Of a stretch of DNA of 64,000 nucleotides, positions 1 to 64,000 are shown piece by piece. This stretch comes from Okamejei kenojei. Its lineage: Eukaryota. The number at the start of each line of letters is the position of its first letter. The first letter of the stretch is position 1. Both the position numbers and the translations under genes were made by a program. The stretch is taken from positions 25,544,001-25,608,000 of the forward strand of contig CM069159.1 of the NCBI GenBank assembly GCA_035221665.1, read 5' to 3'. The notes under the pieces are model-generated. The model did no database searches. It saw only the letters and a program-made list of their open reading frames with translations, and was not told the origin of the DNA.

Positions 1-1891
1 ATCGGTTACCAACACATTTTTTTGAACGACTCAAAATGTAGAGATTTATAGCTGCTTGTTTGACAACATATTTAGCAATAAAACTACTGCATTAAACAAT
101 AAAATCCACACTGGTCGACACAAGGAAATAAAATGAGCAACCCGCAGCATGTTTAAAATCATTAGGTCCCAATCATTAAAAATGGCATCTTCTTATGTGG
201 AGACTGCACAACCGTCAGCATACTCAAGCCCTTCATTTTGCTACAAGATTGTAGACCAGGCAGTAATCTCTGTTTTTGGTTTCTCAATTTTTTCACTGAA
301 ATTTGAGAAACCCATTTTTTTTTAAAATTCCGTATATTTGCATTTTGTTGCCTTCCCAGCTGATTAAGATAATATAACTGCCCAAATCTTGGAAATATTG
401 ATCTGGATATTTGAAAAGCAGAAGGAAGTAAATGTGAATTATTTCGGCATGTTTTTTAATATTCATTGCTTCTTGGAATGCTGAAGAACAGAAGGAGAGC
501 AATTGTTCCCAGTGCATGTCAATACCTTTTCCAAGAAGCATGCAAATTAGTCCAACATGTCTGTTTTCCCCTTATTTGCAACAAACACAGTTAGACTACT
601 CTGTCCAGTAAGGGATGGTGAATATATTGCTGTAATTTGCATTTTGGGATGGTGATAACAACAGAACAACAACAGAATCTTACATCTGATACAATGTGCT
701 CTCAGGTTTCTGAAGCCAAGCTCACTTCAGGGAAATATTTGATGTATTACACCAAAATATTATTGTACCAGTATTGTATTATACCAGTAATGAAGGTGCT
801 CCAGATAGTGGGCATGAGGACTATGTAGGAAAATGGTTATGATAGGAAGCTTGCCTAATTGAAGCAGATACATTTCATATGACCCGTCTTGCTAGCAAAA
901 GCTGTTGGGCAAAGCTGTTCTCCTTGGAAAACCAAGGTTTAGTAGGCCTGGCGCTTGCTCTGTTCCAGAACCCAGCTTCTTAAGAAGATTACGATAGAAC
1001 TTTATTTACCCCAGGAGGGAAATGATTTTGCCAGCATTAACTTGTTTGAGCACATCATTATGATGTAGCATCAGTTCTCCTTCAAGAATGCAGTTTCAGA
1101 CACAATGGAAAGTGGGTGCCATGCAGTCTGATAGCTACCAGATTTTGGGTTAAACCTGCACCCGGAAATGGTTCAAAATTGCTAGAGTTTTAAAAGAGAC
1201 CATTGGTGTAGGTGGGGGCGGTCGTGATTGATCGTCTCATAAAGAAAGATTTCATTTACCCCAGGTTTCTCCTGCCCTTGCACAACCAACAGAAATAGAG
1301 GATGTTTTGGAATGTTATTATTTAATCTCCTGATGGAAGTAGGACATGGAGAGCTGAAGGCACTTATTGTTACCAGAGCTCTGTGATGTACCATTCTTGA
1401 ACATGTAGTTTAGGTCAACGTCTTGAGTCTCACTAATAAAAGAAAATTCAATTTCACCTTGCCATTTGCTATTTTAGTGTACAGCACAGTATAAAAATAG
1501 GGTTGGGTACTATTACTATGGTGTATCACATATAGATTCGCCAGCTTGAGAGACTGGCCTGTAGAAAGCCTAATTGGTCTGCAAAAGCTAACCGCAGGGA
1601 GATGACCCAATTCTTATTAATTAATGTTTAAAACCCAGCATTGTAGGGATGGATGTGCAATTGCACGGTACACATTAGATATCATTACAGAGTCTGCAGT
1701 TATTAATTTAAACATCACATAAAACATCATATCGTTCAATAGTAACCAATCGATCACTAAGTGATGTACACTAACGGAAATTGTTCATTGGAAAGTTGAA
1801 CTTTGAAAGATATTTTTCTTCATTTTGAAAATCTGTTCTGACATTACCATCCACCCCTAGATAAGAACAAGGAGACTATGTAGTTGCTCAC

Positions 1892-2011
1892 CTCTTTCTC
1901 ATAGTCTGCGACTTGTTGCATTTTTCTCTGTACTTTATAGAGCTCTTCCTGCACCTGAGCTTTCTCTTGACTCTGGGCATCAGTGATCTGTTTCTGGAGA
2001 CTGAAAATTGC
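1892..2011 (-). CDS. CEP164: CEP164 exon (120 nt, 0-0): AIFSLQKQITDAQSQEKAQVQEELYKVQRKMQQVADYEKE
   Basis: ttctcccaag|...GAG|gtgagc; matches human SSLQKKIQEAQQKEEAQLQ...VAGYEHE. Confidence 0.94.
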
Positions 2012-5000
2012 CTTGGGAGAAGAATAGAAGATAAATTGTTCTGAGAGCCCTCTTACAAAACGACTTATTGATAACTCTCAACCACCCTGCCTGATGTCAT
2101 CTGTTGCCGGCTCTGATTTATCTTGATCTTTTCTTGCTTCCAGTTTCTTCTCCCTACAATCAATCTGAAGAAGGGTCCCAACCCGAAACATCACCTATCC
2201 ATGTTCTCCAGAGATGCTGCCTGACCCGCTGAGTTACTCCAGCATTTTGTGTCCATCTTTGGTATGAAACAGCACCTGCAGTTCATTTTTATTACATACC
2301 AGCTTTACATCAAATAATTTTCACACAGTTCTGGATCTTTTTTTTGGTAAGTCAATATTCAACAGTTAATAATGGTTACCAAAACAGGGAAACTCTTTTG
2401 GGGAAATGAATCTACTAAACAGTATGAGCAAGCGGAATTAACATAGAAGATAAAGCAGAAGCACCCTTGTTGTTCCAACAATGCTTGGTAATTTAGCTTC
2501 CTTGTATTGTGACGGGTGGAGAATTTCCAAGGCAATTTCCCTGAACGCATCAGCACTCACTGCTGTAGCAAATATAATGTACAAAGCCAGTCAGAAAGGA
2601 CAACAATCCTATTTTTTTTAATGAACATGCTCCTTCAAAATTTGCAACATAAAAGCTATTCAATGAAAATCCTACACTTGGTATTACACTTTTTATACAC
2701 AGCAACAGCTTATTCAGACATTGATGGTAATTGATGGTATGCAGCAAGCCTGAAAAAGGGTCCCAACCCGAAACGTCACCCATCCTTTTTCTCCAGACAT
2801 GCTGAGTTACTCCAGCAGTGTCGATCTTCAAGCGCTCCTTTAGTGTGGTTGAGCCAACTGTTCCGTGTAGACTGTTTCAAATTCTGAACAATGAGTAAGT
2901 TCCTCCTTAATATTCATATGCTAAAAAACTGTTTTTATCCACGAGCAGTTGCTCTACTCAACAGCCAAAAATCTGTAGCCTTCCTTTGATCTGGTATTTT
3001 GTTGGTTCACATGCTTGATCAATGGTGTTTTATCATTAATGTTTTATTATTATTAATGTTTAGTGTTTCTGAGTCATTCGTAGGTGTCACTGTCACTGTC
3101 ACTGTATGTTACTTGTGTGCGGAGCACCAAAGCAAATACCTTGTATGTGAATACTTGGCCAATAAACAAACTTACTTACTTGTGTTGAATTTACTCTCTC
3201 TAAATTAGGATACACTAAAGGATAGACACAAAATGTTGGAGTAACTCAGCAGGACAGGCAGCATCTCTGGAAACTCGTGACCGGAAAGGACAAATGTGTC
3301 CTTTATCGTCCATTGAGAAATGGAACACTGTTAGATTACATTGTACTCAATTTCAATGTATTAATCCACCTATGTTACAAGCCTGGCATCTCATATTTTG
3401 GTGCAGTCCTCTACATTGTTAACAATACTGTAAATTCCAACATTCAATATTTCCAATTTAAGATTTCAGTTAATTTATGTACATACTTTAAAATACAAAT
3501 GTATTTCATGACTGCATGGTCTCTCATGAACTGCACAGCCAATGAAGGACCTTAATAGACACTGCTATAAAGTAGAGAATACAGCATCCAATTCAAAAGA
3601 AGAGCAGATCTACAAAGAGCAAAGTGCTATGACAAGATTATTTACCTTCAACCAGCACTAATAAAGATCCATCACCAGAACACCAAAAATAACTCCTGCA
3701 CAACCATTTAAGCAAACACCGTTGATCTTATAAATCAACTCAAAAGAGTGGCTATGGTCTTGAAAGTTGGTGCATTTGATTTTGCAGCGATCCCTCAGTT
3801 CTGCACTTTCACCATACATTTTGCATTACATATTATAGCGCACAATCCAAGGGGAGATGAAAGCTATCAAATAACTTACACATGATAAAAATAATGCATT
3901 TACAATCATTAATTATTTAGAAATATGTACAGTTGTCAAGATGACACATGAAGGGTAGATCAATGCTAACACCAGTGGCATTTATGGTTATATCCCTGAC
4001 ATAAAACCATGCCAATCTGAGTACAGGATGAACAGAAAGGCTGATATCTACGGAGAATGGAGTAAGATCGATGGTCCAAAGTGGGATATTCCATCACTCT
4101 AACATACTTCACCCATTCCCCATGAAGTACAGGGTCAGAATTGATTGGCTGGCCTCTTGGCTTGGACTGGAGTGCAACGTGGGAAGAAAAAAGAAAGGTC
4201 AAGAAACAAAAAAAACACCAACAAAAAATGCTGGGCTCAGAGAATCTCAGCAAAATAAAAGAAACATACTGACAAGTGAAGAAGTGCTGAATAAATAAAT
4301 TATCTTGTAAAGTTTTCTGATGTATACTGAGCATTAACAGCTCATGCACTCGTTATTTTTGATGCACAATAGGATGCTTTCCATCCGATCACCCTGGGAT
4401 TCACTTCTTAGGCCATTATAAGTACCGAAGAACTTGGATTAGGATGAAATAATGATTCATGTGGAGAAATTCCTCTTTGCTGGTGTAAAGTAGATTTACT
4501 GATTCAATTAACCTCTATAGTAAACAAAATGCGAATTGGATTCTTTAATGAAAATACTTATTTTTCTGAACTTTTAACAATCCATATTTTTCTATTAACT
4601 CACTTCTTGATGCTTTTCTTCAGCTGTCATTTTCAAACCCTGAAGGTCAATCGAGTGTTTGTTCTTGAGTTTTTCCAGTTCCTGCAGGAGAAATTACGTT
4701 ACATGAAAAAAAGAAAATTCCTACTTATTCACACCACAAGTGTATTCCTTAAGTCTAGAAAAATTGGCCTGAGCACAGGTTGGAACTGCACATTCCAATT
4801 TTATCATTGTCCGTTTAGATAACTATTAAATCGAACAAAATTACTAATATTCCTGTTATACCACCTCTTGTTGGACATCCTCCATAATAGGATCTCTGGG
4901 ATGCAATTTTGACCGTCTTTTTTTAAATTTATTTTACTTTATTATTTATGACTGTATTCCAGTTCAAATTGGGATACTGAAATATCACAATTTCACTATC

Positions 5001-8000
5001 CCCGCACTTCTGCACTTATCAGAAATGTGTCTACAAATCTATCTCTCTCAAACTTCCCAACAAAGTAATTGTCATTTTGTTCTTTGAATCAAGCCATATT
5101 GCAATTTGATGTTCTAACATAACCATCACTTTCCATGGCTGCAATGTTTCTTTAATCGATATTGCCACTCTTTCTTCTTCAACTCTCACTCTCTCTACCC
5201 CATCTGAAAATCCTGAAACCAATAATATTAAGATGCTATTACTTATCCTATTTGTGAATGCTTTCAATAATTAAAATATTAGTTATGCATATGCCTGTGC
5301 TCCTTACTCATGTTATGCCTCAAAATGCAAGGAGAAGAATTTGCAATTTGACGCATAACATTAGGCACAGCTAGACACCTTGCCTATTTTCTAAACTTTG
5401 TTTTCTCTACCTTCCAAACTTTCACTAACTTTTTACCTTTTATTTTTACTTCTGCTTTTCTCCCTTCAGAATCTATGCTCATATTCCCATCCCCATCTAG
5501 TTTAAACAGAACAAGTACATTTGCCCATGATAATATTGGTCGGCTCAGTTGTGGTGCAATCCATGTTGTCTGACCTGCACAAGAACAAGCCCAATGCCCC
5601 AGTTATCAGCCATCCTTCTTGGACCATCTCTCCAGACGGACAGTCATCTGCACTAGCTTCCTATTTCTACGTTCTGGTGCATAGTAACTGGAAGTAATCC
5701 AAGATTAATACCTTTGAAGTTTTGCTTAATCTCTTTCCTCTTTAAAATCTACCTATATGGCCTTCATCCATTTTTCGACCTACTCCATGAGTACTGAGAA
5801 GTGCGGCACAGCGGCGCAGCAGCAGAGTTGCTGTTTTACAGCCTGGGTTCGATCCTGACTACAGGTGCTGGCTGTATGGAATTTTCCCTGTGACTGCGTG
5901 GGTTTTCTCCGGGTGCTCTATTTTCCTCCCACACTCCATTGGTGTGCAGGTTTGTAGGTTAAGTGGCTTCTCTAAATTGTCTCTAGTGTGTAGAATAGAA
6001 TTAGTGCACGGGAGATTGTTGGTCGGCGTAGACTCAGTGGGCAAAAGGGCATGTTTCCATGCTGTATCTCTAAACATAGAAACATAGAAACATAGAAACA
6101 TAGAAATTAGGTGCAGGAGTAGGCCATTCAGCCCTTCGAGCCTGCACCGCCATTCAATATGATCATGGCTGATTATCCAACTCAGTATCCCGTACCTGCC
6201 TTCTCTCCATACCCTCTGATCCCCTTAGCCACAAGGGCCACATCCAACTCACTCTTAAATATAGCCAATGAACTGGCCTCAACTACCCTCTGTGGCAGAG
6301 AGTTCCAGAGACTCACCACTCTCTGTGTGAAAAAAGTCTTTCTCATCTCGGTCTTAAAGGATTTCCCCCTTATCCTTAAGCTGTGACCCCTTGTCCTGGA
6401 CTTCCCCAACATCGGGAACAATCTTCCTGCATCTAGCCTGTCCAACCCCTAAACTAAACTACTTTGGTTTGCACCAACATGGTTTGGTTTTATGTGGAAT
6501 AATCCATAATTTATTTTATATTTATTTAATGTTGTTATGTTAATGTGCATGTAGTTGCAGCAAGTAAGAATGACTATGATAGAGAAGGCGGAGGAGAGAT
6601 TTAATTGAGGCAAATAATACTACAACGTGCCTAGATAGAATGACTAGCAAGGAACTAGATCCTTTGGGAAAGGGTTATAAATTTGCTGCCTGAATGGGTA
6701 GCAGAGGCTGAACCATCAATGCAATTACCCCATACTTCGATGTGCTTGAAGAACCATGACATGAAAGGCTATGGAACAACCGATGGAAGGTGGGATTAGG
6801 GTAGTCAACTCTTTCAAGATGAGCCGAATGCTCTGCCTCTGTGTAGATTTTGTATGATTCTGACATACAGTGATCGTACCTGTACAATTACTGTGACCAA
6901 GCTAACGACTACCTCCAAGATCATCTGATATAACATTCAGTAATATCTAGTAATCTAGAACAGATAAGCGAACAAGCTTTGGATATTGATGAACTCAAAA
7001 ATGTTCAATTTTAATCTTGAGATTCCATGACAATGTACTTAAATATGTTATCAGGAATTGTAGGCTGAGATTTTCCAGTTATGTTCTCATTTCCATCTTT
7101 CACCGTATTTAACAGAGGGAAATAGCAACAAGCAGTTAAACAGCTGTTTGGGATGTCATTCCCTTAATGTTTCCTTGAAGTTAATACAAATTAAACCAAG
7201 ATCTCATTTCAGTCCAATATAGTCCTAATAAATGGTGTTATCCTAATGAAGAAAGACAAAGACATCACAGACTCAAAATAAAGGGATAAAAAGTGAAGAA
7301 AGTAGTAGGGGCTTTTGGATATAGTATCAATCTTTTAACGTATTTTTCAGCGAAGAACCACTTTCAAACACATTTCACACTCTCAAAGCAACTGGGTCCC
7401 TCAACTTGGGGGTTCAAGTAAAATAATCATGTGATTTCTATGCTAACATTATTATACTGCAACAAATTTAACAGTAACACTGCATGCAATGTTGGAAGTT
7501 ACTTTCAATCTGATTGCTGAATTTAACGTTCAAGTAAATAACAGCATCTTTTCTTTTCATAATGGTCTATTTGGCTTCTTGGATGGCAGAGGAACATAAG
7601 ATGTAAATTGCAAAGGCATTCAGCACTCGGTAATATCCAATACCTTTTTTGTGGAGAGGAAAACCTATTTTCGAGTTTAGTTTAGTTTAGAGATTAGAGA
7701 TACAGCACGGAAACAGGCCCTTCGGCCCATTGAGTCCGCGATCACCTCGTACAGTAATTCTATCCTACACACTAGGGACAATTTACAATTTTACCGAAGC
7801 CAATTAACCTACAAACCTATATATCTTTGGAGTGTGGGAGGAAACCAGAGCACCTGGAAAAAAAAGTCACAGGGAGAGCATACAAACTCTATACAGACAC
7901 CACCAGAGGTCAGAATTGAACCTAGGCCTGCCACTGCGCTAAAGTGCCACCCCAAAACTTCAGTATTACCAATTGCTAAAAGCAGAAACGCACCTCTTCT

Positions 8001-11000
8001 GTGTCTTTTTTAAACTTTTGCCTTAACTCATGAATTGCCTCCACTTTTTTCTCTTCCAGCAGGATCTTCTCTTTGCTTAAGGATTCATCCATCTCTTTCC
8101 TCATCTGCTCTACAAGAGCATGCTTTTCAACTTCTGAATTTTGCTGCTCAGATGTCATTAATGATTTCACTTCTGTTCTAAGCTGCAGCAACTTTTCTTC
8201 CTCCTCTCCCCTGGAATGCAATAAAAACAAAATTGCCTGACATATTATAACAGCATTATAATATATATATATGTATAACGGACAGAATATTACCAAGAAT
8301 ACCTTCAAACAGCTGTTATATTGCCTTTTTGATCAACAACTCTTTGGGAGAGTTATTACTTTAGTTTTCCTTAAACTAAATAAAATCCTTCTTGAGCAAA
8401 GGAAACAATTACTGAAATATAATTTAACTTCTATGTCACATTAGTCAACAAAAGATATTATGCAATGCCTTTTTTAATTAGGTCCAACATGATCTTGCTA
8501 TTTTATGCACCTCATAAATTTGACTTAATAGCAAGAATATTAAATATCCAATTTCAAATATAATGCAATGTTCACTAATTTTTGAGAGGATTAGCTTTTA
8601 AATTAACAATTAATTTTATCATATCATAGGAGCTTACTTCTGAAGTGGCCAAAATGTTTTTTTTTCCTTTTAGTCATTAACAATGTTACATTCACAATAC
8701 CCCATCGCCGATTAAGGAACATTATTAACAAAGGGGAGTAATAAGACTGAAAGCACACCTAATGGGCTCTTATGGATTAACACCATTGCAGGATGTTAAG
8801 TACAATTCAACCTCCTGCATTTTATTAGTTAAAGAAAAGCAACAGCTACATTATTTTTTCCAAGCTATTTTTTTCATGTTACACGCAGCCATTTCCTTGT
8901 TCGTCTGATTGATGTCAATCCCTTAAAACATGTATCTGCTGCAAGTAAGAATTTCATTGTTCCATTGTCAGTACATATGACAATTAAACACTGCACTCTT
9001 GACTTTACTTGAAACAGACTATCAAAGATGTTTTTCTCTCCATTTTACAAGGTACTAAATGCAACTGAGTATTCTGGGAGCTCAGAATAAGACAGCTCAA
9101 TGAGTCTTACAAGCACAGCACCCTTTAGCAATTTTCCATATGACAAGAAGAATGTGTGCAATTGCAGAAAATTGGGACAAAAATTGGACGTCGGCAATCA
9201 GCTGCTCTGTGGTGGTTTATGTCTGTGTCATTTATCAAGGACACGGGTGTAAATTCGAAGCCTCCTCAGTTCTACACCTATTTCTTAAAAAATTACTGAC
9301 CCATTACATAATGACTGAGATATAAATAAATGATATGGGGTAGAAGCAATGGACCTTTTATCCTGTTCATCTACTCTGATGACACTTACCTTATTTCTTT
9401 CTCTGTTCTCTCAATTTCATTTTTAACTTGCTCTCGGAGTTTAAGCAACACACTTCTCTGCTCTTCTTTCAGTCGTGTCTCCACTTCCTCTTGTTCAACC
9501 CTGAGTTTTTCTTTTAGTAACCTTGATGATTAAAAATATAAAACTGTTAAGCTTATTCCATTTCTTTGTCAAATAATTTGTCTGCTTCCATTGGCCGGAG
9601 TAGTCTCATTGAACTATTTCCACAGTCAGACTCTCAAGGTCACTCCATACCCCTGACAACAATTAGGCTGCATAGAATGGTAAGAGTCATTTAGACACAT
9701 TATAAACAACAGTAGTTTAAGGTTGAATCAAGAAGTCTCAGGGTTAAAGATTTGGGGCGGGTTACAAGGTCCATAACTCTAAAAGTTACTTCTTTGTGAA
9801 TAACATTATATGTTATATACATTTAAAATGAATCCTCAAGACTTTTTCGACTGGGGAAATAGGCAAGACATTTTCATCATTTATGCTTAAGGATAAGGGG
9901 GAAGTCTTTTAGGACCGAGATGAGAAAATCGTTTTTCACACAGAGAGTGGTGAATCTGTGGAATTCTCTGCCACAGAAGGTAGTTGAAGCCAGTTCATTG
10001 GCCATATTTAAGAGAGAGTTGGATGTGGCCCTTGTGGCTGAAGGGATCAGAGGGTATGGAGAGAAGGCAGGTACAGGATATTGAGTTGGATGATCAGCCA
10101 TGATCATATTGAATGGCGGTGCAGGCTCGAAGGGCCGAATGGCCTGCTCCTGCACCTAATTTCTATGTTTCTATGCTTCTCTACCTTCCTATGTCAATTA
10201 AAAATAAAGCAATCTTACACAAACAGCAACTTAATCAGGCTACTGGAAAAGTGACGAGATCAGTTGCATTGTTGCTCTATGCATAGCCCGATTTACTCTT
10301 CATTGTTGAGTATACAGTGGGAAATTTGACTGACTCTAATTGATTTCCCTGTAATCACATTTGATTAAAATTATCTTCAGTTGCTGTTAGGTAGATAGAT
10401 ATTATTATAAAAGTTACCCATAGCCTGACTCTACAAGTCATAATGGGATGACCGATTTGTTTTGACGATATTGATTGACTAAGAAATGCTGGCCAGGACA
10501 TTGGGGTGAATCCCTCAACCTTCGCAAAGAGCACCATGCGAAGTGCAATGGCTGTCTTCAGAGAAATGACACTTACAATCGTGCAGCATTCTGTCACTTC
10601 TGTTACGTGTCAGTTTTTGCTTTATCCAGCAGTCTTGTGTAAAAACTCATAACTTTCTCACAGTTTTACCTAAGCCTTTCTTCCTTGCCGTAATACATTT
10701 GCTGTGCTTCCACTTCCTCCTGTTGCTTGAGTTTACAAAGTTGCTCCTCACTCTTTTTGAGCAGCTGATTTTTTTCCTTTACCGGTTCTTTGTTCAACTT
10801 GCCATTGGAATCCTCCTCAGGCTTCTGTGACTGCAGTAGCCTCTTGTCCTTCAGATGCTCCTGATGAGTGCATCTATTTTGAAAGTAAACAGGGTGTGAT
10901 TACCAAACTCATTAAAACAAAATTGTGCAGAAATTATTTCCAAAGTCAACAGAAGCTGAGATGCCATACTGTTGATGTGGTAATAAGGCTATCTTCAGAG

Positions 11001-14000
11001 GAGACCTAGGATATTCCAACAAACCACAGTGAGGCATTTGTTATACAAGGAAATAGATTCTGGTTTATTTAAAAAAAAACAAAGTGCTGGAGTGACTTTG
11101 CAATCAGGCAGCATCTCTGGTGAACATGGATAGGTTACAATTCAGGTCAGGACCCTTCCTCAGACTGATTGTGGTGGGGGTGGGGGAGAAAGCTGGAAGA
11201 GAGGAATGGCAGAAAAAATCCTGGCGAGTTATAGAATACAGGTAAGAGGGGTTTTTGATACAAGGATAGAAGTGGTGCGAATTGTGAAGCCAGAGAATGG
11301 AATATAGGTGGAATGGGGGGGGGGGGGGGGGGGGGGGGGGGGGAGGGGAAAAAAGTCCAGGTGGACAGAGAAATGGTGGTGGGGTGGGGGAGAAGAAAAG
11401 AAATGCTGTTTGTAGGTTAGTTACCTAAAATTGAAGAATTCAATGTTCATACCATCATATCATAAGCTACCCAAGCAGAATATGAGAAGGCGTCCCTCTA
11501 GTTTGTGTGTGGCCTCACTCTGGCAATGGAGGAGGTCCAGGAAGTCTCAGTATGGAAATGGCAAGGGGAATCAAAATATTTAACAACCAGGAGATCTGGT
11601 CGGGTTTGGTGGAGCGACCTAACCAGTGAGGCATATATATGTTAAATTGAATTAGCAGCCTTCCATCTATTTATTTACTTTACCCATGCCGAATCTTCTG
11701 AGACATTTGTGATGTAGTGTAGGCTGATAACCTTTTCTTCTCATTTTAAAAATATGAGAATGACATTCTTATATTGGTGGTAACATCCAATTTCAATTCA
11801 AATACCTTGATGAAATCACTGTTTACTGCACTGACTGTGGTTCTCACCGAGAACAACAGAATAAAAAGCTGAAACACCTTTTCCAAAAACTTTTTCCAAA
11901 ACCCATCAGTCACACAACTTCACGGAATCAGCTCACCCTGACATGACTGTAAATGAGGAAAAACACTTTGGCTTCTCTGCCGTACTCCATTTCCAAGAAA
12001 TAACCATTAAAATCATTGTAATACACATTTTGTGCACATCATATATTACAGGATCAATGACCTAAATTACTCCATGTGATATAAATCAGCTGGAAATTGA
12101 TGTTTACCCTTCAGATGATTCTACACAACGAGAAAGTATTTTTTGTAACATTGAAGATGTCAGAGTGAAGTGGAGCAATAGGTTGAAGCTGCTGCGATCT
12201 CTCAATCTTTGTTTTATATAATAGCCATTGACAATTTTTCTCTGAAAGCTTCTATATAGGTAATCTTTAAACTTTTCAAAAATGACACTTTTACGGACAA
12301 GATTATTCATCCTAACTGCCGAAGCTTTTACCCATTATTATCTAAAGGTGAGATTTTTTTTTGAATTATGATGCTATGAAGCGCACTGCTTGAAAGGACT
12401 GTGGGAGAAGACACAATAGTAACTATGAAAAGGAAATTGAATGTACTTGGAGAGAAAATTGCAGAGCTACAGAGCAGAAGAGTAGCATTGGCATGATGGA
12501 TCAACTGCTGCCGCCACCTTATTGCTAAGTCCCATCATTATATAACAACTGCTTACCCTCTCTGACAGGAGTAACCTGTATTCAACTTCTAGTGTTAAAA
12601 TAGGCTGAGAGTCAATGGGGCGATTGGAACTTAATCAAAATTGTGCAGTATGCAAGAAAATAACATTGAGTTAAGGACATCCTGTCAATAGACAAGATGG
12701 AGCACATGCATTCAGCATCAAAGCAACTGCATGACTCCATAATGCAATGACATAATTTAATCAAAATATAGATGGCTGCAGTTACATTCAGAAGCTGTAC
12801 GTTTCAGAGGGGGCAGGAAGCTGCTTCTGGATGGCCATTAGTTCCACTACACTTCCATTATCCTTAGGCAATCATCATTTTCCTTCTTGTCTGGCAGATT
12901 ACTTAAAAGACTCTTGCCGTTTTCATCTTTGTGTCTGTTATCATGTGTAATCTTCTCATTCGCGCTTCACGGGGATTTAGAAAAAGGGTAAGGACCATGT
13001 GCAAAGGATTCTATTATCATGACAAACCGTTGCAGCTTTCTCATATTATCAAGGCCTGATGGAAGATCCATGGAGATGATGTAGCTTCAGTTATCAGAGT
13101 ACCATGCAGACAGCAGACAAACTGTCAGAAAATCACTGGATTCCTAAGTCACAGACTATGGAGTTGGGAAAGTGCCAAGGGAACAGTTTGCAAACAGACA
13201 GAATTTAAAAATAGTTGGGAACTGATCCTTTAACACTCCTCTCTAAATGATTTCTTCCCTCTCATTCTTTGTCCTGTAGGTAAATCATTTAGTGAAAGCG
13301 CCACACTAATGTTCATGCCCGAAGAGGGTTATTTCATTTCTTTGTTCGTGCACTTCCTTTGCTGATATCAGAAATGGCCACCTGTCTCAAAAAGATTGAT
13401 TCTACTGCAGATCTTCAGCTGTCTCTTATCAAATCAGATTCACATTATAGTTTACCACCTCTTTTATTGGTACGATTCAACTGTACACATCTTCAAATTA
13501 GCTGAATGTTATCAGAACCATTAAATTCCAGTGTTATGCAAGTCAGATTAAACAGCTGTGTTTTATCTCGGACACATTAATCTTGATCATAAAAAGTTGT
13601 TTCACTGTAGTTATTTTTTCCTTTATCGAAAACGGTGTCTGAGACAGGCTGGGAAGATCATCAAGGACCCCTCCCACCCTAACCATGGACTGTTTGCCCT
13701 CCTACCATCGGGGAGGCGGTACAGGAGCCTCAGGTCCCGCACCAGCAGGATGAGGAGTAGCTTCTACAATAACACCATCGTACTGCTGAACTCGGAGTCC
13801 CGCCGATAGATTCCCACATCTGTATTTATTTATCTGTATTTATCTAAACATTGCTATCACTACGTACTGACACTAAACTGCATTTCGTTGTACCCATACT
13901 TGTATCTGTGCAATGACATTAAATTTGAATTGAATTGAATTGAATTTGATTTCTTCTGTGGGTCACTGCAGTTATGTGCTAGTTGCAGCAGGTAAAAATC

Positions 14001-17000
14001 AAAGTGTCTAATTCTCACCAACTTGTCTATTGAAACTGCTGGGGCAAATGCACAAGTGAACGTGGAATTTCACAGTGGAATTACAATGAGCAAATATTTT
14101 ATAAGAAAAATGAACAAAGTGATTTCCTAAATGTTGGAGGGTGTTATAAACCTAACAAATATATTTTGAAATTTGGGAATCATTTAAGAACATTTAAAAA
14201 CAGGAAAGGTATTGTTTATATTAAATTAAGCTGCTAAGCACAGAAAATTATTTAGGGCGTCCATAAACAATTAACATGATATTGGTTTATTATTGTTACG
14301 GGTACTGAGAGGCAGCAAAAATCTTTGTTTGCGTGCTATCTAGTTAAATCATACTGTACATGAGTACAATCAAACCATTATGTAACTCCAAGAGCTAGTA
14401 CATAGAGAAAAATGCCAAAGTGCACAATTAGTGTTACAACGTTATAGTGTTATGGTAATGGAAAAAAAGAGCAGATTAAAAAAAAGTGCAAGGACTGATA
14501 TAGGTTGGAAGTTCAGAACTACACCCTTAGCTTATGGGAGGTCTGTTAAGTAGTCTGATAACAGCGGGGAACAGCACTTTTTGAATCTGGTGGTACATGC
14601 TTTCAAACATTTGCATCTTCTGCCTGATGGGAGAAGGGAAATAACCAGAGTGCAGCATGGTTCTTTATTAATTTGGCTGGCTTCCTGAGGCAATATGAAG
14701 TATAGATGGAGTTGATGGGGGAGATGGCATTGCTGGATTGTGTAATGGACTGGGCCACATCCACAACTCTTTGCAATTTGTTAAAGTTGTTTGTCTTACA
14801 GTTGTTGCCAAATCAAGCTGTGATGCATTCCAATAGGATGCTTTCTATGGTGCATTTGTAGAAGTTGCTAAGAGTGTTAGAAGACATACTGAACTCCCTG
14901 AAGGGTAGTGAATACTTTGAAGTCACCCCAAATAATGCATTTAAAAAGCAGCTCTGGGGATAGAGGACATATATACACACAAGCAAATGAAATTTGCTTG
15001 GTATGGAAACTATAAACAAACTAGAAAGGTGTCCCAACTTGTGAGCTATCATTATAAAATTCTGGTGACAGGATGGCCATTTGGGTTGACAGTTCACATC
15101 TGATCTTGAATACCAAATATGTACCTTTCAGAAGGCTCTGCTCTTTTCCTTCTTTCTTCAAGATTTAGTTCCCTGGTATCTTCCTCCTCCTTCGAATACA
15201 AATATGAGATCAGAACAATACCTATTGATGTTATTTAATAAAACTTACACCATGTCAATACTTTCTTGCCTTGCTGTTGCACATTTTTAAATCAGTGTTT
15301 ACAGAACCCAAATCTCGGCGATCACCGTACGTCCTAACTTTTCTTTATTTAAAGAATACTTGAGATCAATCGTTTTTTTGTCCAAAATGCACTCTTGCAT
15401 TCAACTGCTTCCAGGGTAGACATAAAATGCTGGAGTAACTCAGCAGGACAGACAACAGCTCTGGAGAGAAGGAATGGGTGATGTTTCGGGTCGAGACCCT
15501 TCTTCAGACTTCTTGGTTCTTGACCCGAAACGCCACCCATTCCTTCTCCCCATGTCAATTTTATCCTCGAGACGTTCAATTTGACTTGTTGGATATGGAT
15601 TGTTATTTACAACTTATGTTGGAGATCTCTATTCGGCTCACATATTATCAAGTTTATAGTCATTGTTCATATCTCTCACATGCGCAATAACTCTCAGAGT
15701 TATTACAATTAATACAATCTACTGAAATCAACATAACAGACTAAAATGAATCTCCCGTCTTGGTCCTGAAGCACTATTTTGACCTGAAATTGCCACATTT
15801 ACTTCACACCCCCCTCTTCCCCAGCACAAATGCTACTCAACCCACTGAGTTTCTCCAGAAGAGTGTATGTTGCTCCAAATTCCAGGATCTGTATTTGGGT
15901 CTCCACTGAAATTACTTGCAATGGCACTTGATATCAAAATTTGATCCTAAAATGATCAGACTTCAAATTTATGCCACTAATTCTTACAGATCATTTTCAA
16001 CAATTAAAATACTGCCGTTAAAATGGAGGTCGTCCTCCCTAAAGCTCAGAGCATTTGTTTTTTAACTGCAGGTTAAAGGAATAACGCTCTGAAAGTAATT
16101 TAGCTACCCCAAAGAACAAAATATCGATTTTATCCTCTAGTATAAGCAGATTGCCAATATTTCCAATTACCTTCATGCATCAAAAATATAGAAACTGATT
16201 GTACCTATGATGCATAAACATTAAAACATGGTTAATGATTTTATCTGACGGAGGATTCAATCAATTACAGGTACAGATATCTATGGACTGTTTTACAGAG
16301 AATGCTTGAGGATGTTCCAGAGCATTTCACAGACAATGACGAACTCCTCAAAAATGTAATCACTATTACAGCGCAGGGAAATATCACAGAGAAATTAACA
16401 AGAAAACATTATTTATTGGCATTAGTTAAGCAATAATTATTGTCCAAAATCTTTGGGGAGTCCAATGCTTTTCTTCAAATAATGCCCTGGGGAATTTTAC
16501 ATCTGCTCAAATAGTTCGGGAGTCAAACCACATTAATGACGGTGCTTCCAATCAGCTCCAATCTGTACTACACAACATTCTCAGCCTCCATTAAGTACTG
16601 AGAAGGAACTTGAACTCATTACTTTCTGATTCAAATGGGATGCTGAATGTTTAGAAAAGGGTTGAGAGTTGTGGGGTTCAACTGGGAACAGAAACACTGG
16701 GCAGAAGATCACGTCATATGATGGAGTCCCTTGCTTACTTTCACTGTCTTATGGTCTATCTATGCTCCTATCTATTACCAGCAGTATTTTGACATTTTAA
16801 TAATTACGACCAGTTTAAAAGGAAAACTGTTGTTTACGCAACCCCATACAAACTCATATTTCCTCCCAATCCATCCAAAATAGTAGGCAGTCATTTAAGC
16901 AAACCCCGGGAAGTTTGTATTTGCTGGTACTCCACCAACCTGCAGCAAAATTTTAATTTGCCATCACCTGGGTATAAAATAGACGATAAAGAAAAAATAC

Positions 17001-20000
17001 ACAAGATGTAATAGAATAAATGAAGGGTGTAAAATGACATTTGTGATAAAAATAAATCAGCATAGATAAGAAAAACAGCCAAAAGGTTTCATAGGGAATC
17101 AGTGGGAATGGGAGTAATCAATGGGGATAATCAGCTGTCGGGGAATGATCAACATGTGTGTAGTTTAGTTTAGAGAGAGCACGGAAACAGGTGCCCTCCC
17201 CCCCCCCCCTCGATCTCCCACTCCCACTAGTTCTGTGTTATCCCACATTCTCGTCCAAACCCTACACACTAGGGGCAAATTGCACATCTTTGAGATGTTG
17301 GAGGAAACCAGAGCACCTGGAGGAAAGATACAGGGAGAACGTGCAAACTCTGCACAGACAGCATCCAAAGTCAGGATTGAACCCGGGTCTCTGGCACTGT
17401 GAAGCAGCAGCTCTACCAGCTGCACCACCCTTGATACTTTTGTTAGTTAAAAATAGCCCACACTTTCTTTCAGTTAGAGAATAGTCTCTTCAAATGTTTA
17501 ATGAAACACTATGCATGTGTGACTGGTTGGAATAACCTTTACGCCCTATTTAAAAAAAAATAGAACTTCTAAAAACGCCTTCTTATTAGCTGATTTGAAT
17601 CAATGGAAAAGGAAGCTGTTGCTTTTATATTGCAAAGGAACATTTATGCTTCCAATAAATGGACCTGCATGTACACTCATGAGAGGCAGGCAATGTTGGA
17701 GCATCTCAGAAGGTGAAAATGAGAAAATGTACAATGGTATGAAATTAACGCTTGATAAAGTGTAACTGCTTCCTGAGAGAATTGAAACTTTGATGGTTTG
17801 AGGACTATGCCAGCTGAACATGTTCAGACATGTTTTGTGCTCTCGCCATAAATATTAGGCCAAAAGCAAGTGAGCAAAAAAAAAAATTGTGTTTCTGTGC
17901 CGGTGCATGTGTTAAGTAACTTGAGAACATTCGAAGGAGGGAAGTATAAATTAGCCTCCAGCTTCTGGGTTCAAGCTCACGCCAGATTGCAAAATGCTGT
18001 TGGTTCACATGCTTGATCAATGGTGTTTTATCATTAATGTCTACTATTCTTAATGTTTAGCATTTTCTGAGTCATTTGTAACTGTCACTGTATGTCATGT
18101 TGTTACTTGTGGGCGGAGCACCAAGGCAAATTCCTTGTATGTGAATACTTGGCCAATAAACTTAATTACTTTTTTTTAAAGAAGGAACTGCAGATGCTGG
18201 AGAATCGAGGGTACACAAAAAGCTGGAGAAACTCAGCGGGTGCAGCAGCATCTAAGGAGCGAAGGAGATAGGCGACGTTTCGGGTCGAGACCCTTCTTCA
18301 GACTGGTCAGGGATCAGGGAAACGAGAGATATAGACAGTGATGTGGAGAGATAAGGAACAATGAGTGAAAGATATGCAAAAAAGTATCGGTGATAAAGGG
18401 AACAAGCCTAACTTAATTACTTAGTCTCTAAAGATAAGAATAAATGCTACATGTATAGCAGTGACTACTGAGTACTGAGCTGAGGTACTGAATCACCAAC
18501 TAGAGAGCTGTCCTAACGGACCACCTACCTCATTGGAGTCCCTCAGACTATCTTTTATCAGACTTTATCTTACACAAAACGTTATACCCTTATACTTTAT
18601 CGGTATACTGTGGAGGGCTTGATTGTAGTTATGTATAGTCTTTTCGCTGACTGGATAGCACACATCAACACTGTACCTCAGTACACGTGACAATCATAAA
18701 CTAAACTACGTACGTAAAAGAACAAAGTGAACTTTATGTTTAAGTAACCGGAGTGGTTGATGCTAATACTGAATAGCGAAAAAAAAAAAATGAGAAATAT
18801 TCTGCTTCTCCAAAACGAATGAAAAATAATTGTGCATTTGTTAACATTTTAAATTGCAAGTTTAAGAATATTTCTATGGTCATCTGGGATAGTTGAATGC
18901 AGCCACCACTTCATACGATATTAATTCCGTGAATGGAGTTATGTAAGTCCTCATTCATAACCCTTTAGTACCTAGAAGGTGACTCTGCCATCTGGTCTTG
19001 GAGTGCCAGTACAGACACAGAAATAGAAATCTCTAAAATAGCCACTAAGTCATGGGAATTTCTAAACAGAACCAACAGAAGGAATCCCCAGCATCATGCC
19101 GTTAAAATATAATTAAACTCAATTATTTTTACGACTGATTGCTTTCCATTAAATAATTCCTCCTGGCCTGTGGTAGCAACTTGTGATCTTGTTCTTAACT
19201 CTGACTTAATTGAAATTAACTTTGCAAAGTTGGAGCACTATCTTTACTGGATACCAAGTACAATTTGATTTTGTTTTAATAAGAGATGCGTTACTGAAAT
19301 TAAACTATGCCTTACAGTAATTGTATTGAATGATTACCATTGTTCAAACTCAATTACCTTCTTCTATAAAGTTATTGGGCTACGTTAGTTACCCAAACTG
19401 ACAGAATTTTCAATTAAATAGCCTCCCGCCATGGAAGGTGAATGTAAATGTTTAACTTCCAAAGGGATCTGAAAGGTATTTCTCCTCACAAAAGGTTCTG
19501 GGTTTGACCTGTACTGGGCATGACTCCAGAGGTTTCAGCTATTCTTCATGCAAGCCTGAATAGCAAGTATCAATGGATCATTCAACTGCGAAGAACAGAA
19601 GTCAAAATTGACAATATCTTCACTGACATGTGCCATTTCCAGTGCACAGAGGAGAAGGGAATAATCTTATTGGCACACTGGCTAGCATTTGCAAACTCAG
19701 TGCACACTATGGTCTGAGGAAGTTATTAGCTTTAATAGCTCACTTTCACAAAGGAAAACACATTTCCCAGGAGAATCTTCAAAGAATGTTTAGAACAGGC
19801 GACATTCTATGTGATCATCCCAGCAGCCTCTAAGCTATCTGCAGATCAATTGCTATGAATGATATAATAGCGAGCTCATGATCAGTGCTGAAGTTGATGG
19901 GTGCATGAATTGCAATCTGCAAAGAGTAGAAAGCGAGCATAAAATGTCTATAAAAATGTAAATTAATTCAAAGGGGATACCTCTCCTGTGCACTCTCCTG

Positions 20001-23000
20001 CCAGTCATCAGCCCGTGGAATTGCTTTGTATATTAGTCTACTGCCAACAGTATGGACATGGCATCATTGCTAATTGCTATAAGAAATTACATTCAGCCTT
20101 TTAAAGCTAAACTGACATATTTGACCAATGAATAAACTACATTAATAGCTGCTTTGTGGCCTAAGCTGTCACCATCCTCTATTGTATTTAATTTAGAAAC
20201 TGGAGATATTAAAGTGACAAGGACGTGCTAAACTGGAATGTCAATGAAACCTATCAGTACTCTCTCCACTGAAGGAACGACAACCTTCAGTCCATCTGTC
20301 ACATTTAGCTACTTTTAACTTCCCTTTTCAATACTGGGAGAGAGGCAGAAAGAGAGCAGACGGTGAAAAGCACTAAGTTGTAGTTAGATGGTAAAATAAT
20401 GGTTTCAAGAAAGCAATTCAGTGTCAAAACAAAGAACAAAAGGGGGCAATTAACAATTTGTAGGGGAGTGGGAAAGATGGCTCGACTGCTGTCTTTAACT
20501 ATAGGGCCCACAAATGACTAATCACAGAAGGCGGCTACACAGCAATAAAGAAGTGAATCTGTGCAATTTAAAAGTTCCCAAATCTGTCACATGTCAAACA
20601 AAATAATTTAAAAATAGAGCCCTATTGTGAAGAGTTCGAGGGCACTTTTGAAAATCAATTGAAATATAGGAATATTTGACCTTTGATGCAAATGGTAACA
20701 CTCATGCCGGTAAAAGAGCTTCTGGATTCACAAGACTGCCACATGTTGATTAGGAATCCTTAGTTCCTTTATGGGATAAGGTTTGGAGTCAGAAGAGTTT
20801 CTACAGTTTCTGGAAGCTGCAAAATACAGTTGTCGCTGTGGCAGTGAAAGATTTGGGGAGTAGGGCTAGGATGCGTTTTGACCAGTGTTTAATGTAACCC
20901 GTGAAAAGACAGGCATAGCTGAGGCTCATGCGAACACCCATGGCTATATCTTACGCCGAGAGAAGTCAAAAGAAAAGTTGTTGAGAATTTCTGAAAGTTC
21001 TGACAGGCAGAGGAGAGCGAAAGTTGAGGAGTAGACTGGGTGTTTTGTCAAGGAACCGTGATCAGGTGCGGTGTGATGGAAATCCCTTGAATAGACACTT
21101 CAGAAATAAATATAAGCTTTTGCACATTTATTACATAAATACAATTTAATTACAGTGTAGTGGAAATTAAGTGATGTACTTGAAAAAAAAAGACTTTAGT
21201 TGAAAATTGGTACCATCACTGCAATATCATTGACCTATGTTCTAACTAAACCTTTTCAAATTACTTCTCTCCTTATTTCAATTCCATCGTTCACACAATT
21301 CTGACACTCACTCCTCAATCTCCTCCCCAGCAAACCCTAATCATGAACTACTCCTTCTTGGCCAATATACTCCAGCATCACCAAAAACCAAAGCAATGCT
21401 GTCATAGTCACAGAGTCATAAAGCGTGGTAATAGGCCCTTTGGCACAACTTTCTCCTGCCAACCAAAATGCCCCTTCCACCTACACGCATTGGACCCAGA
21501 TCCATCCACACCTTTCATATCTATGTACAAATGTTTTTTAAATGTTTTTATCGAACCAGCTACTTCCTCTGGCAGCTCATTTCATAACCCACCATCCTGT
21601 TGGGAAAAGGTTGCCCCTCAGCTTCCTATTATATCTTTCCCGTCTCACCTTAAACCTACGTCCTGTGGTTCTTGATCCCCTACAATACAATGGGTAAAGG
21701 ACTCTGTGCATTCACACTATCTATTCCCCTCGTGATTTTATACACCTCTACAAGATCATTCCTCAGTCTCCTACGCTCCAAGGAATAAGGTTTTAGACTG
21801 CTCAATGAAACCAAGTTATTCATGAAATTACTGTCATTATTTGTAACACCTAGAGCACTCTTTCTCATTGTTATCAGGTGGATATACACTAGATGAAACA
21901 TGTTGCCTCTTTCATTGAGCATAGTGTGCTATTTGACCTGAAACGCAGGAAAAGGCTCATATTGCTGCTAGTAACATTTCACCACTCTGCATTGAAATGT
22001 ATCTGTTCCTATCCAAAACCCATATCTGTGCTTTTGTTAATTCAATTTGACTTCTCCAGACTTAGCTCAGGTGGTAACCTAAATTCTAAGAGACGTTATT
22101 TCTCACTATAGAGTAAAAAGAGCATTTTTTGGAGGCTCCAAACACCTATTGTCTCTTTTTTAAAGAAGGAACTGCAGATGCTGGAGAATCGAGGGTACAC
22201 AAAAAGCTGGAGAAACTCAGCGGGTGCAGCAGCATCTAAGGAGCGAAGGAGATAGGCGACGTTTCGGGTCGAGACCCTTCTTCAGACTAAAGAAGGGTCT
22301 CGACCCAAAACGTCGCCTATCTCCTTCGCTCCTTAGATACTGCTGCACCCGCTGAGTTTCTCCAGCTTTTTGTGTACCACCTATTGTCTCTTGATGGTGG
22401 CTGAGGAGAAGTAGAGCGTTCTCCTTGGTACTGCTTATTATTTTCCTCTAAGTATTATATATAAATCAGATTACCTGGTTATTTGTTGAGGTGTGTCTGC
22501 AAATTGGCCACCAGAGGCATGGAAGGCAACAAATACATCACAACTAATATATTGGTTTAGTTTAGAGATACAGCATGGAAACAGGTCTCTTGGCCCACTG
22601 ACTCCACGCCGATCACTGATCACACTAGTTCTGTTTACCCACTTTCCCTACTAATTAGAGGCAATTTAGAGAGACTAATTAAGGTACAAACTTACACATC
22701 TTCAGGATGTGGGTGGAAACCAGAGCACCCAGAAAAAAGCAATGTGGTCACATGGAGAACATGCAAACTCCACATGGACAGCAGATTGAACCCGGATCTC
22801 TGGTGCCGAGGCAGAGTCTGAAGAAGGGTTTCGGCCCGAAACGTTGCCTATCTCCTTCGCTCCTTAGATGCTGCTGCACCCGCTGAGTTTCTCCAGCCTT
22901 TTGTGTACCCTCGATTTTCCAGCATCTGCAGTTCCTTCTTTAACAGATTTATCAGCTGCACCACCTGGTTGTAAAGTGCTTTGAAATATTTCAAAATTAC

Positions 23001-26000
23001 CAAATAAAGCAAAATCTTTCCTTTCTTAATTACTTATGGCCTGTAGGTTAGCGATCAGCAGGTCAGCATCAGAGAGCTACCTTTTTGTGGCTCCTGGGTA
23101 CTTTTATCCAAGAATGAGTTTCATTTAATATTTCAACGCTGCAATAAAGTGCTACAGCAGTATAAAATTAACCACTTCACTTGCTTAATATCACTCATGA
23201 CAAAATTATTTGTTTTGCCAAGAGCACCAGCTTATAAACTAAACAAATACATTGGAAGCATAAAACAGTCTCTGGTGACAAGAGAATTATGTGCTTTACA
23301 CTGGCAAGCAACACAGATAAATTTACACCAGTTCCTCACATCTGTTGTTAGAGGGAGATCTTGAATCATCTGTCGTTAGAGGAAGCTACCATACAATGCT
23401 CAGAATGTTGAAAAACAAAGAAATATTAATACACAAATAGACAGAACAGTATTATTACCAAAAGGGAAGTGTGAGCAATGGAGGCAAGGCAGTGCCCTTT
23501 GTGATATCAATTGCCAGTTTAGTTTAGAGATACAGCATGGAAACAGGCCCTTCGGTCCACTGAGTCTACACCAGCCAACAATCACCCATACACTAGCTCT
23601 ATTCTACACACTAGGGGCAATTTACAGAAGCCAATAAACCTACAAAGCAGCACGTATTTGGGATGTGGGAGGAAACTGAAGCACCCGGAGAAATATGAAT
23701 CTTTAGAGGACTTTACAGGCCAAATGCAAGGAAGATGTTTTCTCTGGCAGGGGAGTCTAAGACTAGTGGGCAAAGGGTAGATTATTTGGGACTGCTATGA
23801 GAAGTTTCTTGACTGGTGAAACTTTGGAATTCTCTAAACCCAGAGGGCTGTGGAGGCTCAGTTGCTGTGTACGTTCAAAACAGATCAAAAGAAGAATGGA
23901 CATTTGGGAAAATTGCTGCTGACTAGAAGATTAGTCATAATCCTGATGAATGGCAGAGTAGCATTGCCATGGATTCACCGAGTAATTCAGCATGGAAGAA
24001 GCCCTTCGGCCCAACTCATCCATGCTGACCAATTTGTTTGCCTGAGCTCGTCGCACTTGTCTGCTACTGGCCCGTATCCCTCTGCAGCTTTCCGATCTAT
24101 GCAGCTGCCTTATAAATACAATTGTACCCATTTCTACTGCTTTCTCTGTACAGCTTGCTTAATATACCAAACACTGCCTGTGCAAAGACGATTGTCCCTC
24201 ATGTCTCCTTTAAATCGTTCCCCTCCAGCCTGCTTTTATTTCATATATCCTTAGACAAGACACAATAGTAAATGGGATCAGTGAAGATAAAGCAAGTAGA
24301 AATAGTACTTGATGGTTGGCATAGACATGGGGTGTACTTTAGATTTTAGAGACACAGAGTGGAAACGACCAATGATCACCCCGTATATTACCACTATCCT
24401 AGACATTGGGGGCAATTTAAAATTTACAGAAGCCAGCTAATCTACAAATCTGTACTTCTTTGGAGTGCAGGAGGCAACCGGAGCACCCACAGAAAACGCA
24501 CGTGGTCACGGGGAGAACAAACAAAATCTGTAGAGACAGCCTCCGTAGTCAGGATCAAACCTGGGTCTTTGGTGCTGAAAGCCAGTAACTACCGCTGCAC
24601 CACTATGCCGCCCGTGATGGGCTGAAGAGACTCTTTTTGTGCTACAGACTCTAGGACTCTGTGACTCTATGGGAAACAAGTCACCAGATTTGAGGCAAGT
24701 GGAAGAATGGAAGTTGATCAAGATTAAGATTTTGGGAGTAAAATGTAAGAAACAAGGGTTTAACCATCACGTTAAACTGTCACCTCCTCCATGACCAGAG
24801 TGAGCACCACCGGAAATTGGAGGAACAGCACCTCATATTCCGCCTAGGCAGTCTGCACCCTAGTGGTATAAACATTGAATTCACCCATTTCCGATAGTCC
24901 TTGCTGTCTCCTCCCCTTCTCAGCTCTCCCTCAGCCCTCGGGCTCCCCCCCCCCCCCCCCCCCCCCACCCCCACCCTACATCAGTCTGAAGAAGGGTTTT
25001 GGCCCGAAACATTGCCTATTTCCTTCGCTCCATAGATGCTGCTGCACCCGCTGAGTTTCTCCAGCACTTTTGTCAACCTTCGATTTTCCAGCATCTGCAG
25101 TTCCTTCTTAAACTCTTATGCACAATTGGAATATTGTGTGCAGTTCTGGTTGCCATACTAGAGGCAGCACGTGGGTGCACTGGAGAGGGTGCATTGAAGA
25201 TTCACCAAGACAATGCCTGTGATGGAATACTTCACTTGAAGCATATCTGAAGGTGAGCAATGATACAGAACTCATCCGCCCCCCCCTAAAAAAAATGTTT
25301 GTTCCAACTACTACACTGCTGTAAATCACTATTTAATCAAAAATTAACTGCACACTGCAAATTTGAGAACTTAGTCTAAAAGTATTATGAAGAGCTAGCA
25401 GCTGTAACCCATTTCATTATTAGAAAATGGATTGCAAAGTTGGCAGTTTTATCTAAATTTTATGTTGTATTCCTTCAACAGACTGAACATATGTTATTGG
25501 TTTCGAATGAAATAAATTGAGAAGAATCCTGTCAGGTTGTACTTGCAAACAACTGACACAGACACAATTATTAGCACAAGGGCTGGCCATGCAAAGCAAC
25601 TCCACTACACAAAAGCAACTTTACAACTCTCAAATGATTTGATGCTTAGGCATTGGAAACATTTTTGATTAAGATAACTAATAATGCAGCTCACCAGGAC
25701 ATAAAAGATGAAATATCATTTTTATAAACAGAATCACAATTGTTGGCATGGTAAGCTAATACTGATGCGGCCTTATATCGACAAAATCCATCATGTAACC
25801 AGCTTTCCAAGGGTTCTTTCAAAATGAAAGCACATCAATGACATAACCATAAGTAAATGCTCTATTTACAAAAGAACAAGACATGTGCCCTTTGATATAA
25901 GTATCGGGAATAATTACTTGCCAGGACTAAGCTGATAATAGGCAGGGAAGTAGTGACCGGACAATAAATGGCCTCCGTGTCCATGAGGTGAATCACGAGA

Positions 26001-29000
26001 CGCCACAAATTCCCACTTCCAATTGTTCTCCAAACAAAACATCTAAGAGAAATTATGATTTTGAAAACATGGTATCTCAAGAATATTTTCTGCACAGTTG
26101 GAATATTGTGTGCAGTTCTGGTCGCCAAACCAGAGGAAGCACGTGGGTGCACTGGAGAGCGGCAGAGGAATTTCACGAAGACAATGCTTGTGATGGAATA
26201 CTTCAGACCCAAGGAAAGATTTGATAGACCTGGTTTCCTTTTAAGCAGAGGAGGCCAAAGGGGAAGCTTGAAATACAGAATTATGGGAGATATGGGTTGG
26301 ATAGATAGTAAAAAATATATATTTTTCACACAGAGGGTGGTTGCCATTTGGAATACAGTGCCCGAGAAGACAGTGGATGGTGGTAGTCTTGGAACAATGA
26401 AGAAGTATCTGGATAAGCTACAGCACCTTGTAGGAGCAAGAATGGAAAGGCCACGCAGAGTTGGTGTTCGAAGTAGCAGGTGATTTATTAAGACTCGTGC
26501 TTACGCTTTGCTCCTATACACTTGAATTGTCAAGGCACTGTAGGCTAAGGGTTAAAGGCTAGTGAAGGAAATGGGATTAGTGCAGATAGGTACGTGATAG
26601 TCAGCATTGATATGGTGTGCTGAAGAGCATGTTTCGGCACTATTTGACTCTATGAGTATGACCACACAACATCATTAAATAGAGGGTAGCCTACTGATTG
26701 ATTGATTAAAAGATACAGCAAGGAAATAGGACCTTTAGCACACTGAATCGACGTCGACCAACGATCACCCATTCCACCACGTTTGTAACGTTCCCTACAG
26801 ACAAAGGCTAATTAATTTATAAACCCAACTTTGGATGTGGGAAAACCACCAATTCTCTTGTCTGGGTAGATATGAGATGTGTCATGACATAACCTGAAGA
26901 AAAGGGGAATTATGTGATATCATATCCCATACCGAAGGTTACAAGGATAGTTTATTTAGCTACTTGTATCACTGGTATTTGTGGAACATTATTGTTCATA
27001 ATTTAGCTTAGTTCTGCTTATATAACAAAGACATCAAAAGTGTTTGGCCGCAAAGTACCTTGGAATTAATCTGAAACAGACGGTCGGAACTGAAGAGGTT
27101 CTTTCTATTGAACATTTACCGTTTCCACTCAGTCTTGCCAGTACCCATTTAGATGTGTAGCAAAGCTTGGTAGAAAATGCAACCCACTGTGGCAGCCAAG
27201 GTAATTTATCCCACCTCACCGCACGAAAATCCACTGGCCTCAAGAACATCTATAAAGATGAACATCAATCACCTTTCTTCTGAAATACAAACCATGAAGC
27301 ATCACCAAAAATCACAGTTGGCAGATTATTAGTCTGTATGGGTGAGATCATTTGAGGGAGCTGGTTGTAGCTTCAAGCATTACACAATTTAAAAGTGAGC
27401 CCTAAAGGAGATGGTGGCTTTTGTGGTCTTGCAGTGGAGATTAAGAAAATACTCCTACCGCTGTGGAATGTCCCACTGCCTCTGTATGTGGCTTGCATTG
27501 ATACAAATATAGGTTGGTCTGAAATGTCCTGGGACATTGTGTCAACAAGTTAAATCTAGTTTATTGGGCATCATTCTGTACCTTAAAAATGGTCTTTACG
27601 TTTCAATGAAAGCCAAAAAATTAGGAACTTCACAAAATGCATTAATGTCCCTTGGAAGCAATTTTGCCTCATTAGAAAAATCTCAATACAACACTACATT
27701 CATAATTCACAGCTGGGAGGCTCCTAAAATGTCAGGATTACCACTAGAGTGAAATTTACAAGGACTAAAGCAGATCAATGGTGATTTCAGCGTGTGAATT
27801 ACTGTGATTACTTTCGGTAATTGCCATACAATTTTGGAGAAAGTAATCACAAACATTGCTTCCAGAATTGTAGATGTCTCGTGTTCCATTCTACATTTCC
27901 CCAAATATTTTATCGATCAATTTTAGTGCAATAGAAATAGAAAATGCTGGATATTCTTAATATGTCAGCCATTATTTGTGACTGCAAAACAGAGTTAGTG
28001 TTTCTGGTTGTCCATACAGATTTTTAGCTCAATGGATACTCCATCAGAACTAATGAAAAGACAAGGACGAGAAATATTTTTTGTGGTCTTTGCACGGATG
28101 TTGTGAGACCTGCTGAATTTTACCATCTATTCCAGTATTTATTGATTGAAACCAAAATTTATAAAAATATTCTTTATTAAAATCTGACAATGTGCACTTT
28201 AACCACATGCGATTTTTTCTATTACAAATCTCAAATCGTGGAGTATAGAGGCAAATACATAACATGTCNNNNNNNNNNNNNNNNNNNNNNNNNNNNNNNN
28301 NNNNNNNNNNNNNNNNNNNNNNNNNNNNNNNNNNNNNNNNNNNNNNNNNNNNNNNNNNNNNNNNNNNNNNNNNNNNNNNNNNNNNNNNNNNNNNNNNNNN
28401 NNNNNNNNNNNNNNNNNNNNNNNNNNNNNNNNNNNNNNNNNNNNNNNNNNNNNNNNNNNNNNNNNNNNNNNNNNNNNNNNNNNNNNNNNNNNNNNNNNNN
28501 NNNNNNNNNNNNNNNNNNNNNNNNNNNNNNNNNNNNNNNCAGAGTTTGAAGAAGGGTCTCGATCCGAAACGTAACCCATTCCTTCTCTTCAGAGATGCTG
28601 CCTGTCCCGCTGAGTTACTCCAGCATATTGTGTCTACCATACTAATATATTACTGCCTACCTTACGCAATTTTATTTTCTGTCATAATATCTTCAAATGC
28701 TGAAGAGAATTATCTTCTCATCATAGTGTGATGAGATACTTTACATTATTCGAGACAGGAGTCACAGCAGTAGTTTACCATCTTACTGAAGGTAGCCTCT
28801 CTGACATTGAACAAAACTGTCCTTCACAACCGCACCAAAGCATCAACCTAGATTTTGTAATTAAATCTCTGTAGAGTGTCAACTATTGTTCCAAATGCAC
28901 AAAGATGTAGATCTGTTAATTCTGGATCTGACATTTTTAGATATTAATTTTTAAACTGGGGCATACCAGTAGGTATTTTAGTACAAATTAAGTAATTTCT

Positions 29001-32000
29001 GTATGGAAGCTTTAAAAGTACAATCACAGTAGCACAATCTCGGTATTAAAGATAATAGTCAGTTGGGGAACAAAGAGAGATTTATGGCCTTCTGCTTCGT
29101 GAGACATTATCTTTGTTTCTTCAGGCCATCTCTACTCAAACATAGAGACATGAACAATTTTGTTTCTAATGACTGCAGGAGCATAACAGGGGAGCCAATT
29201 GGCCCATAAACTTCAAATGTCCTTTGAACCTTGAACAGCAAAAAAATGTATAAGTGTATGGCAAACTGCTGCAATGGTTCTCAAATGATTGTCAGATAAC
29301 GTTAACTGCACGGCAGGTGAAGGGAAAGCAACATTAAAAAGAGAGATTGGACTACTATAACAAACACTGCTGTATGCTGTTGGGCCAACAGCATCAGCAT
29401 CATCATATCTCATATAGTGGCAATTTTAAAATACTGAAAAATCACTATGGCTAGCATTTTTGCAACCTCGGTGGTATTTTACATAATTAGATTTCCTGGT
29501 GTAGAGTGGACATTTATTCCAAATCAAAGTTAATGCTTGGATATTTTATATCCATAAATTACACAAGACTCGTAACAAAAATCCCTTGATAGAAGGGCCT
29601 CGAGCTACAATGTTTGTTGCACTAATGTGAGATTCACTTCTTGCTGGTCCAGAATGTACAGTGCGCTGTAATGACTTTCTAAATCAACGTTTAGTTTGAG
29701 GGGAATTACCAACTCAAAATACATTGACGTTAGAATTTGTTCCGATCAGAAGGCAGGAAAAGTAGTGTTGCATTATTATTATTACCATTTCTCACCCTTC
29801 CTTCCAATTTATAAGATCGCGGGCTCAAGAAATATCTCGGCATTCATGTCTTGCAATGTGATCTAATAACCATATAACCATATAACAATTACAGCACGGA
29901 AACAGGCCCTCTCGGCCCTTCCAGTCCGTGCCGACCATTTGTTTTCCCCTAGTCCCATCTACCTGCACTCAGACCATACCCCTCCATTTCCTTCACGTCC
30001 ATATACCTATCCACTTTACTCTTAAATGTTAAAATCGATCCTGCCTCCACCACTTCTGCTGGAAGCTGATTCCACACAGCCACCACCCTCTGAGTAAAGA
30101 AGTTCCCCCTCACGTTACCCCGAAACCTCTGTCCCTTTATTCTCATGTCATGCCCTCTTGTTTGAATCTTCCCTACCCTCAATGGGAAAAACGTATCCAC
30201 GTCAACTCTGTCTATCCCTTTCATCATTTTAAAGACCTCAATCAAGTCCCCCCTTAACCTTCTGCGCTCCAAAGAATAAAGACCTAACTTGTTCAACCTT
30301 TCTCTGTAACATAGTTGCTGGAACCCTGGCAACATTCTAGTAAATCTCCTCTGTACTCTCTCTATTTTGTTGACATCCTTCCTATAACTAGGCGACCAAA
30401 ATTGTACACCATACTCCAGAATTGGTCTTACCAATGCCTTGTACAATTTTAACATTACTTCCCTACTCCTATATTCAATGCTCCTATATAATAATGAGCA
30501 ACCACAGAAGGAGTGCTGCATCGTCAGTGATACTCTCTTTTAAATAGCACACAAAACAAGAACTCCACCTGCCAATGTAGATGGAGGTAGAGAATACAAT
30601 AGCAACATCTGAAGAACAGCAGGGGAGCTTGCTTAATGAAGCATTAATTGCCAATTAAAAATAACCAAATACATTATCTGGTTATCTCCCTTATTGTTGT
30701 TTGTGAACTTTGGTGAATGTTAATTGGTTGGCATACTTACCTTCAAAATAACTTTGGTTATACTTGAAAATAATCTAGTGGCTGGTTCACTACATAAATG
30801 CATGAACTATATCAGTTGTAGCTACTTATTTCATTGATTCATACCAGCAGGACAATCCAGAAATCAGGAAAATGTAATACTGACAACCTAATCTCAACAG
30901 GGATTTTGAATAAAATTAGCATTCGGGTGCTTACCCTTCTTTAAGAAATCCGATGGCTATTAATAGAGGCGCTAATCCAAAACCTGTAATTCCTAATGAG
31001 AAATGGTTTACCGAGGAGTAATGCACATAATACCCAAACCCAGAATGTTGTGCAAAATGGATTGTCCATTCCTGTTGCTGAAGAGCTTAATGATCAGAAT
31101 TGTATTAACTATACTTGCAATTTGCTGGTGTTCAATAGGAACAGCATTTTCAATACTAGGAAATATAAGATAACTACTTTAAAGGCACTATAACATGAAA
31201 AGGCAAAATACAAATGTTTTATCGATGATGCTCAGAGACCTGTTACATTTGAAACCTGATCTGATTGTACCAACTACAATGCTGCATTCTACTTCACATC
31301 TATCTCAGAAGATCTTTAAACAGTTGTGCATAATTCAGAATCTGGAATTGGAATTATTATCTGGGAAATGCTAGTTATTGCTCCCAATAATTACTGAAGA
31401 CAAACTGATATGTGGTACTATATCAGATTCAAATTGAATTGTGGTACTGCATCAAAAGCAGATAAGTAGAACAAAGGTCTGAAGAAGGGTTTCGACCCAA
31501 AACGTCACCCATTCCTTCTCTCCAGAGATGTTGCCTCTGAGTTACTCCAGCATTTTGCGTCTACCTTAGATTTAAACCAGCTTCTGCAGTTATTTCTTAC
31601 ACACAAGTAGAACATTTGCTGTGATCTCCATTCCCTTATTTTCTGACTTCCATACTTAGCCATAGGATACGCACAAGATATTTTAACTATTAATGGAAAC
31701 TCCATGCCAGGGTTTGGAAGCCTCATGAGTATTTTTCTTCTCTTTTGAGGGACAGGCAACTCATTTTCAACTCTATGTCTTTTCCCAATTGTGCATGGAC
31801 AACTGGGAGCTTGTTCTGTGGAAATGCAACATGTGATCATGCAGACATTTATTCAATGCAATAACGTTGCTTCAAGGGAAATGTAAGATGCCTGTACTGA
31901 GCACAGCAGGATGAGGGTGTTGGCTTATAGAAGTGCACAAGATTATGATAGGAATAGATAGAGTAAATGCACAGAGTATTTTAGCCAAAGAAGGGGAACC

Positions 32001-35000
32001 AAGAACCAAAGGACATACGTTTAAGCTGAGGGGGCAAAGATTTAATAGGAACCTGTGGGGTAACTTTTTTTTTTACACACAAGGGGTGGTGGGTATATGG
32101 AACAAGCTGGCGCAGGAGGTACCTGAGGCAGATACTATTACATTTACAAAATATGTGGACACATACATGGATAGGATAGGTTTGAAGGATATGAGCCCAA
32201 TGCAGACAGGCGAGGCTAATGTAGATGCAGCATGCTGGTTGGAGTGGCCAGGTTGGGCAGCAGGGCTTGTTTCCACATTGTGTGACTCTGTGACCCAATG
32301 TATTCCAACACTTTAAATGGTTTTATCCGCAGTGTATAATCTGCACTTCCTTTAAAGAGTTCCTACAGATTCATTCTTTATGAAGAGTTCAATCTAAATT
32401 ATGAAATTTAGCATGCCTTAAAAATCATTCTCAAACTTCACAAAAAAAATAACTGTGCACTTGAAAACCGGAAGGAAGTACTGAGAAACTTCAAAGATAG
32501 ATAAAACGCTGGAGTAACTCAGCCGGTCAGAGTATAACTGAAGAAAAGGAATAGGTGACGTTACAGGTTGAGACACTTCTTCAGAACCTTCCTTCACTCC
32601 TGAGATGCTAAATGAGCCACTGGGTTACTCCAAATTTTTATGTCTATCTTTGGATTAAACCAGCATCTGCAGTTCCTTCCTATACATATAAAGAAGCTTC
32701 ATGAGTTGACCACATTGCTCTCTATGAAGCCTGACAGTGTGCTCATTAGTATTTACAAATATTTTTATGCATTCCCATCAACTGTGATGTTGTGTGCCCT
32801 GTTCCCACTGGCAGTGGCGATGTCACTTCCTGCAGAGCTGAGCAGATGTTAAAGGGGGCTTAACTCTTCTTCTCCTCCATGCGCCTACACCTTCCGCATT
32901 TTAAATAGATTTAATTATATACCAGGGCCCGACATTTTAGTATACATGAAATCTGGACTGCAGTGAAATCAGGCCAGGATATTAAGATATTCAAAAAAGC
33001 TTATCTGAAGCAGGCTGAGGGATCAATCTGTTGGTTTTGTATATTTAAATAGAGCACAGCTGCAAGGCTACTTAATCTTTTGAAACGAGTCTCTGTAGAA
33101 TGTCGTAGTCAACAATTTAAATAAAACATGCTCAAACACTCTTTCCTGTAGATTTGCAATTAAATTTTAAGGAAAGTTCCAAACTAAGAGAAATGGAGCA
33201 GAAAGCCGTCCTTGTTTCTTTTATCGAACAAGCGGGTTTGGCTGTCTTCCTTCCGAACATAACAACGTTTCAGATTCGTTGTTTGCCCCCATCAGCTTAC
33301 CAAATGAGGATTTTTTGTTTCTGAGGCAAATAAGTGCCAAGAAGATACTCTACAATAGAATGGCTTGCTTAATTCTACCCAAACCTAACAATATTCATCT
33401 GTATAAACAGTCACTGAAAAGGGAATAGGAATGGGAATCCAGGACAATATTTTATGGTTGGGCTTTTGGATAGGGACAAGATGTGCAGGGATTGGACCGG
33501 TATGCTTAGGCCTGTGGCAATAGTTTTATCTTGGCCTCATGTTCAGCACAGACACGATGGGCCGAAGAGTCTGATTCTGTAGCGTACCATTACATGTTCT
33601 ATTGTCAAATATCTGTTGGGGATACGAGAGCCAATTGTAATTGACTCTGCTATCCTGTCTTCTAAAGAAGTGCAAGATTTGCACCTCACTTAATGCTCCA
33701 TTTCTATTGCGTGCCTTAAAGGCAAATGTAATACTCTGTTTTTCACCATGTGACTCTAAACCTTTAACCTCAACTTGCTTGAATTTTCTGGTGAAATATG
33801 CCAATTAGAAATCAAGCTACTCCTATTTACCAATAATTTGAGAAATGGCTTTCTAAAACACGGATCCCATTGATTTATCCCAAATTTTATTAAATAAAAC
33901 TCAAACAAAATCTATAGTAGAGAAAATTAATTTGACAAACAGTAGGTTGTCACTGTATACAGGCTTTGACACAGCTATAAAACATTTGAGCTGCAATCGT
34001 ATGATTTATTAAACTACAAGAACATCTCGATTCAATTTATATTACTGCCTTGTGTTTCACTGCTGGTCAGCTTAGGATATAATAGCCACAACCCTCTCAT
34101 AAGTTATCTAGTCATCCTACATGTGCCAACATTGTGCCTGCTTTGCAGAACCGATCTTTTAGTTAAATAATAAAGGCTTCTCCTATCAGGTACAGGATAA
34201 TCAATTACATTATTTTCAGGGTGGTTCAGTTACTGAAAAATATTTTTTGGAGGAGAACAATTTATATAAATCAAAGGACAACTCTATTTTTAAAAAAAAA
34301 TACCCATCACAGAATCGGTTTGATTTTGTAACCAGTGCCACAACGTTACTGTTTGTAAGCTGCCAATAGGATGGCCAAGTGTCTAATTTATATTAGCTTA
34401 AAGAATTATAGGGTCTGTCTGTCTCCTACACCTCTGAGCAATAAAATTAGCTTTTAGGTAGAAATACAATGTTTATAAAGTACTCACAAAATTGTTATCG
34501 ATTTCATCCGATTCTTCAGAAGCCTGCAGATCTTTAAGTTGTTGGCTAGGTTCAGAGTCCTGTGGACAAATTGGAGCTTATTTAGTTTCAAAATGTGTAT
34601 GATAAACATGTTATTTACTGTTGCTCTGGTTGCATAATCAGAGGCAAATTAACAACTTGATTTATCCAGTCTAAGTTAAGAGATCCATTAAAGTGGAATG
34701 GAAAGATGAAGCACCCACGTTTTCCCCAAAAAATGCTTCCCCTACTTCATTGCAAATCAAGAACCAAATCTTTTTCATTTTTTATAACCTAATGTCATGC
34801 CGGATCTTGGGAGAAATTTTAAATTGTCCCATGGAAATGAATGAAACTTAGTAACCATTTTCTCATCCTAGTCATTTTCCACAATTAGCGATGAACCAAA
34901 ATAAGGTAAGCGTTCCCTCCACCTCCCTTATCTTTCGCCACCTCTACAAAGTCACCAATTGGCTGATGTCTTTGAAATTTGACTCATATTAAAATGTTGT

Positions 35001-38000
35001 CAATCTAGAACTGCCCAAATTTGAGAACATTTCCAACCAAACATACTATGTTCACAAGGCACGGCCTTTCCTTAAGCACACGATAGTGGACAGGTCAAAA
35101 CACGTTCATTTGCTGTGAATGCGAGTTGGCTCATCTCATTCACATGAGTGTGCTTTTCACAGGCCACACTAGAATTTGATGCAAGGTGCAGTTATGCAAG
35201 GTGATATTCATCAAAAGGGTGGTAACGAGGACATGCTGATCGTTCGTTTGGATGGCGACTTATTGCTGGTTCCATAACCAAGCAGAGATCTGATAATATT
35301 TCTCCTTTAACCAGCATTAGTGAATCAAATCAATTAAGATTTTTGTACCACAGTTTGCTTACTTTTGACATGAGTAACATGGATCTTGGAATTGAACTGA
35401 TTTTGGAGTTCAAAAGAATCGTGCTGTTATTGGAGTTCTGAAATGTTTAATAGACGTAATATAAATGCAAGTCTTTTTTAGTAGCGGCTCACATATTTAG
35501 TAACTCGTCTCCTCAACACTAGTGTTTCTCGGGTAGTTGTCTTTAACTGGGGACGTGAGTAAAACTACACGGCAACTGCTCATCTCAGTGGTGCTGTCTT
35601 CTTTTGTTAAAGGGTGATATGTGTAATATGGGTGTTTAAGTGATCCATGTTCTAGGGTTAAAACCCTAATACTTAATTGAAACTCTGATGGATCAGTTCA
35701 CCCAAGCCTCCCCCAATTAACATAACATTGTTCCTGATCAGGGAAATAAAATTCCCTCAGCGGGTTCATACATTGGAATTCTGCTGTGGAAAAAAACATT
35801 TCCAACATACAATGGAGAAACTATTTCCTAAATATTATTGTAACATATTCTAATACCAAGACATGTTTGAGTATGAATGACATATTTTCTTTGGAATTAG
35901 ACAAAAGATGATATTTAATTTTAACATGGAATAGCATGCACGATTGAACAACTATAAAGGGCCGTGTACATGGATAGTGACTGCAAATTCTTTAAACAAA
36001 TAACCATGTTTGTTTTCTGGCTTCCCATTGGATTGAATTGTATAATGCATTTCTGCATGCGTCTCCATTGACCATTAGTTGTGATGATGCCAAATTAAAA
36101 TTCTGTAGACTTTGCAAGATAATGGGATGAAAATGTGAAATTATGAGATTTTTTATGAACACCTAACAAAACCATCTACAGAGGAGAGTTTCAAAAATAT
36201 TGGCCAGAACATTTTTTTGGATAGGTCACAGATGGTATTTGCTGTCTGCTGTCTAATTATATCTTTGCCAACAACTTGCTTGGAACAGCTTACACAATGC
36301 CAGATGTACTGCTGTACACCTAACAATACATTGGTAAAGATATCTCATCTAGATTAGACCAGGTTATCATGCCAGATTTGACATCATCCTTCCGTGGTAT
36401 TTGGCAATTGGAATAGCATTGTCGATTGTCCTTCAAATGGCCACAATGTGGAAAGTGGTGTGTGAAAAAGCATCTCAAATGGTGCAGTAACTCCAGCAGT
36501 TCAGCATCTCTAGAGAACACGGATAGGTGATGATTCAGACAGAGACCCTTCTTCAGACCCAATCTGAAACATCACCTATGCATGTTCTCCAGAGATGCTG
36601 CCTGACCAGCTGAGTTACTCCAGCACTTTGTGTCCTTTTGTGTATTAACCAGCATCTGCAGTTCCTTGTTTCTATACTTGGGTTGGATGGAGAGTTGATG
36701 CTGTGAGAATACAGAACAGTGCAACATGGGAAAAAAGCCCTTTGGCCAATGATGTCTGTGCAGAACATAAAGCCAAATCAAACTAATCCCTTCTGCCTTC
36801 ATATGATCCAGAACTCATCAGTTATCCAAACTCAATATTTTCCCATTTGTCCAGAGGGTGACTAAAGCCACAAAGTAAAGATATATATATTAAAATGCTC
36901 ACGGCATTTTTTAAATGAAGTGTGGAGAGATGATTGACACATTTGGAAATTGGTTGCTAAATGGAGCAACATTTAACATCAAAATAAGCATCCAAATATA
37001 TTAACGTTGCCAACTTTATTGAGAATACGTACATTTTCTTTAATTTGACTAGTTAGGCTCATAAACCATTCTTCAAAATATTTGACGAGTGAAGAATAAA
37101 ACATGACATTTCAAAGTAGGTTCAGTGACCAGCAAGGTAAATATCTGACAAATGTTAGGAATATTGATGTATTTTGGGAAGAACAGACAATAAGAATGAA
37201 TTGCCCTTTGGAGAACAAATATTAATCTTCTTTAAACTACTTTTTTTTTTAAAAAGGCACTGAACTAATTAACTGACAGGAATGGTGACTGCAGACTAAT
37301 TAAATCTGAATGCAATTGATTTCCAGAAATTTTTATTCGAAGCTCAGCATTACTGTACTTCAAAAGATTGTAAAACAAATATAATGAAGACAAATGGTGC
37401 TGTCAGCTGTGAGTAGTGGTTACTTGGCTGGAATTCTTGACAAACTAATTAGTTAAAACAATTAAAAAATACAATTTCAATTTGAATAGGAATACATTTG
37501 CACTGCATTTATAATGTTGGATTGAGAAACGATACACCAAGCAGGTAAAATGCACCATTCTAAACTGATCAGGATGCTTTGTATCCAAGGAAACCAGGGA
37601 AATGGTGAAGAGCAGAAACTCCGAATGACATGATCAAGTTTAAAAAATCCAAGGAAACCAGTTCATATTAAGGGTAAACCAAAAGACTTGCATTTAAATA
37701 GCACCTTTTTTTTCTTGTGTTTCTCTGCGGCTTCACAGGCAATAAAATAATGTAAGCTGCTATAATGTAGCAGACCACAACAATTAATTTGTGCATAAAA
37801 GATTCCTTGGACAGCAATACAATTATGACCAGTTAATGCATAATAGTGACAAAGCGGCATTTCCTCATCTCTGAATTGGAGTGTTTGCGTGATCAGGTTA
37901 ATTTAAAACAATTACACATATGTTTCTCAAGACAAGAGTTAGAATTCTAACAATAGTAGGATGATATTTCGAGAACAATAGACCAATTCTTTTCAATCTG

Positions 38001-41000
38001 AACTTTTCTTTCTTCATGTTGGAAGAAACTGCAGATGCTGGTTTAAACCGAAGATAGACACAAAAAGCTGGAGTAACTCAGTGGGACACAAAAAGCTCCA
38101 GAGATGAGGCCTGTCCCGCTAAGTTACTCCAGCTTTTTGTGTCTATCTTTTCTTTCTTCACCTGCTTTCTCTGCAGGTGTTAATTCCTGTTCAGTGTAGA
38201 TCTTATGGATGGCAAATATAGAGAGGTAATGCTGTACATCAAATGTTATCAGATCAAACCAGAAATTATTTCACTATCCTTCAGTGTCACATGCGGATGA
38301 GCATTAGGTTCCTGAGCTCAGATTAGAGACGTTTTCAGCCTTTTCAGTAATAGAGTACATTAAATCATCTTGTACTTTATGCCCTCTCCATACTAAGATA
38401 CACAGGTCTCTAAAGAGTGCTTTATAAACATTCATTTATCAACACTTAGTTCTTAACTGTTGGATTGTTGACATCTGTTTAAGAACCCCACTTCTCAATT
38501 TGACACCCCTTTCATTTCAGGAGGTGAGGCCTCTTCAATTCAATATCAAAGACTCAATTGTATCTGAAAGCATGTTCTTGGATTCTGGCATGCAACAAGC
38601 CCCCATGTCAGGCCTTCTAGATCACAACGAGTGCAGGCACAGAGGTGGGGGAATCAGTGTGGCCGTGCAGCAGAGAAGAGGGGAGTGGGGGTTGGCTGTA
38701 GAAGCAAAATCTGGCCCAAGGTCTCAATTGTAGCTGACATTTACTTGCCAATTTTTCTCTTTTTTTCTAATGGCTGGCTCTTTGTCAATGATTGAAATAA
38801 GATCCTACAAAGGCTAACTTAAGCAGACTACTCATTTATAAAGCTACACAGGTTGCAAAGCTATGTGGAATATCCCCTTATACATACAATAATTCTTTGA
38901 TGTACAATTGGTGATTCATGATGGATGGTCGAAATGGCTGTTGACTATTGTCCAAGGAGTTGAACTGACTCACATTAATGAATAAAGAGGGTGATATCGT
39001 ATCTGACCTGTTTATGTATCTTGTCTAATATTCAGACAATAGGACCACACTTCAAACAGATCACATGACAATCAATGCCTCTTGATCTGGTTTCCACCAA
39101 TGTCAAAGTTCCATACTTAAAAATATAATTTTCCCTTCAAATATTCCGCTGCACCACTATTTCTGCACCATCATTGTATTTTTATCAATGTACAAATAAT
39201 ATCGTGGTTTGCCAGTCAAATAATTTTTCCTTTGTTTCTCTGTACTCCATCAAAATAACCAAATTGACATTCATGAATCATAATCACAAAAACAATTCCT
39301 CTAAAATATAAGCCACTGAACCCTGTGCATTAACATATTAAAACCTGCTGATTAACAGGGGTAGTGGAGGGGGGAGGGTGTATTTTTTTGCCACTGATTT
39401 AGTTCCCTTGAATATGCTGACATTTTATTGCAAGGGCTACAACATGTTGAAATTAATAATTGCACGTGAACAACCCCTGCTGCTATTAATGTACAAATTG
39501 ATTAACATGGCAATTTATGGCAATGAAAAGGTTAGCAGTAATCGTCAGGTTGCTGCAATTTGATAGACTATTTGTTTCTCTTCTTTTAGATTCACAAAAA
39601 CAGAATTCCCGATTTCACCTCCATGGAAGTTATTGTATTGACCAACTAATACTGCAACCAACCTTGCATCTGGTGACATGTGCTGCCTAATCCCCAGCAA
39701 TGGGCAGCAGTCACCTTGCCAGCTAGAAGCAGCACTGAACCCTACATCATAGTAGAGAACAGCCACATGGCTCACCCTGGTCCACTCGTTCACCCTGGCT
39801 CACTCAGCGGCCGCCCACACAGGCAGTGTCTGCACAATGTACTGTGATTCATTGTTAGGTTCATGCCAGATTCCCGACATGTCTGTGTGCAGCAACGGGG
39901 AGGGCAGAAGTTCTTGCCAGTTTCCAATGCACAGTAACAACTGCCAGTAACGTATCTCTATTATGCACTGTAGCATAATGCTGTGATGAACCCTTTGAGC
40001 ACTGATTCTTTCAGCACGCTCATTCGTGGAAATGCATCCTGCACTCTTAAATGAGATACCAGTGCCATCCCACAGCAGAGAGCAACTTAAACCATTGCCA
40101 TTTTTGTTCTCAAAATGAAATGACATATAGTCGACACCAAAGTAGATCATTTTAACATGGAAGTACAACATATGGATTTGGAACAATGATCTAAATATGG
40201 TAACAATAGTTATATTATTTCATGAAATAAATTTTATAAACATATTTATGATGGACATGGATAGAATGTAAAGCTATTTTCACATAAAGGTGTCAATGAT
40301 TATGACAAGGGAAACATTTTCGGCCTCAGCCTTCCCATTATCAGTTTAGTTCTTTTGGCATTCAGACCCGAGCTTTGTACAAATGAATGCCTACCATACA
40401 GCATTCAGATTAGCATTAGATTCAGAGATGACAGTGTCATTTATAGGACAGTAAAACAACTTACCAACCTCTAAATACTAAATTAATACTTTGTCTGCAA
40501 ACTGGGGTTTCCTCAAATCGAAAATAAATTTCCTTTTTCAAATTCAGAAATTAAAAAAAATGATTGCAGTTGAAATCTAAGAGAATTAAAATGCGTTTTT
40601 AAGCATTGAAAGAAAAGTTCCAATGAACTTGCATGTTAATAGCATGATCCACAGCCATAAATGTCCTGCAAATACCACAGATATGGATTATACATTTGCT
40701 ATGAATCGTACCTTTTGAGGTGGATTACGCGGTTCATCAGGGGCTTTGGAAAGCAATGTAGATTTTTTATCCCTTTCGTTTTGTCCGTTGCATTTATCAA
40801 TTTCTGTTTCTAAATCATTTGGTTGTTCAGTAGCACAGGTTATTTGAGGGTCTTCCTCACTTTTATGTTCAGACTTCAAGTCCACATCTCCAACCTGCGA
40901 CAATTTTGATGTGCCATCGACTGAGTTGCATCTACTGTCTCCCGCTCCAAGTTTTTCACTTTCTGCTTCATCAACTGCCACTGCTCGCCCCAAGTGCCCC

Positions 41001-44000
41001 GCTTGTACGGGTCTCACGAGAACACCATCCTCTGTGTCACTTTCACCTTTGGCTTCTTGCTTTTTTTCATTAGAGTTAATGTTGTCATCATCATCCTCTT
41101 TTTCAGAAGTTAACTTATCTGGGGTAGGGGGCTGAACATCGCGACTCTCTGAGTCAAGCAAACTTCCGGGATCACTTCCTCCATGACTTTGTTCAAATAG
41201 CACCTTTTGTTTGCACGTGCAAGAAGAAGAGGTCAGTCAAATTTATTCAGCAGCCACAATGAATTGATCAGCTATTACTTTATCTAACTTAACTAAAAAG
41301 TGCATATCACTCATCTCATAGGTGTTCAAAACAAAATTATGCATTTTGCATGGAATAATTTCTGTCTAAAACAACTCACTCTCCATACCATTTTATAACA
41401 AATCTGTGATTTGTTTCACTTCATTCCACCTGTGAAGCATTTATCACCTCCAAGTATAAATGAAAAAACCTGTCACAAGTATGTTTGATGCTTGGTGTGA
41501 ATTAATTTCAACATAAGAGGTGACAAGGTTATCAGGAATAATTGAGGCAGGATATTTATTGACGTTCATGCGGCCAATAAACACAGCAGCTGAATTCAGT
41601 TAAACATCAAAGAAAAATAAAAACAAATGACAAACGGCAGATATCTCGACTGAGCCATGGGCTGCCATTGAGCAAAAGACATTTAACAGAATAGATGAAG
41701 GTAAACGAGTGAAAGAAGATTACCCCGAGTTGTCTGAAGAAGGGTCTCGACCCGAAATGTCACCTATTCCTATTCTCCAGATATCCGACTGATCCACTGA
41801 GTTGTTCCAGCTTTTTGTGTCTACTCTGAGTTGATAGCTCACCAGCCATTATTATTTTGCTAATTACTTTCTTGTCTTGAATATAAATGAACTAAAAGAT
41901 AGCTTTTGTTAAGAGATACAGTGTGGAAACAGGCCTTCTGGCCCACCTAGTCCATGCTGACCAGCGATCACCTGTACACTAGTTCTATCCTACACATTAG
42001 GGACAATTTATAGAAGCCAATTAACCTACAAACCTGCACATCTGTGGGATGTGGAAGGGAACTGTAGCACCCACAGAAGCCCATGTGGTCACAGGGAGAA
42101 CGTACAACCTCTGTACATAGTCAGGATCGAAACCAGGCCTCTACCACTGCATCACTATGCCACCTGTTCTGGGCGATTTCTGAGGAAATAATTTTTATCA
42201 GCAAATATTTAAATCTACCACCACTAGTTAATGTAAATGGCTTCAAGAAATAGAATCATGAAAATTGCAGAATATTTCCCACTTAAAACAAAATCATTAT
42301 TTTCCATTTTAAGTAACCACTGTATAGTGGAATTATAAAACATGCAAATAATTCTGGGGATAGTTCTAAAATAATACATTTGTTCCTACTTTTCATTAGT
42401 GGGCTCAAAGAGAGAATGGAATTATAAATGAAAACATAATCCACAAGCCATGAAACCTGATTCACAAATTCAGACTCACAAATTTTCCCACGAGAAGACA
42501 TTACTCCTCATAAACCAACTCACTTTTTATTTACCTAATTTTTAAAGTGTTAGACAATGGCAATCAATTTTCCTGTGAACTTGATAAGTTTAAAGGGAGC
42601 ACAGGAAACAACGCCCTGTTGAGCCGAATGTTAGATCATTGAGATTTCCAAGCAATTAGATAGCAAATTATCAAAGTTTTACAAAGTTACCCTCTCAAGA
42701 GTAACTGGCCATGGAAGAATTTGTGACTTGAAATGATCAAGATCAAACACAGAATATTGTTTTGCCATGCATTTTAGTTCCAAATTTATGCAACATATTC
42801 TCCATAGATTTGAAACAAAATCCTATATCTTTTGATATATTTCCTAACTTTTCAAATGGTAATTTTATGTGTCACAGTGCACATTGCTAGGATCTAGTTT
42901 TGTCTATTCCACAAACATAATCTCAATCATTTCTATAAGGAAAATTGTTAAGAGTAAATTTGACAAAGGGAATAAGTGGCATGATGGGGGTGAACGGTTT
43001 TAGAGACATCAGTCTCATGCTAAACAGCTAATCAAAAATCACCTCTTTCTGACTTTCCGCTTCTTCATCAGACACCGGGAGGTTTTGAAGCTCAGGTTCA
43101 GTCCCCTCATCAACATGGTCATGATCTGCATCCTCATCGACTTCTGCACTTTCCTGAATGTTTAAGGAATTGTCAAGTGGTGACATCAATGGCGAGTAAA
43201 ATGATACAACTTTGTTAACTCTGGCTAAATGACTAACTTATCTCTAATGTCAAACCAGCATGGACTTGCAACGTTGTCACACATTCTTAAGATGCATAAT
43301 TAAGAGCAAAGCAATAACAAGTTTAATTGCTGAAAAACACACCAATCACAGAAACATTTCTAGGGAATTACTGAGAAACCCTGCTTATAATCCAGTGAAC
43401 ACAATTGTGCCAAACTTAAATAGGCTTATTCCATCGACAATGAAGACCAAAATCCAAATTATACTGTGAGAAATGTTGCCTTATTATTCTAGTAAGTAGT
43501 GAAAAGTAAGTGAAAGAACACAAAAGAAAATTCATTCTATTGATGACTGTATCCAAGGAGCAGAGGAGGTCTTGCATTCAAATTGTATCACTCCGCTCAG
43601 CGATCTGCGACACCCAAAATGAACAATAGATGTTTTCATGCACCTTCCCTTGTAATTGAGGGAAATCTCTTGGAGCTCATGCATGCAAGGATTGTTCACT
43701 TAGGCTTAGCTCTACATTCTGCATGTTAGGTTGTGAAAAGTAAGTAGATGAAATTCACACACACCCTCAGTAAAGGCAGGCCCGATTGCAGAAAATATAT
43801 AAAAGGCACTGCAGTATAAAGATTGATGAGTATTTTTCAAAAGCAATAAACACACCACATGATGGCTAGCTTTTGATAGCACTTTTAAACAGATTATAAT
43901 GAACTGGTAATGCATTTAAAATATCCTGATCAGAATAAATTCTTACAATTTTTTTGTTTTATTTTTTAGAATTACATAATATAGAACAGTAGCAGGATAA

Positions 44001-44560
44001 AAGATCTTTTCCTCCTTCATGTTTATATTGTTTTACTGACATCCGCTCATATTTTGTGCCTCAATCAGTCAACAAAAACAATGGTAAAAATGAAGGCTAG
44101 AACATCCATCATCAGTCAGGTTAGTGTTGTGCAAGCAGATTTATTTTAAAGAGTAGTTTTAGGTTAATTATTCAAGCCAGATTTAAATTGTACCTAATGA
44201 CAACAACTTGGTAATTGAAATAAGTTTAGTTTTTCCATTTTTCTGAGAGCAAGACAAAAGTAGATAAGACAAATTTCTAACCAAGAGCAAAACAATGTAC
44301 TATAAAAAGAAGAAACATTGGAAATCTAGAAGAAACTTTTGGGCTGAATGGTTGGAATGAGGAACCAGTCACAAGTGATAACTGAGGTGAATAACATAAT
44401 AGCATATGACAGGAGCCAGATATAGGGAACAAATCGAGGCTTATGCAGAATGGGTTAGACAAAAGGGTGTGGGAGAATGCACAAGTGAGCCATAATCATA
44501 TAGGCCTCGTTCTACCCCTCCTCTCCTCCAGCTTTTTCCCCTCTCCAGAAACCCACCCCC

Positions 44561-44596
<36 letters not shown>

Positions 44597-47500
44597 ACCA
44601 AATCAGTTTGAAGAAGTGCCCTGACCTGAAACATCATCTATCCATGTTCTCTGCAGATGCTGCCTGACCCGCTGAGATGCTCCAGCACTTTGTGTTGTCT
44701 ATCATATAGGACCAGTTACACTAAACGGTCTATTCCCTGCTGAACATTCCACGCAATCATATGAAATAACTGTAGTAAACTAGAAAGATAATTCTTATTA
44801 AATCAAAATTACTTTTCCTTTGTTTACTTGCAATCAATGCATTAACACTGGTTAGTGCAGGGAAAATGCAATATGACTGGCACAACTAAATCATTGACAA
44901 GTTATATTTTCTAAAGCACTAATGGTAAAAGATTTTGCTGAGTTCTCTCATTTTCTTTTTTTCTCACACATACACCTCAGATAATTACTAAACTGCTCAA
45001 GCAACCAGGAATTAATTTGGTGTTGCTTTTTGTGAATCCCAGAGGGGAAAATCTAATTACTGTTACCCGATTCGTTCTGCCAGCAGGGGTGGTATTTCAT
45101 CTGTACCACAGCTGGAGAATATACTGGAGATACAATCTTTAACCCTGTGAATAGCAAGGCAATATTAAAAGTATCTACACACATGCCTCAAATAGTATAA
45201 AACGGCTGGAAATTAAAGAAGCAATTAGTGGCTTCACAGAACCCTATTCTACTCTAACAGTCAATGTTTCAGAATAAATGCAGAGGAAGTAAATGCTATT
45301 CTTGCCAGGTCATGCATAGAAAAATGCATCTCCTTTAAAATCATTCTTGACATGGATACTCTCCCCAGCTGGAGACTTTATGATCTTTTGTGACTCTTCC
45401 CATATGAGCGTCTGAAAACAAAAAGTCAATCACACTTAAAGGGAAGATACGAGCACCTTCACGTGGCTAAATGTACATGAACAACTGCTCATGCCCTTTG
45501 TCTGGCTGAGCAGAAAGCCTCTTCATTCTTTGCCTGCCTCTTCAACTTTACCCAAGGAATCACATGTAATAAACACTCTACCCATGCTTGAATGCCTGCT
45601 CAAAATAGTTTTTCAGCACATTCTTCTTGAAACCATCATGTGAAGGTAATATGTTCCACATGTATTGGTCACATCCAACTTGCTCACATTGCTGCCTCAC
45701 GACCCATCTCTTGGTAGCTCCACCAGAGGTCATAGCCTCAGAATTAAAGGGCTCTCGTTTAGAAAGGAGGTGAGGAGAAAGTTCTTTAGTCAGAGGGTTG
45801 TTAATCTGTGGATCATTGCCACAGAGGGCTGTGGAGGCCGTCAGGTGGATACAGAAATAGACAAATTCCTGATTAGAATGGGTGTCATGGGTTATGGGGA
45901 GAAGGCAGGAAAATGGGATTAGGAAGCAGAGATCAGCCATGATTGAATGGCGGAATAGCCTCGATGGGCCGAATGGCATAATTCTATTCCTATAACTTGT
46001 GAACTTGTGAAAAGGGGCTAGAAATGTCATTGAGGAAAAGAGGGGCTTTGGTATAAAAGGCCAAAAAAGGTAGCAAGGTAACAACCTTAGATAATGTTGT
46101 TAAGGAGATAGATGTAGGGGATTCGGCTTTTCGTTAGTTGGGGGCATTGAGTACAAGAGCAGGGAGGTTATGCTCCAACTTTGTGAAACACTGCTTGGAT
46201 CTCAGCAAGGGTAATGCACACAGATCTGATCACCGCACAATAGGAGAGATGTGATAGCACTGGAAAGGTGCAGAGATTCACTAGGATGGAGCACAATTAG
46301 TTACGAACAATGAAGCATATGAGTTATGAGCAAAGACTAGTCTGTTATCCATGATGTGGTGGAGATTAAGAAAGGATAATATGTTTGAGATACTTATAAT
46401 GATGAGCGGTATAGATAGATAGGGTAGACTGCAGGAATCTTTTCCCCATATCAGATTTAACAATAACTACTAAAGGACACTTACTGAGGACAAGAACCGT
46501 AGAGGGGATTTGCAAGGAACCTTTTTCATCCAGAATGTCAGGTACCTGGAATGAACTGATTGAGAGAGTGGTGAAGGCAGAGTCGCTAACAGAATTAAAA
46601 AGATGCTGAGACACTGAAACTACAGCAGGTGCTGGATTTTTATGGATGGGTGCACACAGGTGTGCGCCGACATGGTGGGCCGAATGGCCTATTTCCATTA
46701 TGTATGGGAAAGAACAGCAGATGCTGGTTTAAATCAAAGGTAGACACAAATGCTGGTGTGACTCAGCGGGACAGGTAACATCTCTGGAGAGAAGGAATGG
46801 GTGATGTTTCGGGTTGAGACCCCTCTTCTGCTGTCTCGACCCGAAACGTCACCCATTCCTTGCATCCAGAGATGCTACCTGTCCCGCTGAGTTACTCCAG
46901 CCTTTTGTGTCTACTTTCCATTATGTATGACTCTATAATACCTTATTTGGTTACAGATGTCATAAAAATGCAAGGCACTGTTCTAGGAACAGAAAATGGG
47001 CGCACCTCAGGTTGTGAAATTGTATATTTTTATTGCCACATGCAGTGTACAGGACATTCCATCAGTAAGTAAAGCCCCTGTCCCACTTTTACAACCTAAT
47101 TGGCGACCTCTGCCGAGTTTGCCCTTGACTCATACAAGCAGCATGTCGCCACGAGGTCGTAGCAGGTCTTCGTAACTCTTCCTAATGCTCGTGAGTGGTT
47201 TCCACGTATTCGACGCCTCAAGTAGATTGCGGCGTTTTTTTCAGCCTGATAAAAAATGTCCACGAGCACAAAAAAAAGGTCGGCATGGAAAAAACTGATA
47301 CTTTTTACTCGTAGGTAGGTCGTAGTAGATCGTGATGGTAGTCGTAGGTAGTCGTAGGTCAGTAATTGGCCCGAGAAAAAAAATGCAAACATGCAATCAT
47401 TTTATCATGTGATAAATTTCCAATCGTAGCTAGTCGTAGTTGGTCTTAGGTGTGGAAGACTGAGGTCGAGAGGGGTCATAGGAGGTCATAGACATAGTCG

Positions 47501-50500
47501 TAGGAGGTCATAGATATGGTCGCAGACATAGTCGGAGGAGGTCGTAGACATAGTCGTAGGAGGTCTTTGACTTTGGCGAGTCAACACGACCTTGACATTT
47601 TTTTCAACTCGTCTAGGGTCTTCTAAACTTGTGGATTAGGTTGTCCAAGTGGGACAGGCCCTTAAACAAACTGACAACATCCAGATAAAGTAGCAAAACC
47701 TGTGGTACAGTCTAATAGATAGCAGAAATAGCAAGTAGTGAACTGAAGCATCTGGAGTCAGGCCTCAATCAGGCTTCCACTGATGTTAGGTTCATAGCTA
47801 GAATGGCAGATTTGCAGTTTCAATTCCCTTTTAACAACAGGAAATAAGCACATTATTTCAAAGTCATAAACTGATAGCATCAAAATTAAATCACAGAACT
47901 GTCTCGAATCAAAGCTATTTATAAATGGGGCCCAGTGTGATGTAAATATGTGATCTATTATTAAAAGCAACATCATGCTGAAATTGAATCAAACGCAAGT
48001 TAGATTACAGTTATGGGCAGCACACCAAAGGATGTGCCAACGTTAGAGAGGGTGCAGAGGAGATGCAAGAAGATATTGCTGCAGTTTGAGAACTGCTGTG
48101 AGGAGAGTAGGTAGGCTGGAGAGGACTTCTTTGGAATAAATGACTCGAGGGAGGATTTAATTAAAGTGCATAAAATGATGTGACATCTAATAGAATGGTC
48201 GGCATTAATCCATTTCCTTTATCAGAAAGGTCAACACTCAGGGGCATGGATTTATGACAGTGGTAGGATTAGAGAAGAATCGAGGAGGAAATGTCACCTA
48301 TTGAATAGTGGGAATCTGGAATTCATTGCCCGAGAGGATGGCGAGGCAGAAACTCTCATCACATGTAAAATAATGAGCAACCAAAGAACCATAATCAACA
48401 AGGTTACAGACAAAGACCTGGGAAATGGGATTCATTTAAATAGCACCTTTATTGGCTGGGATAGTCATCTTGAATCAAAAGATCTTCTCTCAATACCTTA
48501 CATTTCTGATTTTCAAAAGCTAGCAATGATATTGATATATGGAAAAAAATAATTTGGAGCTATCACATCTATCCTTCTTTCAATCATGATTCTAATCAAT
48601 TAATACCGAAGGATATCCCAAGTACTCCAGTCTTTGGATTCAAGATGTGATTGGAGAAAAAGACCCAAGAAAGTAATCGAGGCTGCTGCCAAATATATAT
48701 AAAATAGATATAAGCAAGTTGAATAAGAATAAGAATGTCATTGCTCAGGTTCATATCTGGTGCACATGGCAAATAAACACACACTCGCACACTCTCTCTC
48801 TCACATTGTTATCTACATGACAGCCTTCTTCAGTGGAAGGGGTAAAAGAAAAATCAATTCCAATACACTTCATGGCACACATTAAAAACATTGAAGCATT
48901 TAAATTACAGTTAAACCACTCAAGCTTTGTTCTTGCTTACATCAACATTTAAAAGCCACTGCTCAACAAACGTCTTAAATTATACATGTTGTGCACTGAA
49001 TTCAGAAATCAAATGGAACAATAAGCCACTAGTAACCATACTGGGCAATTGTCTTTCATATATCTCACTATCATATTTTTCTGTAGGAAACAAATTTGAA
49101 GAAAACAATTGACACCAAAGAGTCAGTCAACAGACTCAATTGCAGAAATGCATTTAAAATTATAATGACAATCCCTTTGAATATTAAATGCTTATTTCCA
49201 TACTAATTTACATATTTAGCAATGTTAATTGTCTCTCATGTATAATGATTTCTTGCAAGCTTTTTTAGAATGTATTAAAGTCAGAGGCTGTGCAAGCATC
49301 AAGCCACTTTTTTAGCACAGCTGAGGTGTGCTGTGAGATACCAGACTATTAGGCCCATTTTCCAATTCCCTCTTTCTCAGCAAATAACCATCTAGCCCAC
49401 CATCACTCCTCTTTCAGATCTCTAACAATCATTCTTTGCCACAGACGAGAACCATGCAAGGAGCTGAGGGATGTATTAAAGTTAGGTACAGCTTCGACAA
49501 AGCCTTGATGGACAAACACAGGTGTTCACAGTTGTTGCCAGTGGGTATTGAGGGGCTGGGCCCTGTGTAATAAATTCGTAAGATTATCGCAGATGGAATG
49601 ACAAGACGGCACTATGCCGATATAATGTAAATAGTGTAAGCGAATGATTATGATAAAGATATGATTAATGAGAGCAGATAAATGTCCTTTACCGCATAGC
49701 CATAAACTTTCCTGATTAATGTTTTTACCCCTTCCTAACGAAGGTAGAGGCGCAATAAAAATCGCAAAAACCTAACAACTTAAATAAGATACAGTGTGCC
49801 TTGAATTGCCCAATACACACAAGACTTATAGTTCAACTATTTTCTGCCTCTCATTACGTTAGACCTCGAACAATATTTAACAAGAGTCTACGCAATGCTT
49901 GACTGGGTTGTGATTCAGAAGCATCAGAAATACAATTGAGATAATTACTTGTGGCCCATAAATTATTTTATATCAAAGAGTAATTAGGTTATCTTAATTC
50001 TTGCATGATTCAGTAAAAACAAAATACTTTATGGAGTTTCAAAGCCAATTCTACGCTGAGGTAAAGCATTGAAACATTAGCTGCATTATCAACTATTGCC
50101 AATGGAAGGATTCCAAATCTTGCGTTTTTTTTGGTTGCAGCAGGTTTAAGAATCTCGGTGAGAGAACTGTAGGGAGATCAAAAATGATCCATGTCTGAAG
50201 ACTGTGTTCAGAAGCCTCTACCTGCCTGAGGGAATATTCTAGTCCCTTACTTCAACACAACGCAGAAGGAATGCTGCATTGTTGGAAATGTAATCTTGCA
50301 GATGAGACACTAAACTCAGCCACCATCTGCTTACTCAAATTGCAAAATTCAATCCAGCAATACTTTGACAGTGTTTTCCTGGCATCTGTCCGAGGTAACA
50401 TCCTTTCTCAACAAACACCATCAAATAATTGACATTTATGGGTCCTGCCATATGGAAACCAGCACACATATTTACCCGAAAACATTAAAGTCGGCATCAA

Positions 50501-53500
50501 AAGTAATTAACCGATTAAGGGGGAATTTGGGTTATACTGGCTGGATAAAATTACAAAGCAAATATTAATTTTCCTGAATTATAAATTCTTCACACCTAAT
50601 TCTTGTAACCTTTAGTTTTACCCTCTGTTAGTGAAACCTTCCGTTGTCATCTCCAGAGTTGGCATCCTAATGATCTGGCATTCTTCACCTATTATAAACT
50701 ACAGCTTACCCACACCCTTACTATGTATAATAAATACAAGAACAGGTCACACATCACACCTTTGCTTGCTAATACTGGTCCAGGTCAACCAATGCATCAT
50801 ACTTAAAATGTACATTTTTGATTAAACAGTTTCCATTTTTCTTTTGTAATGCATCTGAACTTTGACTAGTATTTTGTACACAGCCAATGGCTGTGCAATA
50901 CCCACCTGGGTACCACTAAATGGAACTCCCTTTCTAAATGAATTGGACTTTTTACCCCTCTCTTTAATAAACTCCTAATGCACTTTTGGGTACAAGCTAT
51001 TGATGAGCATTTTTAAACTCTCCTCTTTGAGTTTGCTGTTTGCTTTGCTTTTCATGTTCGTAAGTGTTAGGAACAGAATTAAGCCATTCGGCCCATCAAG
51101 TCTCCTCCACCATTCAATTATGGCTGATCTATGTCTCCTTCCTAACCCCATTTTCCTATCTTCTCCCCATAACCCCTGACAGCCGTACTAATCAAGAATA
51201 TCTCTATCTCTGCCTTAAAAAGTATCCATTGACTTGGCCTTCAGCCTTCTGTGGCAATGAACTCCACCGATTCACCACCCGCTGACTAAATAAATTCCTC
51301 CTCATCTCCTGAAGGAACATCCTTTGATTCTGAGGCTATGACCTATTTTCTCTCGTATCGCAGTAAAATTAATAATATTTTCTATCTTATTCGTGTAAGA
51401 TATAAGTCCCACCATATAGATTCAACATCCAATGAATTACTTGAACATAACGTTAGCCTCAAGTTAGCAATAGATATAAATTCAGAAAGAATTCATCCAA
51501 CTCACTGATAGCTGTGGCTTTGTTCATCAACTTTTACTGCTATGAAGAGGATAGTAATATAGATTGCTCTGTCAGTGGGCACTATTTGGTGTAGATCTGA
51601 TTGAAGAGGTTTGCCTGCTGTTTGCAGCATTTAATACAAGCTTCCAGTATTGAGGGGTTATCCACTGCACAATCAAAAGTGTTGTACACAGAAGATAACA
51701 TAAGAAATTAATACCACCAAACACTGAAAACCTGCAGTATAATCCATTCCAAACAAACTACATAAAAACATATTGGATGCAGGTATTGGATATTATGGAT
51801 ATTGGATGTGGTTTATCTGGACACTGCACCTGTTGTTATATACTCAGCAACATTCAAGTTTGCTGACAAGATATGATGAGTACACATTCGTAGCAGGAAT
51901 CCTCAGTGTCACCATGGCCACAACACCACACATATGTGGTGCCTTTAATGTAGTAAGATTCCCTGGATACAGCTGTGCGTAGGGTGTTTTGCTTGGAGTG
52001 GGGGGGGGAGGATCAATACTGAGAAGGGGATTAGCATCAGCATAGCTTGTAAAAGTTAATGTCAGAGAGAGATATTGAAGACAATTTGTAATGTGGAAAG
52101 AGATGCTACAAGGACATAGGCAGAGAGATATCACCAGTGGAGCTGGATAGATAGATATGTCTGATTTAAGAGCAGCGCCCAAGGGGGAAAGAGACCCAGT
52201 ATAAAACAAACACTTAAAAACTACATTTTCACTTTGTTACAAAGAAGTACTCTAATAAATGCATTCCCAATTTTTCCTTCACTTTTACACATCCCCACTG
52301 TCTGCTATTCCGGATACAACCACCTTCCATGATCAAAGCACAGCGAGGGAGAAAGAACAGAAAGTACACAAGGACAGAGGGAGGTAGGTGAATACCAGAA
52401 GCATCTTTCAAACATCCTGAAGGGCCTTTTTAGATGGGAACACCTTGAAGTCTCAAAGAACTTATGATACAGACCTCAAATGGCAAATCAAAATCACCAA
52501 AATAGCAAGATAAAATAATGTATCTTAGAAGATGGTGTACACTTCTTAATTCCTGATGGGAACAATGGCACACATATACTTAAATATAAAAAAATATCCA
52601 CAATGCTGAATAATCTGTGGCTACTTCGAACAGATAGTATATAAAGTTGGAACTGACAAACAAGGTAGCTCCAACAAAACGCAACAAGAAAGTCGGACAT
52701 GGCAGTTATTAGCACAGAGTAAAGGGGATGAAGGTAAAATGACAACTGGCTTTGCTTGACTACAACAAATGTATATTGATTATGATGGGACTTTGTTCTC
52801 TGTTTTATCTAAAAGGCTGCACAAACAACAGATGGCAAACTCTCAAAGCCGTGGGTTAGACAGTGCCCGATCTGAACAATGTTTCCCAGTTGTGTCCTAC
52901 TGCCCTCTTCTGGAAGTTTTGGTCCAAAATTGTTTTCAGGGCAAGAGAATAAAAAGGAATTGTAAGCAATCATGCGTTATCACATGGAACCATTCACACC
53001 TCGGTTAAAGTCAGGGCTATTTCTGCCCCAATGAGCTTTACAATTTGTAGTGTTTTTACTGAGCACAGCTTGGCTCATGGAGTGATGTAGTGAATAAGAA
53101 ATCTTCTAGTTCTTGAGGGCATCTTTAAAAAATCTGTTTTATTTACCCACAATGAAGCTTTCACTTAACAATATCCATTTTCAGTTTTTTAACTGAAATG
53201 GAACTCTCTCTATATATAATCTTTTAAAGTTAATGAGTAGGTTTGATAATTACCCCCAGTGCATTTGTCAGTAATCAGTTCCTAGGAAGCAAATAAAACT
53301 TGCAAACACAATATTACTAAATCAAGCTGACACGCAGATCCCATGCTGTCACTGTCTGCTTCATCTTCTTTTAATGTATACAACTCCACTGCTCAGTACA
53401 CCTAACACACAAATAAAGCTAATTTGCTCCTTTGAATTCAAAGCAAATTATTTTAGCACCAGATTCTTGCTGCCAAAGTAGTTTAATGGCTTGACACCAT

Positions 53501-56500
53501 TTTCAGCATTCCACCTACTAAAGTACAAAAACATATCAGAATTATAGGTATTTATTATTTTAAAATGGCATTCCTTCCCATAAGTTGGAAACGGCTGTTT
53601 TGTGGATTTGCTGAGTTTTGTAACTGAAGCTGGATTCATGTGGTTTAGAACGCTATTGGAAATGAAATAAATTATTAACTTAAAACACCGCCTGTCATTT
53701 GTTTCACATTATCGTTAATGTTGTATTCAGCCTTTGCAAATTCAGCATTTGTGATGCAGGTCTATACTGTGCGTGTTATAGAAGAACAAACTGTTGGAGA
53801 AACAACAGATAAGGCTGCGTATGCAGAAGGAATCAGACAGATGATGTTTCGGGCAAGGACCCTTTTTCAGATCGATGGAGTAGAGAGGAGATAGCTGGTG
53901 GAAAGTGATAAGGGAAGGGGTGGGGAAAGAGATAGCAAGTGATGGTGGGTCCAGCTGAAGAGGGGGATAGTCGGCAGATGAGTCCGCTGGGGGAAAAGGA
54001 TGGGGTTGGAGCAGACCAAAGGGTGCAAATGGCAGAATCTGATATGGTAGGAAAGTGGGGAGTGAAATATTGATCTAGAGGATAAGTATGATGGGGGGGG
54101 GGGGAAATTGGGAAAATTGGGTTGGGATGTGAGTGGATGGATGAGGTGGTGGAGAACTTGTTAACACTTGCCACGTATCTTCTCCTCATCTCTTTCAACT
54201 AACTACCCATCTCTAGTCTCATCTTGAAGAAGGGTTCAGACCCAAAAGGTTGACTGTTCATTTCCCTCAACAGAGGCGACCTGACCCATTGAATTCCTTC
54301 AGCAGTTTGTATTTTTCAGAATACAAGATTCAGCATCTGCATTCTCTCGCGTCTCTATTACGTAAGCAACTTTATTGAAAATTAGGTCACCAAAGGCAGG
54401 GATTGGGAAAAGGTTAGAGAAAGCCATCGAGTCCTTCAATATATTGGAATAAGGACAAATATCAGCAGCTATTGCAACATAATGTTTCAATATTTCAGAT
54501 TCCCAGGATCAACTATAACTTTTTTTAAAGATTCCATACAGTCTGACACCGCATTGGGACTAAGGGGATTTTGTGGACTTTGTACTTGGACTGTGACTTT
54601 AAAAAGAATCTCATAACATCTCATCCATAAAATAATTTAATGATTCCATAAAATAAAAATTAAATGTAAGACAATACAATCAGATAGAGAGATTGGGCTT
54701 CAAAAGGAAAACTGAAACATTGACTTACCTCATACTCAAAACCAATACCAAGGGATCCCACGTCTAAGTGGAGGTTTTTCATAAGCTGAGCAGTATTGGG
54801 ACCACTCTATGGGAACAAATTATTTGAAGAGTTCTTTATTGATGTGAAATTCTCAAAGAAATCATCTAGCATCTTCATTAACGGGCTTTTTCTTGGATAT
54901 TTATAATAACACAGAACTAAGCAGCAATAGTCAAGATACCTTTCTTGAAATCAGTTTGAAAGATGCTATTTTTGACCACAAATGCCATCCTCAGACACAT
55001 CAAGCCAAATTGCATTAATAATGTTTTTGATATTAACATTCAGAAACATCATCCAACAACTTATTTTTCATAAGAACAGTCTGATCAAGGTTCACTACTT
55101 GTCTCATGGTCCAGTGGCAAAACCCTACATTCATCTCTATGGCACAGAATTTAAACCAAGTGGCTTTTCCACACTTCTCTTCCTGATTTTTATCTGAAAA
55201 AGAAAATTGAGCACCATTTTGTGCTGTTTAACTTCATCACAAACACCATTGCATATCCACGCACCACTTCCAAATACTTGTAGGTGAAATCTTTCCAGAA
55301 TGATGAGTTTTCAAATATTATATACTGGAAGAAACATGGGTTGTTAATAAGTGAGATTTTTTTTTTGTTTTAAATCAATGCAAATCACATACTGGTAAAC
55401 CTTTTTTGAAACCGTTTTGGGTAAAAGAGCATAAGGAATTTGGCTATGAGTTGAAAAATATGTTCAAAATACAACATTACTGTAAAATCAAGGTATAAAA
55501 AGTATGACGGTTGAAATACGTTATTTTGACTAGTTTATTTGATGAAAATTGCAAAATAGGTTTTATCAGTTATTGAGTTTATTATTACCATTGCACAACA
55601 TGACATTATCAACACGTATAACATTATAACATAATTAGGACTGCTGAAAATTGTCACCAATTGTGCAATTCCAAAAGTTAATTGCAATTTTAATTGCATT
55701 ATAAAATAATGATGGAATGCCAGTATTATTGGAAGGAAAACAGAGGGAGGCCAGCAAAAAGGAGATGGCACAGAAGGGAGGGGTGAGCAGAAGAGAGCTT
55801 GTGAGGGGAGGAAAGGGAGAGCTAGGGAACAGATGAAGGGGAAAACGAGGGAAGCAGGTGAAGGGAAGGGGGGGGGGATGAGAGGGCAGGAGAAAGGAGG
55901 GAGAGCCGGGGAACATGCAAAATGAGGGTAGCGAGGGGACAGGAGTATTAATTCTCAGCAGTTTCCATCCATAGAGGGGAATGGGGGAGGATGGGTTCTG
56001 GGCCACGTGCATCGTTGGAGGTGAGGGGTGGCACCTAGGCTACATACAGACAGGATGCCTTGAAAGAATTTAAAGACCATAAAATGGCAAAATATGAAAG
56101 CAGAAGCTTTGGCAGGTCTTCCTATGGTTATCCTGAAACCCATCTACAGTCTTTTAAAGATAAGTTTCAATCCCTTTTCATTAAAAACTTGGTTTTGGCT
56201 TTGAGTGATGCCAGCAAATATTGTCTTTCATGGATTGCTTTAAGGAACAGTGATCTCTTATCATTTGTAATTTTATTCTTTACAACTGTTGGGCCGTTTT
56301 ATAGGACGCATGAACCACATCATGTGGAAATGGAGCCAGGCTTGGCCAACGATGTAAGATTCACTTTCTTCTCATTTGTATTTAAGGACATTTTAGACAA
56401 TAGACAATAGGTGCAGGAGTAGGCCATTCGGCCCTTCGGGCCAGCACCACCATTCAATGTGATCATGGCTGATCTTCCTCAATCAGTACCCCATTCCTGC

Positions 56501-59500
56501 CTTCTCCCCATATCGCCTAACACCGCTATCTTTAAGAGCCCTATCTAGCTCTCTCTTGAAAGTATCCAGAAAACCGGCCTCCACCGCCCTCAGAGGCAGT
56601 GAATTCCACAGATTCACAACTCCCTATGTGAAAAAGTGTTTCCTCATCTCCATTCTAAATGGCTTACTCCTTATTCTTAAACTGTGGCCCCTGGTTCTAG
56701 ACTCCCCCAACATCGGGAACATGTTTCCTGCCTCTAGCTTGTCCAAACCCTTAATAATCTTATATGTTTATGTCCCCTCTCATTTTGGTGGCATTTTTAT
56801 AGTCTTTCTGATGATCTTACTGCCTCACAATTTCCTTCTCTTAACCTCATTATTTGCCTCAGTCAGCTTGGCATACAATCAATCAATGCTCAACAGCTAG
56901 TTTGGCATTATAGCCATTCCACTAATGTAGATACCTTCTCGCCACTCAAGTCTTCTTCATCCTCACTGAGGTCAGCTAGGTTCAGGGATATCTTCTCTTC
57001 AAGTGCTCCCAGAATGCCTTTTGTAAGGCCACTTGTTTTAGGGATCTTCAGTGCCACATATGAACAAAATGGTTATTAGGCAAGCAATAACGTTGTATTG
57101 AAATATTTAAACCCTTTTATCAAACTTGGATTACATTTATAATTACACAATGCCTGCCAATACAGACCAGTTTTCTTTTGACAGAAAACAATGGTAGAAT
57201 AACGGTTTGATAGCTTCTGCTGAATATTTCATTGAATATTTAACAAAATCAGAAAACTGGAGATTGCAAACCTCAACAACCTCTCCTAGATTTAATATTA
57301 AAAAGGTCACATTTCAGAATTCTATGGGGTTTCTTAAGTGTATTAAAGCATCCTGTGGTTGACACAAAATGCTGGAGTAACTCAGCAGGTGAGGCAGCAT
57401 CTCTGGAGAGAAAGAATGGGCGACCTTTCGGGACGTGACCCTTTTCAGACTGATGTCAAGGGAGGGGGCGGGACAAAGATAGAATGTAGTCGGATACAGT
57501 AAGACTAGTGGGAGAATTGGGAAGGGGAAGGGGATGTAGAGAGAAAGCAAAGGCTATCTGAAGTTAGAGAAGTCAATGTTCATACCGCTACCAAAACTAC
57601 CCAAGCAGAATATACCGCTACCCATAAACTACCCAAGCAAAATATGGGGTGCTGTTCCTCCAATTTGCGCTGGGCCTCACTCTGACAAAGGAGCAGACCC
57701 AGAGCCGAAAGGTCAGATTGGGAATGGGAGGTAGAGTTGAAGTGCTGAGCAACCGGGAGATCAGGTAGGTTAAGACGCACTGAGCGGAAGTGTTCAGTAA
57801 AACGATCGCCGAGCCTGCGCTTGGCCTCGTCAATGTAGAGAAGTTGACACCTGGAACTGCGGATGCAATAGATGCGGTTGGAGGATGTGCAAGGGAACCT
57901 CTGCCTCACCTGGAAAGACTGTTTGGGTTCTTGGATGGAGTCGAGGGGGGAGATAAAAAGACAGGTGTTGCATCTTCTGCAGTTGCAGGGGAAGGTACCT
58001 GGGGAGGGGGTGGTTTGAGTGGGAAGGGACGAGTTGACGAGGGAGTTTCCGAGGGAACGCTCTGGGGAAAGTAGAAAGGGGTGGAGATGGGAAGATGTGG
58101 CCAGTAGTGGGATCCCGTTGGAGGTGGCGAAAATGTTGGAGGATTATATGCTGTATGCGACGGCTGATGAGGCGGATGGTGAGGACAAGGGAGTGCAGGA
58201 TGGAAATTAGTGGTGAAGTTGATGAAGTCAGTGATTTCTGCATGGGTACAGGAGGTAGCACCAATGCAGTCGTCAATATAGCGGAGGTTGAGTTCGAGGA
58301 TAGGGCCAGTGAACACCTGGAACAGGGATTGTTCAACATACTCTACAATGAGGTAGGCATAGCTAGGGCCCATGCGGGTGCCCATAGCTACGCCTCAGAT
58401 TTGGGGGAAGTGGGAGGAGTCGAAGGAGAAGTTGTTGAGGGTAAGGACCAGCTCTGTAGGCGGAGGAGAGTATTGATAGACAGAAATTGGCTAGTTCTGT
58501 GGTCGAGGAAGAAACGGAGGGCTTTAATACCCTCCTGGTGGGGGATGGAGGTGTACAGTGACAGGACATTCATAGTAAAGAAGAGGGAGTGGGGGCCTGG
58601 AAAATGGAAGTAATTGAGGAGAACGTGGGAGGTGTCTTGGAAATAGGTAGGGAGGGATTAGACCAGGGGGGATAGGATGGAGTCGAGGTATGTGAAAATT
58701 AATTTGGTGGGATATGAACAAACAAAAACAATGGGTCTGTCAGGATAGCTGTTTGTGGATTTTGGGGAGAAGATAAAATTGGGCCATGCAGGGCTGGGGA
58801 ACGATAAGGTTGGAGGCTTTAGAGGGCAGAGAGCCGGAAGTGATTAAATCAGTAATGGTGCTTGAGGTTAAGGCCTGTTGCTCGTCTGTGGGGTTATGGT
58901 CCAAGGATATGTAGGAGGAGGTGTCGGAGAGTTGTCGCCTGGCCTCAGTCCGATAGACGTCAGTGCGCCAGACTACCACGGCACCTCCCTTGTTGGCAGG
59001 TTTGATTATCCAGTCCGGGTTGCCGCAGAGTGAGTGGGGGCAGTTGGAAATTAAAAGCTCTAAATAAGGTAGAGGGCCATCCAGGGGAGTCCAAGAGGAG
59101 GGGGTTCGTTGGAGACGGGAGAAGAGGCCATCACTGGGTGGTGAGGACTCCTTCCCATAGAAAAAAGACACGGAGGCGGAGGTGACGGAAGAAGAGCTCT
59201 ACATCGTGGCGGACGCGGAACCTGTTGAGGTGGGGGCAGAGGGGAACAAAGGTGAGGCCTCTGCTGAGGACAGACCTTTCCGTATCAGAAAGTGGGAAGT
59301 CAGGGGGGGTGGAGAACACACGGCAAGGGTGGGGGTTGGAGTCGGTTGAGAGCAAGTGAGTAGGTGAGCGAGTAGCATCCTGTGTTATGTTTGCCGCACA
59401 GTCTATCTAAACAACAAAATTCCTCTGGCCCTTTTGGATCTTAAAGCTCCCAGTTTAATCATTCTGTCACATTGCCACTTGCATCCAGTACTCAGCCATC

Positions 59501-60745
59501 ATAAAATGTCACCTGTTTCCCTTAACGTTGCCCAACACAAACTTAATCATGAAGAAAATTTAAACTAATGGTCGATTCTATTTTCATTCTGTTTGTTCAT
59601 ACTGCTTCTGTACATGGGCAGTGGGCAGTGCTAAAGACCTGCACGGGTAGGTAGACGCTCCCGCCCCCACGATCACGGGCAGATGGCTAGGAGGGAAAAC
59701 TCGCACTCGGGATTTAAAACCTCCACTGCTTTGTGGCAATATCCAGTCATGGAAAAGGCTCCAGGAGTAAACCTCAAGAAAACCCGGAGTCGGAGCCCCT
59801 AAGGCAGTTTGTCGTTGTCTACAACCTTGCTCTGGCAGCTCCTGCGACGGCTCTGGTGCCAAACTGTAATGGCCCTGCTGTTCCTTTGGATCGATCAGCG
59901 ATGTGGAGAGGGGGGACGTGCTGCATGGGCAACAGCCTGTCCTCCATATGACATCGCCCAGGCTTGCATCCGACCAGAATTCATCACCCATGGTCAGTCG
60001 TGAGAGGGGCCTACTACTACTACTAAATGGAAGATATTATTGGGAGGCCCCAAGCAGAGCCAAAGTTGTTCCAAGGCTCCTCAAACAGAAGCAGTAATTG
60101 AAACTCAGTCTGAATAAAACTACGCACTTTTTTAGAAAAGGACAATGCTGCTGAAGGCGGCCAAAAGTGAGTGAAGAAGAAGTTCCACAATGGTTGGTCT
60201 AACTTTGGCAAAAGTAAAACATCAGTTGGTAGCAAGCTCTCCTTTGAATCCAAAGGATCCTAATTCAAATCTGTCATGTGAGGTTTGTGTACAAATACTA
60301 AGCCTGACACTCCAGGCAGTATTGTAGACAGTGCGGGCTTAGGTGGAAACCAGAGCACCCAGAGGAAATCCACTCAGTCAAAGGAAATATGTGCAAACTC
60401 CACGCAGACAACACTCGAGGTCAGGACCAATGACAAGTCTCTGGTGTTGTGAGGTAGTAGCTCTCTCAGCTGCAACACTGTGCCGCCCTATATTATAAAT
60501 ATCATTTATAGTTAATTTCTGTTTTTAGTTGTAACTCTGAAATAAATCAACCTACAATGTAATCTGGCATTTATTACCCCAAATGTGGGAGAACTTCCGA
60601 GCGAACTCTTCATCAGCCCCCTGGTAGTTGCAGATGTATTGCCCAATGACCCACAGAGCGTACTTGCTGAGAACTCCCCAAGGCCACGAAGTGGAGCAAG
60701 GCTTCCTTGAGGTGCCATCACCAGCATCGGTGGAATATTCAGTGC
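1892..60745 (-). CDS. CEP164: CEP164 (centrosomal distal-appendage protein), partial multi-exon gene; 12 coding exons in window, both ends outside
   Basis: Exons read manually on the minus strand join in frame (168+111+78+111+492+72+65+204+132+217+78+120=1848 nt). Motifs GSLAPLRGL, TKGILG, NLHLDVGSLGIGFEYE, PPTP, EEKHQE and VADYEKE match recalled human CEP164 (GGLAPLRGL, TKGLLG, NLHLDIGALGGDFEYE, PPTP, EAKHRE, VAGYEHE) in the same order. Confidence 0.93.
2075..2292 (+). mobile_element. Penelope-derived short element with hammerhead-like core
   Basis: ctgaagaagggtcccaacccgaaac at 2165-2189, followed by the family body and tail. Confidence 0.8.
2750..2830 (+). mobile_element. Degenerate Penelope terminal-repeat copy
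   Basis: ctgaaaaagggtcccaacccgaaacgtcacc. Confidence 0.7.
2920..3182 (+). mobile_element. Rex1-like 3' end with (ACTT)n tail; second copy at ~17990-18171
   Basis: LKNCFYPRAVALLNS frame; ~170 bp shared with 17995-18165. Confidence 0.7.
4604..4681 (-). CDS. CEP164: CEP164 exon (78 nt, 0-0): ELEKLKNKHSIDLQGLKMTAEEKHQE
   Basis: tctcctgcag|...GAA|gtgagt; matches human ...EKEHSAELERL...EAKHRE. Confidence 0.93.
5803..6075 (+). mobile_element. HE1-like tRNA-derived V-SINE
   Basis: tRNA-like head (ggttcgatcc B box), central V-like domain, gctgtatctctaaac end. Confidence 0.85.
6074..6449 (-). mobile_element. CR1/HER1 LINE 3' end with (CATAGAAA)n tail
   Basis: ORF 6182..6445 SRTRGHSLRIRG...FFTQRVVSLWNSLP, the CR1 ORF2 C-terminus. 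Confidence 0.9.
7675..7952 (-). mobile_element. HE1-like V-SINE
   Basis: (gttta)n tail, body similar to 5803-6075. Confidence 0.85.
7994..8210 (-). CDS. CEP164: CEP164 exon (217 nt, 2-0): GEEEEKLLQLRTEVK...KKDTEE
   Basis: gcattccag|...GAG|gtgcgt; within ORF 7976..8308; coiled coil. Confidence 0.93.
9390..9521 (-). CDS. CEP164: CEP164 exon (132 nt, 2-2): LLKEKLRVEQEEVETRLKEEQ...EKEI
   Basis: catcaag|...ATAAG|gtaagt; coiled coil. Confidence 0.93.
9882..10176 (+). mobile_element. CR1/HER1 LINE 3' end
   Basis: Reverse complement nearly identical to 6090-6381. Confidence 0.9.
10670..10873 (-). CDS. CEP164: CEP164 exon (204 nt, 2-2): CTHQEHLKDK...EEVEAQQMYYGKEERL, coiled-coil start
   Basis: ttcaaaatag|...CTTAG|gtaaaa; open E/K/Q-rich frame. 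Confidence 0.9.
11078..11620 (-). mobile_element. Degraded Penelope 3' fragment with poly-G tract
   Basis: Similar to 57358-57780 (terminal repeat, then GIY-YIG remnant). Confidence 0.75.
13621..13946 (+). mobile_element. Rex1/Babar LINE 3' end with (TTGAA)n tail
   Basis: RCLRQAGKIIKDPSHPNHGLFALLPSGRRYRSLRSRTSRMRSSFY, the Rex1 RT C-terminus. Confidence 0.9.
14280..14910 (-). mobile_element. Degraded Rex1-like LINE fragment
   Basis: TLSNFYKCTIESILLECITA; LPSGRRC-like remnant. Confidence 0.72.
15125..15189 (-). CDS. CEP164: CEP164 exon (65 nt, 0-2): EEEDTRELNLEERRKRAEPSE(R)
   Basis: tttgtattcgaag|GAG...GAAAG|gtacat; supplies the required phase 0 to 2 switch. Confidence 0.8.
15415..15550. mobile_element. 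Penelope terminal-repeat fold-back (partial second arm)
   Basis: ...gtttcgggtcgagacccttcttcag then gacccgaaacgccacccattccttctc. Confidence 0.75.
16310..16640 (-). mobile_element. Ancient DeuSINE (SacSINE1/AmnSINE1-like) relic
   Basis: cttcaaataatgccctggggaattttacatc and gacggtgcttcc resemble the recalled Deu domain. Confidence 0.5.
17161..17430 (-). mobile_element. HE1-like V-SINE
   Basis: Tail, body and tRNA-like head. Confidence 0.82.
18172..18409 (-). mobile_element. Young Penelope-derived insert with intact hammerhead core
   Basis: Core at 18274-18301; 13-bp TSD AACTTAATTACTT at 18159-18171 and 18410-18422. Confidence 0.88.
18495..18708 (+). mobile_element. LINE (Rex1-type) 3' UTR remnant with taaac tail
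   Basis: cactgtacctcagtacacgtgacaat...taaactaaact end. Confidence 0.6.
20780..21085 (-). mobile_element. Degraded Penelope RT fragment
   Basis: gcatagctgaggctcatgcgaacacccatggcta resembles the AMGTRMGPSYA region at 58357-58390. Confidence 0.65.
21404..21800 (-). mobile_element. Degraded CR1 3' fragment
   Basis: YSLERRRLRNDLVEVYKITRGID. Confidence 0.8.
22158..22377. mobile_element. Fold-back Penelope-derived element
   Basis: ~90-bp inverted arms; 15-bp TSD CACCTATTGTCTCTT at 22143-22157 and 22378-22392. Confidence 0.92.
22555..22968 (-). mobile_element. HE1-like V-SINE interrupted by a Penelope insert
   Basis: Tail at 22555, head resumes after 22943. Confidence 0.8.
22815..22943 (+). mobile_element. 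Penelope terminal-repeat insert nested in an HE1 SINE
   Basis: ctgaagaagggtttcggcccgaaacgtt at 22818-22845. Confidence 0.85.
23517..23693 (-). mobile_element. HE1-like V-SINE, 3' half
   Basis: Tail plus body. Confidence 0.8.
23710..24232. mobile_element. Two degraded CR1 3' fragments, tail to tail
   Basis: + copy ~23710-23960, - copy ~23970-24232. Confidence 0.6.
24337..24613 (-). mobile_element. HE1-like V-SINE
   Basis: Body and head similarity. Confidence 0.78.
24781..25112 (+). mobile_element. Penelope 3' end: GIY-YIG C-terminus, poly-C, hammerhead-like terminal repeat
   Basis: 24781-24897 reads HLLHDQSEHHRKLEEQHLIFRLGSLHPSGINIEFTHFR*; CTGAAGA..GAAAC core begins at 24986. Confidence 0.88.
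26090..26655 (+). mobile_element. Degraded CR1 fragment
   Basis: EYCVQFWSP region and IFFTQRVVAIWNTVP. Confidence 0.75.
28269..28539. other. Assembly gap (271 N)
   Basis: Run of n. Confidence 1.
28540..28638 (+). mobile_element. Penelope terminal-repeat copy abutting the assembly gap
   Basis: ttgaagaagggtctcgatccgaaacgtaaccc plus family body. Confidence 0.8.
29868..30484 (-). mobile_element. CR1/HER1 LINE 3' fragment, open ORF2 C-terminus, (AACCATAT)n tail
   Basis: LYKALVRPILEYGVQFWSP...SLERRRLRGDLIEVFK...FFTQRVVAVWN. Confidence 0.93.
30495..30760 (+). mobile_element. Ancient DeuSINE-like relic
   Basis: gaaggagtgctgcatcgtcag...gaagaacagcaggggag...attatctggttat. Confidence 0.5.
31474..31604 (+). 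mobile_element. Solo Penelope terminal-repeat insert
   Basis: 10-bp TSD AAGTAGAACA at 31464-31473 and 31605-31614. Confidence 0.85.
31905..32295 (+). mobile_element. Degraded CR1 3' fragment
   Basis: KIMIGIDRVN...RTKGHTFKLRG...VVGIWNKL. Confidence 0.8.
32494..32686. mobile_element. Older fold-back Penelope-derived element
   Basis: Inverted degenerate arms, tail on the right. Confidence 0.7.
34488..34559 (-). CDS. CEP164: CEP164 exon (72 nt, 0-0): DSEPSQQLKDLQASEESDEIDNNF
   Basis: ttgtccacag|...|gtgagt; resembles human EISEHMKEPQLSDS. Confidence 0.85.
36485..36673. mobile_element. Older fold-back Penelope-derived element
   Basis: Inverted arms around 36550, tail on the right. Confidence 0.72.
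38017..38146. mobile_element. Fold-back element lacking the central hammerhead core
   Basis: 14-bp TSD CTTTTCTTTCTTCA at 38003-38016 and 38147-38160; inverted arms. Confidence 0.85.
40712..41203 (-). CDS. CEP164: CEP164 exon (492 nt, 0-0): VLFEQSHGG...QPPTPDK...RNPPQK, acidic disordered region
   Basis: Long open frame in the ORF track; aaag|GTG and AAG|gtacga; PPTP motif. Confidence 0.88.
41732..41824 (+). mobile_element. Solo Penelope terminal-repeat insert
   Basis: ctgaagaagggtctcgacccgaaatgtc from 41734; imperfect flanking repeat gagttg. Confidence 0.8.
41913..42163 (-). mobile_element. HE1-like V-SINE
   Basis: Body and head similarity. Confidence 0.8.
43043..43153 (-). CDS. CEP164: CEP164 exon (111 nt, 0-0): ESAEVDEDADHDHVDEGTEPELQNLPVSDEEAESQKE
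   Basis: cattcag|GAA...GAG|gtgatt; open acidic frame that keeps phase. Confidence 0.82.
44505..44700 (+). mobile_element. Penelope 3' fragment with poly-C
   Basis: 10-bp TSD ATCATATAGG at 44495-44504 and 44701-44710. Confidence 0.82.
45718..46008 (+). mobile_element. CR1 3' fragment with (CTTGTGAA)n tail
   Basis: STRGHSLRIKG...FFSQRVVNLW. Confidence 0.82.
46085..46706 (+). mobile_element. Old CR1 fragment
   Basis: IEYKSREVMLQL-like and 3' UTR similarity. Confidence 0.7.
46707..46914. mobile_element. Fold-back Penelope-derived element inserted in a CR1 3' end
   Basis: 15-bp TSD TTTCCATTATGTATG at 46692-46706 and 46915-46929. Confidence 0.9.
47073..47662. mobile_element. Non-autonomous DNA transposon (PIF/Harbinger-like MITE)
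   Basis: TIRs AGCCCCTGTCCCACTT / AAGTGGGACAGGCCCT (14/16), TAA on both flanks, internal GTCGTAG repeats. Confidence 0.85.
47990..48500 (+). mobile_element. Old CR1 fragment
   Basis: LERVQRR-like and WNSLP-like remnants. Confidence 0.6.
50190..50515 (+). mobile_element. Ancient DeuSINE-like relic
   Basis: gaaggaatgctgcattgttgga...gatgagacactaaac. Confidence 0.5.
51068..51345 (-). mobile_element. CR1 3' fragment
   Basis: Reverse complement resembles 45718-45990. Confidence 0.75.
53775..54350. mobile_element. Old Penelope terminal-repeat remnants in inverted arrangement
   Basis: Degenerate cores at ~53843-53870 (-) and ~54224-54255 (+). Confidence 0.55.
54729..54806 (-). CDS. CEP164: CEP164 exon (78 nt, 0-0): SGPNTAQLMKNLHLDVGSLGIGFEYE
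   Basis: ttcccatag|...GAG|gtaagt; highly conserved NLHLD..LG..FEYE motif. Confidence 0.95.
55733..55945. repeat. GA-rich polypurine low-complexity tract
   Basis: Almost exclusively G/A on the + strand. Confidence 0.8.
56394..56768 (-). mobile_element. CR1 3' fragment with (TAGACAA)n tail
   Basis: Closely similar to 6100-6449. Confidence 0.85.
56935..57045 (-). CDS. CEP164: CEP164 exon (111 nt, 0-0): IPKTSGLTKGILGALEEKISLNLADLSEDEEDLSGEK
   Basis: Donor AAG|gtatct; acceptor ...ctgaag (less certain); similar to human KTSAYTKGLLG...EEDEEE. Confidence 0.85.
57358..59373 (-). mobile_element. Penelope-like retroelement, 5'-truncated and frameshifted (RT + GIY-YIG endonuclease + terminal repeat)
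   Basis: Translated pieces LSDTERSVLSRGLTFVP, IIKPANKGGAVVVW, NVLSLYTSIP, MGTRMGPSYA, LRYIDD, RIYCIRSSRCQLLYI, RKLEEQH; 11-bp TSD AGCATCCTGTG at 57347-57357 and 59374-59384. Confidence 0.92.
59610..60024 (+). mobile_element. Probable RTE-related non-autonomous retroelement with (CTA)n tail
   Basis: GC/CpG-rich non-coding block ending ctactactactact; resembles recalled RTE 5' UTRs (ggagggaaaact...aaacctcc...ggaaaaggct...ggagtaaacc). Confidence 0.5.
60342..60488 (-). mobile_element. HE1-like V-SINE, 5' part
   Basis: tRNA-like head similarity. Confidence 0.65.
60578..60745 (-). CDS. CEP164: CEP164 exon (168 nt, phase 0-0): ALNIPPMLVMAPQGSLAPLRGLGEFS...SSPTFG
   Basis: Acceptor tttttcacag, donor GG|gtaata; LAPLRGL motif. 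Confidence 0.88.
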
Positions 60746-61176
60746 CTGTGAAAAATAAAGATACAGACACGGGTGATAGCATTGTGACACTTGCACAAAA
60801 TGGACGATAGAAAGCTTAGAAGTATGTGACCTAGTACCAATGTGTTAAAGTCATGCTGTTAAATGATATCCATACCAAAATCTATGTTAAACGAAACAAA
60901 CCTAAACCACTTATATTTCTACCATCTGTTCCCAACAACATTAACTTCTACCCAGACACTATACAAAACATACAAAGAATTTGCCCATACCTATTACTCA
61001 TGAAGAATTGGAAGACTTCAATTCACAAGGCTATTCAACGATAAAGGAAAAGTCATTGCAAAGCCTGATGCTGCCTTATTGCATGCACATGCTGCAAGCT
61101 CTGCATTGAAGTAGGATTCAGAAGTTATTTTCAGGACTGAACATAGAAATCCTTGAACTGACTATTGGATTGTTTA

Positions 61177-61399
61177 ATTTAAGAAAGAACTGCAGATGCT
61201 GGAAAAATCGAAGATAGACAAAAATGCTGGAGAAATTCAGCGGGTGAGGCAGCACCTATGGAGCGAAGGAATAGGTGACGGTTCGGGTCAAGACCCTTCT
61301 TCAGACACTTGAAGAAGGGTCTCGACCCGAAACATCACCGATTTCTTCGCTCCATAGATGCTGCCTCACCCGCTGAGTTTCTCCAGCATTTTTATCTAC
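61177..61399. mobile_element. Fold-back Penelope-derived element
   Basis: 13-bp TSD ATTGGATTGTTTA at 61164-61176 and 61400-61412; ~90-bp inverted arms. Confidence 0.9.
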
Positions 61400-63404
61400 A
61401 TTGGATTGTTTAGCATCTTCACTGCATGGGGCACAGTTTTCACAATTATAAAACAATCTCTGGCGCAGACTGGATTTCTGGAAGTCCTACACACTTGCAA
61501 GACATTGATTGCTGAGCTATCGTGGATTCTTGCATTCCGAGCTACACTTCACTTCAAGGTTAAAACTCACCTCCCTGGAGCCCTGACGTTTTGTACATTA
61601 TGGCAAACACAATTGACTGGTTTCCATGAATTCTACAGCCTGAATTGAAGTCGAAGTAAAATCAGTACAGTAACTATCATTCTGTGATCAATAAGTTGTA
61701 TTATCGATTAAACTCAAATGTTAAATCATCTGTTTTCTCCACTATCCTGCTGTGTGGAGTATCTCTTGGTTTTAGTTTGGATTTCTGACACCTGTCATTT
61801 TTTATTAACCACTTATTGTGAAATGGAAATCTGACAGCAAAAGTTGAAAATCAATAAAACTGCACGTTTGAAATAAAAACAATGGCAAAAAATCAACTTT
61901 TTCTCTTTTCACTGATGTTTCCTAACCTGTAGAGTGTTTCCACCATTAAATAAAACACTATGAATAAGAACCATTTCCGTTTACATGGTTAACTAGTCCA
62001 TGCAGTGTATGTATACTCATGCCACAGATTAATAATCTTAATGTTTAAATCAAATATCAATCTGCTAAATGACCATATCAAATAGGCTGCTTCATCACCT
62101 CATTATTCTCAAGTCGAAAGTATTCAAAATTATGGCTCAAATTAAGTCCAATCTGTACTTTGAAACCTGTTCTTACTCAGGGGATGCCTCCTTACCCCTT
62201 CATATTTCATAAATCATCACTGCTGATACACTGAGGGTTGAGATAGATACATGTTTCCAAATAGATCTCTATTACTGCCTGAACATTCAGAATTCATCAC
62301 ACATACTTAGGCCAAAGCTTTGCTGGATTTGCCCAGTAGGTCACATTGTCGGTTTGCTAACTATCAGGCCTGAATTAGTCACTTTGCTCTTGCCTACCCT
62401 ACTTTCACCCAAGATAATAGCTCCCTGCTTTGGTGTGATCAAATGCAAATAGCAATATTTCAAAGATAGACACAAAATGCTGGAGTAAATCAGCAGGACA
62501 GGTAAACAATTTATTTTAATCAATACATAGATATGCATACTCTGATCAATGGTCTTTCATCTGAAATGGAAACATATTCTCTCTCCACAGATGTAATGCA
62601 GTCTTGTTAGATATTTTGAGCATTTCCAATTTTACTTTATCTGTCCAGCAGCTGCAGTATTTTTATAATTCTTATGCAGTAGTATCTCGAACAAGTGCCT
62701 GTGGAAAACTGCTGCTTAACTCCTCTCTATTTAACCTGAAAGTGCTGAGACATTGCTAATTACAATGTCCTCTGTTGTTGCCACGATAGAGGCAAGTTGT
62801 CTCAGTCCAAGGATAAATGTGGAACTTTGGTGGTTTGCTGGCTCCGCAACATATGGGGTTAAATTGCTTCATCACTGGGTAAAGCAAAGAAACATTTCCC
62901 AAGTAGGTTAATACACTGCAGCATAATTCACAAGTACAGATTGGAAACATAACCCAGTTAAAATGTTGAGTAGTGAAGGTTGGAGTTAGACAATTTGATC
63001 AGTAATTACACGGCCAGGCAGTACATTACTCAGTATTCAGTCAATCCCATTAAACTACTGCAGTCCAATTTTTCCTACAGCAGACTTTTTAAAATTTGCC
63101 TTCTGCATTATATGTGGAGCAATTAATTTACCACATTTTAAGTCACTTCAATCTTGCCATAACAATTCTGGAAATGTATTCTACACAATGGGTTGTTATT
63201 ATGATTCAACTAAATGAAGATGGGCATTGATGTTGGCATAACAACCCACAGGAGAAAAGCATCATTTGGGAACATAGCTTTGTTAGATAATGACACATCA
63301 GTGTGAGTTGAACCTCTGTTCAGAGTTAGCTGTCCTTTGGCGAGATGGAAAGAGGTGCAATGGCATTATGACATTTACCATCTGCCCGTACACATGAAAA
63401 AACG

Positions 63405-63550
63405 GAAACTGAGGTCATACCCTTTATAAAACCTGACAATGTGCCCTTAACCACATGTGATTTTTTTTCTATCACAAATCACAAAGTGTGGAGTACAGAG
63501 GCAAATAAATAAATGATGTGTCTTTGTCCCAAACATTATGGAGGGCACTG
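63405..63550. mobile_element. Tc1/mariner terminal remnant; related piece at ~28178-28260
   Basis: Ends GGAGGGCACTG|TA; ~80 bp shared with 28185-28257. Confidence 0.7.
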
Positions 63551-63552
63551 TA

Positions 63553-63838
63553 AATAGGTCCTTTGGCCCAACTTGCCCATGCCGAACAAGGTGCCCCATC
63601 TACACTACATCCACCTGCTTGTCGTTTGGCCCATATTCTTCTAAACCTTTCCTATCCATGCACCTATCCAAACGTTAAATGTCGTTATACTACCTGCCTC
63701 AACTACCTCCTCTGGCAGATCATTCCATTTCCCAACCACCATCTGTGTGAAAAAAAAATTCCCCTCAGGTTCCTGTTAAGTTTTTTCCCTCTCACCTTAA
63801 ACCTACGTCCTCTGATTCTTGATTCCAATTGTGAGGGA
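63553..63838 (-). mobile_element. Degraded CR1 3' fragment
   Basis: Similar to 21430-21690. Confidence 0.7.
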
Positions 63839-64000
63839 TAGTTTTTCAGGAGCAGGCACGGGAGAAAATCTTGAATAAAACGGGCAAATGATTGTTACAA
63901 GTTCTTGTCCCGTTCCTTCACAGAACCATCAGTTATTATAAGTGTGCAAAATGGATCTGCAGAACCAGCTCATTTGCTCCACACCTAATTCTGAACTATC

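Follow-up and report, generated by a model that had tools for sequence, protein, structure and literature searches.

Results

Inserts in the window

The window, a 64,000-nucleotide stretch of the Okamejei kenojei genome (contig CM069159.1, positions 25,544,001 to 25,608,000), contains a host exon that is probably part of CEP164 (40711..41200, minus strand) and many copies of a short repeat with a minimal hammerhead ribozyme core. The exon is covered by positions 501-996 of a 4,049-nt RNA-like contig, which suits the CEP164 assignment, and CEP164 5' exons lie upstream on the same strand, 22-25 kb past the right end of the window. A coiled-coil exon at 7994-8251 gave no homology, and its Atlas matches were uninformative. 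The placement of the inserts in CEP164 introns is thus supported by the exons outside the window, but not by homology of those inside it, and CEP164 is the probable host gene. The original prediction put minus-strand copies in the CEP164 pre-mRNA; the CEP164 span holds 21 minus and 20 plus copies, and since there is no strand bias, nothing indicates pre-mRNA cleavage. Selection against sense copies is rejected on the same counts.

A search profile derived from six of the window's copies matched the window 34 times at E<=1 and 30 times at E<0.01; five shuffles gave a single match (E 0.74). Merging seven head-to-head pairs leaves 23 insertions, spaced on average ~2.8 kb apart, which bears out the predicted figure of about 20 inserts, roughly one per 3 kb; unit copies occupy 4.9% of the window. 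The exact 28-mer core is present at 18274-18301 (-) and 22258-22285 (-), and the other sites named beforehand, 15480-15507 (-), 41734 (+), 2165 (+), 22818 (+) and 24986 (+), carry the motif with 1-5 substitutions. Most copies had been described as retaining an intact or decayed core, and decay prevails: only three of the 30 matches (18274-, 22258-, 22818+) keep the ACGT palindrome together with the catalytic letters and stem II, and seven keep the latter two. No head-to-tail array of the retrozyme type with at least two intact ribozymes was found in the window.

Many inserts are solo units of the expected ~100-130 nt, but several are longer. The young copy at 18172..18409 (-) joins 107 nt of 3' UTR to the unit and a 34-nt tail, with an intact core and a 13-bp target-site duplication (TSD). 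Its core (18274..18301, -) comprises CUGAAGA, a bulged A, a 4-bp stem II with a tetraloop, GAAA, the palindromic ACGU and GUC; stem I has 2 bp and the predicted cut falls after 18274. The tail (18175..18208, -) is optional and likely lies between two reverse-transcription starts, as judged from the two-peaked 3' ends of copies and from a study of a lizard element (PMC11167929). ORF ends are attached to the 3' UTR, unit and tail at 24784..25111 (+; core at 24986) and, in an old copy, to the 3' UTR and a decayed unit at 11078..11635 (-). The unit at 57422 is the tail-less terminus of a 2-kb relic (57358..59375, -), a decayed, 5'-truncated Neptune-type Penelope-like element (PLE) with reverse transcriptase (RT), linker, GIY-YIG domain and 3' UTR; a tblastn match with the intact protein spans residues 445-1172 at 51-77% identity, and a 9-bp TSD is found at 57349-57357 and 59376-59384.

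A young single insertion at 22158..22377 (both strands) is a head-to-head pair with a 15-bp TSD in which the minus arm alone is tailed; it is predicted to fold into a ~92-bp hairpin with both cores buried. The tailed solo unit at 22815..22942 (+) starts with AGT preceded by G, and has a U-G stem II variant and a GUU triplet. Profile matches further identify an older-subfamily tailed copy (2142..2296, +), a decayed solo unit (2746..2829, +), a 3' fragment without the core (3218..3271, -), an older-subfamily head-to-head pair (15409..15552, both), a very decayed 3' fragment (15820..15898, +), a tail-less unit adjoining an N stretch (28541..28641, +), a tailed solo unit with a 10-bp TSD (31474..31604, +), decayed head-to-head pairs (32488..32683 and 36477..36675, both), a tail-less solo unit (41726..41838, +), a decayed unit with a remnant of the C-rich 3' UTR (44591..44706, +), a head-to-head pair with a 15-bp TSD (46707..46914, both), very decayed units (53786..53888, -; 54220..54343, +), a head-to-head pair with a 13-bp TSD (61177..61399, both) and a 3' fragment (62457..62502, -) outside the range of the original finding (2165..61399). 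At 38021..38177 (both), two 3' halves form a head-to-head pair that lacks the core.

Source element

The predicted Penelope origin is supported in that the unit is the pseudo-LTR of a PLE, which still has intact copies in the genome. One such copy carries an ORF of 1,185 aa between two units 3,954 nt apart. This single ORF joins an RT to a C-terminal GIY-YIG domain (RVT_1, E 4.5e-6; GIY-YIG, E 0.004; both under the Pfam cut-offs), and the protein has 480 homologues, with RVT_1 in the top matches; a Pfam search of eight window frames, four decayed Penelope frames included, gave no relevant family. The unit terminates all 30 RT-bearing loci and lies directly 5' of the ORF in 23 of the 30 loci containing the ORF start, whose ATG is ~40 nt beyond the tail. 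Locus L278 has a private deletion in both its repeats, and L271 a private duplication in both. Known marks of PLEs are present: partial-tandem pseudo-LTRs, inverted copies, head-to-head pairs, the optional 34-nt tail and TSDs of 8-25 bp. The ORF contains a proline-rich stretch, and the linker between RT and endonuclease fits CX2-5CxxC (CNRKKCNTC), a feature common to the Nematis clade too. By such sequence features we provisionally assign the element to the Neptune type rather than to Nematis, with indirect support from its relatives, which share the published Acropora Neptune hammerhead.

Structure and decay of the hammerhead

The minimal type I layout that had been proposed is well supported, and is that of the known minimal PLE hammerheads. 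The catalytic boxes CUGANGA, GAAA and UH are exact in source elements, and CTGA, GA and GAAA are unvarying in 11 of 11 aligned motifs; the extra base between 9 and 10.1 is a bulged A, and the palindrome 15.2-16.2 is ACGT. Stem II, with G10.1-C11.1, is paired in 97.7% of cells and is more plausibly a 4-bp helix capped by a tetraloop (GGGT-CTCG-ACCC), a stem of 5 bp with a 2-nt loop being ruled out on general steric grounds. Its variants do keep pairing as claimed, but GGGT/GCCC is a one-sided change from U-A to U-G and not compensatory. Stem I is as short as suspected: two pairs covary across lineages, and the third is unpaired in all three aligned window copies. Covariation over the whole structure (0.847) was reached by none of 500 shuffles, a result that is not a probability because the aligned rows are related. 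The alignment indicates that the stems covary across distant relatives. An Rfam covariance-model scan of the window gave 11 weak matches at E<=10, none of them to a hammerhead.

Folding predictions give stem II a pair probability below 0.01 in the solo RNA, and -12.7 kcal/mol for the hammerhead dimer against -19.7 kcal/mol for another duplex; the predicted folds thus disfavour self-cleavage as a dimer. That many copies may be inactive agrees with the intact cores, found in only 15 of 192 copies. In dispersed copies the core is kept no better than invariant positions elsewhere in the unit, which for these copies is one of the outcomes named beforehand as refuting the original prediction, and G12 decays like a neutral CpG. 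When subfamilies are compared, differences fall in 3 of 28 columns of the core and in 17 of 58 of the 3' part (p=0.06, or p=0.49 for the catalytic letters by themselves), and core constraint at this level is not significant. By these comparisons the ribozyme cores of dispersed copies appear to decay like neutral sequence.

Ends of the copies

Positions in the unit are numbered from C3 of CUGAAGA as 0, which places the predicted cut after +27. Among 50 copies chosen by their 3' part, 23 5' ends fall at -7..-2, five at +1..+3, three are internal and 19 lie at -107 or beyond; none falls between -106 and -8, or at the cut site (+28). The 3' ends cluster at +89..+95 (29 copies) and +125..+132 (17 copies), so inserts end at ~+92, or at ~+126 with the tail. 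Roughly half of the young copies have their 5' end at -7..+3, near one A 3 nt 5' of the core, and the templated starts are most frequent at -3 rather than -1. Of 27 unique copies, 18 have an untemplated G before A(-3) (p=1.5e-5); in an unfiltered genome list, 100 copies read by eye gave 36 G, 42 A and 22 T (p=0.024), part of the A excess coming from passenger copies within a larger repeat. In old subfamilies this preference for G is weak. Most near-full-length copies extend upstream of -3 rather than stopping there.

Double-start copies (30-60 nt) are rare, with 499 genome-wide. The G is found in 9 of 12, and the upstream piece begins again at -10..0 in 30 of 30 and ends at +19..+41, with peaks at +30 and +34. 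Cleavage as what sets the RNA 3' end for jumps is rejected: only two of 30 upstream pieces end at +27, both in copies of an older subfamily that cease to match the young reference at this point.

Candidate promoter motifs, compared with published consensus sequences (PMC5580651), lie at the same A and 3' of it. In the young window copy a Pol II core promoter is predicted over the ribozyme (18272..18306, -), with its start at A 18304, CGANC at +18..+22 and a DPE-like motif at +28..+32. The unit has TCAGTC or CCAGTC at the start and an exact CGANC, matches the DPE at four of five positions, and does not match CGG; one subfamily has CGGCC in place of CGANC, and the Inr/CGANC spacing is missing in invertebrate relatives. 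From these motifs, the hot spot of 5' ends and the untemplated G, we infer that Inr/MTE-like elements overlap the ribozyme, with a predicted Pol II start at A(-3). Assembled RNA contigs, where examined, contained no start sites or splice joints.

Discussion

The exact core occurs 48,215 times in the genome, and extrapolation gives roughly 1.1 million relics, mostly decayed. We consider it probable that the inserts represent the pseudo-LTR of a Neptune-type PLE and that the short ones are dead-on-arrival RT run-offs, likely from a capped, uncleaved RNA. An internal promoter that shares sequence with the ribozyme would direct Pol II to start at A(-3), and the RT/GIY-YIG protein would nick DNA and prime within the RNA at +92 or +126; both activities have an in vitro precedent in the anole element (PMC11167929). 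Priming in the 5' pseudo-LTR could reach the cap after 95-130 nt and leave a solo unit, as in retroviral strong-stop DNA. Head-to-head pairs could arise by fold-back or a second priming, and long copies and partial tandems when RT switches to the 3' end of another RNA or primes in a downstream pseudo-LTR; near-full-length copies that extend past -3 need a further step of this sort, through a jump, a tandem or a circle. The pattern of starts fits internal priming with run-off at a capped transcription start, and we count in its favour PMC11167929, PMC3846280, PMC4209133, PMC4859970 and PMC2377424. The hammerhead is likely relevant only in source elements, perhaps as a weak ribozyme assisted by dimerization or protein, while dispersed copies decay neutrally.

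The original prediction was instead that the module spreads by itself, the solo unit being a SINE or non-LTR retrozyme with its own promoter, hammerhead processing and copying in trans by the Penelope enzyme. Counts of young-subfamily 20-mers (53,496 within the unit, 20,560 just 5' and 653 just beyond the tail) show that ~62% of young copies are without upstream sequence; the unit contains the predicted promoter as well as the two priming sites, and retrozymes of other animals derive from PLE pseudo-LTRs (bioRxiv 10.64898/2026.07.22.740005). We nonetheless find self-propagation improbable. In a small sample of the young subfamily, 82 long and 69 short copies share their alleles, 22 of the 69 short ones are identical over 0..+85 to the pseudo-LTR of the intact element, and no separate SINE source lineage was found; the sole short-specific haplotype among these 69 rides as a passenger within a 1.7-kb repeat. 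Endonuclease-linked copies are found in each of three large subfamilies, although in the largest old one only 2 of 73 copies are preceded by an endonuclease remnant, and 18 retain the 3' UTR. Neighbours among 421 matches are head-to-tail in 15 cases and head-to-head in 77. No mapped copy begins at the cut site, intact cores are scarce, and the region after the tail, which may bind protein by analogy with PMC11167929, is present in ~1% of copies. Rfam gave no match above the gathering score in the window, and the unit is PLE sequence throughout.

It is also unlikely that the short copies are ordinary 5'-truncated 3' ends, piled up at -3 by RT stalling, fold-back of the CAG-T-CTG palindrome or microhomology. 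PLE insertions are mostly 5'-truncated (bioRxiv 2026) and head-to-head junctions are centred on this palindrome, but such truncation sits poorly with 23 ends within six bases next to an empty -106..-8, with the untemplated G, and with an inverted partner being absent in 34 of 47 short copies. We think it very unlikely that the pyrimidine tract and CAG|T ahead of the core act as a 3' splice site, with short copies made from spliced RNA. The UTR is pyrimidine-rich and CAG-terminated in the subfamilies inspected, a possible donor (AAG|GTATGC) lies at the ORF start, and the D. virilis Penelope intron ends at helix I (PMC4209133); against this, between detected TSDs and the unit there are 0-7 additional bases but never an exon, the peak of starts is misplaced for an acceptor cut at -1, and no donor-acceptor joint was among the 15 joints listed of 165. 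DNA recombination between a full-length copy's two pseudo-LTRs, as for solo LTRs and as proposed for rotifer solo pLTRs without TSDs (PMC3846280), is scarcely credible with ~650 full-length junctions against ~33,000 short young copies, and with variable upstream ends of full-length copies that are incompatible with a fixed -3 start and G.

Returning to run-off from a capped RNA, we tentatively put forward a further step, which we hold to have somewhat less than an even chance. The first 30 nt of the RNA would be both Pol II core promoter and hammerhead, and replication would pass through a strong stop from which the enzyme must jump to the RNA 3' end for the remainder, resembling retroviral first-strand transfer. 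The million solo units would be failed transfers, and the 499 double-start copies jumps onto capped RNAs of 25-45 nt, the size of promoter-proximal pausing. If this is true, the genome preserves the steps by which Penelope pseudo-LTRs and partial tandems arise in vivo.

The class of insert is not new, since PLE pseudo-LTR hammerheads, single-copy dispersal, tails and inverted pairs are all published. This case adds a family, likely from a cartilaginous fish, whose minimal hammerheads are over five times as numerous as those counted in Xenopus or coelacanth, together with an intact source element and base-level genomic evidence on the RNA start. The element makes pseudo-LTR formation, the formation of copies longer than a unit and the role of the ribozyme directly testable. 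For the host, head-to-head pairs insert long perfect hairpins into introns, an effect that may outweigh any cleavage.

Minimal type I hammerheads in PLE pseudo-LTRs were described by Cervera and de la Pena in 2014 (PMC4209133), for example in a Neptune element of Acropora digitifera whose motif is that of the metagenome relatives of our PLE. Theirs likewise have CUGANGA, one base between 9 and 10.1, G10.1-C11.1, GAAA, a palindromic 15.2-16.2 and no stem III, and are mainly dispersed single copies, some on opposite strands. Stem I has 2 bp here and in D. virilis, compared with 3-5 bp in most relatives. Their counts were ~4,000 in coelacanth and ~9,000 in Xenopus against our 48,215, and their Table S1 has no cartilaginous fish. 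The Neptune clade of EN+ PLEs (Craig et al. 2021, PMC8557442) shares the RT, the linker, the C-terminal GIY-YIG, partial tandems, inverted copies, a 30-40-bp tail and the pseudo-LTR hammerhead, but differs from our element in the long ORF and proline-rich stretch of the latter.

The study of Poseidon in Anolis carolinensis (Frangieh et al. 2024, PMC11167929) reports a tail bracketed by two internal priming sites, uncleaved RNA as template and no ends at the cut site, as here; that ORF begins within the hammerhead, unlike ours, and the parts of that account considered here describe no solo units from a fixed capped 5' end. Drosophila virilis Penelope (Schostak et al. 2008, PMC2377424) has a TATA-less internal promoter with Inr and DPE in the pseudo-LTR, as predicted here, and a 34-bp tail at the ORF start; it differs in having an intron ahead of the hammerhead, where our predicted promoter motifs overlap the ribozyme. 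Non-LTR retrozymes (PMC7229834; the bioRxiv preprint cited above) are likewise short, non-coding, equipped with a type I hammerhead and kin to PLE pseudo-LTRs, but form head-to-tail arrays of mostly 150-450-bp units with circular RNA, in contrast to the dispersed, TSD-flanked monomers and head-to-head pairs of the present family.

Origin and abundance of the repeat unit

The repeat family is real and very abundant, and it belongs to a known class. The hammerhead motif is present at every window site for which it had been predicted. A profile built from six window copies gave 30 matches in the window at E<0.01 and 34 at E<=1, and five shuffles gave a single match (E 0.74). The window matches include seven head-to-head pairs and so represent 23 insertions, or 4.9% of the window. 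The 2.76-Gb genome contains 48,215 exact matches to the 28-nt hammerhead core and none to its reversed control. As 421 unit matches in a 1,034,000-base sample (stretches at round coordinates, the window and its neighbours) extrapolate to ~1.1 million genome-wide, the density of the unit in the window is ordinary for O. kenojei. Head-to-head pairs can mimic microRNA hairpins; weak Rfam microRNA-precursor matches at 38052-38148 correspond to such a pair of unit halves.

That the inserts derive from Penelope, as originally predicted, is borne out by window copies linked to the ORF and by an intact element, L275. On the minus strand, a decayed Penelope-like element (PLE) at 57358-59375 ends in the unit, has a 9-bp target-site duplication (TSD) and aligns with the intact protein over residues 445-1172. 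By matches to the same protein, the unit copies at 24986 and 11078 are also preceded by an ORF end. L275 (G000:C6) has a 1,185-aa ORF (RT, CNRKKCNTC linker and GIY-YIG) and hammerhead cores 3,954 nt apart. Its protein has Pfam matches below the cut-off and 480 homologues, the best being a bamboo-shark protein (69%). According to the portion of PMC8557442 consulted, a linker of this type marks Neptune or Nematis. Among genome loci, the unit lies downstream of the RT in 30 of 30 that bear one, and the unit or its 3' part lies directly upstream of the ORF start in 23 of 30 that retain that start.

Positions in the unit are counted from C3, the first C of CTGAAGA, as 0, so that the A of the preceding AGT is -3 and the predicted cut falls after +27. 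The 3' ends of 50 young-subfamily copies have two peaks, with 29 at +89..+95 and 17 at +125..+132, which are explained by the optional PLE tail. Neighbouring matches at most 60 nt apart among the 421 are arranged head-to-head (77), in tandem (15) or tail-to-tail (7), and TSDs of 8-25 bp flank 14 of 34 solo young copies. At L271 (G000:C24:23310001-23320000, in the genome under study) near-full-length elements lie head-to-tail, 4,072 nt apart, with a common private UTR duplication, and this tandem is a candidate source locus. At L123 (G000:C6:92817263-92827262, minus strand), ~16 TTAGGG repeats stand between the TSD and the 5' end of a 3.8-kb 5'-truncated young Penelope copy, as if telomerase had completed the junction.

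Ends and origin of short copies

Counts of young-subfamily 20-mers (53,496 at +44..+63, 20,560 at -20..-1 and 653 immediately beyond the tail) show that about 62% of young copies have no upstream sequence and about 1% run into the ORF. In 50 young copies chosen by their 3' part, one of them counted twice, 23 of the 5' ends fall at -7..-2, 5 at +1..+3, 3 are internal and 19 lie at -107 or beyond; there is none from -106 to -8, and none at the predicted cut site. Of 47 unique short copies, a set selected toward starts at -3 in which the preceding letter alone is informative, 27 start there; in 18 of these the start follows a G in place of the element's C (p=1.5e-5). In the first 100 unfiltered matches, read by eye, the letter before the start is G in just 36, A in 42 and T in 22; passenger copies account in part for this low share of G. 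An independent set comprises 499 double-start copies genome-wide. In all 30 retrieved, the upstream piece starts at -10..0 and ends at +19..+41 (four belong to the older subfamily and were measured against the young reference); a G precedes 9 of their 12 downstream starts at -3. In L1 and SVA, an untemplated 5' G is accepted as a mark of cap copying, as the accessible part of PMC4859970 has it.

We infer that transcription would start at A(-3); priming inside the 5' pseudo-LTR followed by run-off at the RNA cap would then leave a solo unit, and long copies, which carry upstream element sequence, would arise by jumps or by priming within a downstream pseudo-LTR. A cap run-off origin of the short copies is likely. 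Jumps are supported by L278 and L271, each with one private deletion or duplication present in both its repeats, and by the layout of L279, in which a unit, the tail, 443 nt of ORF start, oligo-A and a unit follow one another. This mini-element (L279/L149, G000:C19:37596001-37606000) appears to record a jump onto a transcript that had ended early. The simple run-off picture is weakened by the fact that most near-full-length copies continue upstream of -3. In the anole element, the sections of PMC11167929 at hand describe two internal priming sites that bracket the tail, a requirement for ORF-start RNA, use of uncleaved RNA, and cleavage only with protein.

A putative internal promoter would have A(-3) as its +1. 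On this numbering, and with consensus sequences from the part of PMC5580651 available, the Inr reads TCAGTC in many older copies and CCAGTC in young ones, CGANC is exact at +18..+22 (post hoc chance 1/256), the DPE has four of five letters at +28..+32 (post hoc chance 0.17), and CGG at +27..+29 is absent from the unit. This spacing is absent in relatives. Penelope of D. virilis has an internal Inr/DPE promoter, by the extract of PMC2377424.

The proposal that the ribozyme module has spread by itself as a SINE- or retrozyme-like element is unsupported, since short and long copies have alleles in common. In a non-random sample of young copies from the loci collected (82 long, 69 short), +80C is found in 22 long and 20 short copies and +90A in 8 of each, and 22 of the short copies are identical to the pseudo-LTR of the intact element. 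The sole short-only haplotype is carried within a multicopy 1.7-kb repeat. This repeat, of at least 1.7 kb (~1-1730 of L255; also L257, L261, L269, L270 and L229), has an inverted tail and unit near one end and spreads the unit as a passenger, and L242, L245 and L247 show a second such case on a smaller scale. Endonuclease-linked copies occur in all three large subfamilies (12/48, 2/73 and 4/38), and 190 copies with flanking sequence comprise 82 solo, 58 with an inverted partner and 50 with 3' UTR. Low-level SINE-like copying may occur, chiefly in the large old subfamily. At G000:C2:52296734-52296984, a 49-nt tandem array built from the 5' part of the hammerhead (five junctions listed) is possibly a nascent retrozyme-like satellite.

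Descent and decay of the hammerhead

A hammerhead descriptor found 21 motifs among 80 metagenome loci encoding relatives, versus 0-1 per shuffle (20 shuffles). When eight of these, picked for equal stem II length, were aligned with three window copies, covariation was 0.847 (0 of 500 shuffles), with pairing of 97.7% in stem II and 84.8% in stem I. Because these stems covary and the motif of one relative is identical to the published Acropora Neptune hammerhead, the window motif is, to judge by sequence, the known minimal hammerhead by descent. As the third pair of stem I fails in all three window copies, stem I would be 2 bp here, in agreement with the original prediction. Predicted folds would disfavour self-cleavage; the head-to-head pair at 22158-22377 is predicted to form a single hairpin of -194.9 kcal/mol.

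The suspicion that many copies may be inactive agrees with the decay of the core: 192 of the 421 sample matches span -2..+85, and among these the catalytic letters are intact in 54, together with stem II in 30, and with both stem II and the palindrome in 15. The core is not better conserved than invariant positions elsewhere in the repeat. Its non-CpG catalytic columns have a mean majority of 0.93, similar to invariant columns of the 3' part, and G12 has changed to A in 55 of 187 copies, versus 37 of 185 at a non-core CpG; selection therefore does not act on the dispersed copies. Between subfamilies, constraint on the core is no more than suggestive (p=0.06).

Genomic setting of the window

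The placement of the inserts inside CEP164 introns is probable. Minus-strand exons for the CEP164 N-terminus are located 22-25 kb beyond the right edge of the window (matches to PDB 7nwj, E 5e-18 and 2e-16), and a 4,049-nt RNA-like contig that covers 40711-41200 (contig positions 501-996) fits the assignment; homology searches tied no exon within the window to CEP164.

The window also holds LINE 3' fragments at 6086-6381 and 9885-10180 (a 296-nt inverted pair, 93%), 25992-26483, 29949-30539, 31915-32316 and 45650-45922, which from their motifs we take to resemble CR1/L2. A second dispersed family of ~170-190 nt (5904-6075, 7687-7863, 22555-22738, 23517-23694 and 41903-42080) is SINE-like and unrelated to the unit.

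Comparison with known elements

Our literature search covered this sequence, hammerheads in cartilaginous fish, strong-stop and template jump in PLEs, and chondrichthyan Penelope, with Repbase, Dfam and subscription literature outside its scope; at listing level it gave no description of the O. kenojei unit family and no account of solo units arising by run-off at the cap. Retrozymes and their dimer model are defined in the excerpts used of PMC7229834 and PMC6765202, and a 2026 bioRxiv preprint, in its accessible part, traces retrozymes back to pseudo-LTRs and covers one chondrichthyan. According to the available text of PMC4209133, the repeats of PLEs contain minimal hammerheads, most of them single and dispersed, and the coelacanth has ~4,000 and Xenopus ~9,000; cartilaginous fish are absent from the paper's Table S1 and from a term search of its searchable supplement. 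The tail, the inverted pairs, the TSDs and the unit at element ends, all present here, are the textbook anatomy of PLEs as set out in the part of PMC3846280 consulted.

Follow-up and report, generated by a model that had tools for sequence, protein, structure and literature searches.

A fold-back insert in a CEP164-like intron of the skate Okamejei kenojei: the probable trace of a single, recent insertion by a Penelope-like retrotransposon

How does a palindrome of two nearly identical arms, tailed on one side only and enclosed by one exact repeat, come to lie in the intron of a skate gene? This question is raised by a locus of Okamejei kenojei that we analysed within a window of 64 kb, the whole stretch of DNA under study (64,000 nucleotides; features in Table 1). 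The original prediction had described the locus as a fold-back with a 15-bp target-site duplication (TSD) and a one-sided tail, and this description was confirmed. Two exact copies of the 15-mer CACCTATTGTCTCTT, which has no other copy on either strand of the window, enclose a 220-bp insert in which the 3' terminus of a Penelope-like element (PLE) occurs twice, head to head. The paired arms, 22195-22285 and 22287-22377, are arranged around the symmetry centre 22286 and agree at 88 of 91 bases, so the predicted arm coordinates were correct within 1-2 nt; base 22194 can additionally pair with the first base of the TSD. The extra tail of 37 nt is present on the left arm and absent from the right, and at the junction the tailless arm shares a 2-nt CT with the left arm. 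Among 3000 random pairs of flanks with a similar spacing, only 3 had an exact repeat of at least 13 nt; the search windows were of 50 nt, narrower than the 85-nt windows of the fold-back duplication search.

The arms differ at three positions of the right arm: 22289, where the core CTGAAGA has become CTAAAGA, 22307, where CGAAA has become CAAAA, and 22339. The first two are the core losses that had already been described, and in the sense of the element all three are G>A. The majority base of the family at 22289 is G (88% of the X1 depth), and the change there may represent a junction base and not decay. It was also observed that, read on the minus strand, the three differences are C>T; this strand is the presumed cDNA strand of the right arm and also the strand of the host pre-mRNA. 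The left arm shows no differences of this sort against its single-arm sibling at 18174. An APOBEC-like origin of these changes on the cDNA strand is not claimed by us, as there are three of them, one in a CpG and one at the junction.

Table 1. Positions of the insert, its relatives and its host intron in the window (dot, no strand assigned)
Feature	Position	Strand	Basis
Left TSD, 15 bp	22143..22157	.	single copy at the empty site, X6 contig 17
PLE tail, 37 nt, outer 3' end of the element, left arm only	22158..22194	-	33-37-nt tails in three sister fold-backs
Body of the tail-bearing arm, PLE pLTR terminus	22195..22288	-	identity with the 18174 copy
Minimal type I hammerhead-like core, activity predicted at most	22258..22285	-	descriptor match (PMC4209133, text available in part)
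Inverted arm without a tail, stopping at the inner 3' end (...TGTGTAC)	22287..22377	+	sequence comparison
Right TSD, 15 bp	22378..22392	.	exact 15-mer, empty site
Single-arm sibling: identical 131-nt terminus and ~105 nt of upstream element, 13-bp TSD	18159..18422	-	
Sister fold-back, 14-bp TSD, tailed and tailless arms, re-copied junction segment	38003..38160	.	
Sister fold-back, 15-bp TSD, tailed and tailless arms	46692..46929	.	
Sister fold-back, 13-bp TSD, tailed and tailless arms	61164..61412	.	
Related-subfamily copy, endonuclease C-terminus running into a tailed terminus	24784..25112	+	tblastn P0007, 78% over 36 aa
Decayed, 5'-truncated PLE: RT-like fragments, CX4CxxC linker, GIY-YIG	57358..59373	-	same terminus at the tailless site
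Host intron of a CEP164-like gene, ~25.5 kb	15193..40711	-	bounds are tblastn hit ends

The strongest evidence on the history of the locus comes from related genomes. Contigs of four of the 24 listed runs (X1, X4, X6 and X9; runs with a low share were left out) were compared over 21800-22550. A contig of organism B (X6 contig 17) joins window position 22142 directly to 22378, with sides of 316 and 173 letters. The join, at record positions 202 and 201, holds one 15-mer and lacks 235 bp, and the contig diverges from the window by about 2% (10 substitutions and 1 gap in 489 positions). The empty site that had been proposed as a check of the prediction is thus present in organism B. Therefore the 15-bp duplication is a true TSD, and the insertion is younger than the split from organism B. 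Such a recent age is in line with the match of the left arm and its tail (22158-22288) to the copy at 18174-18304, which extends over 131 nt with no mismatch. In organism C, X9 contig 24 tracks the window up to 22157 and then continues with 87 other letters; an equal-depth contig resumes at 22447 and has a T>C at 22447 that is shared with X6. This pattern fits, indirectly, an empty site in organism C as well. Organism A carries the left junction of the insert: X1 contig 1 and X4 contig 9, each one small indel away from the window, run from the left flank through the 15-mer into the tail and reach 22181 and 22182; either sample may be related to the source of the assembly. For the right junction the evidence is the assembly itself together with the arithmetic of the empty site; the record-filtered contigs of X1 and X4 lack cover over 22398-22475, and among the pieces listed none spans the insert. 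Other joints and loose ends in this comparison stem from many further copies of the family, have short sides, and were left out of the evidence.

One would argue that the two arms were inserted independently, or that the palindrome is an artefact of the assembly, since the family is very abundant (64,764-77,770 contigs per run) and both chance adjacency and mis-joins are possible. However, a single TSD encloses both arms, the empty site removes both of them together, and the left junction is found on contigs of two samples of organism A. Additionally, the arms differ at three positions, the end of the right arm falls on a site that is defined biologically, and the same layout is repeated at three more loci. 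We therefore consider this explanation very unlikely.

The parent of the insert can be named from longer copies. The terminus lies downstream of a GIY-YIG ORF, on the same strand, in three copies of the window (57358, 24784 and 11077). The first of these is the sole long family copy in the window; it is 5'-truncated and enclosed by an 11-bp TSD (57347-57357 and 59374-59384). Upstream of it and outside its TSD, at ~59640-60010 of the minus strand, a GC-richer, repeat-like stretch was noticed. In Atlas the endonuclease matches best, at 0.96-0.97, to GIY-YIG clusters in which 12-22% of the members carry the family, and a skate homologue (P0006), 70% identical to the fragment of the window, exceeds the cut-off of the Pfam GIY-YIG family (PF01541). 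The decayed fragments of the window itself (10 and 2 tested) gave no significant Pfam match to either endonuclease or reverse transcriptase (RT). Two gene models of skates, P0006 and P0007, end in the GIY-YIG region of the element; one is RTP3-like and the other an uncharacterised protein containing an RT, and these ends are either annotation chimeras or exonisation.

Upstream of the endonuclease region, at 58394-58190, lie GxxMG and YIDD motifs, which we take to be the RT motif pattern of PLEs. Atlas returned mostly unnamed clusters for this region, one set having RVT_1 on 13% of its members at 0.92, and the RT call is weaker than the endonuclease call. The sequence FPCNCRRCNTC upstream of the GIY-YIG region is a CX4CxxC linker. 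In the available text of PMC8557442, a CX2-5CxxC linker between RT and endonuclease marks Neptune and Nematis, and judged by this motif the element is placed with Neptune/Nematis rather than with Penelope/Poseidon. The empty site, the link to GIY-YIG and the single subfamily of both arms bear out the predicted minimal product, one PLE transposition that left nothing but two inverted termini, tailed on one side and enclosed by a TSD. We are highly confident that the insert is a single, lineage-recent and most likely neutral insertion by a linker-bearing (Neptune/Nematis-type) Penelope-like retrotransposon.

The insert has relatives nearby. The terminus gave 28 nhmmer matches in the 64 kb, grouped into 22 loci, of which seven are fold-backs. 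Exact duplications of 13-15 bp bound four of the seven (22143, 38003, 46692 and 61164), and in the three others, which are more diverged, no duplication of at least 8 nt was found. All four TSD-bounded fold-backs have one tailed arm (37, 37, 33 and 37 nt) and one tailless arm that abuts the TSD, and all four tailless arms end at a common ...T(C)TAC/T site, at which the ORF-bearing copy at 57358 also ends. In three of these four fold-backs the nearest match of an arm is, outright or tied, its own partner, and at 46692 the partner is close to the nearest; by this comparison both arms of each pair are of one subfamily, and the loci differ among themselves. Rare variants common to both arms number at most one per fold-back (three of the seven pairs).

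Several similar units with inverted arms and 13-15-bp TSDs within 64 kb could also be read as a MITE-like, non-autonomous family with terminal inverted repeats, in which the palindrome moves as a whole. Yet the junctions, with microhomologies or short inserts, differ in all seven fold-backs, and the subfamilies differ too, which argues that fold-backs are made anew each time and are not copied as a unit. Furthermore, the ends are asymmetric, with a tail on one side, and single-arm copies carry similar TSDs (13, 10 and 11 bp). Of the 15 single-arm copies, 13 were searched, leaving out 15767 (too diverged) and 28543 (beside an N gap); five of them have a repeat of at least 10 nt, three at checkable boundaries. 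Within the window, the fold-backs share neither an internal structure nor symmetric termini, and a MITE-like origin is highly improbable.

The 5' ends of the family copies were inspected by eye. Among 20 anchored cores, 12 end no more than ~4 nt from the core's 5' edge, at (A)G|TCTGAAGA (e.g. 2749, 15508, 22286, 22817, 31478, 41733 and 61305), seven run on and one ends at an N gap. In several longer copies a pyrimidine-rich stretch ending in CAG stands just upstream of this edge, and its letters resemble those of a 3' splice site or of a fixed 5' end of the RNA. Further observations concern single places. The right arm of an older fold-back (32570-32605) begins approximately where hammerhead cleavage is predicted (ACC after GUC); this was seen once. 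Many X9 contigs over 22251-22288 connect 22288 back to 22251-22258 with 1-9 letters between, and these joins may come from hammerhead cores dimerised in tandem, or else from fold-backs with a start near the cleavage site. At 22815-22943 a tailed single arm of the same subfamily lies within a SINE-like repeat (presumably HE1/MER6-like) and has no clear TSD; this arm, at a distance of 526 nt from the left arm, shows 96% complementarity to it and is an alternative pairing partner. A 271-base N gap (28269-28539) stands directly upstream of a family copy; thus the assembly breaks at the family repeat at least once.

What is established for the insert is one event, a 15-bp TSD and two head-to-head PLE 3' termini that stop at the two alternative ends of the family. 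We regard two-ended priming as a probable source of such a fold-back. Nicks in the two target strands, made by the PLE protein and staggered by 15 nt, would each offer a 3'-OH from which the sense RNA is reverse-transcribed. The tailed arm would come from the outer start site, and the tailless arm from an inner start site that lies 37 nt further upstream. Both cDNAs would end close to the 5' edge of the hammerhead motif, the common stop of the family copies, and this edge may be the RNA 5' end if priming occurred in the 5' pLTR copy. The cDNAs would be joined via the 2-nt microhomology or an untemplated base (A), and host repair would fill in the second strands; an untemplated A at the junction would account for the change at 22289. 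The hairpin in the CEP164 pre-mRNA would be a by-product of insertion. Work on an anole PLE supplies biochemical precedents: according to the available text, the protein nicks and extends both strands in vitro and was modelled as a dimer, and reverse transcription starts internally at two sites, one on either side of the tail (PMC11167929). However, that enzyme is of a Poseidon element and the element of the window belongs to a different clade. It should also be held against two-ended priming that it is read from end products, and that three of the seven fold-backs have no recognisable TSD. Four tailed/tailless pairs out of four have P=0.06 under an independent choice of ends, and in vitro the anole enzyme shows no strand preference in its choice of start site (PMC11167929).

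The same PLE origin is kept if the inversion arose by fold-back self-priming of a cDNA or an antisense transcript, with endonuclease resolution leaving the one-sided tail. Such priming on an antisense template is the published reading of head-to-head PLE junctions (PMC3846280, in the text available), and the tail has been attributed in print to endonuclease resolution (PMC8557442, likewise in part). It explains why both arms are of one subfamily, and the geometry of two junctions agrees with it: at 22286 the arms meet near-symmetrically with a 3-nt loop, and at 61164 they begin within a few nt of each other. On the other hand, the junctions at 38003, 15408, 32489 and 36477 are asymmetric or have inserted or re-copied bases, and the primer at 22286 would be 1-2 bp long with a mismatch adjoining. 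Moreover, a DNA-templated copy should traverse the tail, whereas the second arm halts at the inner 3' end in all four cases, and in the anole element this end is a site where reverse transcription starts (PMC11167929, as far as its available text goes). Self-priming thus fits the near-symmetric junction at 22286, and is harder to reconcile with junctions that are asymmetric and with an inner stop that is precise; we consider it the main rival, though rather unlikely. At the junction 38070-38110, a piece of ~9 nt is re-copied from near the inner start site (GACA microhomology), which suggests, from its letters, a template jump before joining.

A more specific form of two-ended priming may be proposed tentatively. 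The ORF-less fold-backs could be footprints of an undescribed two-ended PLE integration, in which a dimer nicks 13-15 nt apart and the same RNA is copied twice, first from the inner start and, in a second round with strand displacement, from the tail end that is still free. If one RNA is copied twice, the outcome would have to be exactly one arm with a tail and one without. If true, the model explains the head-to-head inversion together with the one-sided tail and needs no antisense template. With no pair sharing more than one rare variant, the arm data do not discriminate between one RNA and two. A two-ended explanation of PLE inversions was not found in the literature searched, the anole paper included; this search mostly did not cover subscription papers, and an earlier printing is possible.

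The insert lies 6,951 nt and 18,320 nt from the flanking exons of the CEP164-like gene. A long hairpin in the pre-mRNA had been predicted, and folding agrees with it: the fold-back has z-scores of -22 (plus strand) and -24 (minus strand), with no shuffle equally good. Because the host gene is on the minus strand, the three arm mismatches become G.U pairs in the pre-mRNA, and the minus-strand fold has ~90 unbroken pairs. By this model, double-stranded RNA would form if the intron of the CEP164-like gene is transcribed.

The second arm had also been predicted to mask a ribozyme, and this notion is unsupported. The left-arm core (CUGAAGA-A-4-bp helix II-GAAAC-GUC) contains every element of the minimal type I hammerhead descriptor (CUGANGA, extra nucleotide, G10.1-C11.1, GAAA, palindromic 15.2-16.2, UH core; PMC4209133, from its available text), and the right-arm core, broken at two positions, is antisense in the host pre-mRNA. 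Helix I, by inspection, has 2 bp, below the ~4-5 bp of a minimal type I hammerhead, and the probability of helix II is 0.0 in the fold-back and below 0.01 even in the single-arm copy at 18174. A search of the window against Rfam gave no hammerhead family at E<=1. The available part of PMC4209133 likewise describes a 2-bp helix I in a hammerhead variant of D. virilis, and reports no cleavage by the lone metazoan minimal hammerhead tested, that of Schistosoma. Hammerhead cleavage is, moreover, dispensable for PLE insertion in vitro (PMC11167929, text available in part).

Could the hairpin be kept for a role in host RNA, as a substrate of editing, a source of small RNAs, an influence on splicing or a silencer of the ribozyme? 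Its location in the CEP164-like intron would be compatible with this, and so would the three substitutions, all of which are C>U on the pre-mRNA strand and preserve pairing as G.U. However, at least three changes in 91 nt at 1% have P~0.06, and they include one CpG transition and one junction base. The nearest exon is ~7 kb off, the fold-back is one among 263 inverted repeat pairs in the window, and helix II stays unformed even without the second arm. The insert is absent in two relatives, directly in organism B and indirectly in organism C, and an old host role is therefore disfavoured. We give this explanation very little credence.

The insert must also be placed among known systems, with the cited papers available to us in part. 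Inverted pLTRs, a one-sided tail of 30-40 nt and a TSD have been described for insertions of endonuclease-bearing (EN+) PLEs (PMC3846280; PMC8557442). In particular, the head-to-head pLTR, the tail at one end, the TSD around the whole unit and the hammerhead-like motif are shared with inverted-pLTR insertions such as that of Pen2a_Av (Arkhipova et al., 2013, PMC3846280; Craig et al., 2021, PMC8557442). In contrast to inverted-pLTR EN+ PLEs, the insert of the window has neither an ORF nor a direct pLTR between its arms and stands, with its 220 bp, at the extreme 5'-truncated limit; the TSDs of the fold-backs have 13-15 bp, compared with 8-10 bp in the rotifer PLE examples (PMC3846280; PMC8557442). 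Thus the inverted pLTR, the one-sided tail and the TSD are already published features of PLEs, and the insert is not unique, with 7 of 22 loci of the window folding back.

The element resembles PAc, the Poseidon of Anolis carolinensis (Frangieh et al., 2024, PMC11167929), in that both have two alternative 3' ends bracketing the tail downstream of the hammerhead motif. For PAc, nicking and extension of both strands are in vitro results, and the element of the window is of another clade, with its CX4CxxC linker (PMC11167929). Inverted insertions and TSDs are not discussed in the available main and supplementary text of that paper. Twin priming of L1 (Ostertag and Kazazian, 2001, as summarised in PMC10760644) is similar in that the target site primes a second time, microhomology joins the cDNAs, and the resulting insertion is inverted and enclosed by a TSD. 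The 5' inversions of L1 join an inverted 5' segment to a 3' segment (PMC10760644); unlike them, both arms of the window insert copy the same ~90 nt and start at fixed sites encoded by the element, with no long poly(A). Non-LTR retrozymes and minimal hammerheads are likewise short non-coding units derived from PLE pLTRs with a type I hammerhead core (PMC4209133; bioRxiv 10.64898/2026.07.22.740005). However, retrozymes are head-to-tail tandems with a hammerhead in each unit (bioRxiv 10.64898/2026.07.22.740005), whereas the insert is a head-to-head pair with one intact core, and we rejected its identity as a non-LTR retrozyme. Pairs of minimal hammerheads on opposite strands, 100-700 bp apart, have been noted in Schistosoma (PMC4209133).

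The fold-backs also carry a risk for annotation, as such units may be mistaken for miRNA hairpins or MITEs. Four sub-threshold Rfam matches (mir-789, mir-1756 and AEV_CRE) fall on 36509-36593, 38052-38148 and 46756-46897, all of which are fold-backs, the weak mir-1756 and mir-789 matches falling on two of them; therefore fold-back units mimic miRNA hairpins. We rejected these identities as hairpin artefacts, the weak matches being confined to fold-backs other than the one at 22143.

Taken alone, the locus is of little weight: it is a young intronic repeat, absent in relatives and one of several per 64 kb. The class to which it belongs is of greater interest. The mechanism of PLE integration is still called unresolved in the available text of PMC8557442 and PMC11167929, and the fold-backs form a clean natural record of it, with both ends, the junction and the nick stagger within ~250 bp. 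Therefore, a census in one skate genome could separate two-ended priming from self-priming, and skate genomes have very many copies on which two-ended integration may be tested.
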